Part shown: positions 1-64,000 of the stretch, piece after piece
Layout of the letters: every line of letters starts with the position of its first letter
Numbering within the stretch: the first letter of the stretch is position 1
Assembly: GCA_027331445.1 (NCBI GenBank)
Contig: DAHWUD010000001.1
Coordinates: 43,157 to 107,156 of the forward strand
Reading direction: 5' to 3'
Length of the DNA stretch: 64,000 nt
Source: Candidatus Amesbacteria bacterium
GTDB taxonomy: Bacteria > Patescibacteriota > Microgenomatia > CAZETR01 > Amesbacteraceae
Notes under the pieces: model-generated
What the model saw: the letters and a program-made list of their open reading frames with translations, nothing else
Database searches by the model: none
What the model was told of the DNA's origin: nothing
Translations under genes and position numbers: made by a program

Positions 1-70
1 CTTCTCCGCCTGTCCCAAAATGCCGTGTCCAAGAGTAAAATATTTGATATAAAAAGCTTTAATACCGCCT

Positions 71-1288
71 GTGTTTCACTTCTCCATGTTTAAAAAACTT
101 CCCCTCTATATCATTTTGGGTCTCCTCCTGCGCTTGGTTTTGATGCCCGCGACCGCCCATCCGGATCTGCGGGGTTTTAATTTGGCTGCTTACTTTATCG
201 CCCAAAAAGGTGAAGTATTTACCTTCTATGATCATATGCGCAAACTTCCGCCCACCGACCGTCTGGTCGAAATTTATATTCACGACGGCCAGGGTATTTT
301 TATTTATCCGCCCCTGGCCTATTTAACCCACGCTCTCTTCAATTTAATTCTTTATCCTCTTTATCCTCACGACACCTGGTACAAGCTCATGTACTACTAC
401 GACCAGTTTTTGGTCGACCCCGGCCGCCCCTGGCTGGTATTTCTTTTAAAAGTTCCCTACCTGATCGCTGACGGCTTCAGCTTACTCATCTTGCGCAAAA
501 TTCTGGACCCCCGCCACCGTTTCATCGGCTCCCTGATTTGGATTTTCAACCCCGTCACTCTTTATTCGGCCTACATGGTCGGCCAATTTGATATTTTTAT
601 CGCCATGTTTACCCTGCTGGCCGTTTATTTGTCGCAAAAAAAATCCTATCTTTCTCCCGTGGCATTGGCGCTGGCCGCCGGTTTCAAGCCGTTTACCTTA
701 CTGTTTTTGCCGCTGCTTCCCGGCAAAAAATGGCTCAACGTTTTACTGGGATTTCTGACCTTTTTATTCATCATCGCTCCCTACCTGCCTTCCCAGTCAT
801 TCCGCCGGGACGCTCTTTTAGCCAGCCAAAGCGACAAAATCCTTTATGCCAAAGTCCTGGTCACGGGATCGCAATATTTGTCCTGGTTTTTTGTCGGCCT
901 GTTCCTGATCTATTGGTTTAATTTATTAAAGCCAACATTTTTTTCCACTTTCGCCTGGCTGGCTGCAGCCTTCATGCCTTTTTATGTCTTCAGCGATTAT
1001 CATCCTCAGTGGTTTACCTGGATGGCTCCCATTCTCACGCTCTGCGCCGCCGTTTACACCAAATCCCGCTTACCCATCCTGGTCATGGTCGCCTGTTATT
1101 TTGTTATCGTTCTGACATTCGACAGTTCGCTCAATTTTGGTCTCTTCGGCATTAATTTTACTTTTACTGCCTGGCTGGTGCGTTATTTTCCCCCGGATGA
1201 GTTCGCCTCCCTGGTCAGAAGTCTGTTCGCCGCCACCGCCGTAGTCTTTTTGCTCCGGATTAAAAAACCGGCTACCGATGGCAAATGA
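71..1288 (+). CDS. polytopic integral membrane protein, putative GT-C fold glycosyltransferase (DUF2029/GT87-like)
   Basis: 405 aa ORF, highly hydrophobic with many predicted TM segments; motif IFIYPPLAYLTH resembles the YPP motif of DUF2029/GT87 mannosyltransferases; stop overlaps next gene start (ATGA at 1285). Confidence 0.4.
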   Translation: MFHFSMFKKLPLYIILGLLLRLVLMPATAHPDLRGFNLAAYFIAQKGEVFTFYDHMRKLPPTDRLVEIYIHDGQGIFIYPPLAYLTHALFNLILYPLYPHDTWYKLMYYYDQFLVDPGRPWLVFLLKVPYLIADGFSLLILRKILDPRHRFIGSLIWIFNPVTLYSAYMVGQFDIFIAMFTLLAVYLSQKKSYLSPVALALAAGFKPFTLLFLPLLPGKKWLNVLLGFLTFLFIIAPYLPSQSFRRDALLASQSDKILYAKVLVTGSQYLSWFFVGLFLIYWFNLLKPTFFSTFAWLAAAFMPFYVFSDYHPQWFTWMAPILTLCAAVYTKSRLPILVMVACYFVIVLTFDSSLNFGLFGINFTFTAWLVRYFPPDEFASLVRSLFAATAVVFLLRIKKPATDGK

Positions 1289-3543
1289 AGCGTCATTGGC
1301 CCATCGCCGTCATCTTAATTTTTTTCCTGATCCTCTTTAAGGACTTTTTCTTCCGCGGTTTTATTCCCGTCCCTGCCGATACTTTGGTTGGCGCTTATTA
1401 TCCCTGGCTGGATTATAAATGGGGTTACCCCGTCGGCGTCCCCGTTAAAAACCCGATTATTTCTGACGTTTTTTCTCAATTTTTCATCTGGAAACATCTT
1501 TCCACCGACCTTTTAAAGCAAGGGGTAATGCCGTTCTGGGATCCCTATTCTTTTTCCGGCACCCCGTTTTTGGCTACTTTTCATTCTACCGTGCTCTCTC
1601 CCTGGAATATTTTCTTTCTTTTGCCCAAATACTCCGGGTGGGGGATGAACATCTTCGCCTCTTTCTTATTTGCCGCCGTCTCCATGTATTTTTACTTGTC
1701 ATTATTCGTCCGCCGTCCGCTTGCCCGCCTAGCCGGATCGGTCGTTTTTGCCCTGGCCGGCCCCATGACCACCTGGGGCGAGTTCGGTACCGCGGTTTGG
1801 GCCGCCGGCTGCCTACCGTTGATTTTTTTGAGTTTGGAAATGATCCTCACTTACCGCCGGCTCCGGTTTGCTTTTCTCCTTACCGCCGCCGTAGTTTTAC
1901 TTATCCTTTCCGGTCACGCTCAGCTTCTCACCTACGCCTTTGTCCTGGCACCCTTTTATGTCCTGCTCCGTCGTCCGCCGTCCCGAACTATCTTATTAAT
2001 TGTCCTGGCTTTTGCCGCCGGAGTCATTTTGACTGCCATCCAGTTGATTCCCACCGCGGATTTTCTCACCCGTTCCATCAGAGCCGAGGAGAAATTCTCC
2101 CAGTCATATAATTACGGTCTTGTCCCCGCGTCCCAACTTGTCCGTCTGTGGATGCCCGATTTTTTTGGCCACCCGGCCACCGGCAATACCTGGGGAGGAT
2201 TCGATTATCATGAATATTCCGCCTTTCTGGGCACCCTGGTTCTCCCACTGGTTTTTGCTTCCTTTTTCCTCCCGGCCTCGTTTATCCGCAAATTTTTTTC
2301 TGTGGTTTTTATTTCCAGTCTAGTTTTGGTGGTGGACAGCCCGCTGTCCCGGTTAATTTTCAGCCTGCCTTTACCGCTTTTTACTTATTCTTATGCCAGT
2401 CGGTTATTTTTTCTGACCGGGTTATCGGCGTCGGTCCTGTGCGCCGTTTTTCTGGATTCTCCCCGCTGGCGCCCTGTCGCCGTGGCCTCGTTTTTTCTCC
2501 TGTCTTTGACCGGTCTGGCCCTGGTCCTGGCTCCTGCGTCCTTTCGCCACATCGCCCTCAAAAATTCCCTGCTTCCGGTTTTCCAGCTGCTCGTTTTAAT
2601 CGCCTTCATTTTCATCTCCCGTTTCCGGCGCTTCCTGGTCCCCGCGCTTCTGGTCTTTCTCCTGTTTGATTTAGGCCGGTATTTTGTCAAGTTCACTCCC
2701 TTTGTTCCCTCTCGCCTGGTCTTTCCGACTACCCCCGTCATCAGTTTTTTAACTGATCAACCGGGGCTATTCCGTATTGCCAGGGAGTCGGCTGCCCTCT
2801 TACCTCCCAACACCTGGGCCATGTATCACTTGGAAAACATTGAGGGCTATGACCCCCTTTCTCTCAATAGCTATAGCCATTTTTTCCATGACGTTAACCG
2901 CCAGCCGTATGCCGACACTTCGGGTCGCTTCTCCCAGCTGACCGATTTTCGCCCCCGTTTTCTCGACGCCTTGGACGTCAAATATATTCTGGAAGTGAAA
3001 CCGACCTCTGACAAAAATCTGCCCCCGATCCCGTCTGAGATCCGCAAAAATAATTATCCGCTGGTTTTTTCCGACGGCCACGTTAACGTCTACCAAAACC
3101 CCACCGCTCTGCCCCGGGCCTACTTTGTCTCCCGGGTTGTCACTGCCACCCCTGAAGCTCAGCTAGCCTCATTTCTCGATCGCTCTGATTTTGATCCGAC
3201 TAAGACCGCCATTGTTCCTGTTGCCGCCCCGGTTACGTCCGGCACGGTTTCCGATATCGTCTCCCGCCCCAATTTCTATTCTCTGACCGCCGCAGCTACC
3301 TCTTCCGGTCTCTTGGTTATGGCCAATGCCTACGACCCCGGCTGGACAGCCGCCGTCGACGGCCGCCCCATCCCGGTCTACCGCACCGATGGGGGATTAC
3401 AGTCGATAGTTTTTCCTGGCGGCACCCACCGGGTGGTTTTCACTTACCAGCCCCCTTACTTTGATCTGGCTTTCGCTATTACCCTCTCGGCCTGGGTCGG
3501 CGTAACCATCTGCTTCTTTGTTTCCCGGCCCAAAATTGTATAA
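1285..3543 (+). CDS. YfhO-family membrane protein (putative polyprenyl-P-sugar dependent glycosyltransferase)
   Basis: 752 aa; N-terminal polytopic region plus C-terminal domain with NAYDPGWTAAVDGRPIPVYRTDGGLQSIVFPGGTHRVVFTYQPPYF, matching the conserved C-terminal signature of YfhO (PF09586) as I recall it; ATGA coupling to upstream gene. Confidence 0.6.
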   Translation: MKRHWPIAVILIFFLILFKDFFFRGFIPVPADTLVGAYYPWLDYKWGYPVGVPVKNPIISDVFSQFFIWKHLSTDLLKQGVMPFWDPYSFSGTPFLATFHSTVLSPWNIFFLLPKYSGWGMNIFASFLFAAVSMYFYLSLFVRRPLARLAGSVVFALAGPMTTWGEFGTAVWAAGCLPLIFLSLEMILTYRRLRFAFLLTAAVVLLILSGHAQLLTYAFVLAPFYVLLRRPPSRTILLIVLAFAAGVILTAIQLIPTADFLTRSIRAEEKFSQSYNYGLVPASQLVRLWMPDFFGHPATGNTWGGFDYHEYSAFLGTLVLPLVFASFFLPASFIRKFFSVVFISSLVLVVDSPLSRLIFSLPLPLFTYSYASRLFFLTGLSASVLCAVFLDSPRWRPVAVASFFLLSLTGLALVLAPASFRHIALKNSLLPVFQLLVLIAFIFISRFRRFLVPALLVFLLFDLGRYFVKFTPFVPSRLVFPTTPVISFLTDQPGLFRIARESAALLPPNTWAMYHLENIEGYDPLSLNSYSHFFHDVNRQPYADTSGRFSQLTDFRPRFLDALDVKYILEVKPTSDKNLPPIPSEIRKNNYPLVFSDGHVNVYQNPTALPRAYFVSRVVTATPEAQLASFLDRSDFDPTKTAIVPVAAPVTSGTVSDIVSRPNFYSLTAAATSSGLLVMANAYDPGWTAAVDGRPIPVYRTDGGLQSIVFPGGTHRVVFTYQPPYFDLAFAITLSAWVGVTICFFVSRPKIV

Positions 3544-3553
3544 AATCACTCTG

Positions 3554-5173
3554 ATGGGGTTTTTGATTGGACTTTTGATCTTAATTTCCGCCTTTTTCCG
3601 CGTTCCCGGCCTGGCCCATTACCCCCCCGAACTCTTCGGCGACGAGGTAGACGTCGGCTACCAGGCCATGTCCCTTTTCCACACCGGGCGGGATCTGTAC
3701 AACCAGCCCCTGCCGATTTATCTCCATTCCCTTTCTGAATGGCGGGAAGGTCTGATCGTCTACCAGTTGGTTCCTACCATCGCTATCTTCGGCCATACCC
3801 CACTGGCTGTCCGACTGCCTGAAGCCCTTTTCGGCACGCTCACCCCGCTTATCTTGTTTTTGACTCTCTATTCTTTTACCAGAAATAAAACCCTGGCTTT
3901 CCTGGCATCCCTGTCCCTGGCCCTCATGCCGTGGCATATTATGTATTCCCGGATGGCCGCTTTCGGCGTCGCTACTCTCACCGACTTTCTCCTTCTGGCA
4001 GTTCTTTTTTACCGCCGCCGCCGCTTCGCTTTTTCCTTCCTGTTTTTCGCCTTAGCGATATACACATATAGTACGGCTTATATCTTTGTGCCCTTGTTTT
4101 TAATTGCTCTCTTTTTTGTTCTCAAAACCCGTCCCCGACTTTGGCATTATTTGCTGTTTGTTTTATTTGTTGCCCCCTTGATTTATGAAGTCTTCCTGGG
4201 CCCGGCCCGTCAGCGCTTTGGGGTTTTGAGTTTTACCAGCCAGTCGGAATTTGTAAACAATATTCAAACTCTACGAGTCCAGTACCCCGCTTTAATTGGT
4301 AAAAGTTTCAATAACAAATACCTCGCTTCTCTGAATTTATTTACTCAAAATTATCTCCGGGCTTTTTCTACCGACTTTCTCTTTGTCCGAGGCGATCCGG
4401 TCGTCCGCTCCAGCCTGCAGGTAGTAGGGCAGCTCCTGCCCCTCTCTGCCCCCTTCGTTTTGTTGGGCCTCTTCTTCCTGGCCCAACGTCGGCAGTGGCT
4501 GTGGCTGGTGTGGTTGGGCCTGGCTCCCATCCCCTCGGCCATGACTTATGACGGGGCTTTCCATGCCACCCGCCTGTTCCTCATGGTCCCGCCGTTAGCC
4601 GTCGCCACCGGCCTGGGGCTTAATGAATTTATCAGCTGGTTTCCCCGGGTTGCCAAACCGGCGGTCTCTCTGGTCCTCGCGGGTCTGTTTGCCGTCCATC
4701 TCTTCGGCATCGCCGGCTATTACATATATGTCTACCCCGCTGCTTCCTGGCGCTGGTGGCCCACCGGCTATGCCGCTATTATGACGGATCTGCAAAAATA
4801 CTCCCCCTCATACTCCCATGTCTTCATCAACAACACTTTCGAGCCTTCTCTAATCAGATTTTTATTTTGGACAGATTATTCCCCTGAGCAATTTCATCAG
4901 AATTTTACTCTGGATCAGCCGATTCCCGGCATTGCCCCCTTTTATACCGGGTTTAAACTGGGTGATAAATATTATTTTGGCGACTTTGCAGCTCCCGCGG
5001 GGGTTTCCTATTATGACCATCTGCTGCCGAACAGTCTTTATTTGATCAGTCAAAGGGATAACGTCCCCGGTAACTGGGACTGGAGCGTCAGTCCGCCCGC
5101 CGGTGTCCGGGTCCTGTCCACAGTCAGGACGCCTCTGGGCGATCCGGAGTTTTACCTCATCACTGCCAAATGA
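3554..5173 (+). CDS. PMT/ArnT-like GT-C glycosyltransferase, paralog 1 of 5
   Basis: ORF track 3518..5173; preferred start ATG 3554 (MGFLIGLL...) 10 nt after upstream stop; HYPPELFGDEVDVGYQAMSLF...LPIYLHS, RLPEALFG motif; many TMs; C-terminal soluble domain. Confidence 0.6.
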   Translation: MGFLIGLLILISAFFRVPGLAHYPPELFGDEVDVGYQAMSLFHTGRDLYNQPLPIYLHSLSEWREGLIVYQLVPTIAIFGHTPLAVRLPEALFGTLTPLILFLTLYSFTRNKTLAFLASLSLALMPWHIMYSRMAAFGVATLTDFLLLAVLFYRRRRFAFSFLFFALAIYTYSTAYIFVPLFLIALFFVLKTRPRLWHYLLFVLFVAPLIYEVFLGPARQRFGVLSFTSQSEFVNNIQTLRVQYPALIGKSFNNKYLASLNLFTQNYLRAFSTDFLFVRGDPVVRSSLQVVGQLLPLSAPFVLLGLFFLAQRRQWLWLVWLGLAPIPSAMTYDGAFHATRLFLMVPPLAVATGLGLNEFISWFPRVAKPAVSLVLAGLFAVHLFGIAGYYIYVYPAASWRWWPTGYAAIMTDLQKYSPSYSHVFINNTFEPSLIRFLFWTDYSPEQFHQNFTLDQPIPGIAPFYTGFKLGDKYYFGDFAAPAGVSYYDHLLPNSLYLISQRDNVPGNWDWSVSPPAGVRVLSTVRTPLGDPEFYLITAK

Positions 5174-6417
5174 AAAAAGCACTTCTGGTCCTGGTCATTT
5201 TTACGGCTTTAGCCTTTCGCATTTTCCTTTCCTTCAACAGTAAACAGGGCGACATGTACAACAATTTGGATTGGGGTCAGGGCATGTGGACCTATGGTGC
5301 GGCTCACATTTATGACGTTCCCCAACACAATTGGCCGCACAGCTGGCCCAACCAGCCGCCGGGCAGTCTGTATCTTCAGGCCGCTTCATCCTGGCTGGCT
5401 GGGACCATCGGTTACTTAATCTGGCACCCGGGCATCACCTTCAAGATTCTGCCCTCTCGTTTTATTTGGTGGTGGGATGTCTCCGGCCCGTTGATTTTAA
5501 TCAAATTGCCCTCCATTCTGGCTGATTTCGTGATCGCCTGGGTCATTTACCGTTTTGGCGTCCTGTGGCATCGGCCACGAATTGCCTTATGGGTGGCCTT
5601 TATTTACCTGTTTAATCCGGCCTTGTGGTACAACTCGGCTTTCTGGGGTCAGACCGACAGCCTCGTTGCCGCCTTCGGTCTCTTATCCGTTTTGTTTCTT
5701 CTTGAAGGCCGCCTTTTTCTTTCCCCCCTGTTTCTGGGTCTCTCCTTCATTACCAAGGGTTCCTGGCTGCCCATCGTCCCTCTCTATCTCTTTTATTGGT
5801 GGAAAAATTATCGCCCGGCCTGGCCGAAACTGCTTATTGTCCCGGCCGTTTTTTATTTGCTGGCTCTGCCGTTCCATCCGCATTTGGACCTGCCTTTCTG
5901 GTTTACCCGGCTGTACCTGACCCGGATTCTTCCCGGGGAAACCGCCTGGATTACCGTCATTGCCTTTAACTTTTGGAATCTGTTCTTCCCGGCCTCACTC
6001 ACCCCCGTGACCACACCCATCCTGGGCTTGCCCGCCCTCTACTGGGCCTGGTCCGCCGTCGCCGTATTTTTGGTCCTGATCCTGCGCTATCTGTGGCAAG
6101 ATTCCGCTCCGCATCGGTTCGTTTATGCTGTCATGCTCCTATTTTTTGCCGTCTTTCTCTTCGCCCCCAAAATGCTGCAGCGGTATTTTTATCCCGTATT
6201 TCCTCTTTTATCCCTGGTGCTGATTTTTTCCCGTCGCAAACTTTATTGGTTTATTTATGGCTTGGTTTCCTTCTGTTATCTGGCCAATCTCTATTACCAA
6301 TGGTGGGCCCCGGGGATTTTAGCCCTAGAGCGTCTCTACACCCCCCTATTTATCAAAACAATCAGTATAATCTACTTAGCCTCTTTTTCCGCCTTTTATG
6401 TCCAAAAAAACGTTTAA
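5170..6417 (+). CDS. polytopic membrane protein, putative GT-C glycosyltransferase (DUF2029/GT87-like)
   Basis: 415 aa, very hydrophobic; WPNQPPGSLYLQAASSW loop motif similar to the ORF at 71 and 45225; ATGA overlap with upstream stop. Confidence 0.4.
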   Translation: MKKALLVLVIFTALAFRIFLSFNSKQGDMYNNLDWGQGMWTYGAAHIYDVPQHNWPHSWPNQPPGSLYLQAASSWLAGTIGYLIWHPGITFKILPSRFIWWWDVSGPLILIKLPSILADFVIAWVIYRFGVLWHRPRIALWVAFIYLFNPALWYNSAFWGQTDSLVAAFGLLSVLFLLEGRLFLSPLFLGLSFITKGSWLPIVPLYLFYWWKNYRPAWPKLLIVPAVFYLLALPFHPHLDLPFWFTRLYLTRILPGETAWITVIAFNFWNLFFPASLTPVTTPILGLPALYWAWSAVAVFLVLILRYLWQDSAPHRFVYAVMLLFFAVFLFAPKMLQRYFYPVFPLLSLVLIFSRRKLYWFIYGLVSFCYLANLYYQWWAPGILALERLYTPLFIKTISIIYLASFSAFYVQKNV

Positions 6418-8032
6418 CCTGCTGCTCCTGGTCATTTTAATTTTGGGCGGGCTGGCCCGCCTATCTTCCCTGCACCGTTATCCGGCCGGCTTTACGCCTG
6501 ACGAGGCCGATTTTGGCTACAACGCTTACTCCCTGCTTTTGACCGGCAAAGACGAGTGGGGGACTCCTGCCTGGGCTTTGTTTTACCAAAATCTGCGCTC
6601 TTTCGGAGATTACAAATTGCCCCTGTATGCCTTTTTGGCCGTTCCCACCGTCCGGATTTGGGGTCTTAACGAAATGGCTACCCGCCTGCCCAACGCCGTT
6701 TTCGGCACCCTGGCCATCGCTGGTGTTTGTCTTCTGGCCCAGCAATTGTTTCACCACCGCCGCCTTTCGCTTCTGGCCGCCTTCATGTTCGCCGTTTCTC
6801 CCTGGAGCATCAGTCTCAGCCGGGGAGCCTTTGAATCAAACTTGGTCACCTTTTTTCTGCCTCTGGCCATTTACCTGTACATGCGCTCCCGCTACAGCCT
6901 GTCGGCCGTATTTTTTGCCCTGGACATTTACACCTATCACTCAGCCCGCCTCATTACCCCCTTTATTCTCCTGGCCCTGTTTATTTTCTACCGCCCCAAA
7001 CTCACCCGGTCCCTAATTATTGGCCTGGTTGTCTTCTGTCTGCTGTCACTCCCGGCGGTTATCTCATATACCGGTGCCGGCCAGAGCCGCCTCTCTGATG
7101 TCAGCCTGTTAAATCCCACCGACAACTGGTCCGGTGTGGCTGACCGCCGTTTTCAGGATGCCCAGGCCGGCTTGCCGGATGTCGTCTCCCGCGTGTTCAG
7201 CAACAAGCTCACCACCTTATTTCAACAGTCGGCGGATAATTATCTCTCCTATCTGTCTCCCCAGTTCTTATTTATCCAGGGAGCCGGGGAAGCGACTTAC
7301 GGCATGATTCCCGGCCGCGGCGTTTTGTATCTGGTCGAGGGCGTCTTCCTGATACTTGCCCTTTTTCGCCTCATCCGTCATCCCGTCCGGCCGCTGCTGT
7401 TTGTTTTAACCTTGCTGCTTTTGGGTCCGCTTCCCGCCACATTTGCCAAAGGTCTGGGTTTCTCGGCCAATCGGGCCGCCACCATGCTCCCGTTCCTGAT
7501 TTTGCTGCTGGCCTTCGGCTGGTCTTATCTTCTGGATCTTTCCGGCCGCTATCTCACCGCCGTTACCCTGCTCATTTTTGCCGTCTATCTGGTCCAGGTG
7601 TCCTTCTTTGCCGAAGATTACCTCTATCACGCCCCCCGTCTCAATGCTCCGGCCATGTCCTACGGCTGGGCCGAGGCCGTCAGACGTTTTAAGCCCATTT
7701 CCGGTCAGTATTCTCTTATCAAAATCAGCCGCAGCCTGTCCGAACCGCAGATTTTTATTGCCTTTTATTGGCCCATTCCCCCCGCCGATTATCAGGCCGC
7801 TTCCCGTTCCTGGTCCGATTTCAACCTCAAAGGTTACCGTTTCCTGGACCAGTATGACGGATATCACCTGGGAGATTTCCGTTTCGGCAACCTGAATCCC
7901 GCCGACTCTATTTCCGTTCCCACTTTGTATATCGGCAAACCCGATGAATTTCCCCCAAAGTTCCCTTATTATTTCCAGATTTTTTCTCCCACCGGACTAC
8001 CGGCCATCCAGGTATCCGGCAGACAGCCATGA
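6398..8032 (+). CDS. PMT/ArnT-like GT-C glycosyltransferase, paralog 2 of 5
   Basis: YPAGFTPDEADFGYNAYSLLLTGKDEWG...FGDYKLPLYAF...RLPNAVFG; C-terminal domain with PQIFIAFYWPIPPADY; 20-nt overlap with upstream gene. Confidence 0.6.
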   Translation: MSKKTFNLLLLVILILGGLARLSSLHRYPAGFTPDEADFGYNAYSLLLTGKDEWGTPAWALFYQNLRSFGDYKLPLYAFLAVPTVRIWGLNEMATRLPNAVFGTLAIAGVCLLAQQLFHHRRLSLLAAFMFAVSPWSISLSRGAFESNLVTFFLPLAIYLYMRSRYSLSAVFFALDIYTYHSARLITPFILLALFIFYRPKLTRSLIIGLVVFCLLSLPAVISYTGAGQSRLSDVSLLNPTDNWSGVADRRFQDAQAGLPDVVSRVFSNKLTTLFQQSADNYLSYLSPQFLFIQGAGEATYGMIPGRGVLYLVEGVFLILALFRLIRHPVRPLLFVLTLLLLGPLPATFAKGLGFSANRAATMLPFLILLLAFGWSYLLDLSGRYLTAVTLLIFAVYLVQVSFFAEDYLYHAPRLNAPAMSYGWAEAVRRFKPISGQYSLIKISRSLSEPQIFIAFYWPIPPADYQAASRSWSDFNLKGYRFLDQYDGYHLGDFRFGNLNPADSISVPTLYIGKPDEFPPKFPYYFQIFSPTGLPAIQVSGRQP

Positions 8033-9672
8033 AACGCCTTCTGATTATCCTGCTGGTTTTGTCCCTGCCCACTTTTGCCCTGATGCTGAAATTTGGCATC
8101 TTTACCATGCACGATTTCCACGTCTTTCGCCAGTTCGAGTTTTCCCGCTGTTTTGCCGACGGCGTTTTTCCATGTCGTTGGTCACCCGATTCCGGCCTGG
8201 GTTACGGCGAACCGCTGTTCGTCTTCTATGGCCAGTTTCCTTATTGGCTGGGCCAGATTTTTCGCACCCTGGCCTTTTCCATCATCGATTCGGTCAAAGC
8301 CGTTTTCATTTTATCCCTGGTCGGGTCCGGTCTGACAATGTTTGTCCTGGCCCGGCGCTTCTGGGGCAATCTGGGGGGCTTGGTCAGCGCCGTCTTCTAC
8401 ATGTATGCTCCGTACCGGTCCGTGGATGTCTGGGTCCGCGGCGCCCTGCCGGAAGCCCTGTCCTTTGTTTTTTTCCCGCTGTTGTTTTATTTCCTCGATC
8501 GATACCTGCTGCTAAAAAAAACCAAATACCTGCTTTTCCTTTCCCTGACCTTTGCCCTATTGATCATCAACCACAATCTCTCCACCTACATGATTACCCC
8601 TTTTTTGGGCTTTTTCTGGCTCTTTTATGCCGTCAGGTCCCGCTCCTGGTTTTCCGCCCTGCCCTTAATCGGCGCCGGCCTGCTGTCCGGTCTGCTGGCG
8701 GCCTTTTATCTCCTGCCAGTCCTGTTTGAAAATTCTCTGACCACGGTGACCCAGACCACTCAGGGTTATTACAATTTCCAGCTGCACTACGCTACTTTGC
8801 ACCAGGTCTTCATTTCCCGTTTTTGGGGCTATGGTGGCTCTGTCTGGGGTCCCACCGATGGTTTGAGTTTCTCCGTGGGCCAGCTGCATTGGATTCTGCC
8901 CCTGCTGATTGCCGCCGGCCTGGTCATTTTTCGTAAGTTGCGCCATCCCGGGACACCGCTGTTTTTCTTCTGTCTGGCCATGGGTTTTTTTGCCCTCTTT
9001 CTTACCCACGGCAAATCTGAATTCATCTGGAAACTGATTCCGGGCATGGCCTTTGTCCAATTTCCCTGGCGATTTCTTTCGCCCGCCGTCTTCTTTTTGT
9101 CCCTGGCCGTAGGTATCCTGCCTACCATGATTACTGCCTACCGGTCTCTGGTTTCCGCTCTCTCGGTCGTGGCGGTCGTTTTGGTCAATTTTTCTTTTTA
9201 CCACCCCGACATCTGGCGGCCTATCGGTGATAATCAGCAGTTTCAGGGCAGCTTGTGGAACGAACAGCGCTCCTCCGCCCTTCTGGATTACTGGCCCAAA
9301 ACCGCTCCCGTCTTGCCTGTCCATTTTGCTTCCGTCGATCCCGTGTTTGCTTCCGGCTCCGGTCAGTCTTTACTTTCCCGGCCGCACTCCCAGTCCGCGG
9401 ATTATTCCCTGGAAATTGCTTCTCCCCAGGCTCAGGTGACCTTTCCCATCGTCTATTTCCCCGGTTGGGTAGGGGAGATAGATCGGCGCCCGGTCTATGT
9501 CGGACCCGACCCCGCCGGTTTGATTTCTCTCCCGCTTTCCCGCGGTCTGCATCAGGTCTCCCTGAAATTTATCGATACCCCGGTGCGCTATTGGGGCAAC
9601 GTGATCAGTCTGGCAGCTCTGGTTTTCTGGCTGTTGGGTCTGACCGCCTGTTTAATTTATGACCAGAAGTAG
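8029..9672 (+). CDS. polytopic membrane protein, possible PTPS-related/COG5617-like GT-C family
   Basis: 547 aa; N-terminal motif MHDFHVFRQFEFSRCFADGVFPCRWSPDSGLGYGEPLFVFYGQFPYWL recalled from the PTPS-related integral membrane protein family (PF10131) - unverified; many TMs; C-terminal extracytoplasmic domain; ATGA coupling. Confidence 0.4.
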   Translation: MKRLLIILLVLSLPTFALMLKFGIFTMHDFHVFRQFEFSRCFADGVFPCRWSPDSGLGYGEPLFVFYGQFPYWLGQIFRTLAFSIIDSVKAVFILSLVGSGLTMFVLARRFWGNLGGLVSAVFYMYAPYRSVDVWVRGALPEALSFVFFPLLFYFLDRYLLLKKTKYLLFLSLTFALLIINHNLSTYMITPFLGFFWLFYAVRSRSWFSALPLIGAGLLSGLLAAFYLLPVLFENSLTTVTQTTQGYYNFQLHYATLHQVFISRFWGYGGSVWGPTDGLSFSVGQLHWILPLLIAAGLVIFRKLRHPGTPLFFFCLAMGFFALFLTHGKSEFIWKLIPGMAFVQFPWRFLSPAVFFLSLAVGILPTMITAYRSLVSALSVVAVVLVNFSFYHPDIWRPIGDNQQFQGSLWNEQRSSALLDYWPKTAPVLPVHFASVDPVFASGSGQSLLSRPHSQSADYSLEIASPQAQVTFPIVYFPGWVGEIDRRPVYVGPDPAGLISLPLSRGLHQVSLKFIDTPVRYWGNVISLAALVFWLLGLTACLIYDQK

Positions 9673-11254
9673 TTCGCTTTGCTGGCTGACGGTTTTTTTG
9701 CTCGGCGGCGCTCTCATCCGCCTGGTCGGCCTGGCCCATTATCCCCCCAGTCTCAACTGGGATGAGGTCAGTCTGGGCTACAACGCTTATTCGCTCCTGC
9801 ACTCCGGCAAAGATGAGTGGGGCGTCGCTTTCCCCGCCATTTTCCGGGCCTTCGGGGATTACAAACTCCCGCTGTATGTCTACGCCGACGTCCCGGCCGT
9901 CGCCGTCTTTGGCCTGTCTCCCGCCGGTGTCCGCCTGCCGTCCGCGCTGGCCGGGATCGGCTTGATTGCCGTCAGCTTTCTTCTGGCTTACCGGATTTTT
10001 ACCGACCGCCGGATCGCCGTGCTCACGGCCTTTCTGGTCGCCGTCTCCCAGTGGACGCTGTTTCTTTCCCGGGTGGCGGTTGAAGCCAACCTGGCCGCTT
10101 TTTTCATCAGTTTGGGCATTTATTTGGGCCTGACCAAGCGCTTTTATCTCAGTGCCGTTTTTTTGGGTCTGTCCGTTTGGACTTACAATAGCGCCCGGGT
10201 TTTTGTCCCCCTGCTGGTTTTTGTTTTTATCCTTTTCTCCCTCAGACGCCTGAAATCATTGCTCCTGCCCCTCCTGGTCGCCGGCATATTTATCGTTCCC
10301 ATGTTAATCCAGCTGTTACTGCCCACCGGCCAAGCCAGGTTCGACTGGGTGACACTTATCGATTCCGGCGCCGTGGCTCAGATCGCGGCCTCCCGGGCCT
10401 CCAGCCACTTCCCTTACCCCCGCCTGCTGTACAACAAAGTCACCTATTTCTCCGGCCACTTCCTGGTTAATTATCTGCAGGCGTTGGGACCGGACTTTTT
10501 ATTTATAGACGGGGGCAGCCAGTATCAGTTTAATATTCCCCATTTAGGCCTTCTGGGCCTGGTCAACCTGCCTTTCTTTTATTTGGGTCTTATTTTTCTG
10601 GTTTTTTCCCGCAGCCGGACTTCCGGATTCATTTTGCTCTGGCTGCTTTTGGCTCCGGTCGCCGGCAGTCTGACCCGGGATGCCCCACACACCCTGAGGC
10701 TCATTCCTCTATTGCCCCTGCCCATGCTCATCTCCGCTTTCGGCCTGGTTCGGCTGCCCCGCTATCTTCCGCTTTTAAAATACCCGCTTTACGCAGTTTT
10801 TATCGCCGGTGTAATTTACGCCTTTGCCGACTTTTCTTATGTCTATACCTCCTCTTACCCCGTCCGCTACTCCTGGTCCTGGCAATACGGCTACTCCCAG
10901 GTAGTTTCTTATATCAAACAGCATTATTCTCAATACGACGGCATTATTTTTACCAAAAAATACGGCGAGCCGCACGAATTTGTCCTTTTTTATTGGCCGT
11001 GGCCGCCCGCAGCATACCGTACCGATCCCCGCTTGGTGCGCTATTACCGGACCGATTGGTACTGGGTCGATGCCTTTGCCAAGTTCCGTTTCGTCAACGA
11101 TTGGGACATGACAAAAACCGTTTCCGGTCTTTCCGCCCCCGGTAAGTACCTGATTATTTCCAGTCCCGACAATCCGGTTTCAGTAGGGGAGCTCGGGCAA
11201 ATCGATTTCCTGAACGGCCATCCGGCCTTTATTATTTCCCAAAAGGCTATATGA
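9659..11254 (+). CDS. PMT/ArnT-like GT-C glycosyltransferase, paralog 3 of 5
   Basis: HYPPSLNWDEVSLGYNAYSLLHSGKDEWG...FGDYKLPLYVY...RLPSALAG; C-terminal PHEFVLFYWPWPPAAY. Confidence 0.6.
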   Translation: MTRSSSLCWLTVFLLGGALIRLVGLAHYPPSLNWDEVSLGYNAYSLLHSGKDEWGVAFPAIFRAFGDYKLPLYVYADVPAVAVFGLSPAGVRLPSALAGIGLIAVSFLLAYRIFTDRRIAVLTAFLVAVSQWTLFLSRVAVEANLAAFFISLGIYLGLTKRFYLSAVFLGLSVWTYNSARVFVPLLVFVFILFSLRRLKSLLLPLLVAGIFIVPMLIQLLLPTGQARFDWVTLIDSGAVAQIAASRASSHFPYPRLLYNKVTYFSGHFLVNYLQALGPDFLFIDGGSQYQFNIPHLGLLGLVNLPFFYLGLIFLVFSRSRTSGFILLWLLLAPVAGSLTRDAPHTLRLIPLLPLPMLISAFGLVRLPRYLPLLKYPLYAVFIAGVIYAFADFSYVYTSSYPVRYSWSWQYGYSQVVSYIKQHYSQYDGIIFTKKYGEPHEFVLFYWPWPPAAYRTDPRLVRYYRTDWYWVDAFAKFRFVNDWDMTKTVSGLSAPGKYLIISSPDNPVSVGELGQIDFLNGHPAFIISQKAI

Positions 11255-12840
11255 AAAAATATTTGCTCTGCCTCATCCTCATTTCCCTGTTTGCTCTGGC
11301 TCTGCGTACCATCCGTCTGGCCGACCGCCCCCTTGGTTTTACCTGGGATGAAGCCGCCCTGGGTTACAACGCCTATTCTCTTTTAAAAACCGCCCGGGAC
11401 GAACACGGTCAGTTGCTTCCGGTTATCTTCCGCTCCTTTGGTGATTACAAACCCGGCCTGTACATTTACGCTGACGTTCCTTCAGTGGCCGTTTTCGGCC
11501 TGAATGAGTTTGCCACTCGTCTGCCATCGGCCGTCTTCGGGGTATTGTTGCTGCTGACCTCGGCCTTGTTTGCCTGGAATTTTTTCGGTCGAAAAGTTTC
11601 CCTGCTGACGGCCGGGCTGCTGGCCGTTAATCCCTGGGCTTTGCAATTTTCCCGCGGGGCCTGGGAAGCCAACTTCTCTCTCCTGCTTACTCTTCTGGGA
11701 GCCCTCTTGTTTATCCGTAAAAAATATCTGCTGTCCGCGGTCTTTCTCGGTCTCACCTTTTGGACTTACCAGGGGGCCAAATTGTTCACCCCGCTCGTTA
11801 TCCTGGCCCTGATAATATCTTTCCGCGGCTTTTCCATCAAAAAATTCATGGCCCCGATTCTCGTTCTGGCTTTATTTTTGCTGCCCATCGTCATCGGGTT
11901 TTCCGGCCAGTCCGGCCGTCTGGTCGTCCTAGGTGTTTTCAGTTATACCCGTCCCGCTTCAGTCATTGCCGGCCTGCTCAAACAGGAACGCCTGACCACT
12001 CCCAATTTTTACTTCTGGTTTTTCCATTCCGAATTGTTGGATCAGACCCGGGGTGTTGCCCAACGCTTTCTCAATCATTATTCTCCCCAGTATCTGTTTT
12101 TTTCCGGAGACTGGTCCGATATCCGCCAGGCCACGCCCTATTTCGGCTATTTTTATCTCCCCGAAGTCGTGACCATTCTTTTTGGCCTGCGGTTTGTCTG
12201 CCGCCGTTTTACCTCCGGGGCCCGGTTTCTGCTTTTATGGCTGATCTTCGCGGTTATTCCCTCCGCCCTCTCCCGCGATATCGTTTCCGGCGTGCGCTCT
12301 CTTCCAGAAATTATTCCCCTGGTTATTTTCTCCGCTCTCGGTTTCTCCGGGATTTGGAATAAAAAATTATTATTTATTATTTTGTCCGGCGTCACGGTCT
12401 TTTTGTTTGTAAATTATTTGGATCTGTATTACATTCTGGCTCCGGACTATTCTGCGGCGGCCTGGCTTTATCCCTACAAACCCGCTTTGGCGGCCATCAA
12501 ACCCTACCTCAATTCCAATACCCGGGTGGTCATGACCAATGCCCTGGGCCAGCCGTATATTTTTGTCCTGTTCTACTACCGTGTCGATCCGCTGCAGGCC
12601 CAAAAACAGCTTTCCGGCCAGCCTCAAAATTCCGTGGACGTGGGCGAAGTGGCCTCACTGGATCAATTCATTTTTAAGAAATTCTACTGGCCGGCCGAGC
12701 GGGGGAGTCATCATACCATCTATGTCGGTGATCAGTACGAATTGCCTGCACAGGACCTGCATCAGGCAAATTTGATTCGTCTCAAAGATATTTATTATCC
12801 TGACGGCACTTTAGCCTGGCATATCGTGGAATTGCAGTAA
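11251..12840 (+). CDS. PMT/ArnT-like GT-C glycosyltransferase, paralog 4 of 5
   Basis: RPLGFTWDEAALGYNAYSLLKTARDEHG...FGDYKPGLYIY...RLPSAVFG; C-terminal PYIFVLFYYRVDPLQA; ATGA coupling. Confidence 0.6.
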   Translation: MKKYLLCLILISLFALALRTIRLADRPLGFTWDEAALGYNAYSLLKTARDEHGQLLPVIFRSFGDYKPGLYIYADVPSVAVFGLNEFATRLPSAVFGVLLLLTSALFAWNFFGRKVSLLTAGLLAVNPWALQFSRGAWEANFSLLLTLLGALLFIRKKYLLSAVFLGLTFWTYQGAKLFTPLVILALIISFRGFSIKKFMAPILVLALFLLPIVIGFSGQSGRLVVLGVFSYTRPASVIAGLLKQERLTTPNFYFWFFHSELLDQTRGVAQRFLNHYSPQYLFFSGDWSDIRQATPYFGYFYLPEVVTILFGLRFVCRRFTSGARFLLLWLIFAVIPSALSRDIVSGVRSLPEIIPLVIFSALGFSGIWNKKLLFIILSGVTVFLFVNYLDLYYILAPDYSAAAWLYPYKPALAAIKPYLNSNTRVVMTNALGQPYIFVLFYYRVDPLQAQKQLSGQPQNSVDVGEVASLDQFIFKKFYWPAERGSHHTIYVGDQYELPAQDLHQANLIRLKDIYYPDGTLAWHIVELQ

Positions 12841-12841
12841 T

Positions 12842-14464
12842 ATGCGCAAATTTCTTTTGGTACTCATCTTGATTTTAGCCGCCGCCTTGCGGCTGGTTGC
12901 CCTGACTTCGTTTCCGTCCGGATTTAATGCCGATGAAGCCGCTCTGGGTTACAACGCTTACTCCTTATTGTTAACCGGCAAAGATGAACACGGCCATCCC
13001 TGGCCGGTCAATCTGGAATCCTTCGGTGACTACAAGCCCGCCCTCTATGCCTATCTCTTGATCCCCTTTATCAAAGTCATGGGTTTGACCGAGCTGGCCG
13101 TCCGTCTGCCCTCGGCCCTGTTGGGTATTCTCTCCGTGGCTTTGATTTATGCCTTAGCCAAGCTGCTTGTGCCCAAAGCTAAGTATTTTCCACACCTGGC
13201 CGCTCTCGGCCTGGCCATTTCTCCCTGGGCTATTCACTTTTCCCGCGGCGGTTGGGAAGTCAACCTAGCCACGACCCTGCTTCTGGCCGGCTGTTGGCTC
13301 TTTGTCACCTGGACCCGCTCCTTACGTGTCTGGCACCTGAGCTCAGCCTTTATTTGTTTTGTCCTTACCCTGTATGCTTACCAGTCCACCCGCGTGGTCT
13401 CTCCGCTTTTGGTCATCGGTTTATTGATTATCTATCGCCGCCTGGTTTTTTCTCACTTCCGCCGGTTCGTGATTTCCTGCCTCCTCCCGGTTCTGCTGCT
13501 TGTGCCCTTGGTCATATCTCTGACCGGGGTCGGTGTCGCCTCCCGCTTTTCCGGTGTCGGCCTCACAGCGGATATCGGCCCGGTTAACCGCATTAACCAG
13601 TTCCGCGGCCAGCACTCCGCCCGGACGCAGCTTTTGGCCAAAATTCTCTACAACCGCCCCGTGGTCTACACTCTGAAATTTATCAGCAATTATTTCGATC
13701 ACTTTTCCCCGGTTTTCCTTTTTATCAGCGGTGACGAAGTGGCCAGGAACCGGGTCCCCGAAACCGGGGTCTTATATCTCACCGATTTTATCTTTTTGGC
13801 TCTGGGAGCGGTCTATCTTTGGCGCCGGCCCGGCCCGCATACCCGCCTGATCTGGCTTTGGTTGGGTGTGGCTCCTGTGGCTTCGGCTCTGACTTTTCAG
13901 ACTCCCAGCGCTCTGCGCGCCTTTCCCCTTGTCATCCCGTTGGTCTTATTGATTGCTTTGGGCGTTAATTATTTATTGGATCTGATTAGGAGTAAAAAAT
14001 TACTTGTTTTCTCAAGTATTATTTTAATTATTATTTACGGTTACCAGTTCACCCGTTACCTGCATGAATATTACATCAATTATCCCGCCGCCTACCCGGC
14101 CGCCTGGGAATATGGTTTCAGTCAGTTGGTCCCGTATGTCCAGTCGGTTCAGTCCAAATACCAGCGGGTTTTAGTTACCGATAAATACGATCAGCCTTAT
14201 ATCCTGTTTCTCTTTTTTTCCCGCTACCCGCCGCAGGATTTTCAGAATCATCACGTCCTGACGTTCCGTGACCAGTTCAATTTCAGCACCGTTCGTGATT
14301 ACGGCAAGTTTCACTTTGCTTCCACCCCCTGGGACCAGGTGCGGGACATTCATTCGGCTCTCATCGTCGCCGCTCCCGAAGACATCCCGAGCGTGGGTGT
14401 TAATATTGTCAAAACCATTTATTTTCCCAACGGCGATCCCGCCTTTAAGATTATTTCCAACTGA
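12842..14464 (+). CDS. PMT/ArnT-like GT-C glycosyltransferase, paralog 5 of 5
   Basis: FPSGFNADEAALGYNAYSLLLTGKDEHG...FGDYKPALYAY...RLPSALLG; C-terminal PYILFLFFSRYPPQDF; start 1 nt after upstream stop. Confidence 0.6.
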   Translation: MRKFLLVLILILAAALRLVALTSFPSGFNADEAALGYNAYSLLLTGKDEHGHPWPVNLESFGDYKPALYAYLLIPFIKVMGLTELAVRLPSALLGILSVALIYALAKLLVPKAKYFPHLAALGLAISPWAIHFSRGGWEVNLATTLLLAGCWLFVTWTRSLRVWHLSSAFICFVLTLYAYQSTRVVSPLLVIGLLIIYRRLVFSHFRRFVISCLLPVLLLVPLVISLTGVGVASRFSGVGLTADIGPVNRINQFRGQHSARTQLLAKILYNRPVVYTLKFISNYFDHFSPVFLFISGDEVARNRVPETGVLYLTDFIFLALGAVYLWRRPGPHTRLIWLWLGVAPVASALTFQTPSALRAFPLVIPLVLLIALGVNYLLDLIRSKKLLVFSSIILIIIYGYQFTRYLHEYYINYPAAYPAAWEYGFSQLVPYVQSVQSKYQRVLVTDKYDQPYILFLFFSRYPPQDFQNHHVLTFRDQFNFSTVRDYGKFHFASTPWDQVRDIHSALIVAAPEDIPSVGVNIVKTIYFPNGDPAFKIISN

Positions 14465-15240
14465 TGGCCAAACCCACTCTCTCAGTCGTTCTGGCGATTT
14501 TCAATGAGGCCGCCAATCTGCCCCGCTGCCTGGATTCGGTCAAGGGCCTGGCCGATGAAATTATCGTCGTCGATGGTCAGTCGTCAGACAACTCGGTGTC
14601 CATTGCCGAATCCTACGGGGCCAAAATTATAGAGACTACCAACAAGCCCAACTTCCATATCAACAAACAGCTGGGACTGGAGGCTGCTACCCGTGACTGG
14701 ATTCTCCAGCTGGATGCCGACGAGTGTTTAAGCGACCCTTTAAAATCGGAGATCAAGCGGGTCCTGGCTTCTCCCGGGGAGTTTGTCGGGTTTTGGCTGC
14801 CCCGTAAAAATTATTTTTTGGGCCGGTTTTTGACCAAGGGCGGCCAGTACCCGGATTACACTTTGCGGCTGTATAAACGGGGGCAGGGGAGACTGCCGGC
14901 CCACGATGTTCACGAACAGGCGGTCGTTTCCGGTCCTACTTCGCACCTGCAGTTTGATCTCCTGCATTACGGCACGCCCGACTTTTCCAATTATCTGCTC
15001 CGGTTCAATCGTTATACCTCGCTCACCGCCTCCGAATTCTCCAAAAAACATCTGCCTCTGAACCTTTTTTGCGCCGTTTATTATTTATTTATTAAATCTT
15101 TCTGGGAATTTGCCAAAATTTATTTTCGCCACAAAGGTTTTGTAGACGGCTTTCCCGGCTTCGTTTTTGCCCTGTTTTCCGGCCTGCATTACGCTGTCGC
15201 TTACATTAAATATTGGCAGATTTCCCGTTTCCCGGCATGA
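14464..15240 (+). CDS. GT2 family (GT-A fold) glycosyltransferase
   Basis: LSVVLAIFNEAANLPRCLDSV...EIIVVDGQSSDNS...LQLDADE (DXD); 1-nt overlap with upstream stop; paralogous to 55422..56168. Confidence 0.7.
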   Translation: MAKPTLSVVLAIFNEAANLPRCLDSVKGLADEIIVVDGQSSDNSVSIAESYGAKIIETTNKPNFHINKQLGLEAATRDWILQLDADECLSDPLKSEIKRVLASPGEFVGFWLPRKNYFLGRFLTKGGQYPDYTLRLYKRGQGRLPAHDVHEQAVVSGPTSHLQFDLLHYGTPDFSNYLLRFNRYTSLTASEFSKKHLPLNLFCAVYYLFIKSFWEFAKIYFRHKGFVDGFPGFVFALFSGLHYAVAYIKYWQISRFPA

Positions 15241-16271
15241 TTAAAGTCGGCTTTATAACCACCCCGCTTTCCGGTGCTCACGCCGTGAGGGGCGTCGGTT
15301 TCTACACCAGACTCCTTTTGTCACATCTTCATGCCCTGGCTTCACGATACGATGTCGCCCTGACTGAAATTTCCGTTCCCTCCCCGGATTTTGATCTGAT
15401 TCATTACCCCTTTTTTGATCTTTTCTACCACACCCTGCCTTTTACTAAGGCAGCCAGAACCATAGTCACCATCCACGACGTCATCCCTTTGGAATTCCCC
15501 GATCATTACCCTCCCGGCCTCCGCGGCCGCCTTAACCTCAAGCAGCAAAAATTGTCTCTCCGCTCGGTTTCCGGGGTTTTTACCGATTCTTATGCTTCCG
15601 TTAAATCGATTCATAAATACCTGGGGGTTCCCCGCGATCGGATCAAACTCATTTATTTAGCCGCTTCAGAAATTTACCGTCCCCAAAAAGTTTCCGCCGT
15701 CGTTTCCCAAAAATATTCCCTGCCCCAAAAATTTGCCCTGTTCGTGGGCGACATTAATTGGAACAAAAATCTTCCCGCCCTAGTCCAATCCTGCCTGACT
15801 CTGGGCGTAGATTTGGTAATAGTGGGCAAGCAGGCGGCTCAGGTCGACGCTTTGGACCTCTCTCACCCCGAACTGCGTCACATCGCCCGGTTGCGGCAGC
15901 TTTTCTCTTCTCCCCTGATTCACCGCCCGGGTTTCGTGCCCGATGCCGATTTGGTGGAAATTTACAATGCAGCCGCGGTTTATTGCCAGCCTTCTTTTGC
16001 CGAAGGGTTCGGTATCCCCATCGTCGAAGCCATGGCTTGCGGCACCCCCGTTGTCTGTAGTGACACCTCTTCTATGCCTGAAATAGCCGGAGAAGCCGCC
16101 GTTTATTTTTCCCCGTCAGATCCCGAGGCTCTCCAAAAGTCCCTTTTCCGGGTCCTTTCCGACGCCCCGCTTCGCCGCCGGCTCTCCCGATTAGGGCTGG
16201 TTCAGGCCCGCAAATTCTCCTGGCGGCAAACCGCCGCTGCCACTCTTCAGGCCTATCAAAACTCGCTATGA
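15237..16271 (+). CDS. GT4 family (GT-B fold) glycosyltransferase
   Basis: ORF track 15213..16271; start ATG 15237 gives ATGA overlap; C-terminal EGFGIPIVEAMACGTPVVCSDTSSMPEIAGEAAVYF signature of GT4/GT1 retaining transferases. Confidence 0.7.
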   Translation: MIKVGFITTPLSGAHAVRGVGFYTRLLLSHLHALASRYDVALTEISVPSPDFDLIHYPFFDLFYHTLPFTKAARTIVTIHDVIPLEFPDHYPPGLRGRLNLKQQKLSLRSVSGVFTDSYASVKSIHKYLGVPRDRIKLIYLAASEIYRPQKVSAVVSQKYSLPQKFALFVGDINWNKNLPALVQSCLTLGVDLVIVGKQAAQVDALDLSHPELRHIARLRQLFSSPLIHRPGFVPDADLVEIYNAAAVYCQPSFAEGFGIPIVEAMACGTPVVCSDTSSMPEIAGEAAVYFSPSDPEALQKSLFRVLSDAPLRRRLSRLGLVQARKFSWRQTAAATLQAYQNSL

Positions 16272-17401
16272 AACTGCGCTTCCTGATTTCAGCCTTGCTT
16301 ATCTGGCAAGTCATCATCTCCGCCGGCACTTGGCTCTCCGTCCGCAATCTGCCGTTGCGGGACAAGTTTTTCGGCGGCATGGAGTTGGCCGGTCCCCTCG
16401 ATCCCAACCCCTTTTTACGTAACCCCATTCTCTATGCCCGGGCCAACTTTGACGGCGTTCATTATGTTAATTTAGCCAAAGGCAGTAGTTTTGGCCTGAG
16501 CCAGGAAGTATTTTTCCCTTTTTACATCAAACTTCTAAGTCTTTTGGGACCGGTGTTTAAAAATTACAATTCCGCCGGGGTGTTTATTTCCCTGGCCTCT
16601 TTTGCCGCCGGTTCATATATTCTTCTTCGCCTGCTGCAGTTGGATTTTTCCTGGCCCGTCGTCAAGTGGACTTACCTGGCTCTGCTCCTGTTTCCCACCG
16701 CCTTTTATTTCAGCTTCGTCTACACCGAAGGGCTATTTTTCTTTCTCTCCGTGGCCTGTTTTTACTTTGCCAGGACGGGCCGCTGGTGGCTGGCCGGTCT
16801 TGTCGGGGCCTTGGCCTGTTACACCAGGATTACCGGTATCCTGCTTTTTCCGGCCCTGCTCATCGAATATTTTTCGGCCCCTGCCAGGAAATTCAGTTCC
16901 CTGCTCGCCGTCTGCCTGGTCCCCGTGGGCCTGGCAGTTTTTATGCTTCAGTTATCTCACACCTTTCATGACCCGTTGGCTTTTATCCACGCCCAGTCCG
17001 ATTTTTTTCAGGGCCGGACCGATCATCTGGTCCTCCTGCCCCAGGTGTTTTGGCGCTACCTGAAAATCTTTCTGTCCTTCAACCCGTCCGACCCCCTCCT
17101 TTTTACCTTGCTACTGGAATTTTTTACCGCCCTGGTATTTTTAGTTTTGAACCTGCTGTCGCTTTTCCGCCTGCGGTTTTCCTATATTTTTTTTAGTTTT
17201 GCGGCCTTTCTCTTACCCCCCCTTACCGGGTCTTTTACTTCTCTGCCCCGCTATGTTTTGGCCGGGTTCCCCGTTTTTATCCTTCTGGGCTCATCTCTCT
17301 CCCGCGCCCGGACGGTAAATCGGGTAATATATATCAGCTTGAGCCTGTTCCTGGGCTTATTTTTCCTGTCCTTATTTGTCCGCGGTTACTGGGTCTCATG
17401 A
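16268..17401 (+). CDS. PIG-V/GT76-like mannosyltransferase (polytopic membrane GT-C)
   Basis: 377 aa hydrophobic; NFDGVHYVNLAKGSSFGLSQEVFFPFY resembles the WD.EHF..IAE.GY..EH..AFFP motif of Mannosyl_trans2 (PF04188). Confidence 0.4.
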   Translation: MKLRFLISALLIWQVIISAGTWLSVRNLPLRDKFFGGMELAGPLDPNPFLRNPILYARANFDGVHYVNLAKGSSFGLSQEVFFPFYIKLLSLLGPVFKNYNSAGVFISLASFAAGSYILLRLLQLDFSWPVVKWTYLALLLFPTAFYFSFVYTEGLFFFLSVACFYFARTGRWWLAGLVGALACYTRITGILLFPALLIEYFSAPARKFSSLLAVCLVPVGLAVFMLQLSHTFHDPLAFIHAQSDFFQGRTDHLVLLPQVFWRYLKIFLSFNPSDPLLFTLLLEFFTALVFLVLNLLSLFRLRFSYIFFSFAAFLLPPLTGSFTSLPRYVLAGFPVFILLGSSLSRARTVNRVIYISLSLFLGLFFLSLFVRGYWVS

Positions 17402-18648
17402 AACAGAAAGTCCTCCGCCTTGTCCGCCATCCGCTGTTTTCCGGCAGCGCCGTCATGATTATCGGCACCAATTTAAATAACGTCCTCAGCTACCTGTTTC
17501 ATTTGTTCATGGGTCGGATGCTGGGTCCCGCGGCTTACGGCGAAATGGCGGCCCTGTTTTCACTGATTATTTTGGTCAGTACTGTTCCTTCGTCCCTGAG
17601 CCTGGCCGTGATTAAATTTGTCTCCTCCGCCAAAAACCCGGACTCTCTCTCCCGGTTTATGAGTTTGATCCTGGTTTGGTCAGGCTTGGTAGGCGGGGTC
17701 ATCACCCTGCTACTGTTGTTGTTTTCCCGTCCCCTTTCCTCATTTTTAAATCTGAGTTCCCCCGTACCGGTTTTCATTATCTCCTGGGCCTTCGTTTTTC
17801 TGCTGCCTTCATTTGCCCTCAAATCCGCCCTCCAGGGTTTGCTTCAGTTCAATAGCTATGTTGTCAACATTTTGGCCGAGAGCGGATCCAAACTTCTGTT
17901 TGGTATTCTCTTTGTCCAGATCGGCTGGTCGGTTTCCGGTTCCATATCCGGGATTCTCGTTTCCACTTTAATTGGCCTGTTTATCGGTTATCTCTACGTC
18001 AGTAAAACCGTCCGCTTCGCCTTTCCCAAGTTTTTTCCCCTCGGCAGTTTCCTTCGCTATTCGGTCCCGGTCATGATTTACTCGCTGGCCGGGACCTCGC
18101 TTTTTACCACTGACCTGATTTTGGTCAAGCATTTCTTTTCTCCTTTTGACGCCGGGACGTATGCCGCTTTGTCCACCATGGGAAAAATTATTATCTTCGG
18201 CGCCGGCCCGGTCTCCGGGGTGATGTTTCCCCTGGTTTCCCGGCGGCACGCCTCCCATGACCATTACCGAAAAATATTTTGGTATGGCTTTGCGCTGACC
18301 GGCGCCATTTGCCTGGCGGTTTTGGCAGTTTACTTTGCTTTTCCCCGGTTTGCCGTCAGCCTTCTCTACGGTCATAAATATCTGCAGGCTGCCGGGCTGC
18401 TTTTCCCCTTTGGCATTTTTATTACTCTTTATACCCTGTCCTCTTTTTTGGTGGGTTTTTTCCTGTCCGTCAGTTATACCCGGGTGGTTTGGATCACCGT
18501 CCTGGCAGCAGTAGCCCAAATTATCGGGATTTTCCTTTTCCATTCCACTATTTTTTCAGTGATCTTTGTCTCAATCATAGTTTCACTTTTACTGTTTCTG
18601 GGGCTTCTGGCAGCATTAAAAATAAAAACTGCTAAAATCCTGGCATGA
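17398..18648 (+). CDS. polysaccharide biosynthesis protein, MOP/Wzx-like flippase
   Basis: 416 aa, about 12 predicted TM segments, no soluble domain; position within the glycan locus; ATGA coupling. Confidence 0.45.
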   Translation: MKQKVLRLVRHPLFSGSAVMIIGTNLNNVLSYLFHLFMGRMLGPAAYGEMAALFSLIILVSTVPSSLSLAVIKFVSSAKNPDSLSRFMSLILVWSGLVGGVITLLLLLFSRPLSSFLNLSSPVPVFIISWAFVFLLPSFALKSALQGLLQFNSYVVNILAESGSKLLFGILFVQIGWSVSGSISGILVSTLIGLFIGYLYVSKTVRFAFPKFFPLGSFLRYSVPVMIYSLAGTSLFTTDLILVKHFFSPFDAGTYAALSTMGKIIIFGAGPVSGVMFPLVSRRHASHDHYRKIFWYGFALTGAICLAVLAVYFAFPRFAVSLLYGHKYLQAAGLLFPFGIFITLYTLSSFLVGFFLSVSYTRVVWITVLAAVAQIIGIFLFHSTIFSVIFVSIIVSLLLFLGLLAALKIKTAKILA

Positions 18649-19454
18649 AGGTCTCCTTGCTCTCTGTAATTGTCCCTACTTACAAACAGCAAAAAACCAT
18701 CACCCGGGATCTTTGGCGAATTAAATCGGTCTTATCCAAACTGCGTTATCCCTCGGAATTAATTTGCGTTGTCGACGGCACTTCCGACGACCACACTTTT
18801 ATCAAAGCCAAGGCTTTTGCCGCCCACCGCCGGAACATCAAAGTAGTTGGCTACCCTACCAACAAAGGTAAGGGCCACGCCGTCCGCTTTGGCATGGCCC
18901 GCTCCCGGGGCAACATTGTCGCCTTTATAGATGCCGGCATGGATATCAATCCCAACGGCTTGTCCATGATTTTGGAGCATTTTGAATGGTACAGCGCCGA
19001 CATTATCGTCGGATCCAAGCGCCATCCTGTTTCCAAAGTTAATTACCCCTGGCAGCGGCGTATATTTTCTTACGGCTACCAATTACTGGTCCGGCTGCTG
19101 TTTCATCTTAAAATTCGTGACACCCAGGTGGGTCTGAAATGCTATCGTCGCGAGGTGCTGGAGAAGGTATTGCCCCGCTTAATTATCAAGACTTACGCCT
19201 TTGATATCGAAATTTTGGCCGTCGCCCATTACCTGGGCTTCACCCGTATTTACGAGGCCCCCGTGGAGGTCAAGCTGGACTTCGGCAAAAACTCCACCAT
19301 TACCAGTAAGAAACTTTGGTATTTTATTTTTCGCATGTTTCTGGATACCTTGGCCGTGTATTACCGCCTCCGGCTTCTTCACTATTATTCTCGCCGCAAT
19401 CGCCGTAAATGGATCTATGACTCAGAACTAAATTTCCGCGTTAACACCGTTTAG
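18645..19454 (+). CDS. GT2 polyprenyl-phosphate sugar synthase (DPM1/GtrB-like)
   Basis: LSVIVPTYKQQKTITRDL...VVDGTSDDHT...IDAGMDINPNGLSMILEHFEWYSADIIVGSKRH; architecture typical of Dpm1/GtrB/ArnC-type enzymes that make polyprenyl-P-monosaccharide donors for GT-C enzymes. Confidence 0.6.
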   Translation: MKVSLLSVIVPTYKQQKTITRDLWRIKSVLSKLRYPSELICVVDGTSDDHTFIKAKAFAAHRRNIKVVGYPTNKGKGHAVRFGMARSRGNIVAFIDAGMDINPNGLSMILEHFEWYSADIIVGSKRHPVSKVNYPWQRRIFSYGYQLLVRLLFHLKIRDTQVGLKCYRREVLEKVLPRLIIKTYAFDIEILAVAHYLGFTRIYEAPVEVKLDFGKNSTITSKKLWYFIFRMFLDTLAVYYRLRLLHYYSRRNRRKWIYDSELNFRVNTV

Positions 19455-19463
19455 CCCATCCGC

Positions 19464-21314
19464 ATGTATCTTGCTTACCTGATCATTTTTCTGGCGGTCT
19501 TGCTGTTTTTTATCTTCCCGGCAGGCGCCCTCCTCGGTGACTGGTTCCTGCAGACCGATTCTTCCCCCGCCATTTCCGTTTCCCTGGGCCTGCTTGTGGT
19601 TACCCTGGAAGCCTATCTTTTAGGCCTGAGCCATTTGTACCCCCTGACCTTGCCTCTAATTGTTCTACAGGCCATTATCATCTGGCGGTACTTCCATCGC
19701 CGACATCTCTTTGTCAGCCTGCTTTCTCCCCGCCGCCTGTCATTGGTGGGAGCCGGTTTTGTTCTCCTGAGCGTTTTTATAAACAGCCTCCAGTTATTCC
19801 CTTTTGGTGCCGTCACCTCTAAAGGAATTTCTCTGTACGGGGCCCACTTTGTCGATTCCACCTGGCATTTGTCGCTCATCAACAGCCTTTCCCGATCCGT
19901 TCCCCCGCCCAACCCCCTTTATTCTGGCCTTCTGGTCACCAATTACCACTATTTGGTTGATCTGCAAATAGCTCTCATTCACAATCTTACCCGCATTCCC
20001 GTTCCGGTCTTATATTTCCAAATCATCGGCCCCTTTTACCTGTTGCTGCTCTCACTTCTGATTTATCGCTTTTCCGTTTCCTTATCGGGTCGGGCGCTCA
20101 CGGGAGTAATGGCTCTCTGTTTTATTATGCTGAGCAGCAATTGGTATTATTTTGCCCGGCTGGTTTTTCCTCTCGCGTCTGTTACTCCTTCAGTTGCCTG
20201 GGTCGAATTTTTCACCACCAAAACCGTCAATTATCCCTTATTGGTTTCACTCATCCTCCTTTTTGTTGTCCTTGAGATTATTCGGACAAGGCCCAGTCTT
20301 TCCCTTGCCCAAGCTCTTGTTTTGGGCTTTTTAACGGGCAGCATTTTTGGTATTAAGTCGCATACCGCCGTAGTTTTAGTGGCTGCATTGGGTTTCGTAG
20401 CTCTGCTAAATCTTTTTAGGAAAAATTTTTACTGGCCCCTCGTTTTTGTAGTTTCACTCATCACCGTTTTTATATTTTCCCAGTTGGTAATTTCCTCTCC
20501 CGCAGGGGGACTGCAATTTAGTCCCCTGTGGTTTATCAAAGTGATGTATGAAAGCACAGACCATTTAAATTTCCCCACCTGGGAGCTTCGCCGTCAGACT
20601 TTGTTAGCTCTCGGCTCATATCTCGGAATCGTCAGATTGTATTTCCAAGGCCTGTCCTGGTTTTTGTTCTTAAACTTCGGCCCCTTGCTTTTAGGTGTTG
20701 TGGCCCTGCTTGATAAAAAATTGGACCGGAATATAAAAACAGTTTTACTGGGTCTTTTTCTATTCGGGCTGTTGGCCACCTTTTTGTTTATTTATACCGC
20801 CACTGCCATTGTCACCATCCAGTTTGTTTACCTGTCGCTAGTCGCGGCCTCAATTCTAACTGCCTATTTTCTGTCCCGATTTTCCCGTTTTGTGGCCGTT
20901 TTCGCTTTTGTCGTCATCTGGCTGTCATTGCTTCCGGGCACTGCTTCCCTTACCGCCCAATATCTTAATTGGTCAAAGTCCTACAGTGTCTCTCCGGCCT
21001 TAACCGCCGCCTTAGTGTTCTTGACCAAGCTGCCTCCGGGAACCATTCTCACCGATGACACCTTTTCCGCCGGGTCATTCGTCCCAGCCTATTCAGGGGA
21101 CACCGTATATTTGGGCGACCATCAAATTTTAACCAGCTTGGGAATCGATTACTCAGATCGGAAAAAATACCCCGTTTCCTGCATCAAACCGCCGTACTCA
21201 ATAGCTTATATCCTTGCTCGCAGCCCCGTCTTAGATTGTCAGGCCCCGATTTTTGATTTAAACGGTGTTTATATCTACTTGGCCTCAAATAGTCCCCACA
21301 GCAGGTTACCGTAA
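19464..21314 (+). CDS. large polytopic membrane protein, function unknown (possible GT-C/polymerase)
   Basis: 616 aa, hydrophobic throughout; GC content drops in its 3' half; its 3' end overlaps the convergent minus-strand MTase gene by 40 nt. Confidence 0.4.
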   Translation: MYLAYLIIFLAVLLFFIFPAGALLGDWFLQTDSSPAISVSLGLLVVTLEAYLLGLSHLYPLTLPLIVLQAIIIWRYFHRRHLFVSLLSPRRLSLVGAGFVLLSVFINSLQLFPFGAVTSKGISLYGAHFVDSTWHLSLINSLSRSVPPPNPLYSGLLVTNYHYLVDLQIALIHNLTRIPVPVLYFQIIGPFYLLLLSLLIYRFSVSLSGRALTGVMALCFIMLSSNWYYFARLVFPLASVTPSVAWVEFFTTKTVNYPLLVSLILLFVVLEIIRTRPSLSLAQALVLGFLTGSIFGIKSHTAVVLVAALGFVALLNLFRKNFYWPLVFVVSLITVFIFSQLVISSPAGGLQFSPLWFIKVMYESTDHLNFPTWELRRQTLLALGSYLGIVRLYFQGLSWFLFLNFGPLLLGVVALLDKKLDRNIKTVLLGLFLFGLLATFLFIYTATAIVTIQFVYLSLVAASILTAYFLSRFSRFVAVFAFVVIWLSLLPGTASLTAQYLNWSKSYSVSPALTAALVFLTKLPPGTILTDDTFSAGSFVPAYSGDTVYLGDHQILTSLGIDYSDRKKYPVSCIKPPYSIAYILARSPVLDCQAPIFDLNGVYIYLASNSPHSRLP

Positions 21315-22024
21315 GTTATTCCTGACTTCAGTTCCAGCCTGCACAGCCGCCCGGCAGCCATTTTGCCGGGAACCAAAAAAGAAAATAAGTTAAACGATCC
21401 GATCCTTTCTTTTACTAATCCCGCACTTTCCAAAATCTCCTCCAGGTTTTTCGGATCATACTTCGCCAGATGCTGTTCATCCTCCAACTTGGGCACGGCA
21501 CTGACCAGGTCCAACAGCCTCTCCAGTATCCGCCACGAACTTTTGTAGTTGGGCGTGATAATGCATATCCAGCCCCGGGGATTGAGCATTTTGGTGAGCT
21601 GTTTCAACATTGCTTTTGCCTCCCCGATTCTAATGTGCTCGATCACGTCCATCATGACTATCAGGTCAAACTTTTCTGCTATCCCGGCTTGCCCGATGCT
21701 TCGGATGTCTGCTTGCCTCAATGTCACATTCTTAATTTTTTTATCATTCAGTGTTTTTTTCAAAAAGGCCAATGCCTCATCATTGTAATCCACACCCACA
21801 ATTTTCGCGACGGATTTGGCAAATCTGAATTCAAAATTGCCGGAACCTGTTCCCAGGTCAAGAATCTTCATATTCGGACGAATTAATCCTTCCACTGCAA
21901 TCAGCTTGTTGTTATGCCAATTGGATTGAAAAAAATTTCCGCTTCTGATTGCCTTATACTGATAATCCGCCGGAATTCCCAACTGCTTTTCTATAATAGT
22001 CCCTTTAAGACGGCTTTTTGTCAT
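21275..22024 (-). CDS. class I SAM-dependent methyltransferase
   Basis: ILDLGTGSGNF (motif I), VGVDYNDEALAF, DLIVMMDVIEH, LNPRGWICIITPN. Confidence 0.75.
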   Translation of the reverse strand: MTKSRLKGTIIEKQLGIPADYQYKAIRSGNFFQSNWHNNKLIAVEGLIRPNMKILDLGTGSGNFEFRFAKSVAKIVGVDYNDEALAFLKKTLNDKKIKNVTLRQADIRSIGQAGIAEKFDLIVMMDVIEHIRIGEAKAMLKQLTKMLNPRGWICIITPNYKSSWRILERLLDLVSAVPKLEDEQHLAKYDPKNLEEILESAGLVKERIGSFNLFSFLVPGKMAAGRLCRLELKSGITYGNLLWGLFEAK

Positions 22025-22054
22025 ATAATACTCGCTGGATATAGATCATTATAT
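22024..22054 (+). promoter_or_regulatory. candidate divergent promoter region (TATAAT at 22024-22029) between minus-strand MTase and GT4 gene
   Basis: 31-nt AT-rich intergenic spacer TATAATACTCGCTGGATATAGATCATTATAT between divergent start codons; perfect -10 hexamer; no -35 assessed. Confidence 0.2.
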
Positions 22055-23176
22055 ATGAACATTCTCATTTTAAATTGGCGGGATCCCAAAAATCCGCGTT
22101 CCGGTGGTGCAGAAGTCATCACTTATAAATACGCTAAATATTGGACTTCCCGGGGCCACCATGTTTTTTGGGTATCTAATTATTTTTCCGGTGCCAAATT
22201 AATCTCGTACGAACCAAACTTGACGATTTTCAGAATTAGGCCCGAACTTGGATACACGGTTAAAGGTTTAATCCTCTCATACCCGTTATTTCTCCGGAAC
22301 GCAACCGGAAAGGCCATCCAGATAATGAAAGAAAACCGGATAGATTTGGTCGTCGACGAAATTCATGGGTTGCCTTTTTTTACCCCTTTTTATTCCAGAC
22401 CCCGGCACGTCTTGCTTGTCTGTGAAGTAGCCGGACCAATTTGGGACAAGATGTTCCCTTTCCCCATTAGTAAAATCGGTAAACTCCTCGAAAAGATAAT
22501 TTACATTCTTTATCAGAATACTGAAACTTGGGCCATATCCCAAAATTCCCAAAAGGACATCTTTAATCTAAATCACAATAAAAATATTAAAATTCTTCCT
22601 TTGGGGATAGATCCTTCTCCTATTTCGTCGAAACCTAAATTTCCCTATCCTTCGGCCGTTTTCCTGGGACGGTTGGTCAGGATGAAGGGGATTGAATCAG
22701 CAATTTACGCCGCCGGCAGGATAAGCTATGAATTCCCCAAATTTAAACTTTACGTTGCCGGAGCCGGGTCTGAAGAATACCTGAATTTTCTCAAAAGCAA
22801 AGCCAAAGAAATAAAGGCCCGAAACAGCGTAATATTTTGCGGATACCTTTCCGACGCTCAAAAAAAACAGTTATTGGCCAAAAGCCATTTTCTTATTCAT
22901 CCATCTTTCAAGGAGGGCTTCGGATTAACCATTCTCGAAGCGGCTTCTGTGGGCACACCGGCGATAGCCAGGAAAGGCAGCAGTCTCGATGAGTTAGTCA
23001 AAGACAGGGTGACTGGATTTTTATTTACGAAAGATTCGGATATCAGCGCCTGTTTTAAAGCAGGCATGCTCAAGTCAAATTACGCCGCGCTGCAGTCAAC
23101 GGCAGTCCTGAATAGCCGAAGGTATTTCTGGGATGCTGTCCTTAAGAAATCCGGTTCAATCACCGGAATAAAATGA
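22055..23176 (+). CDS. GT4 family glycosyltransferase
   Basis: ORF track 21914..23176 overlaps the minus-strand MTase; preferred start ATG 22055 (MNILILNWRDPKNPRSGGAEV); C-terminal KEGFGLTILEAASVGTPAIARKGSSLDELV. Confidence 0.7.
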   Translation: MNILILNWRDPKNPRSGGAEVITYKYAKYWTSRGHHVFWVSNYFSGAKLISYEPNLTIFRIRPELGYTVKGLILSYPLFLRNATGKAIQIMKENRIDLVVDEIHGLPFFTPFYSRPRHVLLVCEVAGPIWDKMFPFPISKIGKLLEKIIYILYQNTETWAISQNSQKDIFNLNHNKNIKILPLGIDPSPISSKPKFPYPSAVFLGRLVRMKGIESAIYAAGRISYEFPKFKLYVAGAGSEEYLNFLKSKAKEIKARNSVIFCGYLSDAQKKQLLAKSHFLIHPSFKEGFGLTILEAASVGTPAIARKGSSLDELVKDRVTGFLFTKDSDISACFKAGMLKSNYAALQSTAVLNSRRYFWDAVLKKSGSITGIK

Positions 23177-24291
23177 ATATGCCAGTATATATATTCATCG
23201 GCACAACGGCAGAATTTATTAAAATTTCACCGGTCATTAAAGAGCTTAGAAGGAATCATGTCCAGTTTTGCCTAATTACTTCAGGCCAGGGAAAAATAAA
23301 TTTTGAGGAATTCAGGCCGTATCTTGGCCCTATAAAAGCCGACATCTCATTCGAACACAAGGGAGAAAAATCGTCTACCTTACATTTTGCCGTCTGGGCA
23401 GTCAGGACTCTGCTCGTGAGTTTGGTGTCGCTTCGGGACGTATTCCCAAAGTCAGATCGCGGGCAAACCCTCCTCGTCGTCCACGGCGATACCGTGTCTT
23501 CCCTGTGGGGTGCGCTGATCGCCTATGTCTACAAACTAAAGTTGGTTCATATCGAATCGGGACTGCGGTCATTCAATTTTTTGGAGCCTTTCCCTGAGGA
23601 AATATGCAGATATTTGCTTTCCCGGGTTGCCCGCATTAATTTTTGCCCCAATCAATGGAGTGTTGATAATTTAAGATCACGAAAGGGTATTAAAATTGAT
23701 ACTTTCCAAAACACACTCATTGATATTCATAAGTTTGCGGTCAGCCGAAAAATTAAACCGCCGCACATTCCTTCGAAATATTTTGTCCTGGTGATTCACC
23801 GCCAGGAACATGTAATTTTTGACCGCGGGAAGACACTCAGGATTATTAAGGAAATTTTAAATGCCACACCCCGATTGCCGTGCGTCTTTATCATGCATCG
23901 TCTGACCTCGAATTTTATTGACTCGCTGGGGCTTGAAGACTCATTTTTGAAAAATAAGCGCCTTATTTTATTGCCTAGGCTCTCATATTTTGAGTTTACC
24001 TCCCTTTTGCATAACTCTCAGTTTGTCATCACGGACGGAGGCAGCAACCAGGAAGAGTGCTATTACCTGGGCAAACCCTGCCTGATACTGAGAAATAGAA
24101 CCGAGAGAATTGAGGGTCTGGGTGAAAATGCGGTCCTGGGAGGCTTCAGCACAAAATATATTAGGGACTTTATCGGCAATTATAAACAATACGTTCGTCG
24201 TCCTATTGCCGCTTCCGCATCTCCGTCCGGGATAATCGGAAATTACCTGAAGGACTCGATACGGGACACTTCCAATTATGGCCGGAATTAA
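23173..24291 (+). CDS. UDP-N-acetylglucosamine 2-epimerase-like (non-hydrolysing, WecB/MnaA family)
   Basis: LLVVHGDTVSSLWGALIAYVYKLKLVHIESGLRSFNFLEPFPEEICRYL and FVITDGGSNQEECYYLGKPCLILRNRTERIEG align with the HVEAGLRS...PFPEE and SGGIQEEAP...RDTTERPE regions of WecB. Confidence 0.7.
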   Translation: MNMPVYIFIGTTAEFIKISPVIKELRRNHVQFCLITSGQGKINFEEFRPYLGPIKADISFEHKGEKSSTLHFAVWAVRTLLVSLVSLRDVFPKSDRGQTLLVVHGDTVSSLWGALIAYVYKLKLVHIESGLRSFNFLEPFPEEICRYLLSRVARINFCPNQWSVDNLRSRKGIKIDTFQNTLIDIHKFAVSRKIKPPHIPSKYFVLVIHRQEHVIFDRGKTLRIIKEILNATPRLPCVFIMHRLTSNFIDSLGLEDSFLKNKRLILLPRLSYFEFTSLLHNSQFVITDGGSNQEECYYLGKPCLILRNRTERIEGLGENAVLGGFSTKYIRDFIGNYKQYVRRPIAASASPSGIIGNYLKDSIRDTSNYGRN

Positions 24292-25345
24292 AATCAGCAT
24301 AATTGTTGCCACTTTTAACTCCGAATCCACGCTTCCCCAAGTCCTGGCCTCAATCGATAGACAAAAATTTCCCAAAAAATCGATTGAAACGTTAGTAGTT
24401 GACGGAGGCTCTACGGATAGGACCAAACAAATAGCCAGGAAGTTTGGTGCCAGGATCATCAATAATCCGAAAACCCAGCAAAACTATGCTAAATTCCTGG
24501 GTTTTACCAGAAGTCACGGAAGATATCTTCTTTTTTTAGACTCGGACGAAATGCTCGTGGACCCGACGAGCCTCAGGCGCAAAATCGATTTTTTTTCAAA
24601 ACACCACGAAATAAAGGTCGCTATTCCCAGCGGTTATCTGACCGGTCCCAAAAACTCAATTGTTGCCAATTTTGTGAATGAATTTGGGGATCCTTTTTCC
24701 TTTTTCATCTATCGTCTCTCAAAAAGTTCCGACAGGTTTATACGGACCATGCGCGGTCGATACCCGGTCCGGCTAGAAAATGACAACTTCCTGGTAGTGG
24801 AAATCAAAAATGCTTCTCAAATTCCGATCCTTGAGCTGACGGCCGGCGGTAGCATGTTTGATTCGATTTATTTCAGGCAAAACTTCCCAACTGCAATCCG
24901 CGGCCCCGAACTGCTAAATCATGCCTTCTATCTGATCAACTCGCTGTCACCCCTGCTGGCAATTACTAAGGACGACCCGATTATTCACCACCCATCCGGC
25001 TCTCTTAAAAATTACCTGAACAAGCTTTCCTGGCGCATCAAGAACAATATCTATTTTAAGGATACTATGGGAATTTCAGGGTACTCTGGCAGGGAGGAAT
25101 ACCAAATTGGTCTGACAAACCGATTAAAAAAATTCATGTTTATTCCTTATTGCCTCACAATTCTATTTCCGGTAGTTGATTCAATCTCATTATCCGTTTC
25201 CCGTAAAGATGTGAAATATTTGCTTCATTTCCCGTTAAGTGAATATACAGCCATGTTGATCATTTTTCATTTAGTTGCGAAATCCTTCGGAATCATGCCT
25301 TCGCTCAACACTTATGGATCCAATCAGCTCATCGCAAAACCTTGA
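24278..25345 (+). CDS. GT2 family glycosyltransferase
   Basis: ISIIVATFNSESTLPQVLASIDRQKF...VVDGGSTDRT...LFLDSDE. Confidence 0.65.
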   Translation: MAGIKISIIVATFNSESTLPQVLASIDRQKFPKKSIETLVVDGGSTDRTKQIARKFGARIINNPKTQQNYAKFLGFTRSHGRYLLFLDSDEMLVDPTSLRRKIDFFSKHHEIKVAIPSGYLTGPKNSIVANFVNEFGDPFSFFIYRLSKSSDRFIRTMRGRYPVRLENDNFLVVEIKNASQIPILELTAGGSMFDSIYFRQNFPTAIRGPELLNHAFYLINSLSPLLAITKDDPIIHHPSGSLKNYLNKLSWRIKNNIYFKDTMGISGYSGREEYQIGLTNRLKKFMFIPYCLTILFPVVDSISLSVSRKDVKYLLHFPLSEYTAMLIIFHLVAKSFGIMPSLNTYGSNQLIAKP

Positions 25346-25357
25346 TTACCTTTGATT

Positions 25358-26197
25358 CTACGCTTCCCAGAAGCTGTTCTGAATTGACAATTTAGCCAGG
25401 GGATGGAAGTTTTTTGATAAATATTGAGTCAGTCTTTTTACATCGAACGCATCCTCGATTAACATCGTTGCACCATTGTATCTATCAAAAAAATGTTTAG
25501 CCCCTTGTAGTACTTCCACCTCATGCCCCTCTACATCAATCTTAACGAAGACTTTGGATTTGAATTTCAATCGCGGATTTTTGAATATACTGTCGAGCTT
25601 GGCCGTCTTGACGGTAATTTGTTCACTCGTTTTAAAGCTCACAATCATTTTTGCCGGTTTGAAATAGTAAAACCTCTTTAATCCGTCGTGGTTACTTAAG
25701 GCGACGTTAAACAACCGGACATTTTTTAGTTTGTTTTCCCTCACGTTTTTAGAAAGTAGCTTGAAACTCACCGGATCCGGCTCAAACGAAACGGTTTTTA
25801 AGTGAGAGCCATGCGTATTTGCCAATTTAGCAATAGCCACGGTGTATTTACCGAATCCGGCTCCAATATCAATAAATGTCACATCAACCCCTTCGAGGAT
25901 TTCTTTGATTATTAGCGAAATTAATTTATTTATGTCCACTCTTTCAAACGCGGGGGAAGCAGTCTCAATGTCAAACAGCGTTTCCCTGACAAAAAAATTC
26001 CCAAACCTTGTTTTTAGTAATAATTCCTTTGATCGTGTAGTTGTTGCCGATTTAAACTTCAGAAGCGCGTAAAAAAGGAATTCAAATTCATTAATGAATA
26101 CCTTGAATTGATAATTGCGGCATTCAAAAGGGGAAATTAGTTTACAAAATATTAATTGAGGATAAAACCTCAACTTTGATAGTACATCCATCCGCAT
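25358..26197 (-). CDS. FkbM-family methyltransferase
   Basis: FIDIGAGFGKYTVAIAKL ... VKIDVEGHEVEVLQGA, the characteristic FkbM pair of motifs. Confidence 0.7.
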   Translation of the reverse strand: MRMDVLSKLRFYPQLIFCKLISPFECRNYQFKVFINEFEFLFYALLKFKSATTTRSKELLLKTRFGNFFVRETLFDIETASPAFERVDINKLISLIIKEILEGVDVTFIDIGAGFGKYTVAIAKLANTHGSHLKTVSFEPDPVSFKLLSKNVRENKLKNVRLFNVALSNHDGLKRFYYFKPAKMIVSFKTSEQITVKTAKLDSIFKNPRLKFKSKVFVKIDVEGHEVEVLQGAKHFFDRYNGATMLIEDAFDVKRLTQYLSKNFHPLAKLSIQNSFWEA

Positions 26198-26256
26198 AGT
26201 GGGATTTTATCCCAACCATTGGGTTAAAGCCATGTTCCGAGTTATACTTGTAGCCA

Positions 26257-28467
26257 GTGATTTCAGAGAGACGACCGCATAACAAAGCAGTCACCAAATA
26301 TTATCTCCTTGCCCTTGTACTGGTAGTTGTTGTTTCGCATTGGCAGTGGATATTTCAAAATGCATACTATAGCTGGGGTGATGTCCGTTTTCCGGCCCAA
26401 TTTGTTGACACATGGAAGAATTTATTTGTTCTCCCCTCACTCTGGTCGTCATATTACAATGGCTTGGGGGGAATCGACCTTCTTTTATCGTGGTTTCCGT
26501 CTTTTAATGTTGTTTTTGCCGGACTGGCATCCGTTGGCTTAGACTCCAGAGTAGTATTTAGGCTCTTTTACTTGATTCCTATTCCCTTTCTCTCCACCAT
26601 CGGCAGTTTTCTTTTGGCCAGGCACTTTACCAAAAGCAACCTGGCCGGGTTTATTAGTGCCTTGGTATTCTCTTTTAATGTCGGCTTTCTTTTGGCTGAA
26701 ACGGGTAGCCCGACCATCTCATTGGCCGAAGGCCTGGCTCCGCTGATCTTGTTTTCGTATTCCGTCTACCTGAAATCCGGAAAAGCAAAACATGGTTTAT
26801 TAACGGGTTTATTGAGCTTTATTTGTGCTTCTTACGAGTTCCGGATTTTCTACATTATTGCTTTTATTTTGATATTTTATAGCATTTTTTTCCATCTTTT
26901 TGAGCTCAAGATAACCGTTCATAATGCCAGGAGGCGAATTTTTCTGTCTCTGTTGCCGCTGCTGGTAGTTCTGTTTCTCAGCCTCTATTGGATTCTTCCG
27001 CTATTCTTTACCCATAATCTGGCCGGCAATGCCTTGTTTAATCGGAGTTTGTTTGGGGATAAATTTTCATCCCTTAGACAATCAATAGCTTTATTTTCTC
27101 CGTGGTGGACGGGAGGGCACGGCTACGCGGGGGGGGTTGTTCAACCCATTCCCCGGCAGTTTTGGATCATCCCAATTCTCGTCATCTTGGGGTTCGTCGT
27201 CAATATCAAAAACAAATATGTCTATTATTTCGTTTTCCTCAGTTTATTGGGCATCCTGCTTACCAAGCAGTCAGATTATCCTTTCCCGGATTTATACAGC
27301 TGGCTATTCACTCACTTTCCCGGATTCAATGCCTATAGGGAAGCCAGCAAGTTTTTGGTGATTCTTTACCTGGGGTATTCGGTATTGATTGGTTTTTTTG
27401 TTTCCTGGATCGACAGAAATTTCATCAATTCCAAATTTCTTCATTTCTTTAAATTACTCGTAGTGGTAGAAATTGCTTCATTATTCCTGGTAAATGCCAG
27501 GCCCTTTGTCATCGGTAGCATCGGAGGGCTTTTTACACCCAAACACCTGCCAGCGGAGTATCAAACTCTTAAAAATTTCTTGATCTCTGACAGAGAATAT
27601 TATCGAACCCTTTGGATTCCCACCAACAGCCTCTGGGGATATTTTGACAATCTCCACCCGGTAATAAATATGCATACTTCATATTTTGATACCTGGGGAA
27701 ATATCTTTTCCACAAGACCGGATTTTCGGATCATGCCGGACACCAGCAGATACATTACCAACGACAATCATCAGGCTTTCAATTTTCTGTATCAGAACTA
27801 TTCCGCAAACTTGATAAACATCCTCTCGATTAAGTATGTAATTGTGCCGTTAAAAGATACCCAAAACGATGACGACATGTTTGTCAATTACGGGATGAAT
27901 GACAGGCAGTATATTCTGGATTTTCTGAACCGGTTGCCTTTCCTTAAAAAAATAGATATCAACACCCCCCATATTGATGTTTACGAAAACAAGAGTTTTC
28001 GCCCCCTTTTTTATCTTACCGATTCACCCCCCTCAATATTTGACTCAAAACCAGCTTCCTTTTCTGCTGTCGCGTATCAGAGCTTTAGCTCCACCCGGTA
28101 TCTGATTCGGGTAAACCACCTCAAAGATCCCGAAATTCTTAGTTTTTCACAATCGTATTCTCCCGATTGGACTTTATATATGGGAAAAATAAATCCACTG
28201 CTGGCGATTTTCACTTCTAAATCTCTGTCGTCACAAATGCACAGCCAAGCAGATTCCACGTTTAACACTTTTTATTTGTCGCCCGATGAAATAAAAAAAG
28301 ACTTCGCCCCGTCATCGTATCAAACAAACCCTGATGGCAGCATCAATTTTACGGCCACTTTATATTTGAAGAGCCAATCGTATGTTTATTACGGAACGGT
28401 CATGTCCGTAGCCGCTTTGATATCCATCTTGGCATTTTTGATCGTCCTTCCCCGGAATAAGCGTTGA
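26257..28467 (+). CDS. large polytopic membrane protein with C-terminal extracytoplasmic domain (paralog A; putative GT-C)
   Basis: 736 aa; about 13 TMs then soluble domain and a final TM; shares HFPGFNAYREASKF, LWIPT, IKYVIVPL, NTPHIDVYENKSFRP, TNPDGSINFTATLYLK with the ORF at 35137. Confidence 0.5.
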   Translation: MISERRPHNKAVTKYYLLALVLVVVVSHWQWIFQNAYYSWGDVRFPAQFVDTWKNLFVLPSLWSSYYNGLGGIDLLLSWFPSFNVVFAGLASVGLDSRVVFRLFYLIPIPFLSTIGSFLLARHFTKSNLAGFISALVFSFNVGFLLAETGSPTISLAEGLAPLILFSYSVYLKSGKAKHGLLTGLLSFICASYEFRIFYIIAFILIFYSIFFHLFELKITVHNARRRIFLSLLPLLVVLFLSLYWILPLFFTHNLAGNALFNRSLFGDKFSSLRQSIALFSPWWTGGHGYAGGVVQPIPRQFWIIPILVILGFVVNIKNKYVYYFVFLSLLGILLTKQSDYPFPDLYSWLFTHFPGFNAYREASKFLVILYLGYSVLIGFFVSWIDRNFINSKFLHFFKLLVVVEIASLFLVNARPFVIGSIGGLFTPKHLPAEYQTLKNFLISDREYYRTLWIPTNSLWGYFDNLHPVINMHTSYFDTWGNIFSTRPDFRIMPDTSRYITNDNHQAFNFLYQNYSANLINILSIKYVIVPLKDTQNDDDMFVNYGMNDRQYILDFLNRLPFLKKIDINTPHIDVYENKSFRPLFYLTDSPPSIFDSKPASFSAVAYQSFSSTRYLIRVNHLKDPEILSFSQSYSPDWTLYMGKINPLLAIFTSKSLSSQMHSQADSTFNTFYLSPDEIKKDFAPSSYQTNPDGSINFTATLYLKSQSYVYYGTVMSVAALISILAFLIVLPRNKR

Positions 28468-28493
28468 TCTCAGGCATGTAGTACAATTCACCC

Positions 28494-29390
28494 ATGACTT
28501 ACCCGACAAAGGTATTACTCACCGGAAGCACGGGACTTTTGGGGAGAGCCGTTCTGGCCACCGCCCCCGGCAGTTACAAAGTTTTCCCGGTTTTTTCAAA
28601 AAATCCCCCTTTAAATCTTGGTTATAAATTTCTTCAGACGGATATTACAAAGAAAAACGAAGTTAACGCGATATTCGAAAAAGTTAAACCGGATGTGGTT
28701 ATCCACGCCGCTTCAATAGGCAATGTAGACTATTGTGAGAGAAATCAGGAAGAAGCTTTCAAGGTAAACGTCACCGGCACCGAAAACCTGGTCAAACTTT
28801 GCCAAAAAATTGGTTCCCGACTGGTCTTTATTTCCTCGAACGCAGTTTTTGACGGGTTCCACCCGCCATATTCTGAAACTAGTCAGGTAGCCCCGGTAAA
28901 TTGCTACGGTCAAACCAAGGTCGCTGCTGAAAAAATTGTTTCCCAAAGCGGCCTCGACTTTCTCATCATACGTTTTACCCTCATGTACGGATGGAATAAT
29001 TCCAATCAGAGGTCAAATGCCGTTACCTGGCTATTGGACAAGTTGAGAAGAGGCGAGGATGTAAATCTGGTTACCGATACTTATGTCAACCCCGTCTTTA
29101 ATCTTCAGGCTGCTGAATGCCTCTGGAAGGCTCTGTTTTTGGGTAAGACCGGAATCTACCACGTCGGGGGAGGAGAGCGGGTCAATCGCTACCTGCTTGG
29201 TCTGAAAACCGCTCAAGTGTTTGGATTTGAAACCTCGTTTATCAAACCGGTCACAAGCGATTTTTTTCCGGGAATTGCCCAGCGCATGCCGGACACCACC
29301 TTTGATACTTCCCAAATGCAGCGAGAACTCAAAATTCGGCCCCTAAAAATCTTAACCGGTCTGAAAATCATGCGGCATATCAGCATATGA
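28494..29390 (+). CDS. RmlD-like NAD(P)-dependent 4-ketosugar reductase (dTDP-4-dehydrorhamnose reductase family)
   Basis: KVLLTGSTGLLGRAV (Rossmann), KPDVVIHAASIGNVDYCE, SSNAVFDG...YSETSQVAPVNCYGQTKVAAEK (YxxxK), FLIIRFTLMYGW - collinear with E. coli RmlD blocks. Confidence 0.6.
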   Translation: MTYPTKVLLTGSTGLLGRAVLATAPGSYKVFPVFSKNPPLNLGYKFLQTDITKKNEVNAIFEKVKPDVVIHAASIGNVDYCERNQEEAFKVNVTGTENLVKLCQKIGSRLVFISSNAVFDGFHPPYSETSQVAPVNCYGQTKVAAEKIVSQSGLDFLIIRFTLMYGWNNSNQRSNAVTWLLDKLRRGEDVNLVTDTYVNPVFNLQAAECLWKALFLGKTGIYHVGGGERVNRYLLGLKTAQVFGFETSFIKPVTSDFFPGIAQRMPDTTFDTSQMQRELKIRPLKILTGLKIMRHISI

Positions 29391-30592
29391 CAAAAGAGAA
29401 GATTCTATTTGCCCCTATTCACTACTTCTATGGAAAAAACTACGGCAGCGAAATGATCTGTGCCCACGACATTTTTAGCCGTGTGGTCAAACTCCGCCCC
29501 AGGTCTTTAGCCGTCAGCCTTACAAAGCTCGACCAGGAAAACGATACCTCTCACCTTTTATATAAATATTCCATCCCCAAACCCTTTTTTCCGGGTCTAA
29601 TAGACAATTTCAAGTTGATTTTTTTTTATACACGGCACGGACTTTCGCGAATAAGAAAGCACCATTACTCGGTCATCCACCATGTTTTCCCTTTTCGTAT
29701 CGGCCGCACTTTTAATCCGTTGTTCGTTCTCCTTGGGAAAAATATCAACAAAGTAATTGGTCCGGTGATGGTATCAGTAAACTACCCTAATGAAGACCTC
29801 AAAAAAGATTCTTTTTTTGACCTGAACGAAAATCCCATTTCGGCTTTAACTATAAGAGTTCTTGACCCGTTTTTTTCAGTTCTCTGCAAAATGACACTCG
29901 ACAAAGCCAACACGGTGGTAGCTCTGAACGAAACCGCCAAAAGAGAATTAGTGGCCTACGGAGTGCCTTCTCAAAAAATAAAAATAATACCCATCGGCAT
30001 TGATACCCGGAAGTTTACTTACATCCCGTTAAAAGAAAAAGATCGAAAAAACTTTAATCTCCTGACTCTGGGATATCTGACCCGGCGTAAAGGAACAGAG
30101 CTTACTGTCAAAGCCTTGCAGTTGGTAAAAAGAGAATTCCCGAAGGTTCATTTGACCGTTATCGGAGATGGTCCCCAGCGCCGGGAGTTGGAAAATTTAT
30201 CCAGGGAGTTGGATCTGGCAAAAAATGTCACCTTCGCCGGGTTTGTAAATTATGAACGTTTATCACGGGAATATCAGAATTCACACCTTCTGGTCAGTAT
30301 GAGCCGGGCAGAAAGCTGGGGCCAGGTATATATCGATGCCATGGCTTGCGGGCTCCCCGTCATCACCAGCAGGAACGACGGTTCTAATGAAATAGTCATA
30401 AATGGAAAAACGGGCTATTTGGTTGATCAGGAAGACTATGCTTCACTGGCCCGAAAGATTATTAATCTGATTCAACACCCGAAAATTATGAATAGACTTG
30501 GCCACAATGCCAGGCTGGAAGTGGAAAGGAAATACGATTGGGATAAGGTAATTATCCCTGAATACTTGAATATTTACGATAATTTAAAGTGA
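29387..30592 (+). CDS. GT4 family glycosyltransferase
   Basis: LLTLGYLTRRKGTELTVKAL ... ESWGQVYIDAMACGLPVITSRNDGSNEIVINGKTGYLV; ATGA coupling. Confidence 0.7.
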   Translation: MTKEKILFAPIHYFYGKNYGSEMICAHDIFSRVVKLRPRSLAVSLTKLDQENDTSHLLYKYSIPKPFFPGLIDNFKLIFFYTRHGLSRIRKHHYSVIHHVFPFRIGRTFNPLFVLLGKNINKVIGPVMVSVNYPNEDLKKDSFFDLNENPISALTIRVLDPFFSVLCKMTLDKANTVVALNETAKRELVAYGVPSQKIKIIPIGIDTRKFTYIPLKEKDRKNFNLLTLGYLTRRKGTELTVKALQLVKREFPKVHLTVIGDGPQRRELENLSRELDLAKNVTFAGFVNYERLSREYQNSHLLVSMSRAESWGQVYIDAMACGLPVITSRNDGSNEIVINGKTGYLVDQEDYASLARKIINLIQHPKIMNRLGHNARLEVERKYDWDKVIIPEYLNIYDNLK

Positions 30593-30605
30593 CAGTGCTT
30601 CTTCG

Positions 30606-31373
30606 ATGAACGTAATTACTCACAGAGGACTGGAGCCCTCACAAAAAAACTTTCCTCCCGAAAGCAGCCTGGAGGCCTTTAAAAGTCATTTGGAGAGGGG
30701 ATTTGGCATCGAGTTTGACCCTTACTTTACGTCTGGAGACATACTGGTCACCCATAACTTGTCAAAACCCTCACCGTCATTGATTCAGGTTCTGAATTTG
30801 ATTAGAAAACAAGGAAATACGTCTCCCAACGCCTTGCATTTCAAAGGCAAATTTCAAACCTCAAAAAAAACGGATAAGCTACTTAAGATTCTGAGTCTAT
30901 ACCCGGATGTGGTGTCCGGTCTGATAATTTTTGATGTTAAACCGGAAATAGCTCCTATTATTAGATCAAAGTTACCTGCCGTCGGATTGGCTCCTTCAGT
31001 AGCTGATGAATATGACATATCTCGTTACAATTCAGCTGTGTCAGGAACATTACTTTCTGTTTCCGAAGCTATCAGATATAAATCGTATTACGATTGGGCT
31101 TGGCTCGATGAGTGGGACCTCCAAAAACCGGGCGGCCTAAGTAAAAAGTTCTATACTCAAAAAACCTTTTCAACATTAAGACGGGCTGGATATAAAATTG
31201 CGGCAGTCACCCCTGAGTTACATGGCACTTCCCCGGGACTTCTTGGCGGCGAGTTCCACCCAGATTCCCAAACATTACCAGGGCTTATGAAAAGAATTTC
31301 GGAAATCATTTCTCTGCACCCCGATTCCGTCTGCACGGATTATCCTGAGGAAGTTAAAAAACTTATTCTTTAA
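30606..31373 (+). CDS. glycerophosphodiester phosphodiesterase (GDPD/GP-PDE)-like protein
   Basis: MNVITHRGLEP...ESSLEAFKSHLERGFGIEFDPYFTSGDILVTHN matches the HRG...EN...E.D..L..DG..V..HD catalytic N-terminus of GDPD enzymes; C-terminal SVCTDYPEEV. Confidence 0.5.
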   Translation: MNVITHRGLEPSQKNFPPESSLEAFKSHLERGFGIEFDPYFTSGDILVTHNLSKPSPSLIQVLNLIRKQGNTSPNALHFKGKFQTSKKTDKLLKILSLYPDVVSGLIIFDVKPEIAPIIRSKLPAVGLAPSVADEYDISRYNSAVSGTLLSVSEAIRYKSYYDWAWLDEWDLQKPGGLSKKFYTQKTFSTLRRAGYKIAAVTPELHGTSPGLLGGEFHPDSQTLPGLMKRISEIISLHPDSVCTDYPEEVKKLIL

Positions 31374-32082
31374 AATTCGTTTCAAAAAATTTCACATCAT
31401 CCGGGGTTCCCATCTCCCACATGCTTGAAGCTACGGAAATTGAGAGTCGGTCCCCGCGTTCTATCAGTTGGTTATAAACAGGTGCGACATAGTATTCGTT
31501 GTTAACCTTTAATCCCTTTTTTATCATCTCTTCCGCTGCCCAAACAAAGTCTCTCCCGTGGGAAAAATAATAAGCTCCGACATTGGCATATTTTGAAATG
31601 GGTTTCTTTTCGGCGATTTCAACCACCCACCCTCTCTTATCGACCTTCGTAAAACTCCATTTGGGGTCATCGTCTTCAAAAACTAAAATAATTCCCTTGA
31701 CGTCTTTGGGTTTTTTGACGATATCCTCCTCAACGCTTGATTTATAATAGTGGTCAGTATCCATGATTAGCACGTCCTCATCATTATTTATTAAATCCCG
31801 GGCCAGTAATACCGTGCAGGCAGCACCCTCCGTTACATCCGGGGTATAAACAACCTTAATGTTTTTACCCAACAATTTACGCAGCTTGGTTACCAGGCCA
31901 TATTTATCTTCGTGATCTTTTCTTGCGATAAATATAAAATCTGAATGCGGGACCCAGGGAACTGATTCGATAGCTCTTTGTACCATTGGCTTGCCCATTA
32001 CCGGAATAAATGGTTTTGGAGTCGTTATCCCAGCCTTCAAAAATCTCGAACCTCTTCCGGCAATTGGCATGACTACCTTCAT
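31363..32082 (-). CDS. sugar-phosphate (or phospho-alcohol) nucleotidyltransferase, paralog 1
   Basis: VVMPIAGRGSRFLKAGITTPKPFIPVMGKPMVQRAIES - NTP_transferase G-loop; 239 aa; 3' end overlaps convergent + gene by 11 nt. Confidence 0.6.
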   Translation of the reverse strand: MKVVMPIAGRGSRFLKAGITTPKPFIPVMGKPMVQRAIESVPWVPHSDFIFIARKDHEDKYGLVTKLRKLLGKNIKVVYTPDVTEGAACTVLLARDLINNDEDVLIMDTDHYYKSSVEEDIVKKPKDVKGIILVFEDDDPKWSFTKVDKRGWVVEIAEKKPISKYANVGAYYFSHGRDFVWAAEEMIKKGLKVNNEYYVAPVYNQLIERGDRLSISVASSMWEMGTPDDVKFFETNFKE

Positions 32083-32870
32083 ACTTGCACCCTTCTTCCG
32101 ATATAGGCTAAAAATTGAACTAAATCTTCAATTGTCCCCATCCCATGCATAGACCTCGACTTTATGGGGAAAGTCGTCACGTAGCATCCATTCAATATCA
32201 TCTCATTATAAACCGGACATACGTAAAATTCTCCGTTTAGGGAGATGTTTTTTTCCAGCATGGAAAACGCGGATTTAACAAATTCTTTTCCACTTTCAAA
32301 ATAGTATATCCCGGCAGTCGCGTTCTGGGATATAACTTTCTTTTCCGCCGTCTCAATTACTTCCCCTTTTGAATTCGTTTTCGCATAGCTCCACCTGGGG
32401 TGCGATGATTCAAATGTCATTATCACTCCGTCCGCATTGGTTTTTCGGGAAAATAAAATAAACTTATTAATGTCCTCGTCAATATACTGGTCGGAATTTA
32501 CTATCATCAATTCGTCATCGCTGTCTATGTAATCAACCGCTGTTAGCACGGAACACAATGCCCCGCTCGTGGGCCTGACCAGCTTGACTGTCTTATAATT
32601 TCCTTCTGCTGAGACGTTGAATATCTCATACAGAGAGTACTTGTCATAATGTTCGTTTAAACACACAAAAATAAATCTGTGATTACATTTCGGTTTTACG
32701 TTTTCAATAACCCATTGAATCATCGGTTTTCCACCCACGTCAATCAAAGGTTTGGGAAAGGTGTAGCCGGCTTGAGCGAATGTTTTTCCACCACCAGCCA
32801 TGGGTATGACAATGTTCAACGTTTTTGATAATTTCACCCTAACCTCCTTCATATTTGTCTCCTTTAACAC
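32079..32870 (-). CDS. sugar-phosphate nucleotidyltransferase, paralog 2
   Basis: IVIPMAGGGKTFAQAGYTFPKPLIDVGGKPMIQWVIEN; shares EFYVCPVYNEMI / EYYVAPVYNQLI and GT.EDL / GTPDDV blocks with paralog 1. Confidence 0.6.
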   Translation of the reverse strand: MLKETNMKEVRVKLSKTLNIVIPMAGGGKTFAQAGYTFPKPLIDVGGKPMIQWVIENVKPKCNHRFIFVCLNEHYDKYSLYEIFNVSAEGNYKTVKLVRPTSGALCSVLTAVDYIDSDDELMIVNSDQYIDEDINKFILFSRKTNADGVIMTFESSHPRWSYAKTNSKGEVIETAEKKVISQNATAGIYYFESGKEFVKSAFSMLEKNISLNGEFYVCPVYNEMILNGCYVTTFPIKSRSMHGMGTIEDLVQFLAYIGRRVQV

Positions 32871-33162
32871 TGGGGATTTTTATAACCACATTTAAACCAG
32901 ATCTTAAGCAGCTAAACTTCACTTTTTCGCCGGGATTAACTTTAATAATTTGTCCGGGTGCAATATCCGCTTTGTTTATTCGGAAAAGGCCACTTGTCAC
33001 CACCGTGAATTCAGTAGCAACCTTGTGAAAGTGAGTTGGCTCTTCCTCCCCGGTTTTGTATTTTTTGATCGCAATCTCAAAGTGCTTGGTCTTAACCAGT
33101 GTCGGTTTAAAGTCTCCAATGAACCATCCCTTTTTAAACTTTTTGACGGAATATTTCTGCAT
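32839..33162 (-). CDS. small cupin-domain protein
   Basis: 107 aa; EEPTHFHKVATEFTVVTSGLF...PGEKVKF pattern typical of a single cupin barrel. Confidence 0.35.
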   Translation of the reverse strand: MQKYSVKKFKKGWFIGDFKPTLVKTKHFEIAIKKYKTGEEEPTHFHKVATEFTVVTSGLFRINKADIAPGQIIKVNPGEKVKFSCLRSGLNVVIKIPSVKGDKYEGG

Positions 33163-33167
33163 TCCTT

Positions 33168-33827
33168 TTACAGCAGCTTGTGCTTCTCCATCAATGTCAA
33201 ATTAACCTCATGGAATCCTTTCACTTCAATTACCCTGCCCCCCGATGCTTTTGCAGCTTTTATTCCATGAGGAGCATCCTCGATAATCACGGTTTCATTT
33301 GGTTTTACTTTCAAAATTCTGAAAGCAGCTAAATATATATCAGGAGCTGGCTTTGTTTTGTAACCTTCATCATTTCCTAACACCAGATCAAAAAAATGGT
33401 CTATTCCTGATCTTCTTAGCATATTTTCAACGGAATATTTTTGTGCGTTACTGCAGCATGCCAGTTTGTATCCCTTCCTCTTGAGGTGAGTAAGCATAAT
33501 CAGCTTTTCATAAGAAGGTCGACACTTATTTGACACCTCCTCTTCGGTATATCTTTTTTTAAGGGATTTAATAACCGGGTGAATGCCCCACGGAATTTCT
33601 CCCCTTTCGGATAAAATTTTCAACTTTTCTGTAGTCGGCAGACCATTGTAAACTTTCAGGTGTTCTTCTCTTCCAATTTCACTCCCGAATAACCTTAAAG
33701 CCCGATTTAAAGCTTCATAATGCCACTCGGTTGCATCCACCAACACCCCATCTAAATCAAACATGACCGCACTTGTCCGCATCAGACTCATTCTATAATC
33801 ATCACCAACAATATTCAACTTGCCCAA
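33168..33827 (-). CDS. HAD-superfamily hydrolase (subfamily IA, beta-phosphoglucomutase/phosphatase-like)
   Basis: AVMFDLDGVLVDATEWHYEAL (DxDG motif I), LACCSNAQ, VIIEDAPHGIKAAKASG (motif IV). Confidence 0.6.
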   Translation of the reverse strand: MGKLNIVGDDYRMSLMRTSAVMFDLDGVLVDATEWHYEALNRALRLFGSEIGREEHLKVYNGLPTTEKLKILSERGEIPWGIHPVIKSLKKRYTEEEVSNKCRPSYEKLIMLTHLKRKGYKLACCSNAQKYSVENMLRRSGIDHFFDLVLGNDEGYKTKPAPDIYLAAFRILKVKPNETVIIEDAPHGIKAAKASGGRVIEVKGFHEVNLTLMEKHKLL

Positions 33828-33877
33828 ATATCGGTTCTTAAGCTATTAAATAATCAAAAATAATATAGAATAATCTC
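33828..33877. promoter_or_regulatory. candidate divergent promoter region between minus-strand HAD/NT cassette and + strand genes
   Basis: 50-nt AT-rich spacer (…TTAAGCTATTAAATAATCAAAAATAATATAGAATAATCTC) between divergent start codons, contains TATAGAAT -10-like element. Confidence 0.2.
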
Positions 33878-35125
33878 ATGCTCGATCTTTCCGAGGTTAG
33901 CCATGTGATTGGCGCAAATCATTGGTCCGGGGAAATAAACCAGCTTTATCGTCCGTCTTCAATAGTGCCTTCGGAGTCTCAAAATATTGTCTATTTTTTT
34001 AATTCCCTCAGGTCGCCCAAGTACCTCCCTGTCGCCCTGAAAGAATGGTTCTCCTTGGTAAAAGTTACTGGTTACTTGGTTCTTGATTACAAAGAAGGAG
34101 AAGGACTTAGTTGGCAGACGATCGAAGAAAGCATGTGGTGGTTACACAAGGCCCAGTATACGATTGTTTATCACGATACAGTTGCTTGTTCCGCATTTAA
34201 ACCAGTTTCGGAAAAATCGCTTTTTGCCGAAATAAAATCATACTCAAATCGGAACGGATTTGCAGACACCCCTGTTTCCAAAGGCACACTAATGCGCTTT
34301 GTTTGCCAAAAGAACATTTCTTCTCAAATGCCCAGCGATTCAATTGACAAATGGTCGTTTGGAATCATATCCAACGGTCAACGTGATGATTGGACCGCAC
34401 AAATTATAACATCGATTAGAAAACAAAAAATCCCTCATTACGAAATATTAATTTGCGGTAGGTACGGCGGTGACGTCGGGAAAGATACGCGGATTATACC
34501 TTTTTCCGATCGGGACTCCCTGGGATGGATTACCAGGAAGAAGAATCTTCTAGCCCGGGCCTCCCGATATGAAAACCTTTGTCTCTTACACAACCGTATG
34601 TTGTTGGCGGACGGCTGGTATGAGGGCATGAAAAAATGGGGAAACACTTTTGAAGTATTAAACACCATTCAAACCCAAAAAATAAACGGTAAAAGAGGTA
34701 ATTCTTGGGAGGAAACAACCCTCGCCTTTTACCGAAAATTATCAATGTATACGCCGAGAACAATTTTTCATTTCACAGCAAATCTCGATTACAAAGATTG
34801 GGGTAAATACATTATGACCTATGGTCAGTCAATCATTATCAAAAGACGAATCGTGCTTCAGGTCCCGCTGAATGAAACATTATATTGGAAAACGCCGGAA
34901 GACCATTTGTTTTCGTATGACTTGGTTGATAGGGGTTATATTTTGCGTCTGAATCCTTTTAGCGAGCTGATAAATCTTGATTCAAAGAACTGGGGCACCG
35001 ATACTCACTTGTTGTTTTCGCCGACCTCTCGGGGGAGAGAATCTGGCCCATTAGTCAAGGTGGCTTTTAGGACAACCATTCTCTTTATATTATCTAGATT
35101 TAATAAATTGATTCTCAGGACGTAA
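33878..35125 (+). CDS. hypothetical protein, possible GT-A-like central domain
   Basis: 415 aa, soluble; region WSFGIISNGQRDDWTAQIITSIRKQKIPHYEILICG loosely resembles the start of a GT-A domain; no confident family. Confidence 0.3.
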   Translation: MLDLSEVSHVIGANHWSGEINQLYRPSSIVPSESQNIVYFFNSLRSPKYLPVALKEWFSLVKVTGYLVLDYKEGEGLSWQTIEESMWWLHKAQYTIVYHDTVACSAFKPVSEKSLFAEIKSYSNRNGFADTPVSKGTLMRFVCQKNISSQMPSDSIDKWSFGIISNGQRDDWTAQIITSIRKQKIPHYEILICGRYGGDVGKDTRIIPFSDRDSLGWITRKKNLLARASRYENLCLLHNRMLLADGWYEGMKKWGNTFEVLNTIQTQKINGKRGNSWEETTLAFYRKLSMYTPRTIFHFTANLDYKDWGKYIMTYGQSIIIKRRIVLQVPLNETLYWKTPEDHLFSYDLVDRGYILRLNPFSELINLDSKNWGTDTHLLFSPTSRGRESGPLVKVAFRTTILFILSRFNKLILRT

Positions 35126-35136
35126 AATCACTCAAA

Positions 35137-37311
35137 ATGAAACACCTTCTGCAAATATCCAAAAGGCACCTAACTGCTCTTAGTCTCATATTCCTGCTAA
35201 TTATAAATCTTATTGCTTACCATATCTGGTTTTTCGGTACCCCTATCCTTACAAGTGGTGACTGGTGGTTCGCTTACTCGGAGAGTACCCGGGAGTTATT
35301 GACAATCCCCCAACTCTGGACTGCCAACACAAATATCGGCTCTATCAGTCTCGCCCTGACCTTCGCGCCTAAGCTTCTGTTGAATGGGCTCTTGTCAGCC
35401 TACAACATCTCTCCCCAGCTTAACAATGAAATTACCTATCTATGGCCCACTGTGATCCTTTCTTCCATCGGTTACTATTTATTGGGAAAAAAGATCGTCG
35501 GCAGCCATATTGCCGGCATTTTTTCCTCCATCACCTTTTCCTTCAGTGTTATAAACATCGGAATCCGCAGTGGTCATCTTACGTTGGCTACCGCTCACGC
35601 GTTTGCCCCATTCGCACTTTTATGGCTAATCAAGGGTTTCCAGTCCAAAAAATATCAGGATTTCATCATCGCTGGGTTTTGGGGTTATCTGGTCAGTTTC
35701 AATGAGGTTAGGGCTTTTTATGTCTTAGCCATGGCCATGGGAATATGTTATTTATATTACACATTTATTATCGACAAGTTTAAAACAAGATGGGTAATCA
35801 AAAACACACTTTTGTTTGGGATGACTATGGGCATTGCTTTGTTGTTGAACGCGTATTGGTTATTGCCGTTTGCCCTTGTTACTCCTGAACCCAATAGCGG
35901 TTTCGAATTACTCGGTCGGACTTTGTTTGGCGGACCCAATTACAACATTTTGTATAGTTTCACTTCCTGGAACATCTGGTGGACCGGAAAACTACAAGCC
36001 TCCGCAGTTCAGCCTATCCCGATTTATTTTTGGATAATTCCATTTATAGCCTTTCTCGGGCTATTACTGCGCAAAAAGAACCAAAATGTCATATTGTTCG
36101 GACTAATCGCCTTGCTGGGAATGTTTCTTGGCAAGCAGGGAGGCGCCCCCTTTACCAACGTTTATCAATGGCTTTATTCTCATGTTCCTGGTTTTAACGC
36201 GTTTAGGGAAGCCAGCAAGTTCAATTTGTTAATCTTAACAGGATATTCAATAATGATCGGGGCCTTTTTAGATTGGTTATGGAAGAAGACCGTCGTCGCA
36301 CACCAAAAAAAATACCTGGGATTCGCCCTCATATTTTTACTGGGATTCATTTACCTATGGAACGCCAAACCGCTTATCACAGGCGAGATTGGTTCAATTT
36401 TTATTCCCAGACATATTCCACCCCAATATCTGAGTGTAAAATCTTATCTTCAGTCACAGCCTGGATACTTTAAAATTCTTTGGATTCCTACGATTTCGAG
36501 ATGGGGAATTTTTACCAACGACCACCCTTCTTTAAATACAATTGAATTAGTGCAAAGTGACTGGGATTATTTAATTTACAATTATGTTCATAACACCACC
36601 CGCGGCACTGATCAGGGAAAGTTACTATATTTCATCAACCGGTCCGATTTCTCAAACATTTTAAATGACTCATCAATAAAGTACATCATCGTCCCCCTAG
36701 TAGATACAGCCAATGATGATAATTTTTATGTTTACTATGGTAGAAGGGATAAATACATCGATCAGCTTGACCGCAAAGGCTATCTAAAGAAGATTAATAT
36801 CAATACGCCGGGAATTTCCATATATGAAAACACAACCTTTAGACCTCATTTCTACATCACCGCAGACACTCCTTCTCTGGATTCATCACAGCCATACAGC
36901 CCCGTCACATTTTATAGAGTGAATAGTACTCAATATGCGGTCGAGTTGACTAACGTCAGTGGCAAAGAGAGTCTTAACTTTTCGGAAAGGTTCCATCCTG
37001 ACTGGAAAGTCAGAGTTGGAAATTTCTCTTGGTGGCGGGCCATTCTGAGCAGGTCATACTTCCTGCCTGATCGGTTTCACTTCTCGGACGGAACCAGAAT
37101 GAACTCATTCACCATTGATCCTCAATACTTAATTAAAAACTACCCAGCTTCGGTGTCCACCAATCCCGACGGAAGTATAAATGTAAAATTGACTCTCTAT
37201 TTTAAACCTGAGGCCTATGTATACGTTGGCATGATTGTAGCCATGGCTACCTTTCTGGGCGGTGTCTGTTTTATAATATTTCAGAAGAGAAACAAACACG
37301 GCCATGGATAA
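35137..37311 (+). CDS. large polytopic membrane protein with C-terminal extracytoplasmic domain (paralog B of 26257..28467)
   Basis: 724 aa; HVPGFNAFREASKF, ILWIPT, IKYIIVPLVDTANDDNFYVYYG, NTPGISIYENTTFRPHFY, TNPDGSINVKLTLYFK shared with paralog A. Confidence 0.5.
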   Translation: MKHLLQISKRHLTALSLIFLLIINLIAYHIWFFGTPILTSGDWWFAYSESTRELLTIPQLWTANTNIGSISLALTFAPKLLLNGLLSAYNISPQLNNEITYLWPTVILSSIGYYLLGKKIVGSHIAGIFSSITFSFSVINIGIRSGHLTLATAHAFAPFALLWLIKGFQSKKYQDFIIAGFWGYLVSFNEVRAFYVLAMAMGICYLYYTFIIDKFKTRWVIKNTLLFGMTMGIALLLNAYWLLPFALVTPEPNSGFELLGRTLFGGPNYNILYSFTSWNIWWTGKLQASAVQPIPIYFWIIPFIAFLGLLLRKKNQNVILFGLIALLGMFLGKQGGAPFTNVYQWLYSHVPGFNAFREASKFNLLILTGYSIMIGAFLDWLWKKTVVAHQKKYLGFALIFLLGFIYLWNAKPLITGEIGSIFIPRHIPPQYLSVKSYLQSQPGYFKILWIPTISRWGIFTNDHPSLNTIELVQSDWDYLIYNYVHNTTRGTDQGKLLYFINRSDFSNILNDSSIKYIIVPLVDTANDDNFYVYYGRRDKYIDQLDRKGYLKKININTPGISIYENTTFRPHFYITADTPSLDSSQPYSPVTFYRVNSTQYAVELTNVSGKESLNFSERFHPDWKVRVGNFSWWRAILSRSYFLPDRFHFSDGTRMNSFTIDPQYLIKNYPASVSTNPDGSINVKLTLYFKPEAYVYVGMIVAMATFLGGVCFIIFQKRNKHGHG

Positions 37312-38137
37312 AGTATCGATAGTAGTCGCTACCTATAACGAATCGACAAACATCAAAAATCTCCTGTCCTCCTGCTTTTCTCAGAGTTACCCAAATATTG
37401 AAATTGTTCTGGTAGACAGCCTAAAGACGTCAGACTCAACCACTCAGATTGCCCGGAAGTTTACATCTCAGGTCTTCCGTTACGGGCAGGAAAGAAGCGT
37501 TCAAAGAAATTATGGCGCCCTAAAGGCATCTGGAAAATATTTACTGATTTTAGACGCCGATATGCAGATTGATTCTCATGTGGTAGTATCATGCCTTGAA
37601 GTCATCCGTAAACACCCCGACACCCAGGCCGTGATTATCCCTGAGCTATCAATTGGGGAAGGATATTGGGCTAAATGCAAAGCCCTAGAAAGAAACTGTT
37701 ATTTAGGCGACCCCTCAATTGAGGCGCCCAGATTTTTTAGTCGGTCTGCCTTTCTCAAGCTGGGAGGCTATAATCCCCGTATGATCTCCGGTGAAGATTG
37801 GGACCTGCATCGTCGATTCAAGAGAATAGGGGATATCGGCAGAATTTCAAACTTAATTTTTCACAATGAAGGTCGACTCAGCTTACTAAAGGATATCCAA
37901 AAGAAATTCTATTATTCACGAAAATCTTCTGCCTACATTGAATCCAACGTAACTGGAGTAAAGGGAATCTTTCTTTTCCTCTTTAGACCAGCCTTTGTCC
38001 GTAACTGGAAAAAACTATTGAGCGATCCTATCCACTTACCAGGGTTAATTGTTATGAAGTCACTTGAATTTTCAACGGGGGCAATTGCTATTGCCAGTCA
38101 AAGTGCCTTTTGGTCAAAATTATTTAGTTTTTCATAG
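37304..38137 (+). CDS. GT2 family glycosyltransferase
   Basis: VSIVVATYNESTNIKNLLSSCFSQSYPNIEIVLVDS...LLILDADM. Confidence 0.65.
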   Translation: MDKVSIVVATYNESTNIKNLLSSCFSQSYPNIEIVLVDSLKTSDSTTQIARKFTSQVFRYGQERSVQRNYGALKASGKYLLILDADMQIDSHVVVSCLEVIRKHPDTQAVIIPELSIGEGYWAKCKALERNCYLGDPSIEAPRFFSRSAFLKLGGYNPRMISGEDWDLHRRFKRIGDIGRISNLIFHNEGRLSLLKDIQKKFYYSRKSSAYIESNVTGVKGIFLFLFRPAFVRNWKKLLSDPIHLPGLIVMKSLEFSTGAIAIASQSAFWSKLFSFS

Positions 38138-38139
38138 CT

Positions 38140-38835
38140 ATGAAGAACCTCCTTCGAGAAACCCCGAATACCAACTTACATGGACGCCGCTTATACAGTG
38201 TCAACTTTGTTGCCGACAAAGACATTCGCTCAAAGAAAATTTTGGACATCGGCTGCGGATTTGGGTGGTGTGAGGTTAACTTCTTAAACCGCGGGGTTGG
38301 GGAAATTGTCGCCACCGAAATCTCCACAGCAGACTTGAATGCCATACGCTCTGGCCTTAAACATCCCAGGTTAAAAACCCGGGTGGCCAGCGCCCTGAAT
38401 CTCCCTTTTACAGCTAACATTTTTGACACGGTCGTTTGCTGGGAAGTCATCGAACACCTCCCCTTTCATACCGAAAATGAAATGTTCTCCCAAATATTTC
38501 GGGTTCTAAAACCCGGTGGCTCATTTTATCTGTCAACCCCGTTTGCCCATCCCATCTCCATGTTGTCAGATCCTGCCTGGTTATTAATTCATCATCGCCA
38601 TTATTCCCAGGAACAATTATCTTCTTACGGGAGACAACACGGCTTTATTACGGAAGAAGTTTTTACTCGCGGTCGGAATTGGGAAGCCATTTTCATCTTG
38701 GACCTATATTTTTCCAAGTGGTTCCTCCGTCACCCTCCGCTTCTTGGCGATTTTTTAGACCGTCGGATTGATATAGAATACAAACTACCGGGGTACATAG
38801 GCATTTTTGTAAAATATCGTAAACCATACAAATGA
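38140..38835 (+). CDS. class I SAM-dependent methyltransferase
   Basis: ILDIGCGFGWCEV, FDTVVCWEVIEHL, LKPGGSFYLSTP. Confidence 0.7.
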   Translation: MKNLLRETPNTNLHGRRLYSVNFVADKDIRSKKILDIGCGFGWCEVNFLNRGVGEIVATEISTADLNAIRSGLKHPRLKTRVASALNLPFTANIFDTVVCWEVIEHLPFHTENEMFSQIFRVLKPGGSFYLSTPFAHPISMLSDPAWLLIHHRHYSQEQLSSYGRQHGFITEEVFTRGRNWEAIFILDLYFSKWFLRHPPLLGDFLDRRIDIEYKLPGYIGIFVKYRKPYK

Positions 38836-39533
38836 CTAATATTTTTCACCACCTTTACAAAGGAGCGGAAGAGATAAATACCGCTAATTTGATCGCCTGT
38901 CTGAAAAGAACCGGACCCCACAAGAGTTTACTGGATGTAGGCTGCTGGGACGGCAAAAACACTCTGATTTGGGCCAGGGCGGCCGGAGCCAAACAGCTAT
39001 ATGGCTTGGAAGCCGTCAGATCAGCATCCAAGATAGCTAACCAAAAACATATCCGGACATTTTCTGCCCGGGCCGACCGTGACAGGTGGCCGTTTCCCCC
39101 CCACTCTTTTAACTGCGTCATCTCCAATCAGGTGATTGAGCATTTGAGCGATCTTGATCATTTTTTCTCAGAAAGCTCCCGTGTCCTTACCCGGGGCGGA
39201 TATCTTATTTCTAGTACCAATAACCTCTCCAGCTGGCATAATATTTTTGCGACTCTTTTAGGTTGGGCTCCTTTTGATTTTTCAAATTCTTCTTCGAAAG
39301 CCCAAGGTATTGGCAACCCATTAGCTGTCCACCGGGGGGAACATGACCCCCGTGGCTCCACCTGGACCCACAAGTGCATCTATACCACCCGCTGGTTATC
39401 CGAATGGGGTCGGCTTTATCATTTGGAACTAAAATATGTTTATGGGGCCGGTTACTACCCCTTTCCTGCCTGGCTGGGACGGCTCGAACCCACTCACGCC
39501 GCTTTTATCACCCTCGCCATGCAATCTTCATGA
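38832..39533 (+). CDS. class I SAM-dependent methyltransferase
   Basis: LLDVGCWDGKNT, FNCVISNQVIEHL, LTRGGYLISSTNN; ATGA coupling. Confidence 0.65.
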   Translation: MTNIFHHLYKGAEEINTANLIACLKRTGPHKSLLDVGCWDGKNTLIWARAAGAKQLYGLEAVRSASKIANQKHIRTFSARADRDRWPFPPHSFNCVISNQVIEHLSDLDHFFSESSRVLTRGGYLISSTNNLSSWHNIFATLLGWAPFDFSNSSSKAQGIGNPLAVHRGEHDPRGSTWTHKCIYTTRWLSEWGRLYHLELKYVYGAGYYPFPAWLGRLEPTHAAFITLAMQSS

Positions 39534-40606
39534 CCATTCTGGCTTTATGTTGGCATCCGGGTAAGACGAATATTCAAACTGCCGGCGGTTTTAAGCGTTT
39601 TTATGAGGTACTCAAACACGCACCCTGCCCAGTTACCGTTCTGGACAAATACCCCAGTATCTACTCTCAGATTAATAATCCCCGGGTGACCGTTATTGAA
39701 TATGGGCGAAATCGGGAATTTACCTGGATAACCGACCGGTTTGTTTCCGCCTGCTACCTTCTGCTACAGGCCTTTCGTCTCCGGCCGCGCCCATCCGTTA
39801 TATATGTTCCCTTTAGCGAATTGCCGCATTTATCCTTCGTTGCTGTCATCTTGAAATTGGCCTTTCACTGCCGCCTGGTATTTTGCAATCTGAATATCAA
39901 CAGAATTTACACCGACCGGCTGGCCAACGTCTTTTTTCATCTCTTTGCCGACGAAATTATCACCCTGTCAAAGCCTCTTCAAAATGATCTGGCCAAAACC
40001 GGAATCTTTGCTACCTACGTCAATGGAGTCGGTTATGCCCCCCGTACGACGAGCATCCGTCACATAAAAAAACTCTATGACGCGATTTTTATTGGCCGTC
40101 ACACCCAGGAAAAAGGATTTAAGGACATGCTCGAAATTTGGGATATTTTGGTCAACCAGTGCTCGCACAAATTGAAATTGGTTACAATAGGGGACATTCC
40201 ACTGGTTTCTAAAAAGGGTATCGACGCCACCATCCGCCGCCTGGACTTGGGAAATACAATCAATTTTTGTGGAAACGTTTCTGACGACCAAAAAAATCTT
40301 CTCATAGGCCAATCGAAGATTTGCGTTTTTCCTTCATATTTTGAGGGCTGGGGTATTGTTCCCATGGAATGCCTGTCTGCTGGTTTGCCCGTAGTGGCTT
40401 ACAATCTTCCCGTATACCGCGAAAGTATTTCCTCCTCCAAGGCCTTCAGAGTCGTCCCCCTCGGGGACAAAGAGCGGTTTGCGTCCGAGGTGATTTCCGT
40501 GTTAAAACACTATTTACAACTTTCTCGGGAAGCCTTGAAGTGGGAACCGGCCTACACTTGGGATGCTATCTCTCACAAAGAATGGAAACTTATATGCCCC
40601 AGTTGA
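39530..40606 (+). CDS. GT4 family glycosyltransferase
   Basis: ORF track 39374..40606; preferred start ATG 39530 (ATGA overlap); C-terminal FEGWGIVPMECLSAGLPVVAYNLPVYRE. Confidence 0.6.
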   Translation: MTILALCWHPGKTNIQTAGGFKRFYEVLKHAPCPVTVLDKYPSIYSQINNPRVTVIEYGRNREFTWITDRFVSACYLLLQAFRLRPRPSVIYVPFSELPHLSFVAVILKLAFHCRLVFCNLNINRIYTDRLANVFFHLFADEIITLSKPLQNDLAKTGIFATYVNGVGYAPRTTSIRHIKKLYDAIFIGRHTQEKGFKDMLEIWDILVNQCSHKLKLVTIGDIPLVSKKGIDATIRRLDLGNTINFCGNVSDDQKNLLIGQSKICVFPSYFEGWGIVPMECLSAGLPVVAYNLPVYRESISSSKAFRVVPLGDKERFASEVISVLKHYLQLSREALKWEPAYTWDAISHKEWKLICPS

Positions 40607-41535
40607 ACGACATCATCAAGCCTAGTTTAAAACCGGCTCTAAAAAAAGGAGTTATCCCGAATTTCTTAACCCGTCTGGACAGGAATAAATCTCACCAGAG
40701 CGCTATCTGGTCGGCCAAGACTTACTCTACGGATCCCAGAACCCATGTCTTTACTACCATCCAAGAACATTTCAGCAACCGCCTTATTCATAGCTTAAAT
40801 ATTCCTAAAAACGGCGTAGTTGTCGACGTCGGTTGTTTTATTGGCGAAAAACTTTGGCAAATTGACAAAACTGAACCCTATTTAGGGGTGGGAATAGATA
40901 TCGCCATTCCGTCACTGGTTGCAGCCAAAAAGATTGACATTTATGGACACAAATTCATCGTTGCCGATATGGAAAATCTTCCCTTCAGGAATAATTCTGT
41001 TGACTTAATTATGGCTTTTGATGTTTTTGAGCATTTATCTCATCCGAAAAAAGGCTTTTCGGAAGTCGCCCGGGTGCTTAAACCCGGGGGACAGATATTG
41101 CTCCATACACCTATTAAGGACAATAAATGGTCCATGTTTTGGTGGAAACAACGACTATCCCCTCAAGCAGCTTTAAGGGATTATCAAGACGTCGGCCATA
41201 CGGCTGACAGAATATTATCCAGCAAGCAAATTCTCTCTTCACTTAGAAAAAACAACCTTCGTCCCAACAGGGAAATTTACTACAATTCCTTCTTCGTTCA
41301 TTTTTGGGATCGGGAGTTTATCAGAACTGCTGGCCAGCTCCTTACCAGACTATCTGCCACGCCAGGACCAAAAATTAATCAGGCTCGCACCCTTCATAAG
41401 GGCAACTTAGGCAAGATGAGGCGAGTATACGGCAGATATCTCATTCCCTTGCTCGAGGCTCTCTCCTTTCCTGATATGCTTTTATCCAAGTTGAAAGTCG
41501 GTAATACCTATTTCGTCCTTGCGACAAAGGATTAG
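40594..41535 (+). CDS. class I SAM-dependent methyltransferase
   Basis: ORF track 40369..41535; preferred start ATG 40594; VVDVGCFIGEKLWQ, VDLIMAFDVFEHL, LKPGGQILLHTP. Confidence 0.6.
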   Translation: MPQLNDIIKPSLKPALKKGVIPNFLTRLDRNKSHQSAIWSAKTYSTDPRTHVFTTIQEHFSNRLIHSLNIPKNGVVVDVGCFIGEKLWQIDKTEPYLGVGIDIAIPSLVAAKKIDIYGHKFIVADMENLPFRNNSVDLIMAFDVFEHLSHPKKGFSEVARVLKPGGQILLHTPIKDNKWSMFWWKQRLSPQAALRDYQDVGHTADRILSSKQILSSLRKNNLRPNREIYYNSFFVHFWDREFIRTAGQLLTRLSATPGPKINQARTLHKGNLGKMRRVYGRYLIPLLEALSFPDMLLSKLKVGNTYFVLATKD

Positions 41536-41537
41536 CA

Positions 41538-42656
41538 ATGCTGAAACTTCTTTTTTATTCACCGGTGAAACTTCAGGCTGGAGGTGGCTGCGAGCGTTGG
41601 CACTGTGACATTACCAATTCTTTAAAACATCAATTTTCCGACCAGGTGGAGATTGTGACAGCTGATTTAGGAGACAACAAGTGGACCGAAGATTATTTGC
41701 ACAAACAGCTGAGAGGCATCCCGTATACTCAGTTACATTTTTTACATTTCTTAGGTGTCCTAGTCCCGACACCGAAAACGGCATTTTTTTTGTACCGAAA
41801 ATTCTGCGAATCAGACGCAATTCATTTTATCTATGGGTTTGCTGGACAGGACATCATGGTACTTCTTTTAAAGTTGTTTACTCGTAAGCGTGTAGTTGTT
41901 GGCCATCATGCCCCCATCTTTCATTCGTCGCCATTCCACAATTTTTACATGAGCAACATTTCTTCCAGATTACTGAATTTTTTTGATGCTCATCAGACCT
42001 TGAATTCGCTGGATAAATCCTATATGGAAAAAAAATGGAAAATAAAGAATGTTCACTTTATCCCTAGCGGCATCAGAATAGAGCGTTTCTCCCCCCATGG
42101 CAGGAAGTCTCACTCCGTCCTAACTTGTCTAAGTGTGGGCAGGTATGAATTACAAAAAGGATTTGATTTCCTGTTGGAAGCCATCGATATGTTTAATCGC
42201 ACCATTCCCAACAACTCAGCCCGGTTCTATTTCGTTGGGGCTGGAACTTTAAAAACTTTGATTGCCCGGTTTGCCAGAAAAAACCCTAATATCTTTGATT
42301 TAGGTTATATCCCTTACGAAAAGATGCCCTCAATTTACGCCAAGTCGGATTTATTTATTCTTTCTTCGCGTGAAGAACCGTTCGGCCTGGTTTTGGTGGA
42401 AGCGTGGGCGTCTGGAATACCGGTATTGGCAACTCGCACTGAAGGACCAAACGACATGCTAAATCCCCGCAATGGCATTTTTATATCTGAAATTTCTGCT
42501 GATGCTATGTGTAAATCACTCATTTCTATGTATAGACTCTGGTCTTGCGGTCGGTTAAAATCGAAATTTAAGACATCCGATCTCTTAAACAGTGCCCAAA
42601 AATTCAGCATCGACTTGACTGCCCAAAGAATGCACGATCAATTATTTCAGGTATGA
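41538..42656 (+). CDS. GT4 family glycosyltransferase
   Basis: EEPFGLVLVEAWASGIPVLATRTEGPNDML. Confidence 0.65.
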   Translation: MLKLLFYSPVKLQAGGGCERWHCDITNSLKHQFSDQVEIVTADLGDNKWTEDYLHKQLRGIPYTQLHFLHFLGVLVPTPKTAFFLYRKFCESDAIHFIYGFAGQDIMVLLLKLFTRKRVVVGHHAPIFHSSPFHNFYMSNISSRLLNFFDAHQTLNSLDKSYMEKKWKIKNVHFIPSGIRIERFSPHGRKSHSVLTCLSVGRYELQKGFDFLLEAIDMFNRTIPNNSARFYFVGAGTLKTLIARFARKNPNIFDLGYIPYEKMPSIYAKSDLFILSSREEPFGLVLVEAWASGIPVLATRTEGPNDMLNPRNGIFISEISADAMCKSLISMYRLWSCGRLKSKFKTSDLLNSAQKFSIDLTAQRMHDQLFQV

Positions 42657-43444
42657 CAGCTTTTTTAATACAATTAATTTTACTGCTCACTGACGCGGAC
42701 ATCTCCATTTCAGACAGGCTCAGATACCTCTTTCTCATCCCCATTTCCTTGTTTGCCTCAGCTACGCCTTTTGGCCTAAGGCGTACCTATTCTCTTAAAG
42801 GTGCCCAATTCTATTATTTAGGCAACCATCGCAACCTCTTTTTAGATCATTTGTCGAGCCATCTTAATGTCTATAAAAAATATTATCGTAATGCTGAAAC
42901 CGTAATTGATATCGGAGCCAGCTTCGGCACTTTTCCTCTCATCGCCTCATACTTCAACCCCCAGACACACTTCTATTGTCTGGAAATGGCCAAATCCAGT
43001 TTTCAAATACTTCAAAAGAATCTCCAAAATGTCACACGAGCCTCGGCATATTGTCTTGCAGCGGGAAGTAGTAATAAACAGATTACCTATTTCTATAATC
43101 GGGATTACCCCGAGGGCTCCCTGATTAACAGTCGTGGGAAAGCCAACAATTCTGTCCAAATGACCACACTCGACAATTTTGTTAAGGTCCATAAAATTTC
43201 TCGAGTTTCACTTTTAAAAATTGATACCGAGGGTTATGAATTAAACGTCTTAAAAGGGGCACGGGAGACTTTAAATATCACCCGCTCCGTTATCGTTGAG
43301 ACGGATTTTACCCCCCCCAACCTGTCAGCAGTTTTTGATTTACTCTCTCACAGAGGTTTCGTGTTGGTGAACTTCGGAGAAGTCAATTTCAATCGTCTAA
43401 CTAACCGTATTGGGTCGTGCGACCTGGTTTTTCAGAAAGTCTAA
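42653..43444 (+). CDS. FkbM-family methyltransferase
   Basis: VIDIGASFGTFPL ... LKIDTEGYELNVLKGARETL; ATGA coupling. Confidence 0.65.
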   Translation: MTAFLIQLILLLTDADISISDRLRYLFLIPISLFASATPFGLRRTYSLKGAQFYYLGNHRNLFLDHLSSHLNVYKKYYRNAETVIDIGASFGTFPLIASYFNPQTHFYCLEMAKSSFQILQKNLQNVTRASAYCLAAGSSNKQITYFYNRDYPEGSLINSRGKANNSVQMTTLDNFVKVHKISRVSLLKIDTEGYELNVLKGARETLNITRSVIVETDFTPPNLSAVFDLLSHRGFVLVNFGEVNFNRLTNRIGSCDLVFQKV

Positions 43445-43445
43445 T

Positions 43446-44126
43446 ATGCCTGTTAATTTAAAACAACATTACGATACCAACTGGCAACGCCTGGAAGGCT
43501 ATCAGATGTCGGAAAAAATTGCCCGGGTGGGCTACGCTCTTTTGTCGCATTACCCAGGTCGTCGCTGTTTGGATGTTGGCTGCGGAGACGGAACCAACCT
43601 AGAGAAACTGAAACAGATTGGCCTGGATGCCTGGGGCTGTGACATTTCAAGCGTCGCCGTCGGTAAGACCCGCCGGAAAGGGTTTCACGCCCAAGTAGTC
43701 GATCTGAACAACGATAAACTGCCTTATAAAAGCGGACAATTTGATATTGTTTGGTTGACGGACGTAATCGAGCACGTTTTTTGGCCCGAGTCAGTTATCC
43801 GGGAGCTATCGCGGATCACAGTCCCCGGCGGTTTACTTTTTATTTCCACCCCCAATGTTTCTTGGTGGGGTAACCGGTTTCAGCTCCTTTTCGGCCATAC
43901 TCTGACTGATATCCACCCTGAACATATTCATTGGTACAACCATACTGGTCTGATTCACCTTCTCACGGCCAATAATTACGCTGTAGTAGGGGAAGTTTCT
44001 TATAAAAGGCTTATCCCGTATCCGATTACCGCGGCCCTTCCTTGGCTGGAAGCCTTAAATCCGATTGCTGCCCCAAATTCCCTTTTTAGCTTCACCTTTG
44101 CCGTATTGGCACGAAACAGGCGATAA
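43446..44126 (+). CDS. class I SAM-dependent methyltransferase
   Basis: ORF track 43410..44126; preferred start ATG 43446 just after upstream TAA; CLDVGCGDGTNL, FDIVWLTDVIEHV, VPGGLLFISTPN. Confidence 0.7.
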   Translation: MPVNLKQHYDTNWQRLEGYQMSEKIARVGYALLSHYPGRRCLDVGCGDGTNLEKLKQIGLDAWGCDISSVAVGKTRRKGFHAQVVDLNNDKLPYKSGQFDIVWLTDVIEHVFWPESVIRELSRITVPGGLLFISTPNVSWWGNRFQLLFGHTLTDIHPEHIHWYNHTGLIHLLTANNYAVVGEVSYKRLIPYPITAALPWLEALNPIAAPNSLFSFTFAVLARNRR

Positions 44127-44134
44127 TTGTCGTC

Positions 44135-45235
44135 ATGAAAGCACCAAAAGCTGTTAAATCATTGATTATCATCATCGGCATCCCGGCTCTTTTGTTTATC
44201 TTGGGCTTTTTTCTCTCCTCAGTCCAGTTTTACCGCCAGGAAATCAGTTTTTTAAGCTTAACCAAGAACCATTCCACCAACGACATTACTTCTTCTCCGG
44301 CAGGAAATCTGCTGGCTGGAAACAAAATCAGTGGGAAATTTGTCGCCTATGACGATTACCTTGGTATCGTTAGCGTCAGGTTTGATACATTCTACCGAAT
44401 TAATGACGACTGGCTTGTTTTTAGAATTAAACAGCTGGGTGATTCAAAGTGGTACTACGAAAACTACTATAAGGTTGATCAATTTCAGTCTCACGAACTT
44501 TTTCCATTCGGATTCCCCATCATTAAAAATTCGGCCGGAAAGACATATGTTTTTGAAATCGAATCGACAACAGGAACCTCTGATGATTCAGTAGCGCTGG
44601 ACAAAACCTACCCGGTGTTTATCAGTATTTACAAATACCCCAGAAAAGTGGTTTTCAGCGGTTTTGGGCCTTTGCAGAAATTCCTACCTGAAAAGTTAGC
44701 TAGCTTTAGAAACGAAAACATCGGGAGGACAATTCAAGCTAATAAAACCATTAGGTTCATCTTCAAGAAATTTTTTAACATAGTTATCAATACTCAAATC
44801 CCGGTACTAGGTTTCTTTTATTTTCTTCCACTGATTATTTATCTCTTTTGGCTAGTGATTTACCGACGACCAAAAACTAAGAAGTCTTATATGCTGGCAA
44901 TTCTTTTTTTGCTGACGTTCATCGAGATAATAATAATTGCAGAATCGATTGACTTTATAGTTTTGGAAATATTTCTCATGTGGATCTGGGCTGTTTGGTA
45001 TTACAAATTGAAGAATCTGGACATTTTTGTTCTTGCCTTTATTTTGTTAGGTCTTTGCCCTCTGTTTTTGTTGATGAATCTTAATGATATTTCCGAGAAA
45101 ATTGGTGCCTGGTCATTCCTGTTTTTTGTCATCGCTATCTTCCAACTCGCTATCGAACAAAAATTTCATCACGGAAGAAGAGTCAGCATTCTCAGTGTTT
45201 TGCGAAAAATTCCTAAAGACTTCCATGACCGCTAA
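44135..45235 (+). CDS. hypothetical membrane protein (N-terminal anchor, ~190-aa extracytoplasmic domain, C-terminal TM bundle)
   Basis: 366 aa; TM at residues ~8-30, soluble segment, then 4-5 hydrophobic segments; AT-rich like the rest of the island. Confidence 0.4.
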   Translation: MKAPKAVKSLIIIIGIPALLFILGFFLSSVQFYRQEISFLSLTKNHSTNDITSSPAGNLLAGNKISGKFVAYDDYLGIVSVRFDTFYRINDDWLVFRIKQLGDSKWYYENYYKVDQFQSHELFPFGFPIIKNSAGKTYVFEIESTTGTSDDSVALDKTYPVFISIYKYPRKVVFSGFGPLQKFLPEKLASFRNENIGRTIQANKTIRFIFKKFFNIVINTQIPVLGFFYFLPLIIYLFWLVIYRRPKTKKSYMLAILFLLTFIEIIIIAESIDFIVLEIFLMWIWAVWYYKLKNLDIFVLAFILLGLCPLFLLMNLNDISEKIGAWSFLFFVIAIFQLAIEQKFHHGRRVSILSVLRKIPKDFHDR

Positions 45236-46571
45236 CAAATTTTCTCTTCCACTAGTCTTTCTGGCCTTCATTATCATTTTGTCTCAAACCCAATTCACAC
45301 CCTGGCCGGAAATGTTGCTCTGGCCGTATCTTATTAACCATGGCTGGCTGGCCTACCGCGATATTGCCATCGCCCATTCTCCCCTTCTCCCTTACCTACT
45401 GGCCGGTTACTATAAATTTTTCGGGGAATCACTTCTGTCATTGAAAATATTTTCCTGGATTCTGGTACTTTTTTCAGCTCTGCTTACCTACTTTATCGCC
45501 AAAAAATTGTTTGGGAAAAACCCCGCCCTGGCCGCTTTCCTGCTTTTCCTGGTCTTACAGTACAGGTATGAAGGGAATGGTGTCTGGTTTGATGTCTTGC
45601 TTGCCCCGCTGTTTCTTCTCGTTTACTTTTCGCTCAAGGAAAAAAAATACGTTTGGTTCGGTTTTTTTTGGGCCCTCGCGTTTTTTGTCAAGCAAACCGC
45701 AGTCTGGCTTTTAATTCCGGTTTTATTTACATTTATTAGCCGGAAATTTCCGGTGCCGAAACTATTTACGGCTTTTTTGGGAGCTTTACCCGTTTTATTG
45801 GTCATTCTTTTTTTTCTGATCATTTCCCGGGACATTCCTTACTACTTTTTTTGGAGCATTCAATTCGGTCTGTTCATCCTGCCCCGGATGCCGCCCCAAT
45901 ATCCCAGCCTCAGTCAATTTGTCTCCGGCTCCTGGCCTTTCCTGATCGCTTTTTTTATCCCGTTGATAAAATCATCTCCCCGGAGACAAATCAGCCTGGA
46001 ACTACTCTTTTTTGGTTTTTTTTCGGCCTTCGGAGTCATCCCGCGCTGGGAGCTCTTTCATTTCCAGCCGGCTCTGCCCTTCCTCAGTTTATTGGTGGTC
46101 CAAATACTGCAGCACGCCTCCTGGGTCGGTCGCTACTCCAAATTAGCTTTGGGCATCTTCGTGACGGTATTCGCTGTCATCTTTATATTCCACACTAAAA
46201 ATATTTTATTCCGTCCAGATCGGTTTTCTGAACCCGAAGTTAGCCAGGCTGAAATCTATACATTGGCCCATACCCTGCCGGGAGACACTATATTTATCCT
46301 CAACTGGTGGGACAGTCTCTATGCTCAAACCGGCAGACTGCCGCCCAAACCCTGGGTTCCTCAACTGCCCCAATACCTGTCTCTGCCCGGCATGCAGGAA
46401 GCCCTGATCGCCGGGCTCTCTTCGCATCCTCCAAAATTAATCCTGTTTAAGCTCTATGACTCCGGGTCGTACATTCCGAAAAAACTTGATGCCTATATTT
46501 TTTCCCACTACACAGAAGTTATTTTCATTGGGAATCAGTACGAAGTTCTGGCCCCGATCCGGAATGAATAA
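45225..46571 (+). CDS. polytopic membrane protein, putative GT-C glycosyltransferase (DUF2029-like)
   Basis: ORF track 45084..46571; preferred start ATG 45225 (MTANKFSLPLVFLAF); YRDIAIAHSPLLPYLLAGYY loop motif; GC-rich codon usage resumes within this gene. Confidence 0.4.
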   Translation: MTANKFSLPLVFLAFIIILSQTQFTPWPEMLLWPYLINHGWLAYRDIAIAHSPLLPYLLAGYYKFFGESLLSLKIFSWILVLFSALLTYFIAKKLFGKNPALAAFLLFLVLQYRYEGNGVWFDVLLAPLFLLVYFSLKEKKYVWFGFFWALAFFVKQTAVWLLIPVLFTFISRKFPVPKLFTAFLGALPVLLVILFFLIISRDIPYYFFWSIQFGLFILPRMPPQYPSLSQFVSGSWPFLIAFFIPLIKSSPRRQISLELLFFGFFSAFGVIPRWELFHFQPALPFLSLLVVQILQHASWVGRYSKLALGIFVTVFAVIFIFHTKNILFRPDRFSEPEVSQAEIYTLAHTLPGDTIFILNWWDSLYAQTGRLPPKPWVPQLPQYLSLPGMQEALIAGLSSHPPKLILFKLYDSGSYIPKKLDAYIFSHYTEVIFIGNQYEVLAPIRNE

Positions 46572-47967
46572 GTTTTGGGTCGGTTTTGGAATTTTCATTG
46601 CCTTTTGTTTGCTTTATTGGTACCGCCTGCCGCAATCTCTTTACATCAATACCGATTACGGAAAGGATCTGTTCGCCATTGCCAAAATCTCCCGGGGCCA
46701 TTTCTCGCTTCTCGGCCCGGTATTGAGCGCCGGATTTTTTGCCGGGCCCTATTATTACTACCTCATGGTTCCGGCCTTGTTGCTGTCCGGATTTAACCCC
46801 TATGCCCTGGCCGCCACCAGTGTAGTTTTATTCTCGTCTTCCCTGGCTGCGGCCTTTTATTTTTTCAGCCGGAAGTTTTCCCTCGTCTCCTCCGTCCTGG
46901 CCGTCCTGGCTTTGGGAATTTCACCGCTTTTCATTATGGCTGCCCGGGAGCCGGCCAACGGCCTGACTTATTTACCTCTCCTCCTGCTTTTTATCTGTTT
47001 GGTTTATTTTCAGCCCCGGTTTTCGTTATGGTCGGTTATGGCCCTGGGTCTTTTGGCGGGTGTGATTCTTAATTTTGACCCCGTCTCGGTTTTGGCCCTT
47101 TTCCCTCTCACCCTTTATTTGATCTTCAAAATCGGTCTTAAAAAAGCCGTCATTTACGGATTTTTTGTCCTCATCACCTATCTGCCTCTGATGGCCTTTG
47201 AAGTCAAAAACAATTTTGTCATTTCCCGGGGATTTTTCCTCTACAAAAATTACCGGACGTTTTTAAATAACAATAATGTCGTCGGCGCGGTTTCCGGCAG
47301 TAAAAATTTAATCGAAAATTTCTCCCTCATTTCCTCCCGTTTGTTCCCGCTGGTCGGCCTGACCCCCCTCGTCTGGTTGTTGCTGGTTTCAGTCCCGCTC
47401 ACCATCCGCCGCTTACGCCCCGGGTCGTTCATTATTTCCCTCATTTCTTTTGTCCTAACCGTTGTCCTGGTCCGCTTCAAGCTGGAAATCCACTACCTGT
47501 TTCCGGTTTCGCTGCTGCTGCTGTTCTCGCTGCTTTATGCCGTTGCTTCCCTCAAAAAAACGGTCCTGCTTCTTGTCGTGGTCGTCCTGCTTGTCGCCGG
47601 GTTTCCCGTCAGCCGCTATCGTCCCACCACTCAGACATTTTCCCTATTTCAAAACGCCGTTGACTTTACTCTTAGCCACCGCCTCATTGACCCGCAGACG
47701 CCGTTTAACCTGATTGCCATTACGGACCCGCATGATTATGTCCCTATCGGCAATGAATACCGCTTTGCTTATTTAAAGCGGGGGTTGGCCGTTAACACCG
47801 AGTTCCAATACCCCCAGTCCCGGGTGCTGCTTTTGTTTTCCCAGATCGGGGATTTCGATATCAGCAGTCTGAATAACTGGGAAGTAGACCAGTTTGGCCG
47901 GTCGTATTTGAAAAACTATCAGGAATTTCACGCCGGCCAGGTGATCATCTACCGGGTGGAAAAGTAG
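46564..47967 (+). CDS. polytopic membrane protein, putative GT-C glycosyltransferase
   Basis: ORF track 46456..47967; preferred start ATG 46564 (ATGA overlap; MNKFWVGFGIFIAF); hydrophobic throughout with C-terminal soluble tail. Confidence 0.4.
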   Translation: MNKFWVGFGIFIAFCLLYWYRLPQSLYINTDYGKDLFAIAKISRGHFSLLGPVLSAGFFAGPYYYYLMVPALLLSGFNPYALAATSVVLFSSSLAAAFYFFSRKFSLVSSVLAVLALGISPLFIMAAREPANGLTYLPLLLLFICLVYFQPRFSLWSVMALGLLAGVILNFDPVSVLALFPLTLYLIFKIGLKKAVIYGFFVLITYLPLMAFEVKNNFVISRGFFLYKNYRTFLNNNNVVGAVSGSKNLIENFSLISSRLFPLVGLTPLVWLLLVSVPLTIRRLRPGSFIISLISFVLTVVLVRFKLEIHYLFPVSLLLLFSLLYAVASLKKTVLLLVVVVLLVAGFPVSRYRPTTQTFSLFQNAVDFTLSHRLIDPQTPFNLIAITDPHDYVPIGNEYRFAYLKRGLAVNTEFQYPQSRVLLLFSQIGDFDISSLNNWEVDQFGRSYLKNYQEFHAGQVIIYRVEK

Positions 47968-47990
47968 GGCATTTCTCATATAATGGCCTG

Positions 47991-48755
47991 GTGGCATCAC
48001 CCAACATGGACGAGGGTCTTCTAGATCGCTTTCACGCCATCGAGGAAAAACATTGGTGGTGGGCCGGCCGGCGCCGGCTAGTCGGCATGTTATTGGCCGC
48101 GGACCATCCTCAAAAAATGCTGGACATCGGTTGCGGCACCGGAGAAACCCTTACTTACCTGCATCAGCTCTACCCCCGGGCCCAACTGTATGGTATTGAC
48201 ACTTCAGATGCCGCCGTCAGGTATTCCAAAAACCGCGGCCACCGGCACATCTACAAAGCTTCTGCTCTCAAGCTGCCCTTTCCGGACAAATTTTTTGACG
48301 CCGTCCTGTTTCTGGATGTGTTAGAACACATCGCCCGGGATAAGCAGGCCCTTTTGGAATCAAAACGCGTCCTCAAGCCCGGCGGTAAAATTATTATTAC
48401 CGGTCCAGCCCTACAGTTTATTTGGTCCCGCCATGATACCCGTCAGGGTCATGTCCGCCGTTTTACCCGCCGCCAAATCCGGGCTCTGGCCCGATCGGTC
48501 GGTTTGGATGTGGTTTTTATCAGTTATTTTAATTTCATTTTTAGCCCCGTCATTATTTCCGTCCGTCTGCTGTCCAAACTGCCGTTTCTGGCCAAATTAT
48601 CCGATTACGACAACGGCATCAATTTTGACATCGCCGATTACGGCCTGGTTAATTCGCTTTTAACCAAGCTCTTCGTCACCGAGATTAACCAGCTGAAATA
48701 TCTGCATTATCCCTGGGGTATTTCCCTGGGCGCGAGTCTAAAAAAACTGCGCTAG
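47991..48755 (+). CDS. class I SAM-dependent methyltransferase
   Basis: [40 protein letters not shown]; alternative start at 48006. Confidence 0.7.
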
Positions 48756-49445
48756 GTTGTACTTCAAAATGCACCACACGGCCCACACCCCATCTTTCCA
48801 GTCAATCTTTTTTCCTTCGCCGTAGCTTCTCCCTGAATAACTGATTCCTACTTCATAAATCCGGCATTTCATAGCCGCAACTTTGGCTGTAAACTCTGGC
48901 TCGAACCCGAATCTATTTTCCTCGATGACTAATTTTTTGGCTACATCCCTGGTAAACGCTTTATACCCGGTTTCCATGTCAGTCAGGTTTAAGTTGGTAA
49001 GGATGTTAGATAGAACTGTCAGCCAGCCGTTACCCACACTATGCCAGAAATAATGCACCCGGTGCGGCATCTGGCTCACAAATCTCGATCCGTAAACCAC
49101 GTCCGCCTGCCCCGCCGCTATCGGCTTTATCAATAGGGGATATTCCTGTGGGTCATACTCCAGATCCGCGTCCTGGATGATCACCACCTCCCCGGAAACT
49201 TTTTTTAGCCCGGCCCGGATGGCTGCTCCCTTGCCGGTATTTTTTTCCGTTTTTATCCCCACTACTTCCCGGCCGGTATTTTTTTTAATTTCCCTCCAGG
49301 TGCCGTCCATGGACCCGTCGTCTACCGCAATTATTTCCTTTTTTACCCCCGGAATTTTAACCGCCCGTACCCGCCTGATGGCCGTACCGATCGTCCGCTC
49401 CTCATTGTACGCGGGTATGATTATGGACAACTTCTTTATTCGCAT
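48738..49445 (-). CDS. GT2 polyprenol-monophosphate sugar synthase (Dpm1/Ppm1-like)
   Basis: 235 aa; [21 protein letters not shown]...[13 protein letters not shown]...[10 protein letters not shown]...[20 protein letters not shown]...ADVVYGSRF - the compact DPM synthase architecture; only minus-strand gene in this region. Confidence 0.7.
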
Positions 49446-49475
49446 ATGAGCCGCATTATAGCGTAAAATCTATCT

Positions 49476-50753
49476 ATGAAAATTGCAATTATCGGCGCCG
49501 GCTTTACCGGATTGGCGGCCGCTGATGTTTTGCTTCATCAAAGCCATGAAGTGACAGTCTTTGAAAAGGCTGACGTCGCCGGGGGTTTAGCAGCGGGGTT
49601 TAAAGACCCGGGTTGGGACTGGTCGCTGGAGAAGCATTATCATCACCTCTTCACCTCAGACGCTTTTATCCGCGATCTGGCGGCTCACATCGGCCATCCG
49701 CTGGAATTTCATCGTCCGGCCACTTCCACCTGGGTCCCCCAGGGGATTTACCGGCTGGATTCTCCGCTGCACCTTCTGCTTTTTCCCGGGTTACCATTTT
49801 TAGACCGCCTGCGCACCGGGTTGGTTCTGGGTTTTTTTAAATTGAATCCCTTTTGGCGGCCGCTGGAAAAAATTACCGCCGAGAAATTTATCCTAGCCGC
49901 CATGGGCCGGGCCTCCTGGCGCGTGCTTTGGCAGCCTTTGCTCGAGCATAAATTCGGCCGTTACTCATCCCGGGTTTCCGCTTCCTGGTTCTGGGCCCGG
50001 ATCTACAAACGCAGCCCCGTTTTGGGGTATCCGGAAGGCGGATTTCAATCTCTGGCCGCTTCCCTGACCGGGCATCTGCAAACCGCCGGCGGCCGTTTTA
50101 TTTTCAACACCGGCATCGAGAAAATTACTCCCGTGACTGACGGCCTGGGTTTACTAACCGACTCCCAAAAAGCGTTTACCTTCGATCGGGTAATTTGCAC
50201 GCTGCCGTCCCCGTTGTTTACCAGAATCTGTCCCGCCCTGCCTGCCGCTTATCAAAACCACTTAAATTCCCTGTCCGGTGTCGGCGCCGTCAATCTGGTT
50301 TTGGCACTTAAAAAACCGTTCCTACCCCGGCACATTTACTGGCTCAACGTCAACGTCCCCGGGACCCCGTTTTTGGCCGTGGTGGAGCACACCAATTTTA
50401 TTTCCTCCTCTCATTACTCCGGCCGGCATCTGGTCTATCTCGGCAATTATCTGCCTTTCGCCCACCCTTATTTTCAGAAAAATCCGGACCAGCTGCTTTC
50501 GGAATTTTTACCTGCCCTCCGGCGAATTAACCCGGATTTTGACCCTTCCTGGGTCGTCGGCAGTTGGGTCTGGAAAGCTCCTTTCGCTCAACCCATCGTC
50601 CCCATAAATTATTCCTCTGCATTACCCTCCATCGCTACCCCCGTTCCGCATCTTTTCCTGGCGAATATTCAGCAGGTTTATCCCTGGGACAGAGGGACTA
50701 ATTACGCTGTAGAATTGGGACAAAGAGCCGCTAAATTATGTTTGACAGATTGA
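49476..50753 (+). CDS. FAD/NAD(P)-binding oxidoreductase (amine-oxidase / protoporphyrinogen-oxidase-like fold)
   Basis: N-terminal MKIAIIGAGFTGLAAADVLLHQSHEVTVFEKADVAGGLAAGF dinucleotide-binding motif; 425 aa. Confidence 0.55.
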   Translation: MKIAIIGAGFTGLAAADVLLHQSHEVTVFEKADVAGGLAAGFKDPGWDWSLEKHYHHLFTSDAFIRDLAAHIGHPLEFHRPATSTWVPQGIYRLDSPLHLLLFPGLPFLDRLRTGLVLGFFKLNPFWRPLEKITAEKFILAAMGRASWRVLWQPLLEHKFGRYSSRVSASWFWARIYKRSPVLGYPEGGFQSLAASLTGHLQTAGGRFIFNTGIEKITPVTDGLGLLTDSQKAFTFDRVICTLPSPLFTRICPALPAAYQNHLNSLSGVGAVNLVLALKKPFLPRHIYWLNVNVPGTPFLAVVEHTNFISSSHYSGRHLVYLGNYLPFAHPYFQKNPDQLLSEFLPALRRINPDFDPSWVVGSWVWKAPFAQPIVPINYSSALPSIATPVPHLFLANIQQVYPWDRGTNYAVELGQRAAKLCLTD

Positions 50754-51997
50754 AAGCCCACGCCCGGACTGCCACCGCCCGCCAATCTGCTCTGACCTCC
50801 GTCAGCACCCTGGCCAATGGTTTTTTGGGAGCCTTATTCTATTTCCTGCTGGCCCGGCTTTTGGGGGCTTTCGACTACGGCGTTTTTTCCGTCATCGTTA
50901 CCACCATGATCACCCTGGCCGCCGTCTTCGATTTCGGTTCGGATCAAAGTCTCATCATGTTTGTTCCCAAATTCCCCGCCCCGGAATTTTTCCCCTACGC
51001 AAAGCTGGCTCTGCTGGTAAAATTAGCCAGCAGTTTGGTCATTTTTTTAGCCTTTTACTTTTTTTCCACCCCCATCGCCGGATCCGTATTTCACCAGCCG
51101 TCCCTCTCCGCCGCCCTGCCGCTGGTCGGCATCGGCGTTTTCACCCAGCTGCTGTTTTCCTTTTCTACTTCGCTGGCCCAGGCCCAGCAGAAATATCTTC
51201 TGTGGGGCGGCCTGTTTGTCGGCACCAATTTTTTCCGTCTGCTGTTTCTGTTTTTGCTCTATTTCTCGGCGCATCTTCATAGCCTGTCAGTCATTTTTAT
51301 TTATTTGTTGTTTCCTTTTCTGGGCTTTCTCTTTTACGTTCTGGTTACCCGCCTGCACTTTGGCCGGGCCCGCATTACCGGCGCCGTCGTCCGGCGGTTC
51401 TTCTCCTTCAATAAATGGGTGGTGGGATTTACCCTTCTCTCCGCCGTGGCTTCCCGTTTGGACGTTTTCTTTACCGCCCGATACGCCAACCTGGTGGCCG
51501 TCGGGGTTTACAGTCTGGCCGGTCAGATCGCCACCATCATGCCTCAGCTGACTTCCGCCATCGGCGCCGTTACCGCTCCCAAGTTTTCGTCTTTTACCTC
51601 TTCCCGCCAGACATCGGTTTATACCGGCAAGACGGTCCTGCTCAGTTTCGGGGTGGCTGTAATCTCGGCCCTGGTGCTGATTCCTCTCTCGTTGGTCGTT
51701 TTCTCATTCTCCGGAAAATCTTACTCCGCCGGCTTCGGACCGTTTTTACTGCTCCTGTTGTCGTTGGCCATATTCCTGATCACCGCTCCCGTCCGCGATG
51801 GTCTGTTGTATTACTATGCCCGGCCGCAGATCTTTTTTTATACCGCGGTTTTGCAGATTTTGGTTTCCTGTCTGGCCAGCCCGGTCTTCATTCTCCGGTA
51901 CTCCATCGCCGGAGCCGCCTTCGTGGTTTTGCTGAATACCCTGCTTACCACCGTCATCTATCTCGTCTTTTATTTCCGTCTTAAAGAAACTTCATGA
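50738..51997 (+). CDS. Wzx-like oligosaccharide flippase (MOP superfamily polysaccharide biosynthesis protein)
   Basis: LANGFLGALFYFLLARLLGAFDYGVFSV N-terminus typical of Wzx/PST proteins; about 12 TMs over 419 aa. Confidence 0.55.
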   Translation: MFDRLKAHARTATARQSALTSVSTLANGFLGALFYFLLARLLGAFDYGVFSVIVTTMITLAAVFDFGSDQSLIMFVPKFPAPEFFPYAKLALLVKLASSLVIFLAFYFFSTPIAGSVFHQPSLSAALPLVGIGVFTQLLFSFSTSLAQAQQKYLLWGGLFVGTNFFRLLFLFLLYFSAHLHSLSVIFIYLLFPFLGFLFYVLVTRLHFGRARITGAVVRRFFSFNKWVVGFTLLSAVASRLDVFFTARYANLVAVGVYSLAGQIATIMPQLTSAIGAVTAPKFSSFTSSRQTSVYTGKTVLLSFGVAVISALVLIPLSLVVFSFSGKSYSAGFGPFLLLLLSLAIFLITAPVRDGLLYYYARPQIFFYTAVLQILVSCLASPVFILRYSIAGAAFVVLLNTLLTTVIYLVFYFRLKETS

Positions 51998-52839
51998 CCG
52001 TTCCGCGCATTACCGTCCATACCCTGGTGAGAAACGAATCCCGCTGGATTTGGTTTGCCCTGATGTCCATCATTAATTATGTCGATGAAATTATGGTTTG
52101 GGACACGGGATCGACTGATGACACGGTTGCTGTCATCAAATCCATTTCCGATCCCAAGCTGCATTTTCAGGAAGTCGGGGAAGTGACCCCGGAATCGTTT
52201 ACCCTCATGCACAACCGCATGTTGCGGCAGACTCACACCGACTGGATGTTAATCCTGGATGGTGATGAAATCTGGCCCTTCCCCGTTATCAGCTCTTTGG
52301 TCACGGCCATCCGCAGCCAGGGAGGAAACTTCGATTTTTTTGTCTGCCATCACTATGACCTCTTGGGTGACGTTTACCACTATCAGGAAGAAACCGGAGG
52401 CCAGTATCAGATTGGTGAATATTCCGGCCAATTTTCTATCCGGGCGGTTAATTTGGCCCGTCTTCCCGGCCTGCATTTTTGCAAACCCCACGGCCAGATA
52501 GGCTTGTTTACAGCCGACGGTCCACTGCTCCAGGATTTACCCACCGCCGCCTACAAACTTCTTCCGGGTTCCTACTTTCACGCGACCCACTTGGTCCGTT
52601 CCTCGTCCCTGAACCTTGACCTCCAGGTCATCAAACGCTCTTCAAAATACAAATACGAACTCGGTCTGGCCTTTCCCCAGGACTTTTCTTATACGGAAGT
52701 CTTTTACCTGCCCCGGCCCCGGCTGGTCCCCTCACCCTGGGTTCGTCGCTCTTTCGGCTATACCCTTAATGCTCTTTGGCAAACTCCACTTAAGATTGCC
52801 AAACGCCGGCTTTTGGCCACACCCAAATCCGGCTACTGA
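51994..52839 (+). CDS. GT2-like (GT-A fold) glycosyltransferase, tandem paralog 1
   Basis: ITVHTLVRNESRWIWFALMSIINYVDEIMVWDTGSTDDT...LILDGDEIWP; ATGA coupling. Confidence 0.5.
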   Translation: MTVPRITVHTLVRNESRWIWFALMSIINYVDEIMVWDTGSTDDTVAVIKSISDPKLHFQEVGEVTPESFTLMHNRMLRQTHTDWMLILDGDEIWPFPVISSLVTAIRSQGGNFDFFVCHHYDLLGDVYHYQEETGGQYQIGEYSGQFSIRAVNLARLPGLHFCKPHGQIGLFTADGPLLQDLPTAAYKLLPGSYFHATHLVRSSSLNLDLQVIKRSSKYKYELGLAFPQDFSYTEVFYLPRPRLVPSPWVRRSFGYTLNALWQTPLKIAKRRLLATPKSGY

Positions 52840-52840
52840 T

Positions 52841-53671
52841 ATGACCCGGCCACGTCTTGTCGCCCACACCGTTGTCAGAAATGAAGAGTGCTGGGTATGG
52901 TACGCTCTCCGTTCGGCTCTGCCGTTCGTGGATCAGATCCTGGTCTGGGACACCGGCTCCGTGGACCGAACTGTCCCCATTATCAAATCTATTCATTCCC
53001 CCAAATTAAAATTTCGGACCGTCCCCCTCACTCCTGATGAATCCGCCCTGTCCCGTACCCGTCAGCGTATGTTGCAGTCGACCCGGGCCGGTTGGTTGAT
53101 GATTCTGGACGGTGATGAAGTCTGGCCGGAATCATCCCTCAAACAAATCGTTGATTTCATTGCCGAGAAAGGCCGGAATTATGACTCTATCATCGTTCCG
53201 ACTTTAAACTGTGTTGGGGACATCTTTCATATCTGCAGTCAAAAATCCGGCCACTACAAAATTGCCGGTCAGATCGGTCACTACAACCTCCGTTTCATAA
53301 ATTTGCATCGGGTTAAGGGCCTGCATGTTTCCAATCTCCCGGGTAAACTTCAGGGTTACTTTGACGGCCACGGGGTTCAGGTTCAGGATCGTGACCACCG
53401 GCGCATTGCCTTTTTAGACGCTCCCTATTTGCATCTGACTCATCTCACCCGCTCCCGGCAGCGCCGAAATGAAACCGCCGTCTATTGGCGAGCCGTCAAA
53501 AAACGTATAGAATTGGGCCTTCCCATGCCCGAAAACTTTGTTTATCCGCAGGTGTTCCGGTTGTCCGCACCCGCCGGGTCAGCCTTTCCCTGGACCCGCC
53601 GCTCCCGGGCCTATGTTCTGGCAGCCCATCTTTTCCGACCGGCCCGGAGTTTAAAACGTCTGTTTTTTTGA
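52841..53671 (+). CDS. GT2-like (GT-A fold) glycosyltransferase, tandem paralog 2
   Basis: ORF track 52616..53671; preferred start ATG 52841 directly after upstream stop; LVAHTVVRNEECWVWYALRSALPFVDQILVWDTGSVDRT...MILDGDEVWP - collinear with 51994 product. Confidence 0.5.
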   Translation: MTRPRLVAHTVVRNEECWVWYALRSALPFVDQILVWDTGSVDRTVPIIKSIHSPKLKFRTVPLTPDESALSRTRQRMLQSTRAGWLMILDGDEVWPESSLKQIVDFIAEKGRNYDSIIVPTLNCVGDIFHICSQKSGHYKIAGQIGHYNLRFINLHRVKGLHVSNLPGKLQGYFDGHGVQVQDRDHRRIAFLDAPYLHLTHLTRSRQRRNETAVYWRAVKKRIELGLPMPENFVYPQVFRLSAPAGSAFPWTRRSRAYVLAAHLFRPARSLKRLFF

Positions 53672-53673
53672 AC

Positions 53674-54411
53674 GTGACCGATTACTACCAAATTGCCCAA
53701 GCCGCGAGCCTTAAAATCGGTAACCATTCCGGTCTGCTTTATTTGCGGCAGCTTTGCCGGCAGGCCCCCAAAATTCTGGATGTCGGTTGTGGTGAGGGTT
53801 CCAGGCTGGTTACACTTTTACCTCAAAGTCGGATCGGGTGGGGGATAGATGCCTCAAAAAAAGCCATCACTCAGGCCAAAAAACAATACCCCCATCACCG
53901 TTTTCAGGTAGCCGATGCCGCCCGTCTGCCCTTTGCCGACGGTTTTTTTGATCTTACCTATTCCGCTTTTACCCTAGAGCACGTCCTCGATCCTCAAACG
54001 GTTATTTCCGAAATGTTTCGCGTCACCCGCCCCGGGGGCCTGGTGGTCATTCTCTGTCCTAATTACGGTGCTCCCAACCGTCGCTCTCCGGTTTCCGCCG
54101 CCTCTCCCTGGCGCAAATTAGTTTCCGGCCTCTGGCAGGACTTCTTTCCCCGCCCCGGTCTCAATTGGCAGACCGTCGTCCCCCGAGAAATCTACCGGCA
54201 CATCGATGATGACACCACTGTCGAGCCCTATTTGCACTCACTCCTGCATTATCTTTCGCCTTTTCACCGCATCGTTTTGGCTTCTTCGGTTTGGGATCAG
54301 GAGCCGCCCTCCCGCCACACTCGTAAGGGTCTGATCCGGCTTCTAGGTAAGTGGCAGGCTTTTCCTTTTAAATATTGGGGCCCCCAACTCTTTGCCGTAG
54401 CTATAAAATAA
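53674..54411 (+). CDS. class I SAM-dependent methyltransferase
   Basis: ORF track 53485..54411 overlaps upstream gene by 187 nt; in-frame GTG at 53674 preferred; ILDVGCGEGSRLV, FDLTYSAFTLEHV, TRPGGLVVILCPN. Confidence 0.55.
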   Translation: MTDYYQIAQAASLKIGNHSGLLYLRQLCRQAPKILDVGCGEGSRLVTLLPQSRIGWGIDASKKAITQAKKQYPHHRFQVADAARLPFADGFFDLTYSAFTLEHVLDPQTVISEMFRVTRPGGLVVILCPNYGAPNRRSPVSAASPWRKLVSGLWQDFFPRPGLNWQTVVPREIYRHIDDDTTVEPYLHSLLHYLSPFHRIVLASSVWDQEPPSRHTRKGLIRLLGKWQAFPFKYWGPQLFAVAIK

Positions 54412-54414
54412 CTT

Positions 54415-55416
54415 ATGCACCTGGCCTTTCTCTCCTATTATTCCGGAAAAAATAATCGGGGCGCCGAAACCTACGTCCACGAATTAGCCAATCACCTGGT
54501 TCCCTCCGCCGCTTCCGTCACCGTTTTTCAGTCCGGCCCCCCCCGGGTCGGGTCCAATTACCACACCCGGACTCTGGCTCTGTCCCTGCCGGAATTTAAC
54601 CGCCGGGTTTTTTCTCTCTTGTCGCCAAACCTGGATGTTTTAATCCCCGCCAACGGCCGTTTTCAAAGCCTCTTTGCTAAATTCTGGTCCCTGCACCACC
54701 GCGCCCGGATCGTTATTTCCGGCCAGTCGGGCCTTGGTCTTGATGACCGCCTCAACCTCTGGTGCTTTCCCGATACTTTTGTCGGTCTCACCGATTTTCA
54801 GTGCCGCTGGGCCAAAAAAACCAATCCGTTTGCCAAAGTTACTCATATCCCCAACGGAGTGAATTTAGAAGCTTTCTCTGCCCGGGTTTCTCCCCTGACT
54901 CTTGATTTGCCCCGGCCGGTAATTCTCTATGTGGCCGCGTTAGAATCCATCAAGCGCCAGGAATTGTTGATACGGGCCGTCGCCCGCACCCCGGCTTCTC
55001 TGCTTTTGGTGGGGCGGGGCAGTCAGTTTGATAAATTAAATCGTCTGGGCCACCGGCTTTTACCCCGGCGTTTTCAGATATCTGCTTTTTCTCCTTCCCA
55101 AATGCCCGCCGTCTATCCGGCCGCCGATCTGTTTGCCTATCCCACTTCACCATTTGAATCCTTCGGCATTTCCATGCTGGAGGCAATGGCTTGCGGGCTG
55201 CCGGTGGTTGCCGCCGACGATCCGATTCGCCGGGAAATTGTGGGTGGCGCCGGCTGGTTTGCCGATCCGGCCGATACCGCCGGGTTTGCCCGTACCCTGA
55301 CTGCCGCCCTTACCGGTCAGCCCGCCGTGTCGCCCCGTGATCGGGCCGCCGAATTTTCCTGGGCCGCCTCCGCCACCGCCTATGAAAAATTATTTGCTTC
55401 TATCAGGACCGTCTGA
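54415..55416 (+). CDS. GT4 family glycosyltransferase
   Basis: FESFGISMLEAMACGLPVVAADDPIRREIVGGAGWF. Confidence 0.65.
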   Translation: MHLAFLSYYSGKNNRGAETYVHELANHLVPSAASVTVFQSGPPRVGSNYHTRTLALSLPEFNRRVFSLLSPNLDVLIPANGRFQSLFAKFWSLHHRARIVISGQSGLGLDDRLNLWCFPDTFVGLTDFQCRWAKKTNPFAKVTHIPNGVNLEAFSARVSPLTLDLPRPVILYVAALESIKRQELLIRAVARTPASLLLVGRGSQFDKLNRLGHRLLPRRFQISAFSPSQMPAVYPAADLFAYPTSPFESFGISMLEAMACGLPVVAADDPIRREIVGGAGWFADPADTAGFARTLTAALTGQPAVSPRDRAAEFSWAASATAYEKLFASIRTV

Positions 55417-55421
55417 AATCT

Positions 55422-56168
55422 ATGCCCGCCTTTTCCGTTAATTTGATTGTCCGCGATGCGTCCGCGACCCTGACCTCGACCCTGACCGGTCTCCGTGATC
55501 TTTCGGATGACATCGTCGTCGTGGTAGACTCCCGCTCCTCTGATGCCAGCGAAGCCATCGCCAAAAAATTTACTTCCCGGGTTTTTACCCATCCCTTTTC
55601 TGATTACTCCGCCCAAAGAACCTTCGCCCTGACTCACGCCCGGCATGACTGGGTCTTATCCCTAGACGCGGACGAAGACGTTTCGCCGGATCTGCACCGC
55701 TTTTTGCGGGAGTTTTCCGCCTCCCCCTCTTCCGGATTTTCCGCCTATCTGCTTCCCCGGCACAACCTTATTTTCGGGCGCGTCATCAGGCATACCAACT
55801 GGGACCCCCACGGCCTTATCCGTCTGTTTGAAAAAACCCGGGGTCAGTGGCGCGGCCGGATTCACGAGCAATGGTTCACCACCGGTCCGGTCAGCCGCGT
55901 CACCGCTCCGCTCATCCACCATAATTATTCCACCGTCGCCGGCTTTCTTTCCCGGCTCGATACCTATACGACTGCCGAGGCCCGGGAACACCCGCGATTC
56001 AGCTGGCCGGCGCTGATCTGCTCGCCCGTCTGGGAATTTATTCGCCGTTTTGTCATTCATGCGGGATTCCTCGACGGTTTTCATGGCTTGTTTCTAAGTT
56101 TCCTCATGGGCTTTTATAAACTGTCCGTCTGGGTAAAAGTATGGCAAAACCAATACGTCGCTATCTGA
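55422..56168 (+). CDS. GT2 family glycosyltransferase (paralog of 14464..15240)
   Basis: FSVNLIVRDASATLTSTLTGLRDLSDDIVVVVDSRSSDAS...VLSLDADE; C-terminal GFLDGFHGLFLSF similar to GFVDGFPGFVFALF of 14464 product. Confidence 0.65.
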   Translation: MPAFSVNLIVRDASATLTSTLTGLRDLSDDIVVVVDSRSSDASEAIAKKFTSRVFTHPFSDYSAQRTFALTHARHDWVLSLDADEDVSPDLHRFLREFSASPSSGFSAYLLPRHNLIFGRVIRHTNWDPHGLIRLFEKTRGQWRGRIHEQWFTTGPVSRVTAPLIHHNYSTVAGFLSRLDTYTTAEAREHPRFSWPALICSPVWEFIRRFVIHAGFLDGFHGLFLSFLMGFYKLSVWVKVWQNQYVAI

Positions 56169-57532
56169 TTTTTCTCATTCTGGCCCTCGGTCTGGCCCTG
56201 CGTCTGGTTAATTTGTCCCAAAGTTTTTGGTTGGACGAGGCCACCCAGGGTCAGCTGTCTGCCCTTTCTCTGTCCCAGATCTGGTTCGGTCGGGGAGGGG
56301 ACTTCCATCCCCCGCTGTATTATCTTTTCTCCCATTACTGGCTTTTGGTCTCGCATTCCGAAGTCTGGTTGAGATTTCCCTCGATTATTTTCAGTCTGGT
56401 CAACATATATATTTTGTACCTGTTTGCCAAGCTCCTCTTTAAAACCTCCGTCTGGGCGCCTTACCTGGCCGCATTTCTGCTTGCCATTGCCCCCTTCAGT
56501 ATTTACTATTCCCAGGAATTCCGTTCCTACTCTCTCCTCTGCCTTTTGGGCACCTTATCCATGTATTTTTTTTACCGGCGCCGTTATTTCACCGTCGCTT
56601 TTGTCAACACTCTTGCCGTATACACGCATTATGCAGCCGTCTTTTTCATCGTTACCCAGTTTGTGATTTGGTTTATTTATTTTCGTGACCGCCACCGGCA
56701 GTTTTTCCTGTCGCAGTTGATCCTGGTAATTTTATATCTGCCCTGGCTGCCCCAGTTCCTTCGCCAGTTGCATTCCGGGATCAGCATCAAAAATTATTTC
56801 CCCGGCTGGTATCAGGTTTTAAGTGTTGCTCCGCTTAAAGCCTTTCCGGTTGTGCTTTTTAAAATCGCCGCCGGCCGCATCGATTTTCTCAACCGCTATT
56901 TGTATGGTCTGTATATCGTTTCCGTCTTCGCCATTGTTTTCTCCGGTCTGCTGTTCGCCCCTAAATTCCGCTATTTCCTCCTGTCCTGGTTATTTTTGCC
57001 AGTATTTCTGCTCATCATCATCTCTCTGGCCCTGCCCCAAACCCAGCCCTTCCGGGTAATTTTTATTCTGCCGGCCCTGGTTTTACTCCTCACCCAAGCC
57101 TGCCTGCGCTTCCCCCGGCTGTTTATCACCCTGCTTTTATACATTGCCCTGGTCGGAAACATCACCTATTTTACCCGTCCCCGGCTGCAGCGCGAGCAGT
57201 GGCGCCAGGCCATATCCTATCTGCAGTCCCGGGCCGCCCCCACCACGCTAGTGGCCGTCAAATTCACCGCCAAGTTCTCTCCTTTTTACTGGTACGATCC
57301 ATCTTTGCCGGTAGCCCCCCTGGTTTCTGCCTACCCCGCCGGTTCTGCCGACCTGGCCGCCCATCTGTCTGCCCTGCCGCCCTCCGTTCGTTCGCTCTAT
57401 GTCCTGGATTATCTGGGCGATTTGACCGATCCGCGCCACCTGACGGCCCCGGCCCTAACCGCCGCCGGCTTTTCCGAAGTCTCTGCCCAAGATTTTTCCG
57501 GCGTCGGCATTATCCGTCTCTACGAGCGTTAG
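56141..57532 (+). CDS. PMT_2/GT39-like GT-C glycosyltransferase
   Basis: LRLVNLSQSFWLDEATQGQLS...DFHPPLYYLFSHYW, the DE...hPPLyY signature of PMT_2 (PF13231); 463 aa polytopic. Confidence 0.55.
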   Translation: MAKPIRRYLIFLILALGLALRLVNLSQSFWLDEATQGQLSALSLSQIWFGRGGDFHPPLYYLFSHYWLLVSHSEVWLRFPSIIFSLVNIYILYLFAKLLFKTSVWAPYLAAFLLAIAPFSIYYSQEFRSYSLLCLLGTLSMYFFYRRRYFTVAFVNTLAVYTHYAAVFFIVTQFVIWFIYFRDRHRQFFLSQLILVILYLPWLPQFLRQLHSGISIKNYFPGWYQVLSVAPLKAFPVVLFKIAAGRIDFLNRYLYGLYIVSVFAIVFSGLLFAPKFRYFLLSWLFLPVFLLIIISLALPQTQPFRVIFILPALVLLLTQACLRFPRLFITLLLYIALVGNITYFTRPRLQREQWRQAISYLQSRAAPTTLVAVKFTAKFSPFYWYDPSLPVAPLVSAYPAGSADLAAHLSALPPSVRSLYVLDYLGDLTDPRHLTAPALTAAGFSEVSAQDFSGVGIIRLYER

Positions 57533-57542
57533 CCCCCAATAG

Positions 57543-58649
57543 ATGGCATATAATCAATTCATGCGCGTGGGGATTGACGTTTCACAGGCCGTTTACGGCA
57601 CCGGGGTTTCCGACTACACGCTCAATTTGGTTGAATCCTTGGGCCACATTTCCGGTCTTGACCTATCTTTATTTGCCTCCGGTTTGCGCCGGGGCCGCAC
57701 TCTGCGGCGACTTTTTCCCCACTCCCGCTTATACCCCTTTCCCCCCACCGCCCTGCATTATCTCTGGAATATCCTGCACCTGGTAAATGTCGAACACTTT
57801 ACCGGACCCATCGACGTCTTTCATGCCTCCGACTGGACCCAGCCCCCCTCTTCCCGGCCCACCGTCACCACCGTCCACGATCTGTCTCCCGTCCTGCTGC
57901 CGGGTGAAATGCGTAGCGGCGGATATCGGGATATCGTCGCCGTTCAAACTGCCCGTCTGCATTGGGCCGTCAAAGAATGTGCCAAAATTATCTGTGTATC
58001 CCGGTCCACGGCCGCCGATCTGCAGTCTGTTAGTCACGTCCCTGCCTCCCGCCTCGCCGTCATTCCCGAAGCCCTGCCTTCCCGGTTTGACCTTGACCCT
58101 CCGCCGGAACAGGTCGCAACTGTAAAAAAGAAATATCATTTGACCGACTACTTAATTTCGGTCGGCACTGCTCATCCCCGAAAAAATTTTCTCCGTCTGG
58201 CCCAATCTTTTATCAAATTTAGGTCTTTATACCGGCTTCCTGACCGACTGGTCCTCGCCGGCGCCTCGGGCTGGGGTCCCCGTCTGCCCCGTGACCCCGC
58301 CTTGGTCACCCCTGGATATTTACCCGATCCCGAATTAGCCGCCCTGGTCAAAGGTGCCGCCGCTTTTGTTTTCCCTTCACTTTATGAAGGTTTTGGTCTG
58401 CCGCTGCTGCTGGCTTGGCGCCAGCAGGTCCCCACAGTAACCTCCAACGTCTCTTCCCTACCTGAGGTCGCTGGTAAAGCCGCCGTTTTGGTCAACCCGC
58501 TTGATGAAGAAGCTATCGCGCAGGGGATTTCCCAAGCCATTAAATCCCGTGCCCGCTTAGTCGCCGCCGGAACGGCCAGGTTGTCCGAATTCAGCTGGCC
58601 CGATATCGCAGATAAAACTTACTCCGTCTACAAATCCGTATGCTTATAG
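57543..58649 (+). CDS. GT4 family glycosyltransferase, tandem paralog 1
   Basis: YEGFGLPLLLAWRQQVPTVTSNVSSLPEVAGKAAVLV. Confidence 0.65.
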   Translation: MAYNQFMRVGIDVSQAVYGTGVSDYTLNLVESLGHISGLDLSLFASGLRRGRTLRRLFPHSRLYPFPPTALHYLWNILHLVNVEHFTGPIDVFHASDWTQPPSSRPTVTTVHDLSPVLLPGEMRSGGYRDIVAVQTARLHWAVKECAKIICVSRSTAADLQSVSHVPASRLAVIPEALPSRFDLDPPPEQVATVKKKYHLTDYLISVGTAHPRKNFLRLAQSFIKFRSLYRLPDRLVLAGASGWGPRLPRDPALVTPGYLPDPELAALVKGAAAFVFPSLYEGFGLPLLLAWRQQVPTVTSNVSSLPEVAGKAAVLVNPLDEEAIAQGISQAIKSRARLVAAGTARLSEFSWPDIADKTYSVYKSVCL

Positions 58650-59734
58650 GTATCGATGCCAACGAAGCCAATCTTACCCCCAATCGGGTGGGCATAAATC
58701 AGTATGCCTACGGCGTTTTAAAAGCTTTGTGGAACCTTAAAGCTCCTCATGAATTTATTATTTATCTTAAAACTCCGCCCCTTCCCGATTTACCGCCCGC
58801 CCGTTCCGGCTGGACTTATCGGGTTCTGTCTTTTCCCAAATTTTGGACCCAGACCCGCCTGCCTTGGGATTTATACCGGCACCGTCCCCGCCCCGACGTC
58901 TTTCTCAGTCTTACCCATTACGCCCCCCGCTGGTCCCCCATGCCCATCGTGGTGGAAATTATGGATCTGGGATTTCTAAAAGACCCCGGCCAATTTACTC
59001 CCCGCGACTTTAATCAATTAAAGACCTGGACCGCCTATTCCGTATCCCGGGCCGCAAAAATAATTACCATCTCTCGGCATACCAAATCCGATATCATCAG
59101 CACCTATCACCGCTCCCCGGCAGATATCGCCGTCACTTATCCCGGATTCGATCCCCGCCTTTATTTTCCGCATCATCAGCCCGGCGTCCTGAAAAAATAT
59201 CATCTCCGTGAGCCCTATTTTTTGTTCGTCAGCAGTCTCAAGCCCAGCAAAAACCTGACGGGGCTGATTTCGGCCTTTTCCGAATTTCCGGACTCCGGCT
59301 ACTCGCTGGTCATTGTCGGCAAAAAAGCCTGGCTCTACGAAGACATTTTTGCTTTGGTGGCCAAAATGCATTTGGAAAACCGGGTCATCTTCACTGGGTT
59401 TATTCCCGAAGCTGATAAACCGGCTTTAATGTCCCGGGCGGCCGCTTTTGTCCTCCCCAGTTTTTATGAAGGATTTGGCATTCCTGTTTTGGAAGCCATG
59501 GCTTGCGGCGTTCCCGTCGTGGTTTCCCGGGTCGCCAGTCTTCCCGAAGTGGCCGGGGACGCCGGAATTTATGTCGATCCTCATTCTTCCACCTCGATTA
59601 CTGCCGGTTTAACTACCGCCGTCGGGACTGCCCGATCACAATTTGTGGCCCGGGGTCTGGCTAGAGTAAAATTATTCAGTTGGGCCAAAACCGCCCGCGT
59701 TACACTCTCGGTTTTAGAAAGCTTATCCGCCTAA
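58640..59734 (+). CDS. GT4 family glycosyltransferase, tandem paralog 2
   Basis: YEGFGIPVLEAMACGVPVVVSRVASLPEVAGDAGIYV; N-terminal GIDANEANL... collinear with 57543 product. Confidence 0.7.
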   Translation: MLIGIDANEANLTPNRVGINQYAYGVLKALWNLKAPHEFIIYLKTPPLPDLPPARSGWTYRVLSFPKFWTQTRLPWDLYRHRPRPDVFLSLTHYAPRWSPMPIVVEIMDLGFLKDPGQFTPRDFNQLKTWTAYSVSRAAKIITISRHTKSDIISTYHRSPADIAVTYPGFDPRLYFPHHQPGVLKKYHLREPYFLFVSSLKPSKNLTGLISAFSEFPDSGYSLVIVGKKAWLYEDIFALVAKMHLENRVIFTGFIPEADKPALMSRAAAFVLPSFYEGFGIPVLEAMACGVPVVVSRVASLPEVAGDAGIYVDPHSSTSITAGLTTAVGTARSQFVARGLARVKLFSWAKTARVTLSVLESLSA

Positions 59735-59737
59735 ATT

Positions 59738-60334
59738 ATGTTAACCGATCGCATGGGCCAGAAACTATCACCGTCCCAGGTGGCCAAAAAAGGCGCCAAT
59801 CGCCTGCGCAACATCTGGCTCGACCTGCTTCTTTTTAAACTCTATGTCGTGGGTTATATTCCTTTTCATTCCGTCCGCAATTTCATTTACCGTCTGGCCG
59901 GGATCCGCTTGGGAGCGGGCAGCACCCTGCACATGTGGGCCCGTTTTTTTCAGCCCCAAAACATTCACATCGGCGCCGACACCATCATCGGCGACCACGC
60001 TTTTCTCGACGGCCGGGCCCCGCTGACCATCGGCGACCACGTGGATATTGCCTCCCAGGTGTTGATTTACAATTCCGAGCACGATATCAACTCCGATGAC
60101 TTTCACGCCGTCGAGTCACCCGTCACCATCGGCGACTTTGTCTTTATCGGCCCCCGCGCTATCATTATGCCCGGCGTCACCATCAGCAGGGGAGCCATAG
60201 TTGCCGGCGGAGCCGTTGTCACCCGGGACGTCCCTGAATTCACCATCGTGGGCGGTGTTCCGGCCAAAGAGATCGGGCAGCGTCAGAACAAACATCCCCA
60301 TTACCGCTTGGGCCGGGCGCGACTGTTCCAATAA
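59738..60334 (+). CDS. hexapeptide-repeat (left-handed beta-helix) sugar O-acetyltransferase
   Basis: IGDHAFLDGRAPLTIGDHVDIASQVLIYN...VTIGDFVFIGPRAIIMPGVTISRGAIVAGGAVVTRDVPEFTIVGGVPAKEIGQR - repeated [LIV]GxxxxI hexapeptides. Confidence 0.7.
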   Translation: MLTDRMGQKLSPSQVAKKGANRLRNIWLDLLLFKLYVVGYIPFHSVRNFIYRLAGIRLGAGSTLHMWARFFQPQNIHIGADTIIGDHAFLDGRAPLTIGDHVDIASQVLIYNSEHDINSDDFHAVESPVTIGDFVFIGPRAIIMPGVTISRGAIVAGGAVVTRDVPEFTIVGGVPAKEIGQRQNKHPHYRLGRARLFQ

Positions 60335-60335
60335 T

Positions 60336-60854
60336 ATGCGCAGATTGCTGACTTTCCTGTTTATGCTGTTGATTTTGGTAACAGCCGTCTATTTGGCACT
60401 GCCGTCGCCCGCTTTTCCTCCCCCCCCGCCTAATTCCCTGCAATCGGATGAGCCGGCGGATACTGAAAGTGTTTACCGCCGGGCCTACTACACCGATTAC
60501 TCCCGGTCTGAAATTATGGCTTATTATAAAAAACAGTTTCAGTCTTCCCCCCTCGGCCGTCTTCCGCTGTTGCAGATTCGTCTCAACTATCCGCCCGAAG
60601 ATGCTTTCACTTACATCCGCGACCAGACCCAAAGCTCCTGGCTGGAGGAATTGGTCCATCCGGGCCGGGAATCAATTTTTATTAACGGATTCTATCCCAC
60701 CAAGCCGACGGAGCAGATCAATATCAACGGGGTCCACTACCTCAATAAAATTACTGTCCATTACTATCCCTCCCGGGCCGTCAGCCGCCTCACGGTCCTG
60801 GCCCTTACAGTCATCGCCGTTATCTGGTTGAAAAAGGAATATGGCCAAGTTTAA
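60336..60854 (+). CDS. hypothetical bitopic protein (N- and C-terminal TM, proline-rich linker)
   Basis: ORF track 60201..60854; preferred start ATG 60336 two nt after upstream stop; MRRLLTFLFMLLILVTAVYLALPSPAFPPPPPNS... Confidence 0.4.
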   Translation: MRRLLTFLFMLLILVTAVYLALPSPAFPPPPPNSLQSDEPADTESVYRRAYYTDYSRSEIMAYYKKQFQSSPLGRLPLLQIRLNYPPEDAFTYIRDQTQSSWLEELVHPGRESIFINGFYPTKPTEQININGVHYLNKITVHYYPSRAVSRLTVLALTVIAVIWLKKEYGQV

Positions 60855-62190
60855 CCTGATTCTTTTAGTTTTAATCCTCCTCTTTATACCTTTGTATCCC
60901 AAGTTTCCTTTGCTCGGCGTCAGCGGCACTTATGTTTCCATCCGCCTTGACGATTTGGTCGTAGCCTTGGTCTTCGCCGTCTTTGCCGCCCAGTCTCTAA
61001 AAAGGAAATTTTCCGATTTTTTCACTCCGCTGTCCCGGTCTGTCCTCCTTTATTTATTCACGGGAGTCGTCGCCACTTTTTCCGCCATCTTCGTCATCAA
61101 AAGTTCGGATCTGTCCCAGGGAGTTCTCTATACTCTCCGGCATTTCGAGTACTTTACCCTGTTTTACTGCGGCTATGCCTTCACCAAAAAAACCACCGAT
61201 CTGCACTTTATTACCCGGGTGATTCTGGTGGTCAGCGTCCTTATTTCATTTTACGGCTTGGGCCAGGCCTTTTTCAATTTTCCCGTCATCTCCACCACCA
61301 ACAGCGAATTCTCCAAAGGCCTGGCTTTGACTTTGGGGCCGGGGGCCAGAATTAACTCCACTTTTGCTGGTCAGTACGACCTGGCCGCTTATTGTATGTT
61401 TCCGTTGCTGTTGATTATTGCCCTGCTGCCCTACGCCAAACCCAAGTGGTTTTTGATTTTCGTCGGTGGCCTGCTCTATTGGACATTGCTCTTGTCCGCC
61501 TCGCGCATCACCTTTTTCAGTTTCGTGGCCTCCGCCGGTTTACTCCTCTTAGTTATCCGCCGCCGCCTCTGGCTGATCCCTCTGGGTTTTATTGCCGTCA
61601 TCGGGGTGCTTATGTCGCCCCAACTGCGCGGCCGTTATTTGGACCTCATTACTACCCGGCTTAAACTTTCATCCGCTGTCACGGTTTACGCTCAAAGCCC
61701 CTCTCTCCCTCCCGCTTCCGCTTCGGCAGTTTCTAAAAATGTCGCCACCCCGGCCGCGGCTTTAGTCCCGTCCGCCCAGCCGGAAGACCGCTCGACCGAT
61801 ATCCGTCTGCAGGTGGAATGGCCCCGGGCAATCCGGGCCTTCACCAAAAACCCGGTTTTGGGTACGGGTTTCTCTTCCGTCGGCCTGGCCGTGGATAACG
61901 ATTTGCTGCGGTCGCTGGCCGAGACCGGACTCGTCGGCACCGTCGCTTTCCTGTTGATTTTCATCCGCTTTTTCAAAAGCTCCTGGTCATATCTCATCCG
62001 CTATCCGGCAGATCACCCCACACTGGCGGCTTCTTTTGTGGCCGCCTTTTCCCTGGGCCTGTTCGGATTGATCATAAATGCCCTGTTTATAGACATTTTT
62101 ACCGCTTCCAAAATCGCTTTTACCACCTGGTGCCTGATGGGTGTGAGCGAAAAAATCATCTACTTAAGCTATGATACCGGTACAGTATGA
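60841..62190 (+). CDS. O-antigen ligase / polymerase-like membrane protein (Wzy_C family)
   Basis: 449 aa, about 10-12 TMs with a large extracytoplasmic loop containing LLLSASRITFFSF (conserved SR of Wzy_C/WaaL family). Confidence 0.45.
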   Translation: MAKFNLILLVLILLFIPLYPKFPLLGVSGTYVSIRLDDLVVALVFAVFAAQSLKRKFSDFFTPLSRSVLLYLFTGVVATFSAIFVIKSSDLSQGVLYTLRHFEYFTLFYCGYAFTKKTTDLHFITRVILVVSVLISFYGLGQAFFNFPVISTTNSEFSKGLALTLGPGARINSTFAGQYDLAAYCMFPLLLIIALLPYAKPKWFLIFVGGLLYWTLLLSASRITFFSFVASAGLLLLVIRRRLWLIPLGFIAVIGVLMSPQLRGRYLDLITTRLKLSSAVTVYAQSPSLPPASASAVSKNVATPAAALVPSAQPEDRSTDIRLQVEWPRAIRAFTKNPVLGTGFSSVGLAVDNDLLRSLAETGLVGTVAFLLIFIRFFKSSWSYLIRYPADHPTLAASFVAAFSLGLFGLIINALFIDIFTASKIAFTTWCLMGVSEKIIYLSYDTGTV

Positions 62191-63626
62191 AAATTAAAGC
62201 CCGCTACCTTATCCTGGTCGCCATCTTGATTTTGGGATTTGCCCTGCGTCTGTACAAGATTCACAACCCGGTCGCTGACTGGCATTCCTGGCGTCAGGCA
62301 GACACTTCCGCCGTCACCCGCAATTTTGTCAAATACGGCATCGATCTTCTACATCCCCGCTACGACGATTTTTCTGACGTCTCCGGCAAAGGCTTGTTCA
62401 ATCCTCACGGCTACCGGTTTGTCGAATTTCCCATCTTTAATCTGATTCATTATTTTCTCTTCCGGCTGTATCCCCGGCTGACCCTGGAAGTTTGGGGCCG
62501 GCTGACTTCGGTTTTGGCCGCCCTGGTTTCGGCCGTTTTCCTGTTCGCTTATGTTTCCCGGCGCACCCGGCCGGGTATCGGCCTGCTTTCCGCTTTCTTT
62601 TATCTCACTCTCCCGTACAACATTTATTTCACCCGCACCATCCTTCCGGATCCGTTGATGGTCACTTTCGTCCTCGCCGGGATTTATTATTTTGATAACT
62701 GGTTTACCAAATCCCGCCGTCTGGACTTGGTTTTGGGGATCGTCGCCTGCACCGCCGCCATTCTTGTAAAACCTCCCGCCGTTTTCTTTCTTCTCCCCAT
62801 TCCTTATCTGGCCTGGAAGAAATATGGCCTGAAAGCCTTTAAAAAGTTTTACCTCTACCTGGCCGGTTTTATCATCATCTTGCCGTTTATTGCCTGGCGC
62901 ATCTGGATGCTTCGCTATCCCGAAGGCATTCCGGCCAGCGGCTGGTTATTAAACGGCAATCACATCCGTTTTAAAGGCGCTTTTTTCCAATGGCTCTTCG
63001 GCCAGCGGCTGGGGGATTTGATTTTGGGCAACTGGGGCCTCATCCCTTTCGGCGCCGGCCTGATTGCCGCTATCGGCCTGGCCCCTGAATTTTTAATTTG
63101 GTTTCTTTCCTCGCTGATTTATCTCACCGTCTTTGCCACCGGCAACATTCAGCACGATTATTATCAAATTGGCATTATCCCCTCCGTGGCCATTCTTTTA
63201 GCCATCGGCACTCACTCGCTGTTTGTTTCCCGGGGATCGTTTTTCCAAAAGATTGCCCGGGGTGCGCTGGCTTTGGTTTCACTGGCTTTTATGTTCGCCT
63301 TTGGTTGGTATGCCGTGAGAGGGGACTACCAGGTCAACCATTGGGAAATTGTCCACGCCGGCCAGGCCGTCGACCATCTCGTCCCCAAAGACGCCCACGT
63401 CGTGGCTCCGTATCTGGGCGACACGGCTTTTCTTTACCAGACCAATCGCGACGGCTTTCCCTATATGGTCATGCCGATTAAGGATATGATCGACCGGTTT
63501 AACATCACTTACTATGTCTCGACCAATTTTGACAATCAGACCAATGCCATTATGAAAAAATATACCGTTACAGAGAAAACCCCCGAATTTGTCATCGTCA
63601 AGTTGGTTGAACCCAAGAGGCCCTAG
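62187..63626 (+). CDS. GT-C glycosyltransferase (ArnT/PMT_2-like)
   Basis: LRLYKIHNPVADWHSWRQADTSAVTRNF N-terminal loop after first TM, polytopic N-terminal half plus C-terminal soluble domain; ATGA coupling. Confidence 0.45.
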   Translation: MKIKARYLILVAILILGFALRLYKIHNPVADWHSWRQADTSAVTRNFVKYGIDLLHPRYDDFSDVSGKGLFNPHGYRFVEFPIFNLIHYFLFRLYPRLTLEVWGRLTSVLAALVSAVFLFAYVSRRTRPGIGLLSAFFYLTLPYNIYFTRTILPDPLMVTFVLAGIYYFDNWFTKSRRLDLVLGIVACTAAILVKPPAVFFLLPIPYLAWKKYGLKAFKKFYLYLAGFIIILPFIAWRIWMLRYPEGIPASGWLLNGNHIRFKGAFFQWLFGQRLGDLILGNWGLIPFGAGLIAAIGLAPEFLIWFLSSLIYLTVFATGNIQHDYYQIGIIPSVAILLAIGTHSLFVSRGSFFQKIARGALALVSLAFMFAFGWYAVRGDYQVNHWEIVHAGQAVDHLVPKDAHVVAPYLGDTAFLYQTNRDGFPYMVMPIKDMIDRFNITYYVSTNFDNQTNAIMKKYTVTEKTPEFVIVKLVEPKRP

Positions 63627-63629
63627 TCT

Positions 63630-64000
63630 ATGAAAATCCTCATGCTGACGCCGTATTTACCTTATCCCTTGCTGTCCGGCGGTCAAATCCGCAGTTACAA
63701 TTTAATAAAAAATCTCAGCTCCAAACACGACATAACTCTTTTTAGTCTTATCAAGGATGAATCGGAAACCCGGTACCTGCCCGAGTTGGCCAAATTTTGT
63801 ACTTCTGTCCAGGTTTTCAAGCGCACTTTTTCTCCCTGGGCCCCCCGCAATATTTTTCGGGCCGGGTTTACGTCTTACCCTTTTTTGGTTACCCGCAATT
63901 TGGTCGATCAGACCAAATCCGCCGTCGCCGCCGAGATTGCCGCCCACCACTACGATCTGATTCACGCCGAAACTTTTTACATGATGCCCAATATTCCCCA
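63630..64000 (+). CDS. GT4 family glycosyltransferase, 5' partial (runs off window end)
   Basis: Not in the ORF track because no stop is reached; ATG 63630 three nt after upstream TAG; MKILMLTPYLPYPLLSGGQIRSYNLIKNLSSKHDITLFSL is a typical GT4 N-terminal domain start. Confidence 0.5.
   Translation, partial: MKILMLTPYLPYPLLSGGQIRSYNLIKNLSSKHDITLFSLIKDESETRYLPELAKFCTSVQVFKRTFSPWAPRNIFRAGFTSYPFLVTRNLVDQTKSAVAAEIAAHHYDLIHAETFYMMPNIP

What the first reader, a model, noticed from the sequence alone, without database searches (positions are those of the whole stretch)
20100..45230. About 24 kb low-GC island embedded in the GC-rich locus, enriched in methyltransferases
The central part of the window is visibly more AT-rich, with A/T-ending codons and runs of AAA/ATT. 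The flanks are rich in CTG/GCC/CCG. Both transitions lie inside ORFs (19464..21314 and about 45225), not at obvious intergenic junctions.

The island carries:
- 7 of the 10 methyltransferases, including both FkbM-type enzymes;
- the UDP-GlcNAc 2-epimerase-like and RmlD-like genes;
- the minus-strand nucleotidyltransferase/HAD cassette;
- 4 GT4 and 2 GT2 genes;
- the two 730-aa membrane-protein paralogs.

This looks like a horizontally acquired, or differently evolving, variable cassette that adds a modified-sugar branch to the core pathway. It would be a glycan serotype-like hypervariable region.
Basis: seen in the sequence. Interest (0 to 1): 0.7.

Follow-up and report, generated by a model that had tools for sequence, protein, structure and literature searches.

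The report
Swapped low-GC centre of glycan locus
The AT-rich 25 kb stretch is real: it is the variable, serotype-like centre of a very large cell-surface sugar-polymer gene cluster in a tiny uncultured (Patescibacteria/Microgenomates-type) bacterium. It was most likely swapped in by recombination from a lower-GC relative, which is a familiar kind of event seen here in an unfamiliar group.

Summary
GC is 0.428 inside 19950..45850 and 0.522 outside (lnL gain 277).

The whole 64 kb is one glycan locus of a Microgenomates-type Patescibacteria genome. Sister loci share both flanks in the same order (52-80% aa identity). Between the same two boundary genes identity falls to 30-58% and gene content differs. 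Variable genes group the lineages differently from flank genes.

The flanks carry an extreme, strand-fixed synonymous signature (A 6%, C 48% on the + strand). The island carries it only weakly (A 19%, C 33%).

The left boundary gene, a 616-aa GT-C glycosyltransferase, is a mosaic. A maximum chi-squared breakpoint at residue 209 (nt ~20091) coincides with the compositional break.

An independent assembly that is 99.98% identical spans the right junction, so this is not a chimera. There is no tRNA, integrase or flanking repeat.

Best reading: an ancestral, syntenic variable module was replaced by homologous recombination from a lower-GC relative and is roughly half ameliorated. This is a replacement-type glycan island, a new member of a known kind. 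The genome background beyond the window could not be read.

The parts
18645..19454 (+). Last conserved left-flank gene: GT2 (polyprenyl-phosphate sugar synthase-like), host-type composition
   Evidence: Pfam Glycos_transf_2. 72-80% identical to sister loci A, B, C and D. Four-fold sites A 0.05, GC4 0.71-0.73.
19464..21314 (+). Left boundary gene: 616-aa, 14-TM GT-C-fold glycosyltransferase. It is a mosaic, with the junction at nt ~20091-20105.
   Evidence: No Pfam hit. AlphaFold pLDDT 89.5. Foldseek PDB top hits are STT3, AglB, PglB, DPY19 and AftA, E 4e-6. Compositional change-point at 20105. Maximum chi-squared at residue 209, permutation p~0.002.
21275..22024 (-). Class-I SAM methyltransferase
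   Evidence: Pfam Methyltransf_31/23/25. 49% ortholog in L004.
21914..23176 (+). GT4 glycosyltransferase, backbone gene of the 'L067-type' allele class
   Evidence: Pfam Glycos_transf_1. 58% identical to L067 and 35-40% to the other sisters.
23173..24291 (+). WecB-like UDP-GlcNAc 2-epimerase family protein
   Evidence: Pfam Epimerase_2, E 2e-42. TIGR00236 scores 158.8 bits, below the 210 cut-off.
24278..25345 (+). GT2 glycosyltransferase
   Evidence: Pfam. Orthologs at 39-47% in L067 and L072.
25358..26197 (-). FkbM-family methyltransferase
   Evidence: Pfam Methyltransf_21 and a V_cholerae_RfbT hit. TIGR01444.
26257..28467 (+). 736-aa AftD-like GT-C membrane glycosyltransferase with a C-terminal beta-rich domain
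   Evidence: No Pfam hit. pLDDT 90.3. Foldseek top hit is AftD 6w98, E 1e-8, followed by STT3, PglB, AftA and ArnT. Best non-self homolog is 53% identical.
28494..35125 (.). Window-specific block, absent from the sister variable regions examined (L004+L079, L067, L072, L080+L078). It holds an RmlD-like reductase, a GT4, a 255-aa unknown, two sugar-1-P nucleotidylyltransferases (-), a 107-aa ORF (-), a beta-phosphoglucomutase-family HAD (-) and a 415-aa unknown.
   Evidence: Pfam. NCBIfam hits are all below the equivalog cut-offs. No ortholog-level matches in the closest sister loci L004, L067, L072 and L080; only weak family-level hits (25-34%) in the more distant L068 and L002. Same composition as the rest of the island.
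35137..37311 (+). 724-aa paralog of the AftD-like GT-C
   Evidence: 34% identical to 26257..28467. No Pfam hit.
37304..38137 (+). GT2, backbone gene of the 'L067-type' allele class
   Evidence: Pfam. 58% identical to L067 and 36-45% to the other sisters.
38140..39533 (+). Two class-I SAM methyltransferases (38140..38835 and 38832..39533). They are the most conserved and most host-like genes of the island.
   Evidence: Pfam. 50-60% identical to sister loci. C4 0.42-0.44.
39374..40606 (+). GT4 (longest ORF given; the true start is probably near 39533)
   Evidence: Pfam. 37% ortholog in L067.
40594..41535 (+). Class-I SAM methyltransferase, called as 313 aa in the independent assembly
   Evidence: Pfam. 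Gene call in L081. 56-60% identical to L004 and L067.
41538..42656 (+). GT4
   Evidence: Pfam. 52-58% identical to L067 and L079.
42653..43444 (+). FkbM-family methyltransferase
   Evidence: Pfam Methyltransf_21.
43446..44126 (+). Class-I SAM methyltransferase, 226 aa as called in L081
   Evidence: Pfam. Gene call.
44135..45235 (+). 366-aa membrane protein of unknown family; the lowest-GC gene (0.377)
   Evidence: No Pfam or NCBIfam hit. About 5 TM segments. 33-35% orthologs in sisters A and C.
45225..46571 (+). Right boundary gene: 448-aa PMT_2-like GT-C. The compositional junction lies at ~45470-45884.
   Evidence: Pfam PMT_2. The exact protein is on record. Change-point at 45488. 38% identical to sister A. 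No mosaic signal with the two relatives available.
46564..47967 (+). First conserved right-flank gene: 467-aa, 12-TM membrane protein with host-type composition
   Evidence: 52% identical to sister A. GC4 0.68-0.77. Gene call in L081.

Best explanation
The island (about 20.1-45.5 kb) is the variable, specificity-determining centre of a conserved surface-glycan locus larger than 64 kb, in a Patescibacteria genome of the Microgenomates type.

The conserved flanks supply the common machinery: DPM1-like GT2 lipid-sugar synthases, two Wzx-type flippases, a Wzy_C-type protein, and arrays of PMT_2-like GT-C enzymes.

The centre supplies what sets the structure of the glycan:
- sugar-nucleotide enzymes (WecB-like epimerase, RmlD-like reductase, two nucleotidyltransferases, a beta-PGM-like HAD);
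- four GT4 and two GT2 cytoplasmic transferases;
- seven SAM methyltransferases that would O-methylate the sugars;
- at least four membrane GT-C transferases acting outside the membrane.

In this genome the centre was replaced by homologous recombination with a lower-GC relative that carried the same locus architecture. The left crossover lies inside the 616-aa GT-C gene at nt ~20,090-20,105. The right crossover lies in or next to the PMT_2-like gene at ~45.5-45.9 kb. Since then the imported DNA has moved roughly half way towards the host's synonymous-site composition.

Shown here: the compositional break, synteny, the identity collapse, discordant allele classes, the left mosaic junction, and assembly independence. 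Inferred: the direction (island foreign, flanks native), the recombination mechanism on the right side, and all biochemical roles.
For: (1) Composition. GC is 0.428 vs 0.522, and the shift holds within protein families at all codon positions.

(2) Host mutational signature. Flank four-fold sites on the + strand are A .06, C .48, G .24, T .22; island sites are A .19, C .33, G .20, T .27. All six minus-strand genes (one flank, five island) show the opposite skew sign in coding sense. The asymmetry is therefore fixed to the DNA strand, not a codon preference. Relaxed selection would not weaken such a signature. A comparable whole-strand C>G disparity is reported for Microgenomates of order UBA1400 (PMC7143001).

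(3) Synteny and identity step. Sister A (L080+L078) is 58-80% identical on the left flank and 52-66% on the right, but 30-56% between the same boundary genes. L072 drops from 77% to 39% across the 18645/19464 gene border.

(4) Discordance. Flank genes group {W,A,B} closest, then C, then D. Variable genes group differently: {W,D} at 58% for GT4 and GT2, {A,C,G}, {B,G}, {A,B2}.

(5) Mosaic 616-aa gene. Informative sites where W matches A versus C are 40:18 before residue 213 and 36:69 after it. Maximum chi-squared falls at residue 209, permutation p~0.002. That is the same place as the compositional change-point.

(6) Size of the dip. In 28 more distant loci of this gene family the downstream region is on average only 0.9 GC points lower (sd 1.2). 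All those hosts have 30-44% GC, whereas the window drops about 9 points from 52%. The island's 0.43 lies within the range of the relatives.

(7) Not a chimera. L081, from another ENA assembly, is 99.98% identical over 40738..61997 and spans the right junction. The junction-spanning 616-aa protein is on record from NCBI, Logan and ENA.

(8) No tRNA gene and no long repeat anywhere across the island region (18-48 kb); no integrase or transposase domain in any ORF of 150 aa or more.
Against: No donor or close relative of the island was found. The best hits are 53% (736-aa protein) and 49% (616-aa protein), and up to 58-60% for backbone genes against L067.

The rest of the 168.6-kb contig could not be fetched. 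That the flanks represent the genome background is therefore an assumption.

Five of seven sister loci also show a lower-GC centre at the same position, by 2.5 to 7.8 points. In sisters A and D the centre also has a weaker skew. This could reflect a locus-intrinsic bias rather than repeated import.

The right boundary gene shows no mosaic pattern with the two relatives available.

Only one flank gene lies on the minus strand, so the strand-fixed nature of the flank signature rests on that gene plus the five island genes.
Confidence: 0.65

Rival explanations
1. Local compositional bias without transfer. The variable centre has always been in this lineage. It sits at a lower GC equilibrium because its genes evolve fast, under weak or diversifying selection and AT-biased mutation.
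For: The backbone is syntenic and about as divergent from L067 as the flanks are. Five of seven sister loci also have a lower-GC centre between the same boundary genes. In 23 of 28 distant loci the downstream side is slightly AT-richer, Wilcoxon p=0.0016. No close donor was found.
Against: The general effect is about 1 GC point, whereas the window drops 9. Three sisters (C, E, F) show little or no dip. A strand-fixed mutational signature should be at least as strong in weakly selected genes, yet it is two to three times weaker in the island. The change is abrupt and intragenic, and it coincides with a switch in phylogenetic affinity. Allele classes disagree with the flank tree.
Confidence: 0.2
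2. The reverse direction. The genome is about 43% GC, and the two high-GC, strongly skewed flanks are the acquired DNA.
For: The genome background was not visible. All sampled relatives have 30-44% GC, so 52% is the unusual value.
Against: This needs two separate imports, or one import later interrupted exactly between the conserved boundary genes. Both flanks share one very extreme, equilibrium-like four-fold composition out to both window ends. The flank phylogeny is coherent across about 20 genes.
Confidence: 0.07
3. Metagenome assembly chimera joining two populations that carry homologous loci.
For: The sequence comes from a metagenome. Both breaks lie inside conserved gene families.
Against: A second assembly from another sample is 99.98% identical across the right junction, and a third covers 25235..34068 at 99.97%. 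The junction-spanning proteins are on record from several sources. Both junction genes are intact and in frame, and the 616-aa model folds with pLDDT 89.5. At the aa identities seen among sampled lineages (~35-60% in the junction genes) long shared k-mers would not be expected, though the identity between host and donor at the junctions is unknown (inference).
Confidence: 0.03
4. An integrative mobile element (prophage, ICE or integron-like island) inserted into the locus.
For: Atypical composition and several opposite-strand genes.
Against: No tRNA gene. No direct or inverted repeats at the edges. No integrase, transposase or phage domains in any ORF of 150 aa or more. The backbone is syntenic with sister loci.
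Confidence: 0.02

Closest known systems
Replacement flexible genomic islands ('glycotype' islands) of aquatic bacteria; Lopez-Perez, Martin-Cuadrado & Rodriguez-Valera 2014, PMC4033161
   Same: Found at the same chromosomal position in related genomes. Encodes exposed-glycan synthesis. Different gene sets or very divergent alleles sit between conserved flanks. Exchange by homologous recombination is inferred from signals at the island borders.
   Different: That concept is defined among strains of one species. Here the comparison spans genus- to family-level lineages (flanks only 52-80% aa identical), and no conspecific strain with another cassette was found. The host is a reduced-genome Patescibacteria. 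The border signal here is a compositional and protein-level mosaic, not a peak of synonymous SNPs.
O-antigen (rfb) and capsule (cps) serotype loci of Enterobacteria and streptococci (from general knowledge)
   Same: Central serotype-specific glycosyltransferase, sugar-nucleotide and modification genes have lower GC than the genome. Conserved flanking genes serve as recombination anchors. Wzx- and Wzy-type proteins are present in the locus. An FkbM/RfbT-type methyltransferase acts as a serotype modifier in Vibrio cholerae.
   Different: No initiating phosphoglycosyltransferase (Bac_transf or WecA type) and no Wzz were detected in the window. The locus is dominated by at least 14 GT-C-type membrane proteins, including OST/AftD-like ones, which is not typical of rfb or cps loci. 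The cell-envelope type of the host is unknown.
Mycobacterial arabinan GT-C enzymes (AftD, AftA, EmbA/B) and STT3/PglB/AglB oligosaccharyltransferases
   Same: The predicted folds of the 736-aa and 616-aa proteins match these enzymes (Foldseek probability 1.0). The implication is extracytoplasmic transfer from polyprenyl-phosphate-linked donors.
   Different: Only 10-13% sequence identity and TM-scores of 0.4-0.5. There is no sequence-level match to Pfam or PDB. Substrates and acceptors are unknown.

Membership tests
Replacement-type variable region of a surface-glycan locus | Occupies the same position between the same conserved flanking genes in related genomes | tested here: met
   Left anchors (GT-C x3, GT2, GT4, 377 aa, Wzx, GT2) and right anchors (467 aa, MT, GT2(-), FAD oxidoreductase, Wzx, and onward) are syntenic in L004+L079, L080+L078, L072 and L067.
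Replacement-type variable region of a surface-glycan locus | Gene content and/or alleles differ sharply between lineages whose flanks are similar | tested here: met
   The variable region is about 8 kb in sister A, about 16 kb in C and about 25 kb in the window. Identity is 30-58% there against 52-80% in the flanks. Alleles fall into discrete classes.
Replacement-type variable region of a surface-glycan locus | Evidence of recombination at the borders | tested here: inconclusive
   Left border: met. The mosaic breakpoint at residue 209 of the 616-aa gene (p~0.002) coincides with the compositional change-point. Right border: a compositional break only; no mosaic signal with two relatives.
Replacement-type variable region of a surface-glycan locus | Alternative cassettes among strains of the same species | not testable with these tools
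   The only near-identical assemblies (L001, L081) carry the same island. No conspecific genome with a different centre was retrievable.
Wzx/Wzy-dependent O-antigen or capsule cluster | Initiating polyprenyl-phosphate phosphoglycosyltransferase (WbaP/Bac_transf or WecA/Glycos_transf_4) | tested here: not met
   No such Pfam domain in any ORF of 150 aa or more in the window. It could lie outside the window.
Wzx/Wzy-dependent O-antigen or capsule cluster | Wzx flippase and Wzy-type polymerase present | tested here: met
   Polysacc_synt at 17398..18648 and 50738..51997; Wzy_C at 60841..62190. All three are in the flanks, not in the island.
Integrative mobile genomic island | Integrase or recombinase, tRNA or att target, flanking direct repeats | tested here: not met
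   No recombinase domains, no tRNA, and only short chance-level repeats.
GT-C glycosyltransferase superfamily (616-aa and 736/724-aa proteins) | Multi-span GT-C fold resembling solved members | tested here: met
   Models have pLDDT 89.5 and 90.3. Foldseek probability is 1.0 to STT3, PglB, AglB, DPY19, AftA and AftD.
GT-C glycosyltransferase superfamily (616-aa and 736/724-aa proteins) | Conserved acidic residue in the first extracytoplasmic loop; lipid-phosphate-sugar donor | tested here: inconclusive
   G41-D42 is nearly invariant just after TM1 in the 736-aa family. D131 is invariant in the 616-aa family. Topology and catalysis were not tested.

The most novel reading that the evidence does not exclude
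Microgenomates-type Patescibacteria carry a dedicated surface-glycan system dominated by GT-C enzymes, larger than 64 kb (several per cent of a ~1 Mb genome). Its central 'serotype' module is exchanged by homologous recombination across genus- or family-level lineages. In this host an extreme strand-fixed mutational bias acts as a built-in clock, showing the cassette to be about half ameliorated. This would indicate strong, phage- or host-driven diversifying selection on the surface of these episymbiont-like cells.
Probability: 0.3. Interest if true: 0.6.

Novelty: new member of a known kind. Interest (0 to 1): 0.4.

Why it matters
Little is known about the cell surface of Patescibacteria, although it must mediate attachment to hosts and exposure to phages. 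This locus shows that a reduced-genome lineage devotes a very large, conserved gene cluster to a methylated surface glycan. It also shows that the specificity-determining centre of that cluster turns over by recombination, as O-antigen and capsule loci do in well-studied bacteria. The host's extreme strand asymmetry gives an unusually clean, GC-independent marker for telling resident DNA from imported DNA. That marker could be reused across such genomes.

Tried and rejected
**Reading the window's own contig.** I tried to read beyond the window on its own 168.6-kb contig, to get the genome background. Four look-ups with edge genes failed because the contig is not in the position index. One exact-sequence look-up of alternative starts showed that only 86..1288 is on record.

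**First GTDB scan.** The first scan with the single 616-aa protein found nothing. The alignment-based scan worked, but it returned only distant relatives (41% or less).

**L004-like lineage as donor.** Rejected: island genes are not closer to L004 than flank genes are.

**Codon-position disequilibrium.** I checked by hand against the Muto-Osawa regressions (coefficients recalled from memory) using the GC1-3 values. The window and the sister regions show the same offsets, so the test was uninformative.

**Mosaic test on the right boundary gene.** No signal with two relatives.

**Other negative searches.**
- Profile searches of both unknown membrane families against PDB sequences found nothing.
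- Rfam found no RNA family in the window.
- NCBIfam gave only sub-threshold family-level hits for the sugar-nucleotide enzymes, so no specific sugar pathway can be named.

**Mobile element and chimera readings.** Both were considered and rejected; see the rival explanations.

Full report

Yes. The 1-kb GC profile runs at 0.49-0.58 in the flanks and 0.385-0.486 (mostly 0.39-0.46) between 20 and 46 kb. A two-change-point likelihood fit puts the island at 19950..45850, with GC 0.428 inside and 0.522 outside and an lnL gain of 277. Per-gene GC3 falls from 0.55-0.70 to 0.38-0.52.

The flanks are rich in membrane proteins, so I compared like with like. GT4, GT2, class-I methyltransferase and GT-C genes inside the island were each compared with the same family outside it. 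All differ in GC1, GC2 and GC3, in amino-acid use and in codon choice. Arg AGA+AGG is 40% inside and 8% outside; CTG is 21% inside and 40% outside. Mann-Whitney p is 8e-7 for GC3. The GC-normalised dinucleotide signature differs about twice as much between island and flank (57-65) as between the two flanks (33).

The one exception is that I count 9 methyltransferases in the window by Pfam, not 10.

**2. What is the window?**

All 64 kb form one glycan-assembly locus.
- Left flank: a YfhO-like protein, six or more tandem PMT_2-like GT-C paralogs of about 540 aa, GT2, GT4, a 377-aa membrane protein, a Wzx-type flippase, and a highly conserved GT2.
- Right flank: membrane proteins, MT, GT2(-), an FAD oxidoreductase, a second Wzx, GT2 x2, MT, GT4, GT2, PMT_2, GT4 x2, an acetyltransferase, a Wzy_C protein, and PMT_2.

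Homologs of the 616-aa boundary protein, the 736-aa island protein and the oxidoreductase come almost only from Patescibacteria of the Microgenomates group. Named sources include Shapiro-, Woese-, Ames-, Davies- and Blackburnbacteria. The source is a metagenome contig of 168,596 bp. I could not retrieve the rest of it.

**3. Sister loci**

Seven related loci were recovered.
- **A:** a complete locus on Logan SRR21359456_0 (L080+L078).
- **C:** a complete locus on SRR33230362_300426 (L004+L079).
- **B, D, E, F, G:** partial loci L072, L067, L070, L002 and L068.

Both flanks are syntenic with the window. Against sister A, the left flank is 58-80% identical in protein and the right flank 52-66%. 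Everything from the 616-aa gene to the PMT_2-like gene is only 30-56% identical. Against L072, identity drops from 77% in the GT2 at 18645..19454 to 39% in the next gene.

The variable stretch is about 8 kb in A, about 16 kb in C and about 25 kb in the window. A common backbone recurs: 616-aa GT-C, GT4, (Epimerase_2, GT2), ~700-aa GT-C, GT2, MT, MT, GT4, MT, ~350-aa membrane protein, PMT_2-like GT-C. The island is therefore not a foreign insertion into a core pathway. It is this genome's version of an ancestral variable module. A block at 28494..35125 and a duplicated ~700-aa gene are not seen in the sister variable regions examined (L004+L079, L067, L072, L080+L078); the more distant L068 and L002 give only weak family-level hits (25-34%) there.

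**4. Different history of centre and flanks**

Pairwise identity matrices give one consistent grouping for six flank genes: W, A and B are closest (56-80%), then C, then D, then E and F. The variable genes disagree with this.
- For the GT4 and GT2 backbone genes, W pairs with D (58%), while A pairs with C and G, or B pairs with G.
- For the 616-aa gene, W is equidistant (41-45%) from all others, while A and B remain close to each other (56%).

These are discrete, deeply divergent allele classes distributed against the flank tree.

**5. A second, GC-independent host signature**

At four-fold degenerate sites the flank genes have A .06, C .48, G .24, T .22 on the + strand. Island genes have A .19, C .33, G .20, T .27. 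The two boundary genes are intermediate.

The one minus-strand flank gene and the five minus-strand island genes all show the opposite skew sign in coding sense. The asymmetry therefore belongs to the DNA strand, not to codon preference. A whole-chromosome C>G strand disparity has been described for some Microgenomates (PMC7143001).

A strand-fixed mutational signature should be at least as strong in weakly selected genes. Its two- to three-fold weakening in the island argues for shorter residence in this genome rather than relaxed selection.

If a donor had the composition of sister D's variable region, the island would lie 48-62% of the way to the host values for all four bases. This is my arithmetic on the figures, and it is inference only.

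**6. Junctions**

Change-points on 10,365 four-fold sites fall at 20105 (support 20030-20372) and 45488 (support 45470-45884), with an lnL gain of 274.

In the 616-aa protein, residues 1-213 are closest to A and G (50%). Residues 214-616 are least similar to A and B (34-37%) and closer to C, D, P0002 and P0003 (42-47%). Other pairs of sequences change by 6 points or less between the two segments. Informative sites where W matches A versus C are 40:18 before the break and 36:69 after it. The maximum chi-squared falls at residue 209, which is nt 20091, with permutation p~0.002. Two independent signals thus place a recombination junction at the same spot.

The right boundary gene (45225..46571) shows no such pattern with the only two relatives available.

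**7. Is it just a local bias?**

Five of seven sister loci also have a lower-GC centre, by 2.5 to 7.8 points. Three of the seven (C, E, F) show little or no dip. In 28 more distant loci of the family the downstream side is only 0.9 points lower on average (sd 1.2; 23 of 28 negative). All of those hosts have 30-44% GC.

The window's host flanks, at 52%, are the GC-richest seen. Its 9-point drop is far outside that distribution, and the island's 0.43 falls within the range of the relatives. The simplest reading has two parts: a small general bias, plus import into an unusually GC-rich host from the ordinary lower-GC pool. Sister A, with a 7-9 point dip and loss of skew, may be a second case.

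**8. Artefact and mobile-element checks**

- L081, from another ENA assembly (168,153-bp contig), is 99.98% identical over 40738..61997 and spans the right junction.
- L001, from a third assembly, covers 25235..34068 at 99.97%.
- The junction-spanning proteins are on record from several sources.
- There is no tRNA, no meaningful flanking repeat, no recombinase domain and no Rfam hit.

**9. What the unknown membrane proteins are**

AlphaFold models built from family alignments are confident (pLDDT 89.5 and 90.3).
- The 616-aa protein matches the oligosaccharyltransferases STT3, AglB and PglB, plus DPY19 and AftA (E 4e-6, TM ~0.43).
- The 736-aa protein matches mycobacterial AftD best (E 1e-8), followed by STT3, PglB, AftA and ArnT.

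Neither has a sequence-level match in Pfam or the PDB. With the PMT_2-like gene and the 724-aa paralog, the island therefore holds at least four GT-C enzymes.

**10. Likely working (inferred from domain content)**

- Sugar-nucleotide enzymes make activated sugars. These are the WecB-like, RmlD-like, two nucleotidyltransferase and beta-PGM-like HAD proteins, all below the equivalog cut-offs.
- GT4 and GT2 enzymes build a lipid-linked oligosaccharide on the cytoplasmic face.
- Seven SAM methyltransferases O-methylate it. Two of them are FkbM/RfbT-like.
- After flipping by the flank Wzx proteins, the GT-C enzymes extend or transfer the glycan outside the membrane. Their donors would be polyprenyl-phosphate sugars made by the conserved DPM1-like GT2s.
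- No initiating phosphoglycosyltransferase or Wzz was seen in the window.

**11. Verdict**

The closest known kind is the replacement-type glycan island, or the serotype region of O-antigen and capsule loci (PMC4033161). This is a new member of that kind in Patescibacteria.

The main open points are:
- the genome background;
- the donor;
- the right junction;
- whether conspecific strains carry other cassettes.

Noticed in passing
window 1..19950 and 45900..64000: Extreme strand-fixed asymmetry at four-fold sites: A 3-9%, C 42-59% on the + strand, AT skew about -0.57, GC skew about -0.34. The minus-strand gene 48738..49445 shows the complement. This resembles, and adds a T>A component to, the whole-chromosome C>G disparity reported for Microgenomates of order UBA1400 (PMC7143001).
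   Followed up: partly
window 3518..14464: Six tandem PMT_2-like GT-C paralogs of about 530-550 aa, interrupted by a 415-aa membrane protein and preceded by a YfhO-like protein. Three or four of them are conserved in order in sister loci. Counting the island and right flank, the window holds at least 14 GT-C-type membrane proteins.
   Followed up: partly
window 17398..18648 and 50738..51997: There are two Wzx-type flippases, one in each conserved flank, and a single Wzy_C protein at 60841..62190. No initiating phosphoglycosyltransferase or chain-length regulator was detected. The locus may serve more than one glycan pathway.
   Followed up: no
window 28494..35125: This block is absent from the sister variable regions examined (L004+L079, L067, L072, L080+L078). 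It holds an RmlD-like gene, a GT4, a 255-aa unknown, two nucleotidyltransferases, a 107-aa ORF, a beta-PGM-like HAD and a 415-aa unknown. It sits between the two ~730-aa GT-C paralogs, which looks like a duplication plus insertion. Its composition matches the rest of the island.
   Followed up: partly
window 38140..39533: The two adjacent methyltransferases are the most host-like genes of the island (GC 0.45-0.49, C4 0.42-0.44) and the most conserved across lineages (50-60%). This hints that the island is itself a mosaic of segments of different age.
   Followed up: no
L080:12881-18172 (Logan SRR21359456_0): The sister locus has a minimal ~5 kb low-GC core (GC 0.28-0.31, against 0.38-0.39 in its flanks) with loss of strand skew. 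It lies between the orthologous boundary genes and may be a second, independent replacement event.
   Followed up: partly
L079:7168-8582: In sister C the ortholog of the right boundary PMT_2-like gene is split into two ORFs of 184 and 286 aa. It may be a pseudogene or a frameshift at the junction gene.
   Followed up: no
L001:8829-8951: The last 123 nt of this 8,951-bp contig match window 33452..33330 in reverse orientation. This looks like a terminal inverted-duplication assembly artefact. The contig otherwise ends inside the island at both ends.
   Followed up: no
L081 vs window 40738..61997: The independent assembly differs at only four positions (50693, 51636, 54175, 61943). All four are in the right flank and none is in the ~4.8 kb of island covered. 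The numbers are too small to interpret.
   Followed up: no
L006-L066 record titles: Many GTDB MAG records that carry this Microgenomates-type gene family are titled 'uncultured Gammaproteobacteria bacterium' (MAG TPA_asm, binchicken/SRP co-assemblies). The titles look like placeholder or wrong organism names.
   Followed up: no

Follow-up and report, generated by a model that had tools for sequence, protein, structure and literature searches.

A conserved five-methyltransferase cassette in a Candidatus Amesbacteria glycan island probably specifies a glycan methylated in part at several positions

Glycosyltransferases (GTs) and methyltransferases (MTs) are combined in several described systems. 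In Mycobacterium leprae the saccharide of PGL-1 depends on the genes ML0126, ML0127, ML0128, ML2346c, ML2347 and ML2348, and two GTs together with four MTs give a trisaccharide that bears five O-methyls (PMC2958813). [quoted passage not shown] For mycofactocin, MftF is a GT2 and MftM the class I MT that 2-O-methylates a glucose, and it has been suggested that glucan methylation protects against glycosidase (PMC9679996).

Here we describe part of a 64,000-nucleotide stretch (the window) from a Candidatus Amesbacteria bacterium, in which nine SAM-dependent MTs (seven class I and two FkbM-type) are distributed over about three modules of GT genes. With a probability of roughly 0.6, the region belongs to a very large glycan island for the cell surface. 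In this reading every module has a GT-C-fold membrane glycosyltransferase at its centre, and the cassette MTs methylate the glycan, which would probably be methylated, in part, at several positions. The MTs are as follows.

21275-22024, minus strand: MT1, class I, 249 aa (Methyltransf_31, 83 bits; module A)
25358-26197, minus strand: FkbM1, FkbM family, 279 aa (PF05050, 58 bits; TIGR01444, 92.5 bits)
38140-38835, plus strand: MT2, class I, 231 aa (Pfam)
38832-39533, plus strand: MT3, class I, 233 aa (Pfam)
40594-41535, plus strand: MT4, class I, 313 aa, with a C-terminal extension (Pfam; ORF from 40369)
42653-43444, plus strand: FkbM2, FkbM family, 263 aa (PF05050, 62.5 bits; TIGR01444, ~92 bits)
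43446-44126, plus strand: MT5, class I, 226 aa (Methyltransf_23, 86 bits)
47991-48755, plus strand: MT6, class I (Methyltransf_11, 87 bits; public gene call, locus L083, from 48006)
53674-54411, plus strand: MT7, class I, 245 aa, GTG start (Methyltransf_11, 79 bits)

Class I MTs were called by scores above the gathering score of Pfam Methyltransf_11, 23, 25 or 31. Both FkbM proteins pass PF05050 and exceed the TIGR01444 cutoff of 37.7 bits, bearing out the FkbM-type enzymes that the original prediction placed at 25358 (minus strand) and 42653. That prediction counted ten MTs; the nine it listed individually are all present, but no tenth was found when window ORFs of 120 aa or more were screened with class I and FkbM HMMs, nor in Pfam scans of 55 ORFs. 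In related loci the class I HMM missed none of the 14 Pfam-labelled MTs. Clear motifs had been claimed for every class I enzyme, and the alignment does contain an LDxGCGxG-type motif I, D/E-V-x-EH and an LKPGG-like motif, but motif I is atypical in MT3 (GCWDG) and MT4 (GCFIG), which, like their orthologs, are missing its second glycine. FkbM1 marginally passes PF05575 (RfbT, O-antigen methyltransferase; 28.6 bits, cutoff 27.9) and FkbM2 does not match it. FkbM2 has an N-terminal pair of hydrophobic helices and a class I MT fold in its AF2 model (pLDDT 90.9). Pairwise identity among the nine is at most 37%, and they are therefore not recent duplicates. No transmembrane helix is found in any of them, which makes them soluble or peripheral proteins.

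Nine MTs in 33 kb amount to 2.7 per 10 kb, with a maximum of 7 per 20 kb, compared with 0.23 per 10 kb and no more than two per locus in a background of 1.04 Mb made up of 52 glycan loci of other phyla (binomial P ~6e-8). Loci on related metagenomic contigs that carry the GT-C730 family of membrane glycosyltransferases hold 121 MTs in 898 kb (1.35 per 10 kb, ~6-fold enriched), at an MT:GT ratio of 0.64 vs 0.22 in the background, and one such locus has eight MTs within 22 kb. The density, previously described as unusual, is thus far above that of other phyla but near the norm for the same locus type in related contigs.

Five of the nine MTs are found in module B (35.1-44.1 kb), a cassette of mutually divergent MTs (MT2, MT3, MT4, FkbM2 and MT5) together with the following four genes.

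35137-37311, plus strand: GT-C730b, AftD-like GT-C-fold protein, 724 aa, cassette head (AF2 model, Foldseek)
37304-38137, plus strand: GT2, 277 aa, paired with MT2 (PF00535, 72 bits)
39530-40606, plus strand: GT4 (PF00534, 85 bits; ORF from 39374, likely ATG at 39530)
41538-42656, plus strand: GT4 (PF13692 and PF00534)

From 37304 to 44135 the genes lie on a single strand and are tightly packed, with overlaps or gaps of 1-13 bp. The order over 38.1-44.1 kb, MT2-MT3-GT4-MT4-GT4-FkbM2-MT5, is exactly the MT-MT-GT4-MT-GT4-FkbM-MT series that had been proposed, but the number of MTs in this alternating stretch is five and not three. The cassette is conserved in relatives that are just 35-64% identical: its gene content is kept in loci L084, L085, L087, L090 and L093, and in the closest relatives (L087 and L093) the genes also keep their order. 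Orthologs in related loci number 13 for MT2 (at a threshold of at least 35% identity), 12 for MT3, four for MT4 (60-64% identity; L087, L090, L093 and L161), five for FkbM2 and five for MT5 (45-51% identity). MT2 follows a GT2 in the loci where order was read (L085, L088 and L095); orthologs of GT2 37304 occur at 36-45% identity in L085, L087 and L088, and L095 also has the GT2-MT pair. GT4 39530 is 46-49% identical to the colinear GT4 of L087, L090 and L093, and GT4 41538 is 50-56% identical to that of L084, L087, L090 and L093. The position between the second GT4 and MT5 holds an MT in every case, FkbM-type here and in L090 and class I in L087 and L093. In L097 a GT2-GT2-MT fusion protein is encoded, the N-terminal domain of which is 32% identical to GT2 37304.

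This synteny with GTs across relatives, the fusion in L097 and the enrichment over other phyla all argue against the MTs being housekeeping or unrelated enzymes (quinone, biotin, rRNA/tRNA or lipid) whose position among glycan genes is accidental, an explanation we consider highly improbable. It would draw on weak NCBIfam matches to UbiG, UbiE, BioC, RlmA and CmoB, but these are all far under curated cutoffs (e.g. UbiG 60 bits vs 103; BioC 58 vs 185), as are the best models for MT1 (CpaM and UbiG). The original prediction named grouping with ubiquinone or rRNA enzymes as evidence that would count against it; no class I MT reaches the curated cutoff of any UbiE, UbiG, BioC or rRNA-MT model.

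The protein at the head of the cassette, GT-C730b, matches no Pfam or NCBIfam model, and by fold it models as an AftD-like GT-C glycosyltransferase. The top PDB match of its AF2 model (pLDDT 89.4) in Foldseek is AftD (6w98; E 3.8e-10, TM 0.53 over 638 columns), followed by STT3, PglB, AftA and ArnT, and hhalign gives a probability of 92.7% against the PMT_2-like paralogs of the window. Its first-loop residue D42 is invariant across the family alignment, to which GT-C730a also belongs, and it matches 626 representative clusters at E <= 1e-30.

Of the other four MTs, MT1 and FkbM1 belong to module A (21.3-30.6 kb), and MT6 and MT7 to module C (48-56 kb). The genes around them, and those between the modules, are as follows.

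21914-23176, plus strand: GT4, module A (PF00534)
23173-24291, plus strand: WecB-like UDP-GlcNAc 2-epimerase, module A (PF02350; 159 bits, under the equivalog cutoff of 210)
24278-25345, plus strand: GT2, module A (PF00535)
26257-28467, plus strand: GT-C730a, 736-aa membrane protein, paralog of GT-C730b (33% identity)
28494-29390, plus strand: RmlD-like reductase (PF04321, 190 bits; below equivalog cutoff)
29387-30592, plus strand: GT4 (PF00534, 140 bits)
Within the precursor sub-module 30606-35125, plus strand: GDPD-like protein, 255 aa (Pfam, NCBIfam)
31363-32082 and 32079-32870, minus strand: two sugar-1-P nucleotidyltransferase-like genes (Pfam, NCBIfam)
33168-33827, minus strand: beta-PGM-family HAD protein (Pfam, NCBIfam)
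33878-35125, plus strand: 415-aa protein, function unassigned (ORF in precursor sub-module)
Within 44135-47967, before 45225, plus strand: 366-aa membrane protein (gene calls in L001 and L083)
45225-46571, plus strand: PMT_2-type GT-C (Pfam PF13231)
46564-47967, plus strand: 467-aa membrane protein (gene calls in L001 and L083)
48738-49445, minus strand: polyprenyl-phosphate-sugar-synthase-like GT2, 235 aa (PF00535, 110 bits)
49476 to before 50738, plus strand: FAD oxidoreductase, PRK07233 family (NF005560, 417 bits, cutoff 252)
50738-51997, plus strand: Wzx-type flippase (Pfam)
51994-52839 and 52841-53671, plus strand: tandem GT2-like paralogs (Pfam)
54415-57532, plus strand: GT4, GT2 and PMT_2-type GT-C, downstream of MT7 (Pfam)

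In module A, FkbM1 is divergently oriented relative to the neighbouring GT-C. This protein, GT-C730a, has no Pfam match and is 30-46% identical to the GT-C adjoining MT cassettes in L084-L088. The RmlD-like reductase and GT4 29387 share 57% and 61% identity with their colinear counterparts in L093, and L087, L090 and L093 all retain the precursor sub-module, at up to 81% identity. The block at 44135-47967 is colinear in L084, L087, L090 and L093. MT6 is convergent with GT2 48738, for which the best NCBIfam models are AglJ, ArnC and PpgS-like (all under cutoff) and which retains ~60% identity across many phyla. The named top homologs of the FAD oxidoreductase are all from Daviesbacteria, Woesebacteria, Blackburnbacteria or Patescibacteria, in keeping with a probable origin in a Microgenomates-group genome of the Patescibacteria (CPR). 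Colinearity with L084 and L090 covers 49476-53671, and the GT4 and GT2 after MT7 are 44-52% identical to colinear genes there; the PMT_2-type GT-C at 56141-57532 has no match in these two loci. The window as a whole holds two Wzx flippases and Wzy_C gene(s), and no initiating phosphoglycosyltransferase was recognised within it by Pfam.

Such an arrangement could also mean that the nine MTs act on a number of distinct, variable glycans or branches, in an island that is a mosaic of interchangeable modules for surface diversity; no one glycan would then be heavily methylated, with zero to few methyls per product. The window carries a pair of GT-C730 paralogs as well as two Wzx flippases, module content varies among relatives (one to eight MTs, with FkbM or class I in one slot), and MT1, FkbM1, MT6 and MT7 have no conserved orthologs among the related loci examined. 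GC is 42.8% at 21-46.5 kb vs 52% in the flanks, and cassette-bearing relatives have 30-45% GC, suggesting acquisition of the block. Taken as a full account this reading is possible but rather unlikely, as the 38-44 kb cassette places five non-redundant, separately conserved MTs and three GTs in one overlapping gene run, which is difficult to account for unless one small product is methylated more than once. It modifies the island reading given above and does not replace it. The claim of one heavily methylated glycan was, however, overstated: about three modules, with two GT-C paralogs, two Wzx and a GC break, share the MTs between them, and more than one methyl per sugar is predicted for the 38-44 kb cassette (five MTs to three GTs) alone.

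As to what is methylated, sequence, profile and fold searches return generic class I MTs alone, acting on N, O and C atoms, and neither sequence nor fold ties any of the nine to a characterised sugar O-methyltransferase. The matches in PDB and Foldseek include phosphoethanolamine N-methyltransferases, fibrillarin, DnrK and MitM, with one 'D-glucose O-methyltransferase' at an equal level. Because the MTs cannot be placed with characterised sugar O-methyltransferases, substrates are assigned here by gene context, from which the acceptors would be sugar hydroxyls. The overall prediction is partly supported, in that the MTs are packed among GT genes, in a conserved cassette and with a fusion in a relative; its sugar O-methylation is deduced from that context. 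No literature on glycan chemistry was found for any member of the lineage.

Some class I MTs might instead act on groups other than sugar hydroxyls, the candidates being an amino group, carboxylate or phosphate on the glycan, or a phospho-alcohol head group (phosphoethanolamine to phosphocholine), with a CDP- or NDP-activated substituent supplied by neighbouring genes. Among PDB entries, the class I profile does match phosphoethanolamine N-methyltransferases best (E 1e-24), and two conserved small nucleotidyltransferases, a HAD phosphatase/mutase and a GDPD-like protein precede the cassette. However, these matches are limited to the generic SAM-binding core (profile positions 33-133), similar scores are reached by sugar O-MTs, C-MTs and lipid MTs, the nucleotidyltransferases are closest to sugar-1-phosphate enzymes, and Pfam found no aminotransferase or amino-sugar pathway within the window. 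We regard this as improbable.

On the island reading, the GT2 and GT4s would build a short oligosaccharide on polyprenyl phosphate at the cytoplasmic face of the membrane, and each MT would use SAM to methylate a particular hydroxyl during chain growth at the lipid-linked stage. SAM is cytoplasmic, and methylation would therefore precede flipping by Wzx. With five MTs per three transferases, more than one methyl per sugar is expected on average. A Wzx-type flippase would then export the methylated oligosaccharide, and the adjacent GT-C may move it, or sugars derived from it, onto an extracellular wall polymer or protein. Modules A and C may add one or two methyls to other glycans or branches.

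Comparison with described systems shows likeness in parts. GT-C730b shares the GT-C fold of mycobacterial AftD and of STT3, PglB, AftA and ArnT, with an invariant first-loop Asp, but at 10-14% identity, half the length of AftD and without its additional regions. MftF and MftM are among the best NCBIfam models for GT2 37304 (TIGR04283, TIGR03965) and MT2 (NF041255), but the scores are far under cutoffs (81 vs 182 bits and 40 vs 200 bits), the window is without mycofactocin genes, and mycobacterial mftM is not clustered with mftF. Vibrio cholerae RfbT/WbeT (PF05575; PMC9929944) is likewise an FkbM-like MT within a surface-polysaccharide locus, but it adds a single, serotype-defining terminal methyl and not multiple methylations (PMC9929944). 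As here, a GT4-family transferase lies beside dedicated SAM MTs in the MMP cluster, an analogy drawn in the original prediction. MMP is, however, cytoplasmic and non-exported and has the recycling hydrolase MmpH, whereas no hydrolase domain was recognised within the window by Pfam, and the flippases and many GT-C enzymes indicate an exported product. In PGL-1, small MT genes are similarly clustered with GT genes (MT-MT-GT) and outnumber them, and the resulting short oligosaccharide carries over one O-methyl per sugar, but in that actinobacterial system a phenolphthiocerol lipid is the acceptor, and GT-C, Wzx and Wzy are absent. The PGL-1 and MMP clusters provide precedents for MT-plus-GT loci with multiply O-methylated oligosaccharide products.

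Nearly all genes of the 64-kb window are glycan-biosynthetic and lie on the plus strand. Among them are nine methyltransferases (MTs), seven class I SAM-dependent enzymes (MT1-MT7) and two of FkbM type (FkbM1 and FkbM2), each confirmed by Pfam where the original prediction had placed it.

Methyltransferase genes of the window
21275-22024, minus strand: MT1, class I SAM methyltransferase (Pfam)
25358-26197, minus strand: FkbM1, FkbM-type methyltransferase (Pfam and TIGR01444)
38140-38835, plus strand: MT2, class I SAM methyltransferase (Pfam)
38832-39533, plus strand: MT3, class I SAM methyltransferase (Pfam)
40594-41535, plus strand: MT4, class I SAM methyltransferase (Pfam)
42653-43444, plus strand: FkbM2, FkbM-type methyltransferase (Pfam and TIGR01444)
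43446-44126, plus strand: MT5, class I SAM methyltransferase (Pfam)
47991-48755, plus strand: MT6, class I SAM methyltransferase (Pfam)
53674-54411, plus strand: MT7, class I SAM methyltransferase (Pfam)

With Methyltransf_11/23/25/31 all seven class I enzymes exceed the Pfam gathering threshold, reaching 52-87 bits where 21-30 are required. The motifs that had been quoted for them are present: in protein alignment A4 residues D56, G58, G62, E129-H130 and G151 are invariant, corresponding to SAM motif I (D/E-x-G-x-G-x-G) and the acidic and PGG motifs. MT3 (GCWDG) and MT4 (GCFIG) have a motif I without the middle glycine, as do their orthologs. FkbM1 and FkbM2 match PF05050 (58 and 62.5 bits, cutoff 22.7) and TIGR01444 (92.5 and 92.8 bits, cutoff 37.7). 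The FkbM motifs sought were D-x-G-A-x-x-G and K-x-D-x-E-G-x-E, and D86, G88, A89, G92, K189, D191, E193, G194 and E196 are invariant in the family alignment A1. An AF2 model of FkbM2 (pLDDT 90.9) matches the fold of class I MTs. The predicted order MT-MT-GT4-MT-GT4-FkbM-MT at 38.1-44.1 kb (GT, glycosyltransferase) is exact, but the count of ten has to be lowered to nine, as neither a class I HMM and an FkbM HMM run on the window ORFs of at least 120 aa nor Pfam scans of 55 ORFs gave a tenth MT. The class I HMM was built from the window's own MTs and picked up all 14 Pfam-labelled MTs of related loci. The 415-aa ORF at 33878-35125 has no MT domain. Recent duplication was rejected as the origin of the run, pairwise identity among the nine being at most 37%.

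The window carries 9 MTs in 33 kb (2.7 per 10 kb), with up to 7 in any 20 kb. Background loci were taken around orthologs of the polyprenyl-phosphate-sugar-synthase-like GT2 (48738-49445). Identity of this protein is ~60% across many phyla, and it carried no taxonomic signal. The 52 loci of at least 15 kb, drawn from 80, cover 1.04 Mb of diverse phyla and hold 24 MTs (0.23 per 10 kb, at most 2 per locus), a rate obtained with a detector built from the window's own MTs, which may miss very distant background MTs. The enrichment over this background has a binomial P of about 6e-8. A second comparison is with loci of the GT-C730 family, to which two paralogous window proteins belong, GT-C730a (26257-28467, 736 aa) and GT-C730b (35137-37311, 724 aa). 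A metagenome scan gave 79 such loci (898 kb) with 103 class I and 18 FkbM MTs, or 1.35 per 10 kb, about six times background. The ratio of MT to GT2 plus GT4 genes is 0.64 in the GT-C730 loci, 0.56 in the window and 0.22 in the background. The density is therefore unusual, as had been claimed, when set against other phyla, but hardly so against the window's own locus type (P about 0.04); it lies near the upper end of the normal range for GT-C730 loci and is no one-off.

The nine MTs are distributed over about three units, listed here with the export genes.

Modules and export genes of the window
21.3-30.6 kb: module A; MT1, GT4, WecB-like epimerase, GT2, FkbM1, GT-C730a, RmlD-like reductase, GT4
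30.6-48 kb: module B; precursor genes, GT-C730b, GT2, MT2, MT3, GT4, MT4, GT4, FkbM2, MT5, membrane proteins, GT-C
48-57.5 kb: module C; MT6, polyprenyl-P-sugar-synthase-like GT2, FAD oxidoreductase, Wzx, two GT2s, MT7, GT4, GT2, GT-C
17398-18648 and 50738-51997: Wzx flippases (PF01943)
60841-62190: Wzy_C domain, polymerase/ligase (PF04932)

Between 21 and 46.5 kb the GC content drops to 42.8%, from 51.6% and 52.7% in the flanking DNA, with shifts in GC3 and AT skew, and the low-GC block (21000-46500) holds seven of the nine MTs. Because of this low GC, and because cassette-bearing relatives have 30-45% GC, the composition is consistent with horizontal acquisition of modules A and B from lower-GC relatives within the lineage. 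On the plus strand, AT skew (reaching -0.41) and GC skew are strongly negative throughout the window, many of whose plus-strand genes encode Leu/Phe-rich membrane proteins. Promoter and terminator counts at 30-49.9 kb equal the shuffled expectation; operon structure is suggested by gene packing alone. The tRNA and Rfam scans gave no tRNA gene, Rfam match or SAM riboswitch anywhere in the window. Of a Wzx/Wzy-type pathway, the flippase and polymerase/ligase domains are present, and no Bac_transf or MraY-like domain of an initiating polyprenyl-phosphate phosphoglycosyltransferase was found in the window ORFs scanned; this enzyme may lie elsewhere on the 168,596-bp NCBI contig to which the window belongs.

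Several neighbouring genes deserve mention in their own right. A conserved sub-module at 30606-35125 encodes a GDPD-like protein, two small paralogous nucleotidyltransferases, a HAD protein of the beta-phosphoglucomutase family and a 415-aa protein without a family match. Its nucleotidyltransferases are 34-37% identical to a single match in the related metagenomic locus L087, and up to 81% identical to those of another, L090. The FAD-dependent oxidoreductase at 49476-50753 belongs to the 'hypothetical' family PRK07233 (417 bits, cutoff 252), is phytoene-desaturase/HpnE-like and sits directly upstream of Wzx, as in L084 and L090; one could speculate that it modifies the polyprenol carrier. Its named top homologs (52-56% identity) are all from Candidatus Daviesbacteria, Woesebacteria, Blackburnbacteria or 'Patescibacteria group'; judged by such best matches, a Microgenomates-group CPR bacterium is the most likely source. 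Nine proteins of the window have entries in the collection searched, and when clustered at 90% identity each stands alone or with one other member. The GT2-like genes at 51994-52839 and 52841-53671 are tandem paralogs. At the corresponding place L084 has a single GT2 that both of them match (43% and 37% identity), pointing to a local duplication.

The core of module B, from GT-C730b to MT5 (here called the cassette), recurs in related metagenomic loci, where homologs of FkbM2 (39-53% identity) and of the 724-aa GT-C730b sit in syntenic arrangement.

The cassette in related loci (window counterpart and percentage identity in brackets)
L087, first part: GDPD, two NTP-transferases, 438-aa protein, 707-aa membrane protein, GT2, MT (MT3, 53%), MT (MT2-like, 31%)
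L087, continued: GT4 (49%), MT (MT4, 64%), GT4 (50%), class I MT of 282 aa, MT (MT5, 45%), 372-aa protein, 448-aa protein, Wzx
L093: gene order as L087; eight MTs in 22 kb
L090: shares MT4 (60%), FkbM2 (43%), MT5 (51%) and the nucleotidyltransferases (up to 81%) with the window
L084 and L085: variants of the cassette

Across 83 related loci, orthologs (at least 35% identity over at least 80% coverage) number 13 for MT2, 12 for MT3, 4 for MT4, 5 for FkbM2 and 5 for MT5; each MT of the cassette is thus distinct from the others and conserved in its own right. The position between the second GT4 and MT5 invariably carries an MT, of FkbM type in the window and L090 and of class I in L087 and L093, which argues that methylation is the selected function of the slot. 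The non-orthologous replacement pairs FkbM2 (42653-43444) with class I MTs of 278-282 aa (L087:17474-18322 and L093:17346-18182). In L097, which also holds the GT-C730 family, an 821-aa fusion (2534-4999) joins two GT2 domains to a C-terminal class I MT, its first GT2 being homologous to the GT2 at 37304-38137. Further MT ORFs of 439-526 aa occur in L094, L103 and L167. Radical-SAM enzymes, of which the window has none, are found in the related cassettes of L084 (6684-8180) and L085 (14657-15682), one having a weak match to a B12-binding domain and the other a SPASM domain; a DegT aminotransferase is encoded in L085 as well. In relatives the glycan may thus be tailored further, C-methylation being one possibility.

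That the MTs might be unrelated housekeeping enzymes is disfavoured. Against UbiE, UbiG, BioC and rRNA/tRNA MT equivalogs the class I MTs reach at best 25-60 bits, and none attains the curated NCBIfam cutoff (103-420); for UbiG, for example, the score is 60 bits against 103. The ubiquinone- or rRNA-type assignment that would have spoken against a sugar-methylating role is thus not seen for the class I MTs, and the conserved synteny, the GT2-GT2-MT fusion and the enrichment over background all weigh against housekeeping enzymes.

Assigning acceptors is less direct. MT2 scores 40 bits against the MftM model (cutoff 200), and the weak likeness of the GT2 at 37304 and MT2 to MftF and MftM falls far below the NCBIfam cutoffs. 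FkbM1 marginally matches the RfbT model PF05575 (28.6 bits, gathering score 27.9); FkbM2 has no match. PDB sequence searches with MT1, FkbM1 and FkbM2 gave generic matches or none, and a PDB profile search and Foldseek with the FkbM2 model returned class I MTs of every chemistry, including phosphoethanolamine N-MTs, MitM, 6uv6 ('D-glucose O-methyltransferase'), fibrillarin, DnrK and the EvdMO1 N-domain, so that such matches cannot assign substrates. A weak alternative would have some of the MTs methylate something other than sugars, phosphoethanolamine for example, in keeping with these generic phosphoethanolamine MT matches and with the unassigned nucleotidyltransferase, HAD and GDPD genes. 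Context points instead to sugar hydroxyls as the probable acceptors, namely the synteny with GTs, the fusion protein, the lack of any aminotransferase in the window and the lack of transmembrane helices in the MTs. This context gives partial support to the O-methylated glycan of the original prediction, though more than one methyl per sugar is predicted by the core of module B only (five MTs to three GTs), and 'heavily' methylated would apply there alone.

The membrane-protein partner of the cassette has gone unannotated. Neither GT-C730b nor its paralog at 26257-28467 has a Pfam or NCBIfam match, but the family profile aligns with PMT_2-like GT-C paralogs of the window (hhalign 92.7%, E 4e-7). 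An AlphaFold model of the 724-aa protein (pLDDT 89.4) has AftD as its best Foldseek match (E 3.8e-10, TM 0.53 over 638 columns), followed by STT3/OST, DPY19, PglB, AftA and ArnT, and an Asp in the first extracytoplasmic loop (D42) is invariant in the family. Judged by the modelled multi-span N-terminal fold and this acidic loop residue, both proteins appear to be members of the GT-C superfamily. An exhaustive search found 626 representative clusters of the family at E <= 1e-30; one named homolog of the 724-aa protein is from Woesebacteria. Members are 'hypothetical' wherever named and ~720 aa long, some reaching about 1,000-1,290 aa; PF02018 occurs in three of the members listed and PF01476 in a fourth, P0079. 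Kinship of the 724-aa protein with YfhO was rejected, hhalign against the single YfhO-like window protein being non-significant (probability 2.5%). That YfhO-like protein (1285-3543) opens a stretch to 14464 in which a run of six PMT_2/PTPS-related GT-C-like membrane proteins of 529-551 aa follows, one at 3518-5173 and the others from 6398 to 14464, separated by an unassigned 415-aa ORF (5170-6417); the mutual identity of the six is 17-30%. In all, the window has at least 12 GT-C-type genes, including those at 45225, 56141 and 62187 and the two 730-aa proteins.

Together this suggests a pathway in which the GT2 and GT4 enzymes would assemble a short oligosaccharide on a lipid at the cytoplasmic side of the membrane, with the MTs methylating defined positions as it grows. 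As the MTs have no transmembrane helices and SAM is cytoplasmic, methylation would precede flipping by Wzx, and the AftD-like GT-C would then transfer the oligosaccharide, or sugars derived from it, outside the cell. The MTs might alternatively serve several variable glycans with no single product heavily methylated; MT1, FkbM1, MT6 and MT7 are plausible cases, and such a division does not conflict with the pathway proposed. In its strongest form, to which we give roughly one chance in four, the cassette represents a conserved, uncharacterised system of Microgenomates-group CPR bacteria: at least five MTs and three GTs would make a near-permethylated, hydrophobic lipid-linked oligosaccharide that reaches the surface via the unannotated AftD-like GT-C (at least 626 clusters).

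The methylated-glycan chemistry is a prediction throughout. The 9-kb cassette (35137-44126), paired with a large unannotated GT-C family, should suffice for a multiply methylated oligosaccharide. If the near-permethylated reading is true, the product could extend polymethylated surface glycans beyond the mycobacterial systems compared here, and such a coat could resist glycosidase, lectin or phage in ultra-small episymbionts. Confirmation would provide a chemical handle on CPR envelopes (antibodies, lectins, metabolic labelling with methyl-labelled methionine) and a collection of sugar methyltransferases with defined regiospecificity; should the glycan prove unmethylated, another explanation is needed for the class I MTs that so commonly neighbour glycosyltransferases.

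Nothing relevant was found in the literature on glycosylation and methyltransferases in CPR, Patescibacteria or Microgenomates, or on the surface chemistry of Microgenomates and Patescibacteria. The best documentation of multiply O-methylated glycans comes from mycobacteria (PGL and MMP), where they are tied to host-cell interaction and glycosidase resistance (PMC2958813, PMC9679996). In M. leprae, two GTs and four MTs encoded in MT-MT-GT clusters place five O-methyl groups on the trisaccharide of PGL-1 (PMC2958813). From work on MftM it has been suggested that methylation shields a glucan from a glycosidase (PMC9679996). In the mycobacterial MMP cluster a GT4 is accompanied by MeT1 and pMeT3, and a model of alternating mannosylation and methylation has been proposed (PMC9883506). 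The MMP system has the endo-hydrolase MmpH and a cytoplasmic, non-exported product, whereas no hydrolase domain was recognised in the window, which carries two Wzx flippases, a Wzy_C domain and many GT-C genes. The locus is of a known type, a glycan locus with tailoring MTs, and is distinguished by its unusually high and conserved MT content, its probable CPR host and its unannotated GT-C partner.

What the first reader, a model, noticed from the sequence alone, without database searches (positions are those of the whole stretch)
26257..37311. Pair of about 730-aa polytopic membrane-protein paralogs of unrecognised family
ORFs 26257..28467 and 35137..37311 are clear paralogs. Shared blocks include H[FV]PGFNA[YF]REASKF, [TI]LWIPT, IKY[VI]IVPL, NTP.I..YEN..FRP.FY and TNPDGSIN....LY[LF]K.

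Both have the same architecture: about 13 N-terminal TM helices, a roughly 300-aa extracytoplasmic domain and a final TM. This resembles GT-C transferases, but they lack the PMT, YfhO and other signatures I can recognise.

They sit about 9 kb apart inside the low-GC island, each followed by soluble GT or SDR genes. They are candidates for a novel GT-C family or a glycan polymerase.
Basis: seen in the sequence. Interest (0 to 1): 0.65.

Follow-up and report, generated by a model that had tools for sequence, protein, structure and literature searches.

The report
Two mini-AftD-like GT-C glycosyltransferase paralogs
The two ~730-residue membrane proteins are real, anciently duplicated paralogs from a large, unnamed family found mostly in candidate-phyla-radiation bacteria; they are stripped-down relatives of the mycobacterial cell-wall enzyme AftD and of YfhO, so they most likely add sugars from a lipid carrier to a surface glycan outside the cell.

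Summary
ORFs 26257..28467 and 35137..37311 are full-length paralogs (34% identity, E 3e-131), and every quoted motif is present. Neither hits any Pfam family. The only NCBIfam match is weak, to MmpA, which is itself an AftD N-terminal homolog.

The topology is 11 TM helices, a 287-aa outside domain and one final TM helix, not about 13 N-terminal helices. A loop-1 Asp (D42) is conserved in 194 of 197 relatives. The invariant [E/D]194-x-R196, K337 and R361-E362 also face outward.

The family is large (about 2,000 clusters at E<=1e-30), is found mostly in Patescibacteria and always sits in surface-glycan clusters. Polyprenyl-phosphate sugar synthase-like GT2 genes lie nearby in 27 of 73 loci.

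Best reading: these are extracytoplasmic glycosyltransferases that use polyprenyl-phosphate sugars. Donor and acceptor are unknown. This is an unnamed lineage of a known superfamily and is of moderate interest.

The parts
26257..28467 (+). ORF A, 736 aa: mini-AftD-like GT-C protein (paralog 1)
26257..27513 (+). ORF A residues 1-419: GT-C membrane module, proposed 11 TM helices, N-terminus in the cytoplasm
   Evidence: DSSP helices. Positive-inside analysis: cytoplasmic loops have K+R density 0.28-0.41 and outside loops 0.01-0.10. AftD TM1-11 form the GT-C fold. The topology is inferred.
26380..26382 (+). ORF A D42 codon: candidate catalytic Asp in the first outside loop (motif G-D)
   Evidence: D in 194/197 family representatives. 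Aligns with the 'GGD' of PF11847-type proteins. Lies at about the position of the essential AftD D41. A catalytic Asp after TM1 is general in GT-C enzymes.
26836..26844 (+). ORF A E194-F195-R196: invariant [E/D]-x-R at the proposed outside junction of TM5 and TM6
   Evidence: Position 194 is E or D in 204/204 and R196 is conserved in 204/204. Outside placement comes from the topology and is inferred.
27265..27354 (+). ORF A K337-F366: most conserved block (KQ..PF..Y.WL..FPGFNAYREASKF), proposed outside loop EL5
   Evidence: K337 204/204, P342 204/204, F357 204/204, R361 204/204, E362 196 E + 6 D, K365 201/204. This is the region that gives the weak MmpA hit. It aligns with 'LAKG..PFG..PGFW.FREPFAKF' of the AftD-type clade.
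27514..28374 (+). ORF A residues 420-706: extracytoplasmic domain, an AftD-type soluble GT-C alpha/beta domain plus a beta-sandwich
28375..28446 (+). ORF A residues 707-730: final TM helix that re-enters the membrane, followed by a basic cytoplasmic tail
   Evidence: Hydropathy peak 2.56. Helix 707-730. C-terminal tail K+R density 0.36. Analogous to AftD TM12.
35137..37311 (+). ORF B, 724 aa: paralog 2, same architecture
   Evidence: Carries D42, E190/R192, K333, R357/E358/K361 and H463 at the aligned positions (read).
35260..35262 (+). ORF B D42 codon (motif TSGDWWF)
   Evidence: Read from the translation. Same alignment column as ORF A D42.
36133..36222 (+). ORF B K333-F362: conserved EL5 block
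   Evidence: Alignment and conservation.
36382..37209 (+). ORF B residues ~416-691: extracytoplasmic domain
   Evidence: Co-linear alignment with the ORF A domain. Boundaries inferred from ORF A.
37210..37287 (+). ORF B residues ~692-717: final TM helix
   Evidence: Hydropathy segment 693-717, peak 2.44.
48738..49445 (-). Context: GT2 of the polyprenyl/dolichyl-phosphate sugar synthase type ('DADLEYDP' motif), a candidate maker of the lipid-linked donor
   Evidence: Pfam GT2 1.4e-31. The five best NCBIfam matches are AglJ, ArnC, PpgS, PgfS and dolichyl-P hexose transferase, all below cutoff. Relatives lie within 6 kb of the family gene in 27/73 loci. The functional link is inferred.
17398..18648 (+). 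Context: Wzx/MOP-type flippase (a second copy is at 50738..51997)
   Evidence: Polysacc_synt 5e-16 and 7e-19.
33878..35125 (+). Context: 415-aa soluble ORF with no family, ending 11 nt upstream of ORF B; the adjacency is conserved in Amesbacteria
   Evidence: No Pfam or NCBIfam hit. Same order in L054 and L018.
37304..38137 (+). Context: Leloir-type GT2 overlapping the end of ORF B by 8 nt (translational coupling likely)
   Evidence: The same FAM>GT2 order is seen in L002, L004, L005 and L054.
44135..45235 (+). Context: 366-aa membrane ORF ('TM366') with no family, a recurrent downstream partner of this family elsewhere
   Evidence: Its homolog lies immediately downstream of the family gene in 16/73 loci.

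Best explanation
ORF A and ORF B are two anciently diverged paralogs of an unnamed family, found mostly in Patescibacteria, within the AftD/YfhO branch of GT-C glycosyltransferases. Each has an 11-helix GT-C membrane module, an AftD-type soluble alpha/beta domain plus a beta-sandwich on the outer face, and a final TM helix. They lack AftD's three carbohydrate-binding modules and its ACP-binding TM13-16 bundle. Proposed mechanism: a cytoplasmic GT2 of the DPM1/ArnC/PgfS type loads a monosaccharide onto polyprenyl phosphate. The lipid-linked sugar is flipped across the membrane. The GT-C enzyme then transfers the sugar, on the outer face, to the surface glycan assembled by the surrounding GT4/GT2/methyltransferase/Wzx cluster. 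In this scheme D42 in the first outside loop acts as catalytic base, and the outward-facing invariant [E/D]194-x-R196, K337, R361-E362-K365 and H467 bind the phosphate and sugar. The two paralogs would install different sugars or linkages. Shown here: the fold, the homology, the residue conservation and the genomic context. Inferred: catalytic activity, lipid-monophosphate donor, glycan acceptor and the role of each residue.
Against: There is no biochemical evidence for any member. Equivalents of the essential AftD residues E251 and D474 could not be identified; the region aligned to D474 carries a conserved H-P instead of an acidic residue. The GT2 genes immediately next to ORF A and ORF B look like ordinary Leloir enzymes, and the candidate lipid-donor synthase lies about 11 kb away. 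No GtrA-type small flippase was recognised. Only 27/73 loci show a donor-synthase-like GT2 within 6 kb. The residue mapping to AftD goes through sequence profiles, not a 3-D superposition. YfhO-type enzymes can also glycosylate proteins, so the acceptor class is open.
Confidence: 0.7

Rival explanations
1. Protein O-glycosyltransferases: the same GT-C chemistry with a polyprenyl-P-sugar donor, but the acceptor is Ser/Thr-rich regions of surface or membrane proteins (pili, S-layer), as for the streptococcal YfhO-type enzymes PgfM1 and PgtC2.
For: The family is homologous to YfhO. YfhO-family PgfM1/PgtC2 glycosylate Ser/Thr-rich regions together with PgfS/GtrB. The GT2 next to Saccharibacteria family members matches PgfS over its full length (201 bits, below cutoff).
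Against: The family is much closer to the AftD-type clade, which acts on a polysaccharide (E 1.8e-67 against 1.5e-19). Long forms carry CBM_4_9 carbohydrate-binding modules. The genes sit in multi-GT/Wzx clusters typical of polysaccharide synthesis. No candidate Ser/Thr-rich acceptor gene was noted nearby, though this was not searched systematically.
Confidence: 0.18
2. Oligosaccharyltransferase-like enzymes: en bloc transfer of the cluster's Wzx-flipped polyprenyl-diphosphate oligosaccharide to protein or cell wall, as done by PglB, AglB and STT3.
Against: The outside domain of either ORF has no WWDxG motif (read). Sequence homology is to AftD and YfhO, not to STT3; Pfam STT3 does not hit even at E<=10. 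The OST alignments cover only 410-425 residues, against 563 for AftD. A Wzy_C-type ligase/polymerase gene is present separately in the window.
Confidence: 0.08
3. Non-catalytic scaffold or lipid-handling factor, like mycobacterial MmpA (an AftD N-terminal homolog needed for trehalose-lipid acetylation and transport, with no demonstrated transferase activity).
For: The only direct HMM hit of either ORF is to NCBIfam MmpA (E 5e-6). MmpA is proposed to act as a membrane anchor or scaffold.
Against: The hit scores 25 bits against a cutoff of 210 and covers only the conserved EL5 block. The near-absolute conservation of outward-facing charged residues, including the loop-1 Asp, is what an active site predicts. 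Patescibacteria are not known to make mycolate lipids (my own knowledge).
Confidence: 0.04
4. Transporter, flippase or Wzy-type polymerase rather than a GT-C transferase.
For: The proteins are polytopic membrane proteins in a polysaccharide locus. One long homolog was named 'O-antigen polymerase' by a submitter (P0059).
Against: Transporters appear in Foldseek only at E>0.2 with TM-scores near 0.1. P0059 has no Wzy or other Pfam domain. Dedicated Wzx genes (two) and a Wzy_C gene are present in the window.
Confidence: 0.02

Closest known systems
AftD (mycobacterial arabinofuranosyltransferase D; Pfam PF11847 GT-C_AftD, formerly DUF3367; PDB 6W98/6WBX)
   Same: AftD is the best structural match for both the whole protein and the outside domain. 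The family shows full-length profile homology to PF11847-labelled proteins. Shared features: an 11-TM GT-C module, a conserved Asp just after TM1, a conserved Trp in the long loop EL4 (W284, about AftD W272), a conserved Lys in EL5 (K337, probably AftD K361), a soluble alpha/beta GT-C domain plus a beta-sandwich, and re-entry into the membrane through a further TM helix.
   Different: The proteins are about half the size of AftD. They have no CBM1-3 and no TM13-16 ACP-binding bundle. They do not reach the PF11847 model even at E<=10. No clear equivalents of E251 or D474 were found. They occur in Patescibacteria, not Mycobacteriales. No UbiA-type or DprE-type family matched any ORF scanned in the window, so arabinofuranose is not implied.
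YfhO family (PF09586; B. subtilis/S. aureus/Listeria YfhO, streptococcal PgfM1 and PgtC2)
   Same: The overall layout is the same: a polytopic GT-C N-terminus, a roughly 300-aa outside domain and a C-terminal TM helix. Co-linear profile homology is Prob 99.2%, E 1.5e-19. The C-terminal motifs 'VYxN..P..Y' and 'sYdPgW' are shared. YfhO enzymes work in three-component systems with a GT2 polyprenyl-P sugar synthase.
   Different: The YfhO Pfam model does not hit either ORF. The N-terminal ~100 residues are not aligned. A genuine YfhO homolog is encoded separately in the same window (1285..3543). YfhO is a Firmicutes-centred family.
MmpA (NCBIfam NF053599; Rv0226c / NCgl2761)
   Same: MmpA is an AftD-N-terminal-like 11-TM protein with one outside domain. 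It gives the only direct HMM hit, over the conserved EL5 block.
   Different: The hit scores 25 bits against a cutoff of 210. MmpA is about 474-576 aa and functions in trehalose corynomycolate acetylation and transport, with no shown transferase activity. It is restricted to Corynebacterineae.
Three-component extracytoplasmic glycosylation systems (GtrA/GtrB/GtrC; CsbB/GtcA/YfhO; the GT136 pentofuranose system)
   Same: The predicted logic is the same: a GT2 or related synthase makes polyprenyl-P-sugar, a flippase moves it across the membrane, and a GT-C enzyme with a catalytic Asp after TM1 transfers it, sometimes aided by a CBM. ArnC/PgfS-like GT2 genes lie near family members.
   Different: No GtrA-type flippase was recognised here. 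The donor synthase is not adjacent in this window. The GT-C component belongs to a different family from GtrC, PMT_2 and GT136.

Membership tests
GT-C fold glycosyltransferase superfamily | Polytopic membrane module with the GT-C fold | tested here: met
GT-C fold glycosyltransferase superfamily | Conserved acidic residue in the first extracytoplasmic loop after TM1 | tested here: met
   D42 is conserved in 194/197 diverse representatives and is present in both ORFs. The general rule is stated.
GT-C fold glycosyltransferase superfamily | Conserved polar residues and the soluble domain face the extracytoplasmic side | tested here: met
   Positive-inside analysis over 38 homologs supports N-in, 11 TM, domain out, TM12, C-in. 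This is a computational inference only.
GT-C fold glycosyltransferase superfamily | Uses a lipid-phosphate-linked sugar donor | not testable with these tools
   Only indirect evidence: polyprenyl-P sugar synthase-like GT2 in the window and in 27/73 loci.
Pfam PF11847 GT-C_AftD (DUF3367) | Match to the family HMM above the gathering threshold | tested here: not met
   Neither ORF gives a hit even at E<=10. The bridging protein P0205 scores 47 bits against a cutoff of 26.
Pfam PF11847 GT-C_AftD (DUF3367) | Demonstrable homology to family members | tested here: met
   hhalign Prob 100%, E 1.8e-67, 663 columns against a 32-sequence PF11847 profile. That profile hits AftD 6W98 at 8.6e-23.
AftD proper (arabinofuranosyltransferase D) | Three CBMs and the C-terminal TM13-16 ACP-binding bundle | tested here: not met
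   The proteins are 736 and 724 aa, with a single 287-aa outside domain and one final TM helix. The AftD architecture is described.
AftD proper (arabinofuranosyltransferase D) | Essential residues K39, D41, E251, K361, D474 | tested here: inconclusive
   A D41 equivalent (D42) is present, and the W272 and probable K361 equivalents (W284, K337) are invariant. K39 is not conserved. No equivalents of E251 or D474 were found; the D474 region carries H467-P468. The mapping is through profiles, not a 3-D superposition.
AftD proper (arabinofuranosyltransferase D) | Decaprenyl-phosphate arabinose donor pathway (UbiA-type phosphoribosyltransferase, DprE1/DprE2) | tested here: not met
   No such Pfam family matched any ORF of the window that was scanned. 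The rest of the genome is unknown.
Pfam PF09586 YfhO | Match to the family HMM | tested here: not met
   No hit at E<=10, whereas window ORF 1285..3543 hits at 6e-19.
Pfam PF09586 YfhO | Architecture (GT-C N-terminus, outside domain, C-terminal TM) and remote homology | tested here: met
   hhalign Prob 99.2%, E 1.5e-19, 531 columns. Topology.
Oligosaccharyltransferases (STT3/PglB/AglB) | WWDxG motif in the soluble domain and a match to the STT3 family | tested here: not met
   No WWDxG in residues 420-706 of ORF A or the aligned part of ORF B (read). No STT3 Pfam hit. The resemblance is structural only.
Wzy / O-antigen polymerase-ligase (PF04932 and relatives) | Match to Wzy-type models | tested here: not met
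   No hit for either ORF or for P0059, the homolog named 'O-antigen polymerase'. A separate Wzy_C gene lies at 60841..62190.
NCBIfam NF053599 MmpA | Score above the curated cutoff (210 bits) over the whole model | tested here: not met
   25 bits, covering only model positions ~253-415 of 543.

The most novel reading that the evidence does not exclude
Patescibacteria carry a large, previously unnamed radiation of minimal AftD-like GT-C enzymes, often in several copies per very small genome. These enzymes may polymerise or branch a major cell-surface glycan outside the membrane from polyprenyl-phosphate sugars. That would be an arabinan-style extracytoplasmic assembly line operating outside the Actinobacteria, possibly with an unusual methylated sugar donor and a dedicated partner (the TM366-type protein).
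Probability: 0.25. Interest if true: 0.6.

Novelty: new variant of a known kind. Interest (0 to 1): 0.4.

Why it matters
AftD-type enzymes are studied almost only as mycobacterial arabinan builders, and YfhO-type enzymes as Firmicute teichoic-acid or protein glycosylases. This finding shows a third lineage between them, unnamed in Pfam and NCBIfam. It has about 2,000 representative clusters at E<=1e-30 and is concentrated in Patescibacteria, whose cell-surface chemistry is essentially unknown even though it mediates attachment to their hosts.

The family gives a concrete handle on that chemistry: conserved residues to mutate, conserved partner genes, and an ortholog in the cultured Minisyncoccus archaeiphilus. 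It also gives annotation pipelines a reason to create a model for proteins now labelled 'hypothetical'. It does not reveal a new kind of chemistry.

Tried and rejected
Direct HMM scans (Pfam and NCBIfam at E<=10) and sequence or profile searches of PDB chains with ORF A and with the family profile gave nothing usable apart from the weak MmpA hit.

The bridging protein P0205 alone did not hit PDB sequences. A 32-sequence PF11847 profile was needed.

The afdb50 Foldseek library was unavailable, so closer annotated AlphaFold relatives could not be listed.

The PMC copy of the AftD paper was not held, so the bioRxiv version was used.

Literature searches for Patescibacteria + GT-C, DUF3367, Saccharibacteria + arabinofuranosyltransferase, and CPR + YfhO found no description of this family.

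Transporter and Wzy-polymerase readings were rejected on fold and HMM evidence.

The naive helix count (12 helices before the outside domain) was rejected. It would put the domain and all conserved loops in the cytoplasm and violates the positive-inside rule. Helix 75-92 is better read as an amphipathic helix of loop EL1.

Exact residue-by-residue mapping onto AftD E251 and D474 could not be completed, because model coordinates and structural alignments are not exposed by the tools.

Several reference loci are titled 'uncultured Gammaproteobacteria', 'Bdellovibrionales' or 'Bacteroidia'. I treated these as probable mislabelled Patescibacteria bins because their synteny matches Levybacteria and Moranbacteria loci, but I did not verify this.

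Full report
**1. Observation**

BLASTP between them gives 34% identity over 713 columns with E 3e-131. All five quoted motif blocks are present in both translations.

Both lie in a block of lower GC. GC is 0.40-0.46 between about 20 and 46 kb and 0.48-0.57 in the flanks. ORF A is followed after 26 nt by an RmlD-like SDR and then a GT4. ORF B starts 11 nt after a 415-aa ORF with no family and overlaps a GT2 by 8 nt.

**2. Direct family scans**

Neither protein hits any Pfam-A family, even at E<=10. The only NCBIfam match is a partial 25-bit hit (cutoff 210) to MmpA over residues ~300-470. phmmer and a family-profile hmmsearch against all PDB chains return nothing. 'Unrecognised family' is therefore correct for routine annotation. 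NCBI and the other sources carry both proteins without a name.

**3. Size and distribution of the family**

A word-indexed search found 65 relatives. All lack Pfam domains except for CBM_4_9 on some forms of 1,000-1,270 aa, and the named sources are Woesebacteria, Zambryskibacteria and 'Patescibacteria group'.

An exhaustive profile search of 1.84 billion cluster representatives found 11,103 hits at E<=1e-3, 6,079 at E<=1e-10 and 2,056 at E<=1e-30. The weaker tail certainly includes neighbouring GT-C families.

A scan of one genome per species returned 77 loci. Nearly all are titled as Patescibacteria lineages: Woese-, Ames-, Levy-, Moran-, Doudna-, Andersen-, Falkow-, Wirth-, Peri-, Roizman- and Absconditabacteria, WWE3, Saccharibacteria, and the cultured Minisyncoccus archaeiphilus. 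Two caveats apply. The scan used a single peptide pattern. Some automated assemblies carry other taxon labels, which I did not verify.

**4. Structure**

An AlphaFold2 model of ORF A built on a 38-sequence alignment is confident (mean pLDDT 91.0, pTM 0.90).

- Foldseek against the PDB: the first 26 hits are all GT-C glycosyltransferases. AftD is best (E 1e-8, query TM-score 0.50), followed by the STT3/PglB/AglB oligosaccharyltransferases, DPY19, AftA, Pmt4, Emb and ALG9. Transporters appear only at E>0.2 with TM-scores near 0.1.

The outside part is therefore the AftD-type soluble GT-C alpha/beta domain plus a beta-sandwich.

**5. Sequence homology to known families**

Searching with the family alignment reached proteins that carry PF11847 (P0205, E 9e-40), PF10131 PTPS_related (1e-7) and PF09586 YfhO (8e-6 and 9e-5). 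PF11847 is now named GT-C_AftD, and P0205 passes its threshold (47 bits against 26).

| hhalign: family profile against | Probability | E-value | Columns |
|---|---|---|---|
| P0205 (single PF11847-labelled protein) | 99.7% | 2.5e-26 | 529 |
| 32-sequence profile of PF11847-labelled Patescibacteria proteins | 100% | 1.8e-67 | 663 |
| Window's own YfhO protein (1285..3543) | 77% | 2e-5 | 530 |
| Three-sequence YfhO profile | 99.2% | 1.5e-19 | 531 |

The match to the PF11847 profile runs from residue 10 to the final TM helix, and the extra central domains of the larger proteins appear as insertions. That PF11847 profile hits the solved AftD chain at 8.6e-23.

The MmpA hit fits the same picture. 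MmpA/Rv0226c was reported to share partial homology with the N-terminal ~668 residues of AftD and to have 11 TM helices.

The family is thus a divergent lineage inside the AftD/YfhO branch of GT-C. It is nearest to the AftD-type clade but falls outside every curated model.

**6. Topology and candidate active site**

The model shows 12 helices before the outside domain. Counting all of them as TM helices would put the domain and every conserved loop in the cytoplasm.

Across the 38-sequence alignment, K+R density is 0.28-0.41 in loops 122-127, 173-179, 216-226, 316-319 and 389-392 and in both termini. It is 0.01-0.10 in the alternate loops, apart from the 3-residue EL3, which contains the invariant R196. 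This fits the following topology:

- N-terminus in the cytoplasm, then TM1.
- A long outside loop EL1 (34-96) whose helix 75-92 is amphipathic rather than membrane-spanning.
- Ten further TM helices.
- The outside domain, then TM12 (707-730) and a basic cytoplasmic tail.

This is the AftD core plan: 11 TM helices, EL4 between TM7 and TM8, EL5 between TM9 and TM10, and re-entry through TM12.

Conservation over about 200 diverse representatives:

| Position (ORF A numbering) | Conservation |
|---|---|
| D42 | 194/197 |
| 194 | E or D in 204/204 |
| R196 | 204/204 |
| W284 | 203/204 |
| K337 | 204/204 |
| R361 | 204/204 |
| E362 | 196 E + 6 D of 204 |
| K365 | 201/204 |
| H467 | 159/204, with K in 26 |

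All of these lie in predicted outside loops or the outside domain. ORF B carries every one of them at the aligned positions.

D42 follows TM1, as does the proposed catalytic Asp of solved GT-C enzymes, and it sits at about the position of the essential AftD D41. Through the PF11847 profile, W284 corresponds to the 100%-conserved AftD W272, and K337 probably to the essential K361. I could not identify equivalents of E251 or D474. These correspondences rest on sequence profiles and are inferences.

**7. Genomic context**

The whole 64-kb window is devoted to glycan biosynthesis. It contains:

- one YfhO gene;
- eight PMT_2/PTPS_related-like GT-C genes, six of them in a tandem run between 3518 and 14464;
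- the two family members;
- two Wzx flippases and a Wzy_C gene;
- many GT4 and GT2 genes and at least nine methyltransferases;
- a UDP-GlcNAc 2-epimerase, an RmlD-like reductase, two nucleotidyltransferases and a HAD phosphatase.

Across 73 reference loci, a GT2 lies within four genes of the family gene in 46 and a GT4 in 44. A homolog of the window's 366-aa membrane ORF lies immediately downstream in 16. A second family copy lies within 14 kb in 17.

A GT2 with the 'DxDLQxDP' motif and two C-terminal TM helices lies in 27/73 loci. It matches ArnC and PgfS over their full length at 162-202 bits, below the curated cutoffs. The window's version at 48738..49445 has its five best NCBIfam matches among polyprenyl- or dolichyl-phosphate sugar synthases. 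The GT2 genes immediately next to ORF A and ORF B look like ordinary Leloir enzymes.

The block from ORF A to beyond ORF B is syntenic with an Amesbacteria contig. ORF A is 40-45% identical to one copy in Amesbacteria and Woesebacteria, and ORF B is 45-48% identical to the other. Both figures exceed the 34% identity between A and B. The duplication is therefore old and both copies have been maintained, which suggests different specificities.

**8. Mechanism**

The characterised relatives all transfer single sugars from polyprenyl monophosphate on the outer face of the membrane:

- AftD transfers arabinofuranose to arabinan.
- YfhO transfers GlcNAc to teichoic acids.
- PgfM1 and PgtC2 transfer GalNAc or Glc to Ser/Thr-rich protein regions.

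By homology, conserved outward-facing residues and context, I propose the same three-step logic here. A DPM1/ArnC/PgfS-type GT2 makes polyprenyl-P-sugar, the sugar is flipped, and ORF A or ORF B transfers it to the exported product of the cluster with D42 as the base.

A glycan acceptor is favoured for two reasons. The family is closer to the AftD-type clade than to YfhO. Long family members carry CBM_4_9 modules. A protein acceptor cannot be excluded. Fold, homology, conservation and synteny are shown here; activity, donor, acceptor and residue roles are inferred.

**9. Rivals**

- **Protein O-glycosyltransferase:** same chemistry with a different acceptor. This remains plausible.
- **OST-like en bloc transfer:** has structural resemblance only. 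There is no WWDxG motif and no STT3 homology.
- **MmpA-like scaffold:** fits poorly with an intact, near-invariant candidate active site.
- **Transporter or Wzy polymerase:** excluded by fold, and dedicated Wzx and Wzy_C genes are present nearby.

**10. Novelty and verdict**

This is not a new kind of system. It is a GT-C glycosyltransferase lineage related to AftD and YfhO. It is, however, a large, coherent family found mostly in Patescibacteria that no curated model recognises and no paper I could find describes. Its architecture is a minimal form of AftD.

I rate it a new variant of a known kind, with interest 0.4. 'Novel family' is only partly right, and the TM count should be 11 + 1.

Noticed in passing
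window 1..64000: The entire 64-kb window is glycan-biosynthesis genes, almost all on the + strand. It holds at least 11 recognisable GT-C genes, two Wzx, one Wzy_C, many GT4/GT2 genes and at least nine methyltransferases. That is a very large share of what is probably a small (~1 Mb) Patescibacteria genome.
   Followed up: partly
window 3518..14464: A tandem run of six ~530-550-aa paralogous GT-C genes, with weak PMT_2 hits and one PTPS_related hit, interrupted by a 415-aa polytopic ORF with no family (5170..6417).
   Followed up: no
window 44135..45235: A 366-aa membrane ORF (N-terminal TM helix, ~170-aa outside domain, five C-terminal TM helices) with no Pfam or NCBIfam hit. Its homologs lie immediately downstream of the family gene in 16/73 reference loci, so it may be a dedicated partner.
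   Followed up: partly
window 33878..35125: A 415-aa soluble ORF with no family hit ends 11 nt upstream of ORF B. The same adjacency is conserved in two Amesbacteria loci, L054 and L018.
   Followed up: partly
L063:5710-12173 (also L055, L059, L064, L066, L068, L070): Saccharibacteria loci pair a long family member (~1,240 aa, with CBM_4_9) with a short one (~555 aa, apparently lacking the C-terminal beta-sandwich and final TM helix). The two are separated by a polysaccharide pyruvyl transferase and preceded by Wzx, a PgfS-like GT2, and GT4/GT2/GT4 genes.
   Followed up: partly
L045:2194-4222 (also L030, L039, L046, L047, L069): Moranbacteria loci have a conserved string: family gene, a ~560-aa single-TM secreted protein, a ~113-aa protein with 3-4 TM helices (a possible small flippase, no Pfam hit), an ArnC-like GT2, then a UDP-Glc/GDP-Man dehydrogenase.
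   Followed up: partly
L012:2446-4638 (also L017, L019, L072, L073): Another ~730-770-aa polytopic protein sits two genes upstream of the family gene. It has only a weak DUF6541 hit and similar motifs (IKYIILD, 'LRATYRF'). It may be a further distant GT-C relative in the same clusters.
   Followed up: no
window 19464..21314, 46456..47967, 71..1288, 62187..63626: Further large ORFs with no Pfam or NCBIfam family. Three were checked and are polytopic (616 aa with about 13 hydrophobic peaks, 503 aa, 405 aa). The 479-aa ORF at 62187..63626 was scanned against NCBIfam only and not checked for TM helices. Homologs of the 616- and 503-aa ORFs recur near family members in other loci.
   Followed up: no
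window 30606..31373: A 255-aa ORF with no Pfam hit at 1e-3. By eye its N-terminus (ITHRGL...PPESSLEAF...GIEFD) resembles the glycerophosphodiester phosphodiesterase motif. Homologs recur next to the nucleotidyltransferase pair in Amesbacteria.
   Followed up: no
window 1..64000: The + strand shows strong, uniform pyrimidine skew in the flanks (AT skew down to -0.41, GC skew about -0.13 to -0.23), which relaxes inside the low-GC block at 22-44 kb. The low-GC block is syntenic with Amesbacteria contig LCOA01000001, so it may be an exchanged glycan island.
   Followed up: partly
L040 list of loci: Many automated third-party assemblies that carry this family are titled 'uncultured Gammaproteobacteria', 'Bdellovibrionales' or 'Bacteroidia', yet their synteny matches Levybacteria and Moranbacteria loci (for example, L022 matches L006). 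These are probably taxonomic mislabels of Patescibacteria bins.
   Followed up: no
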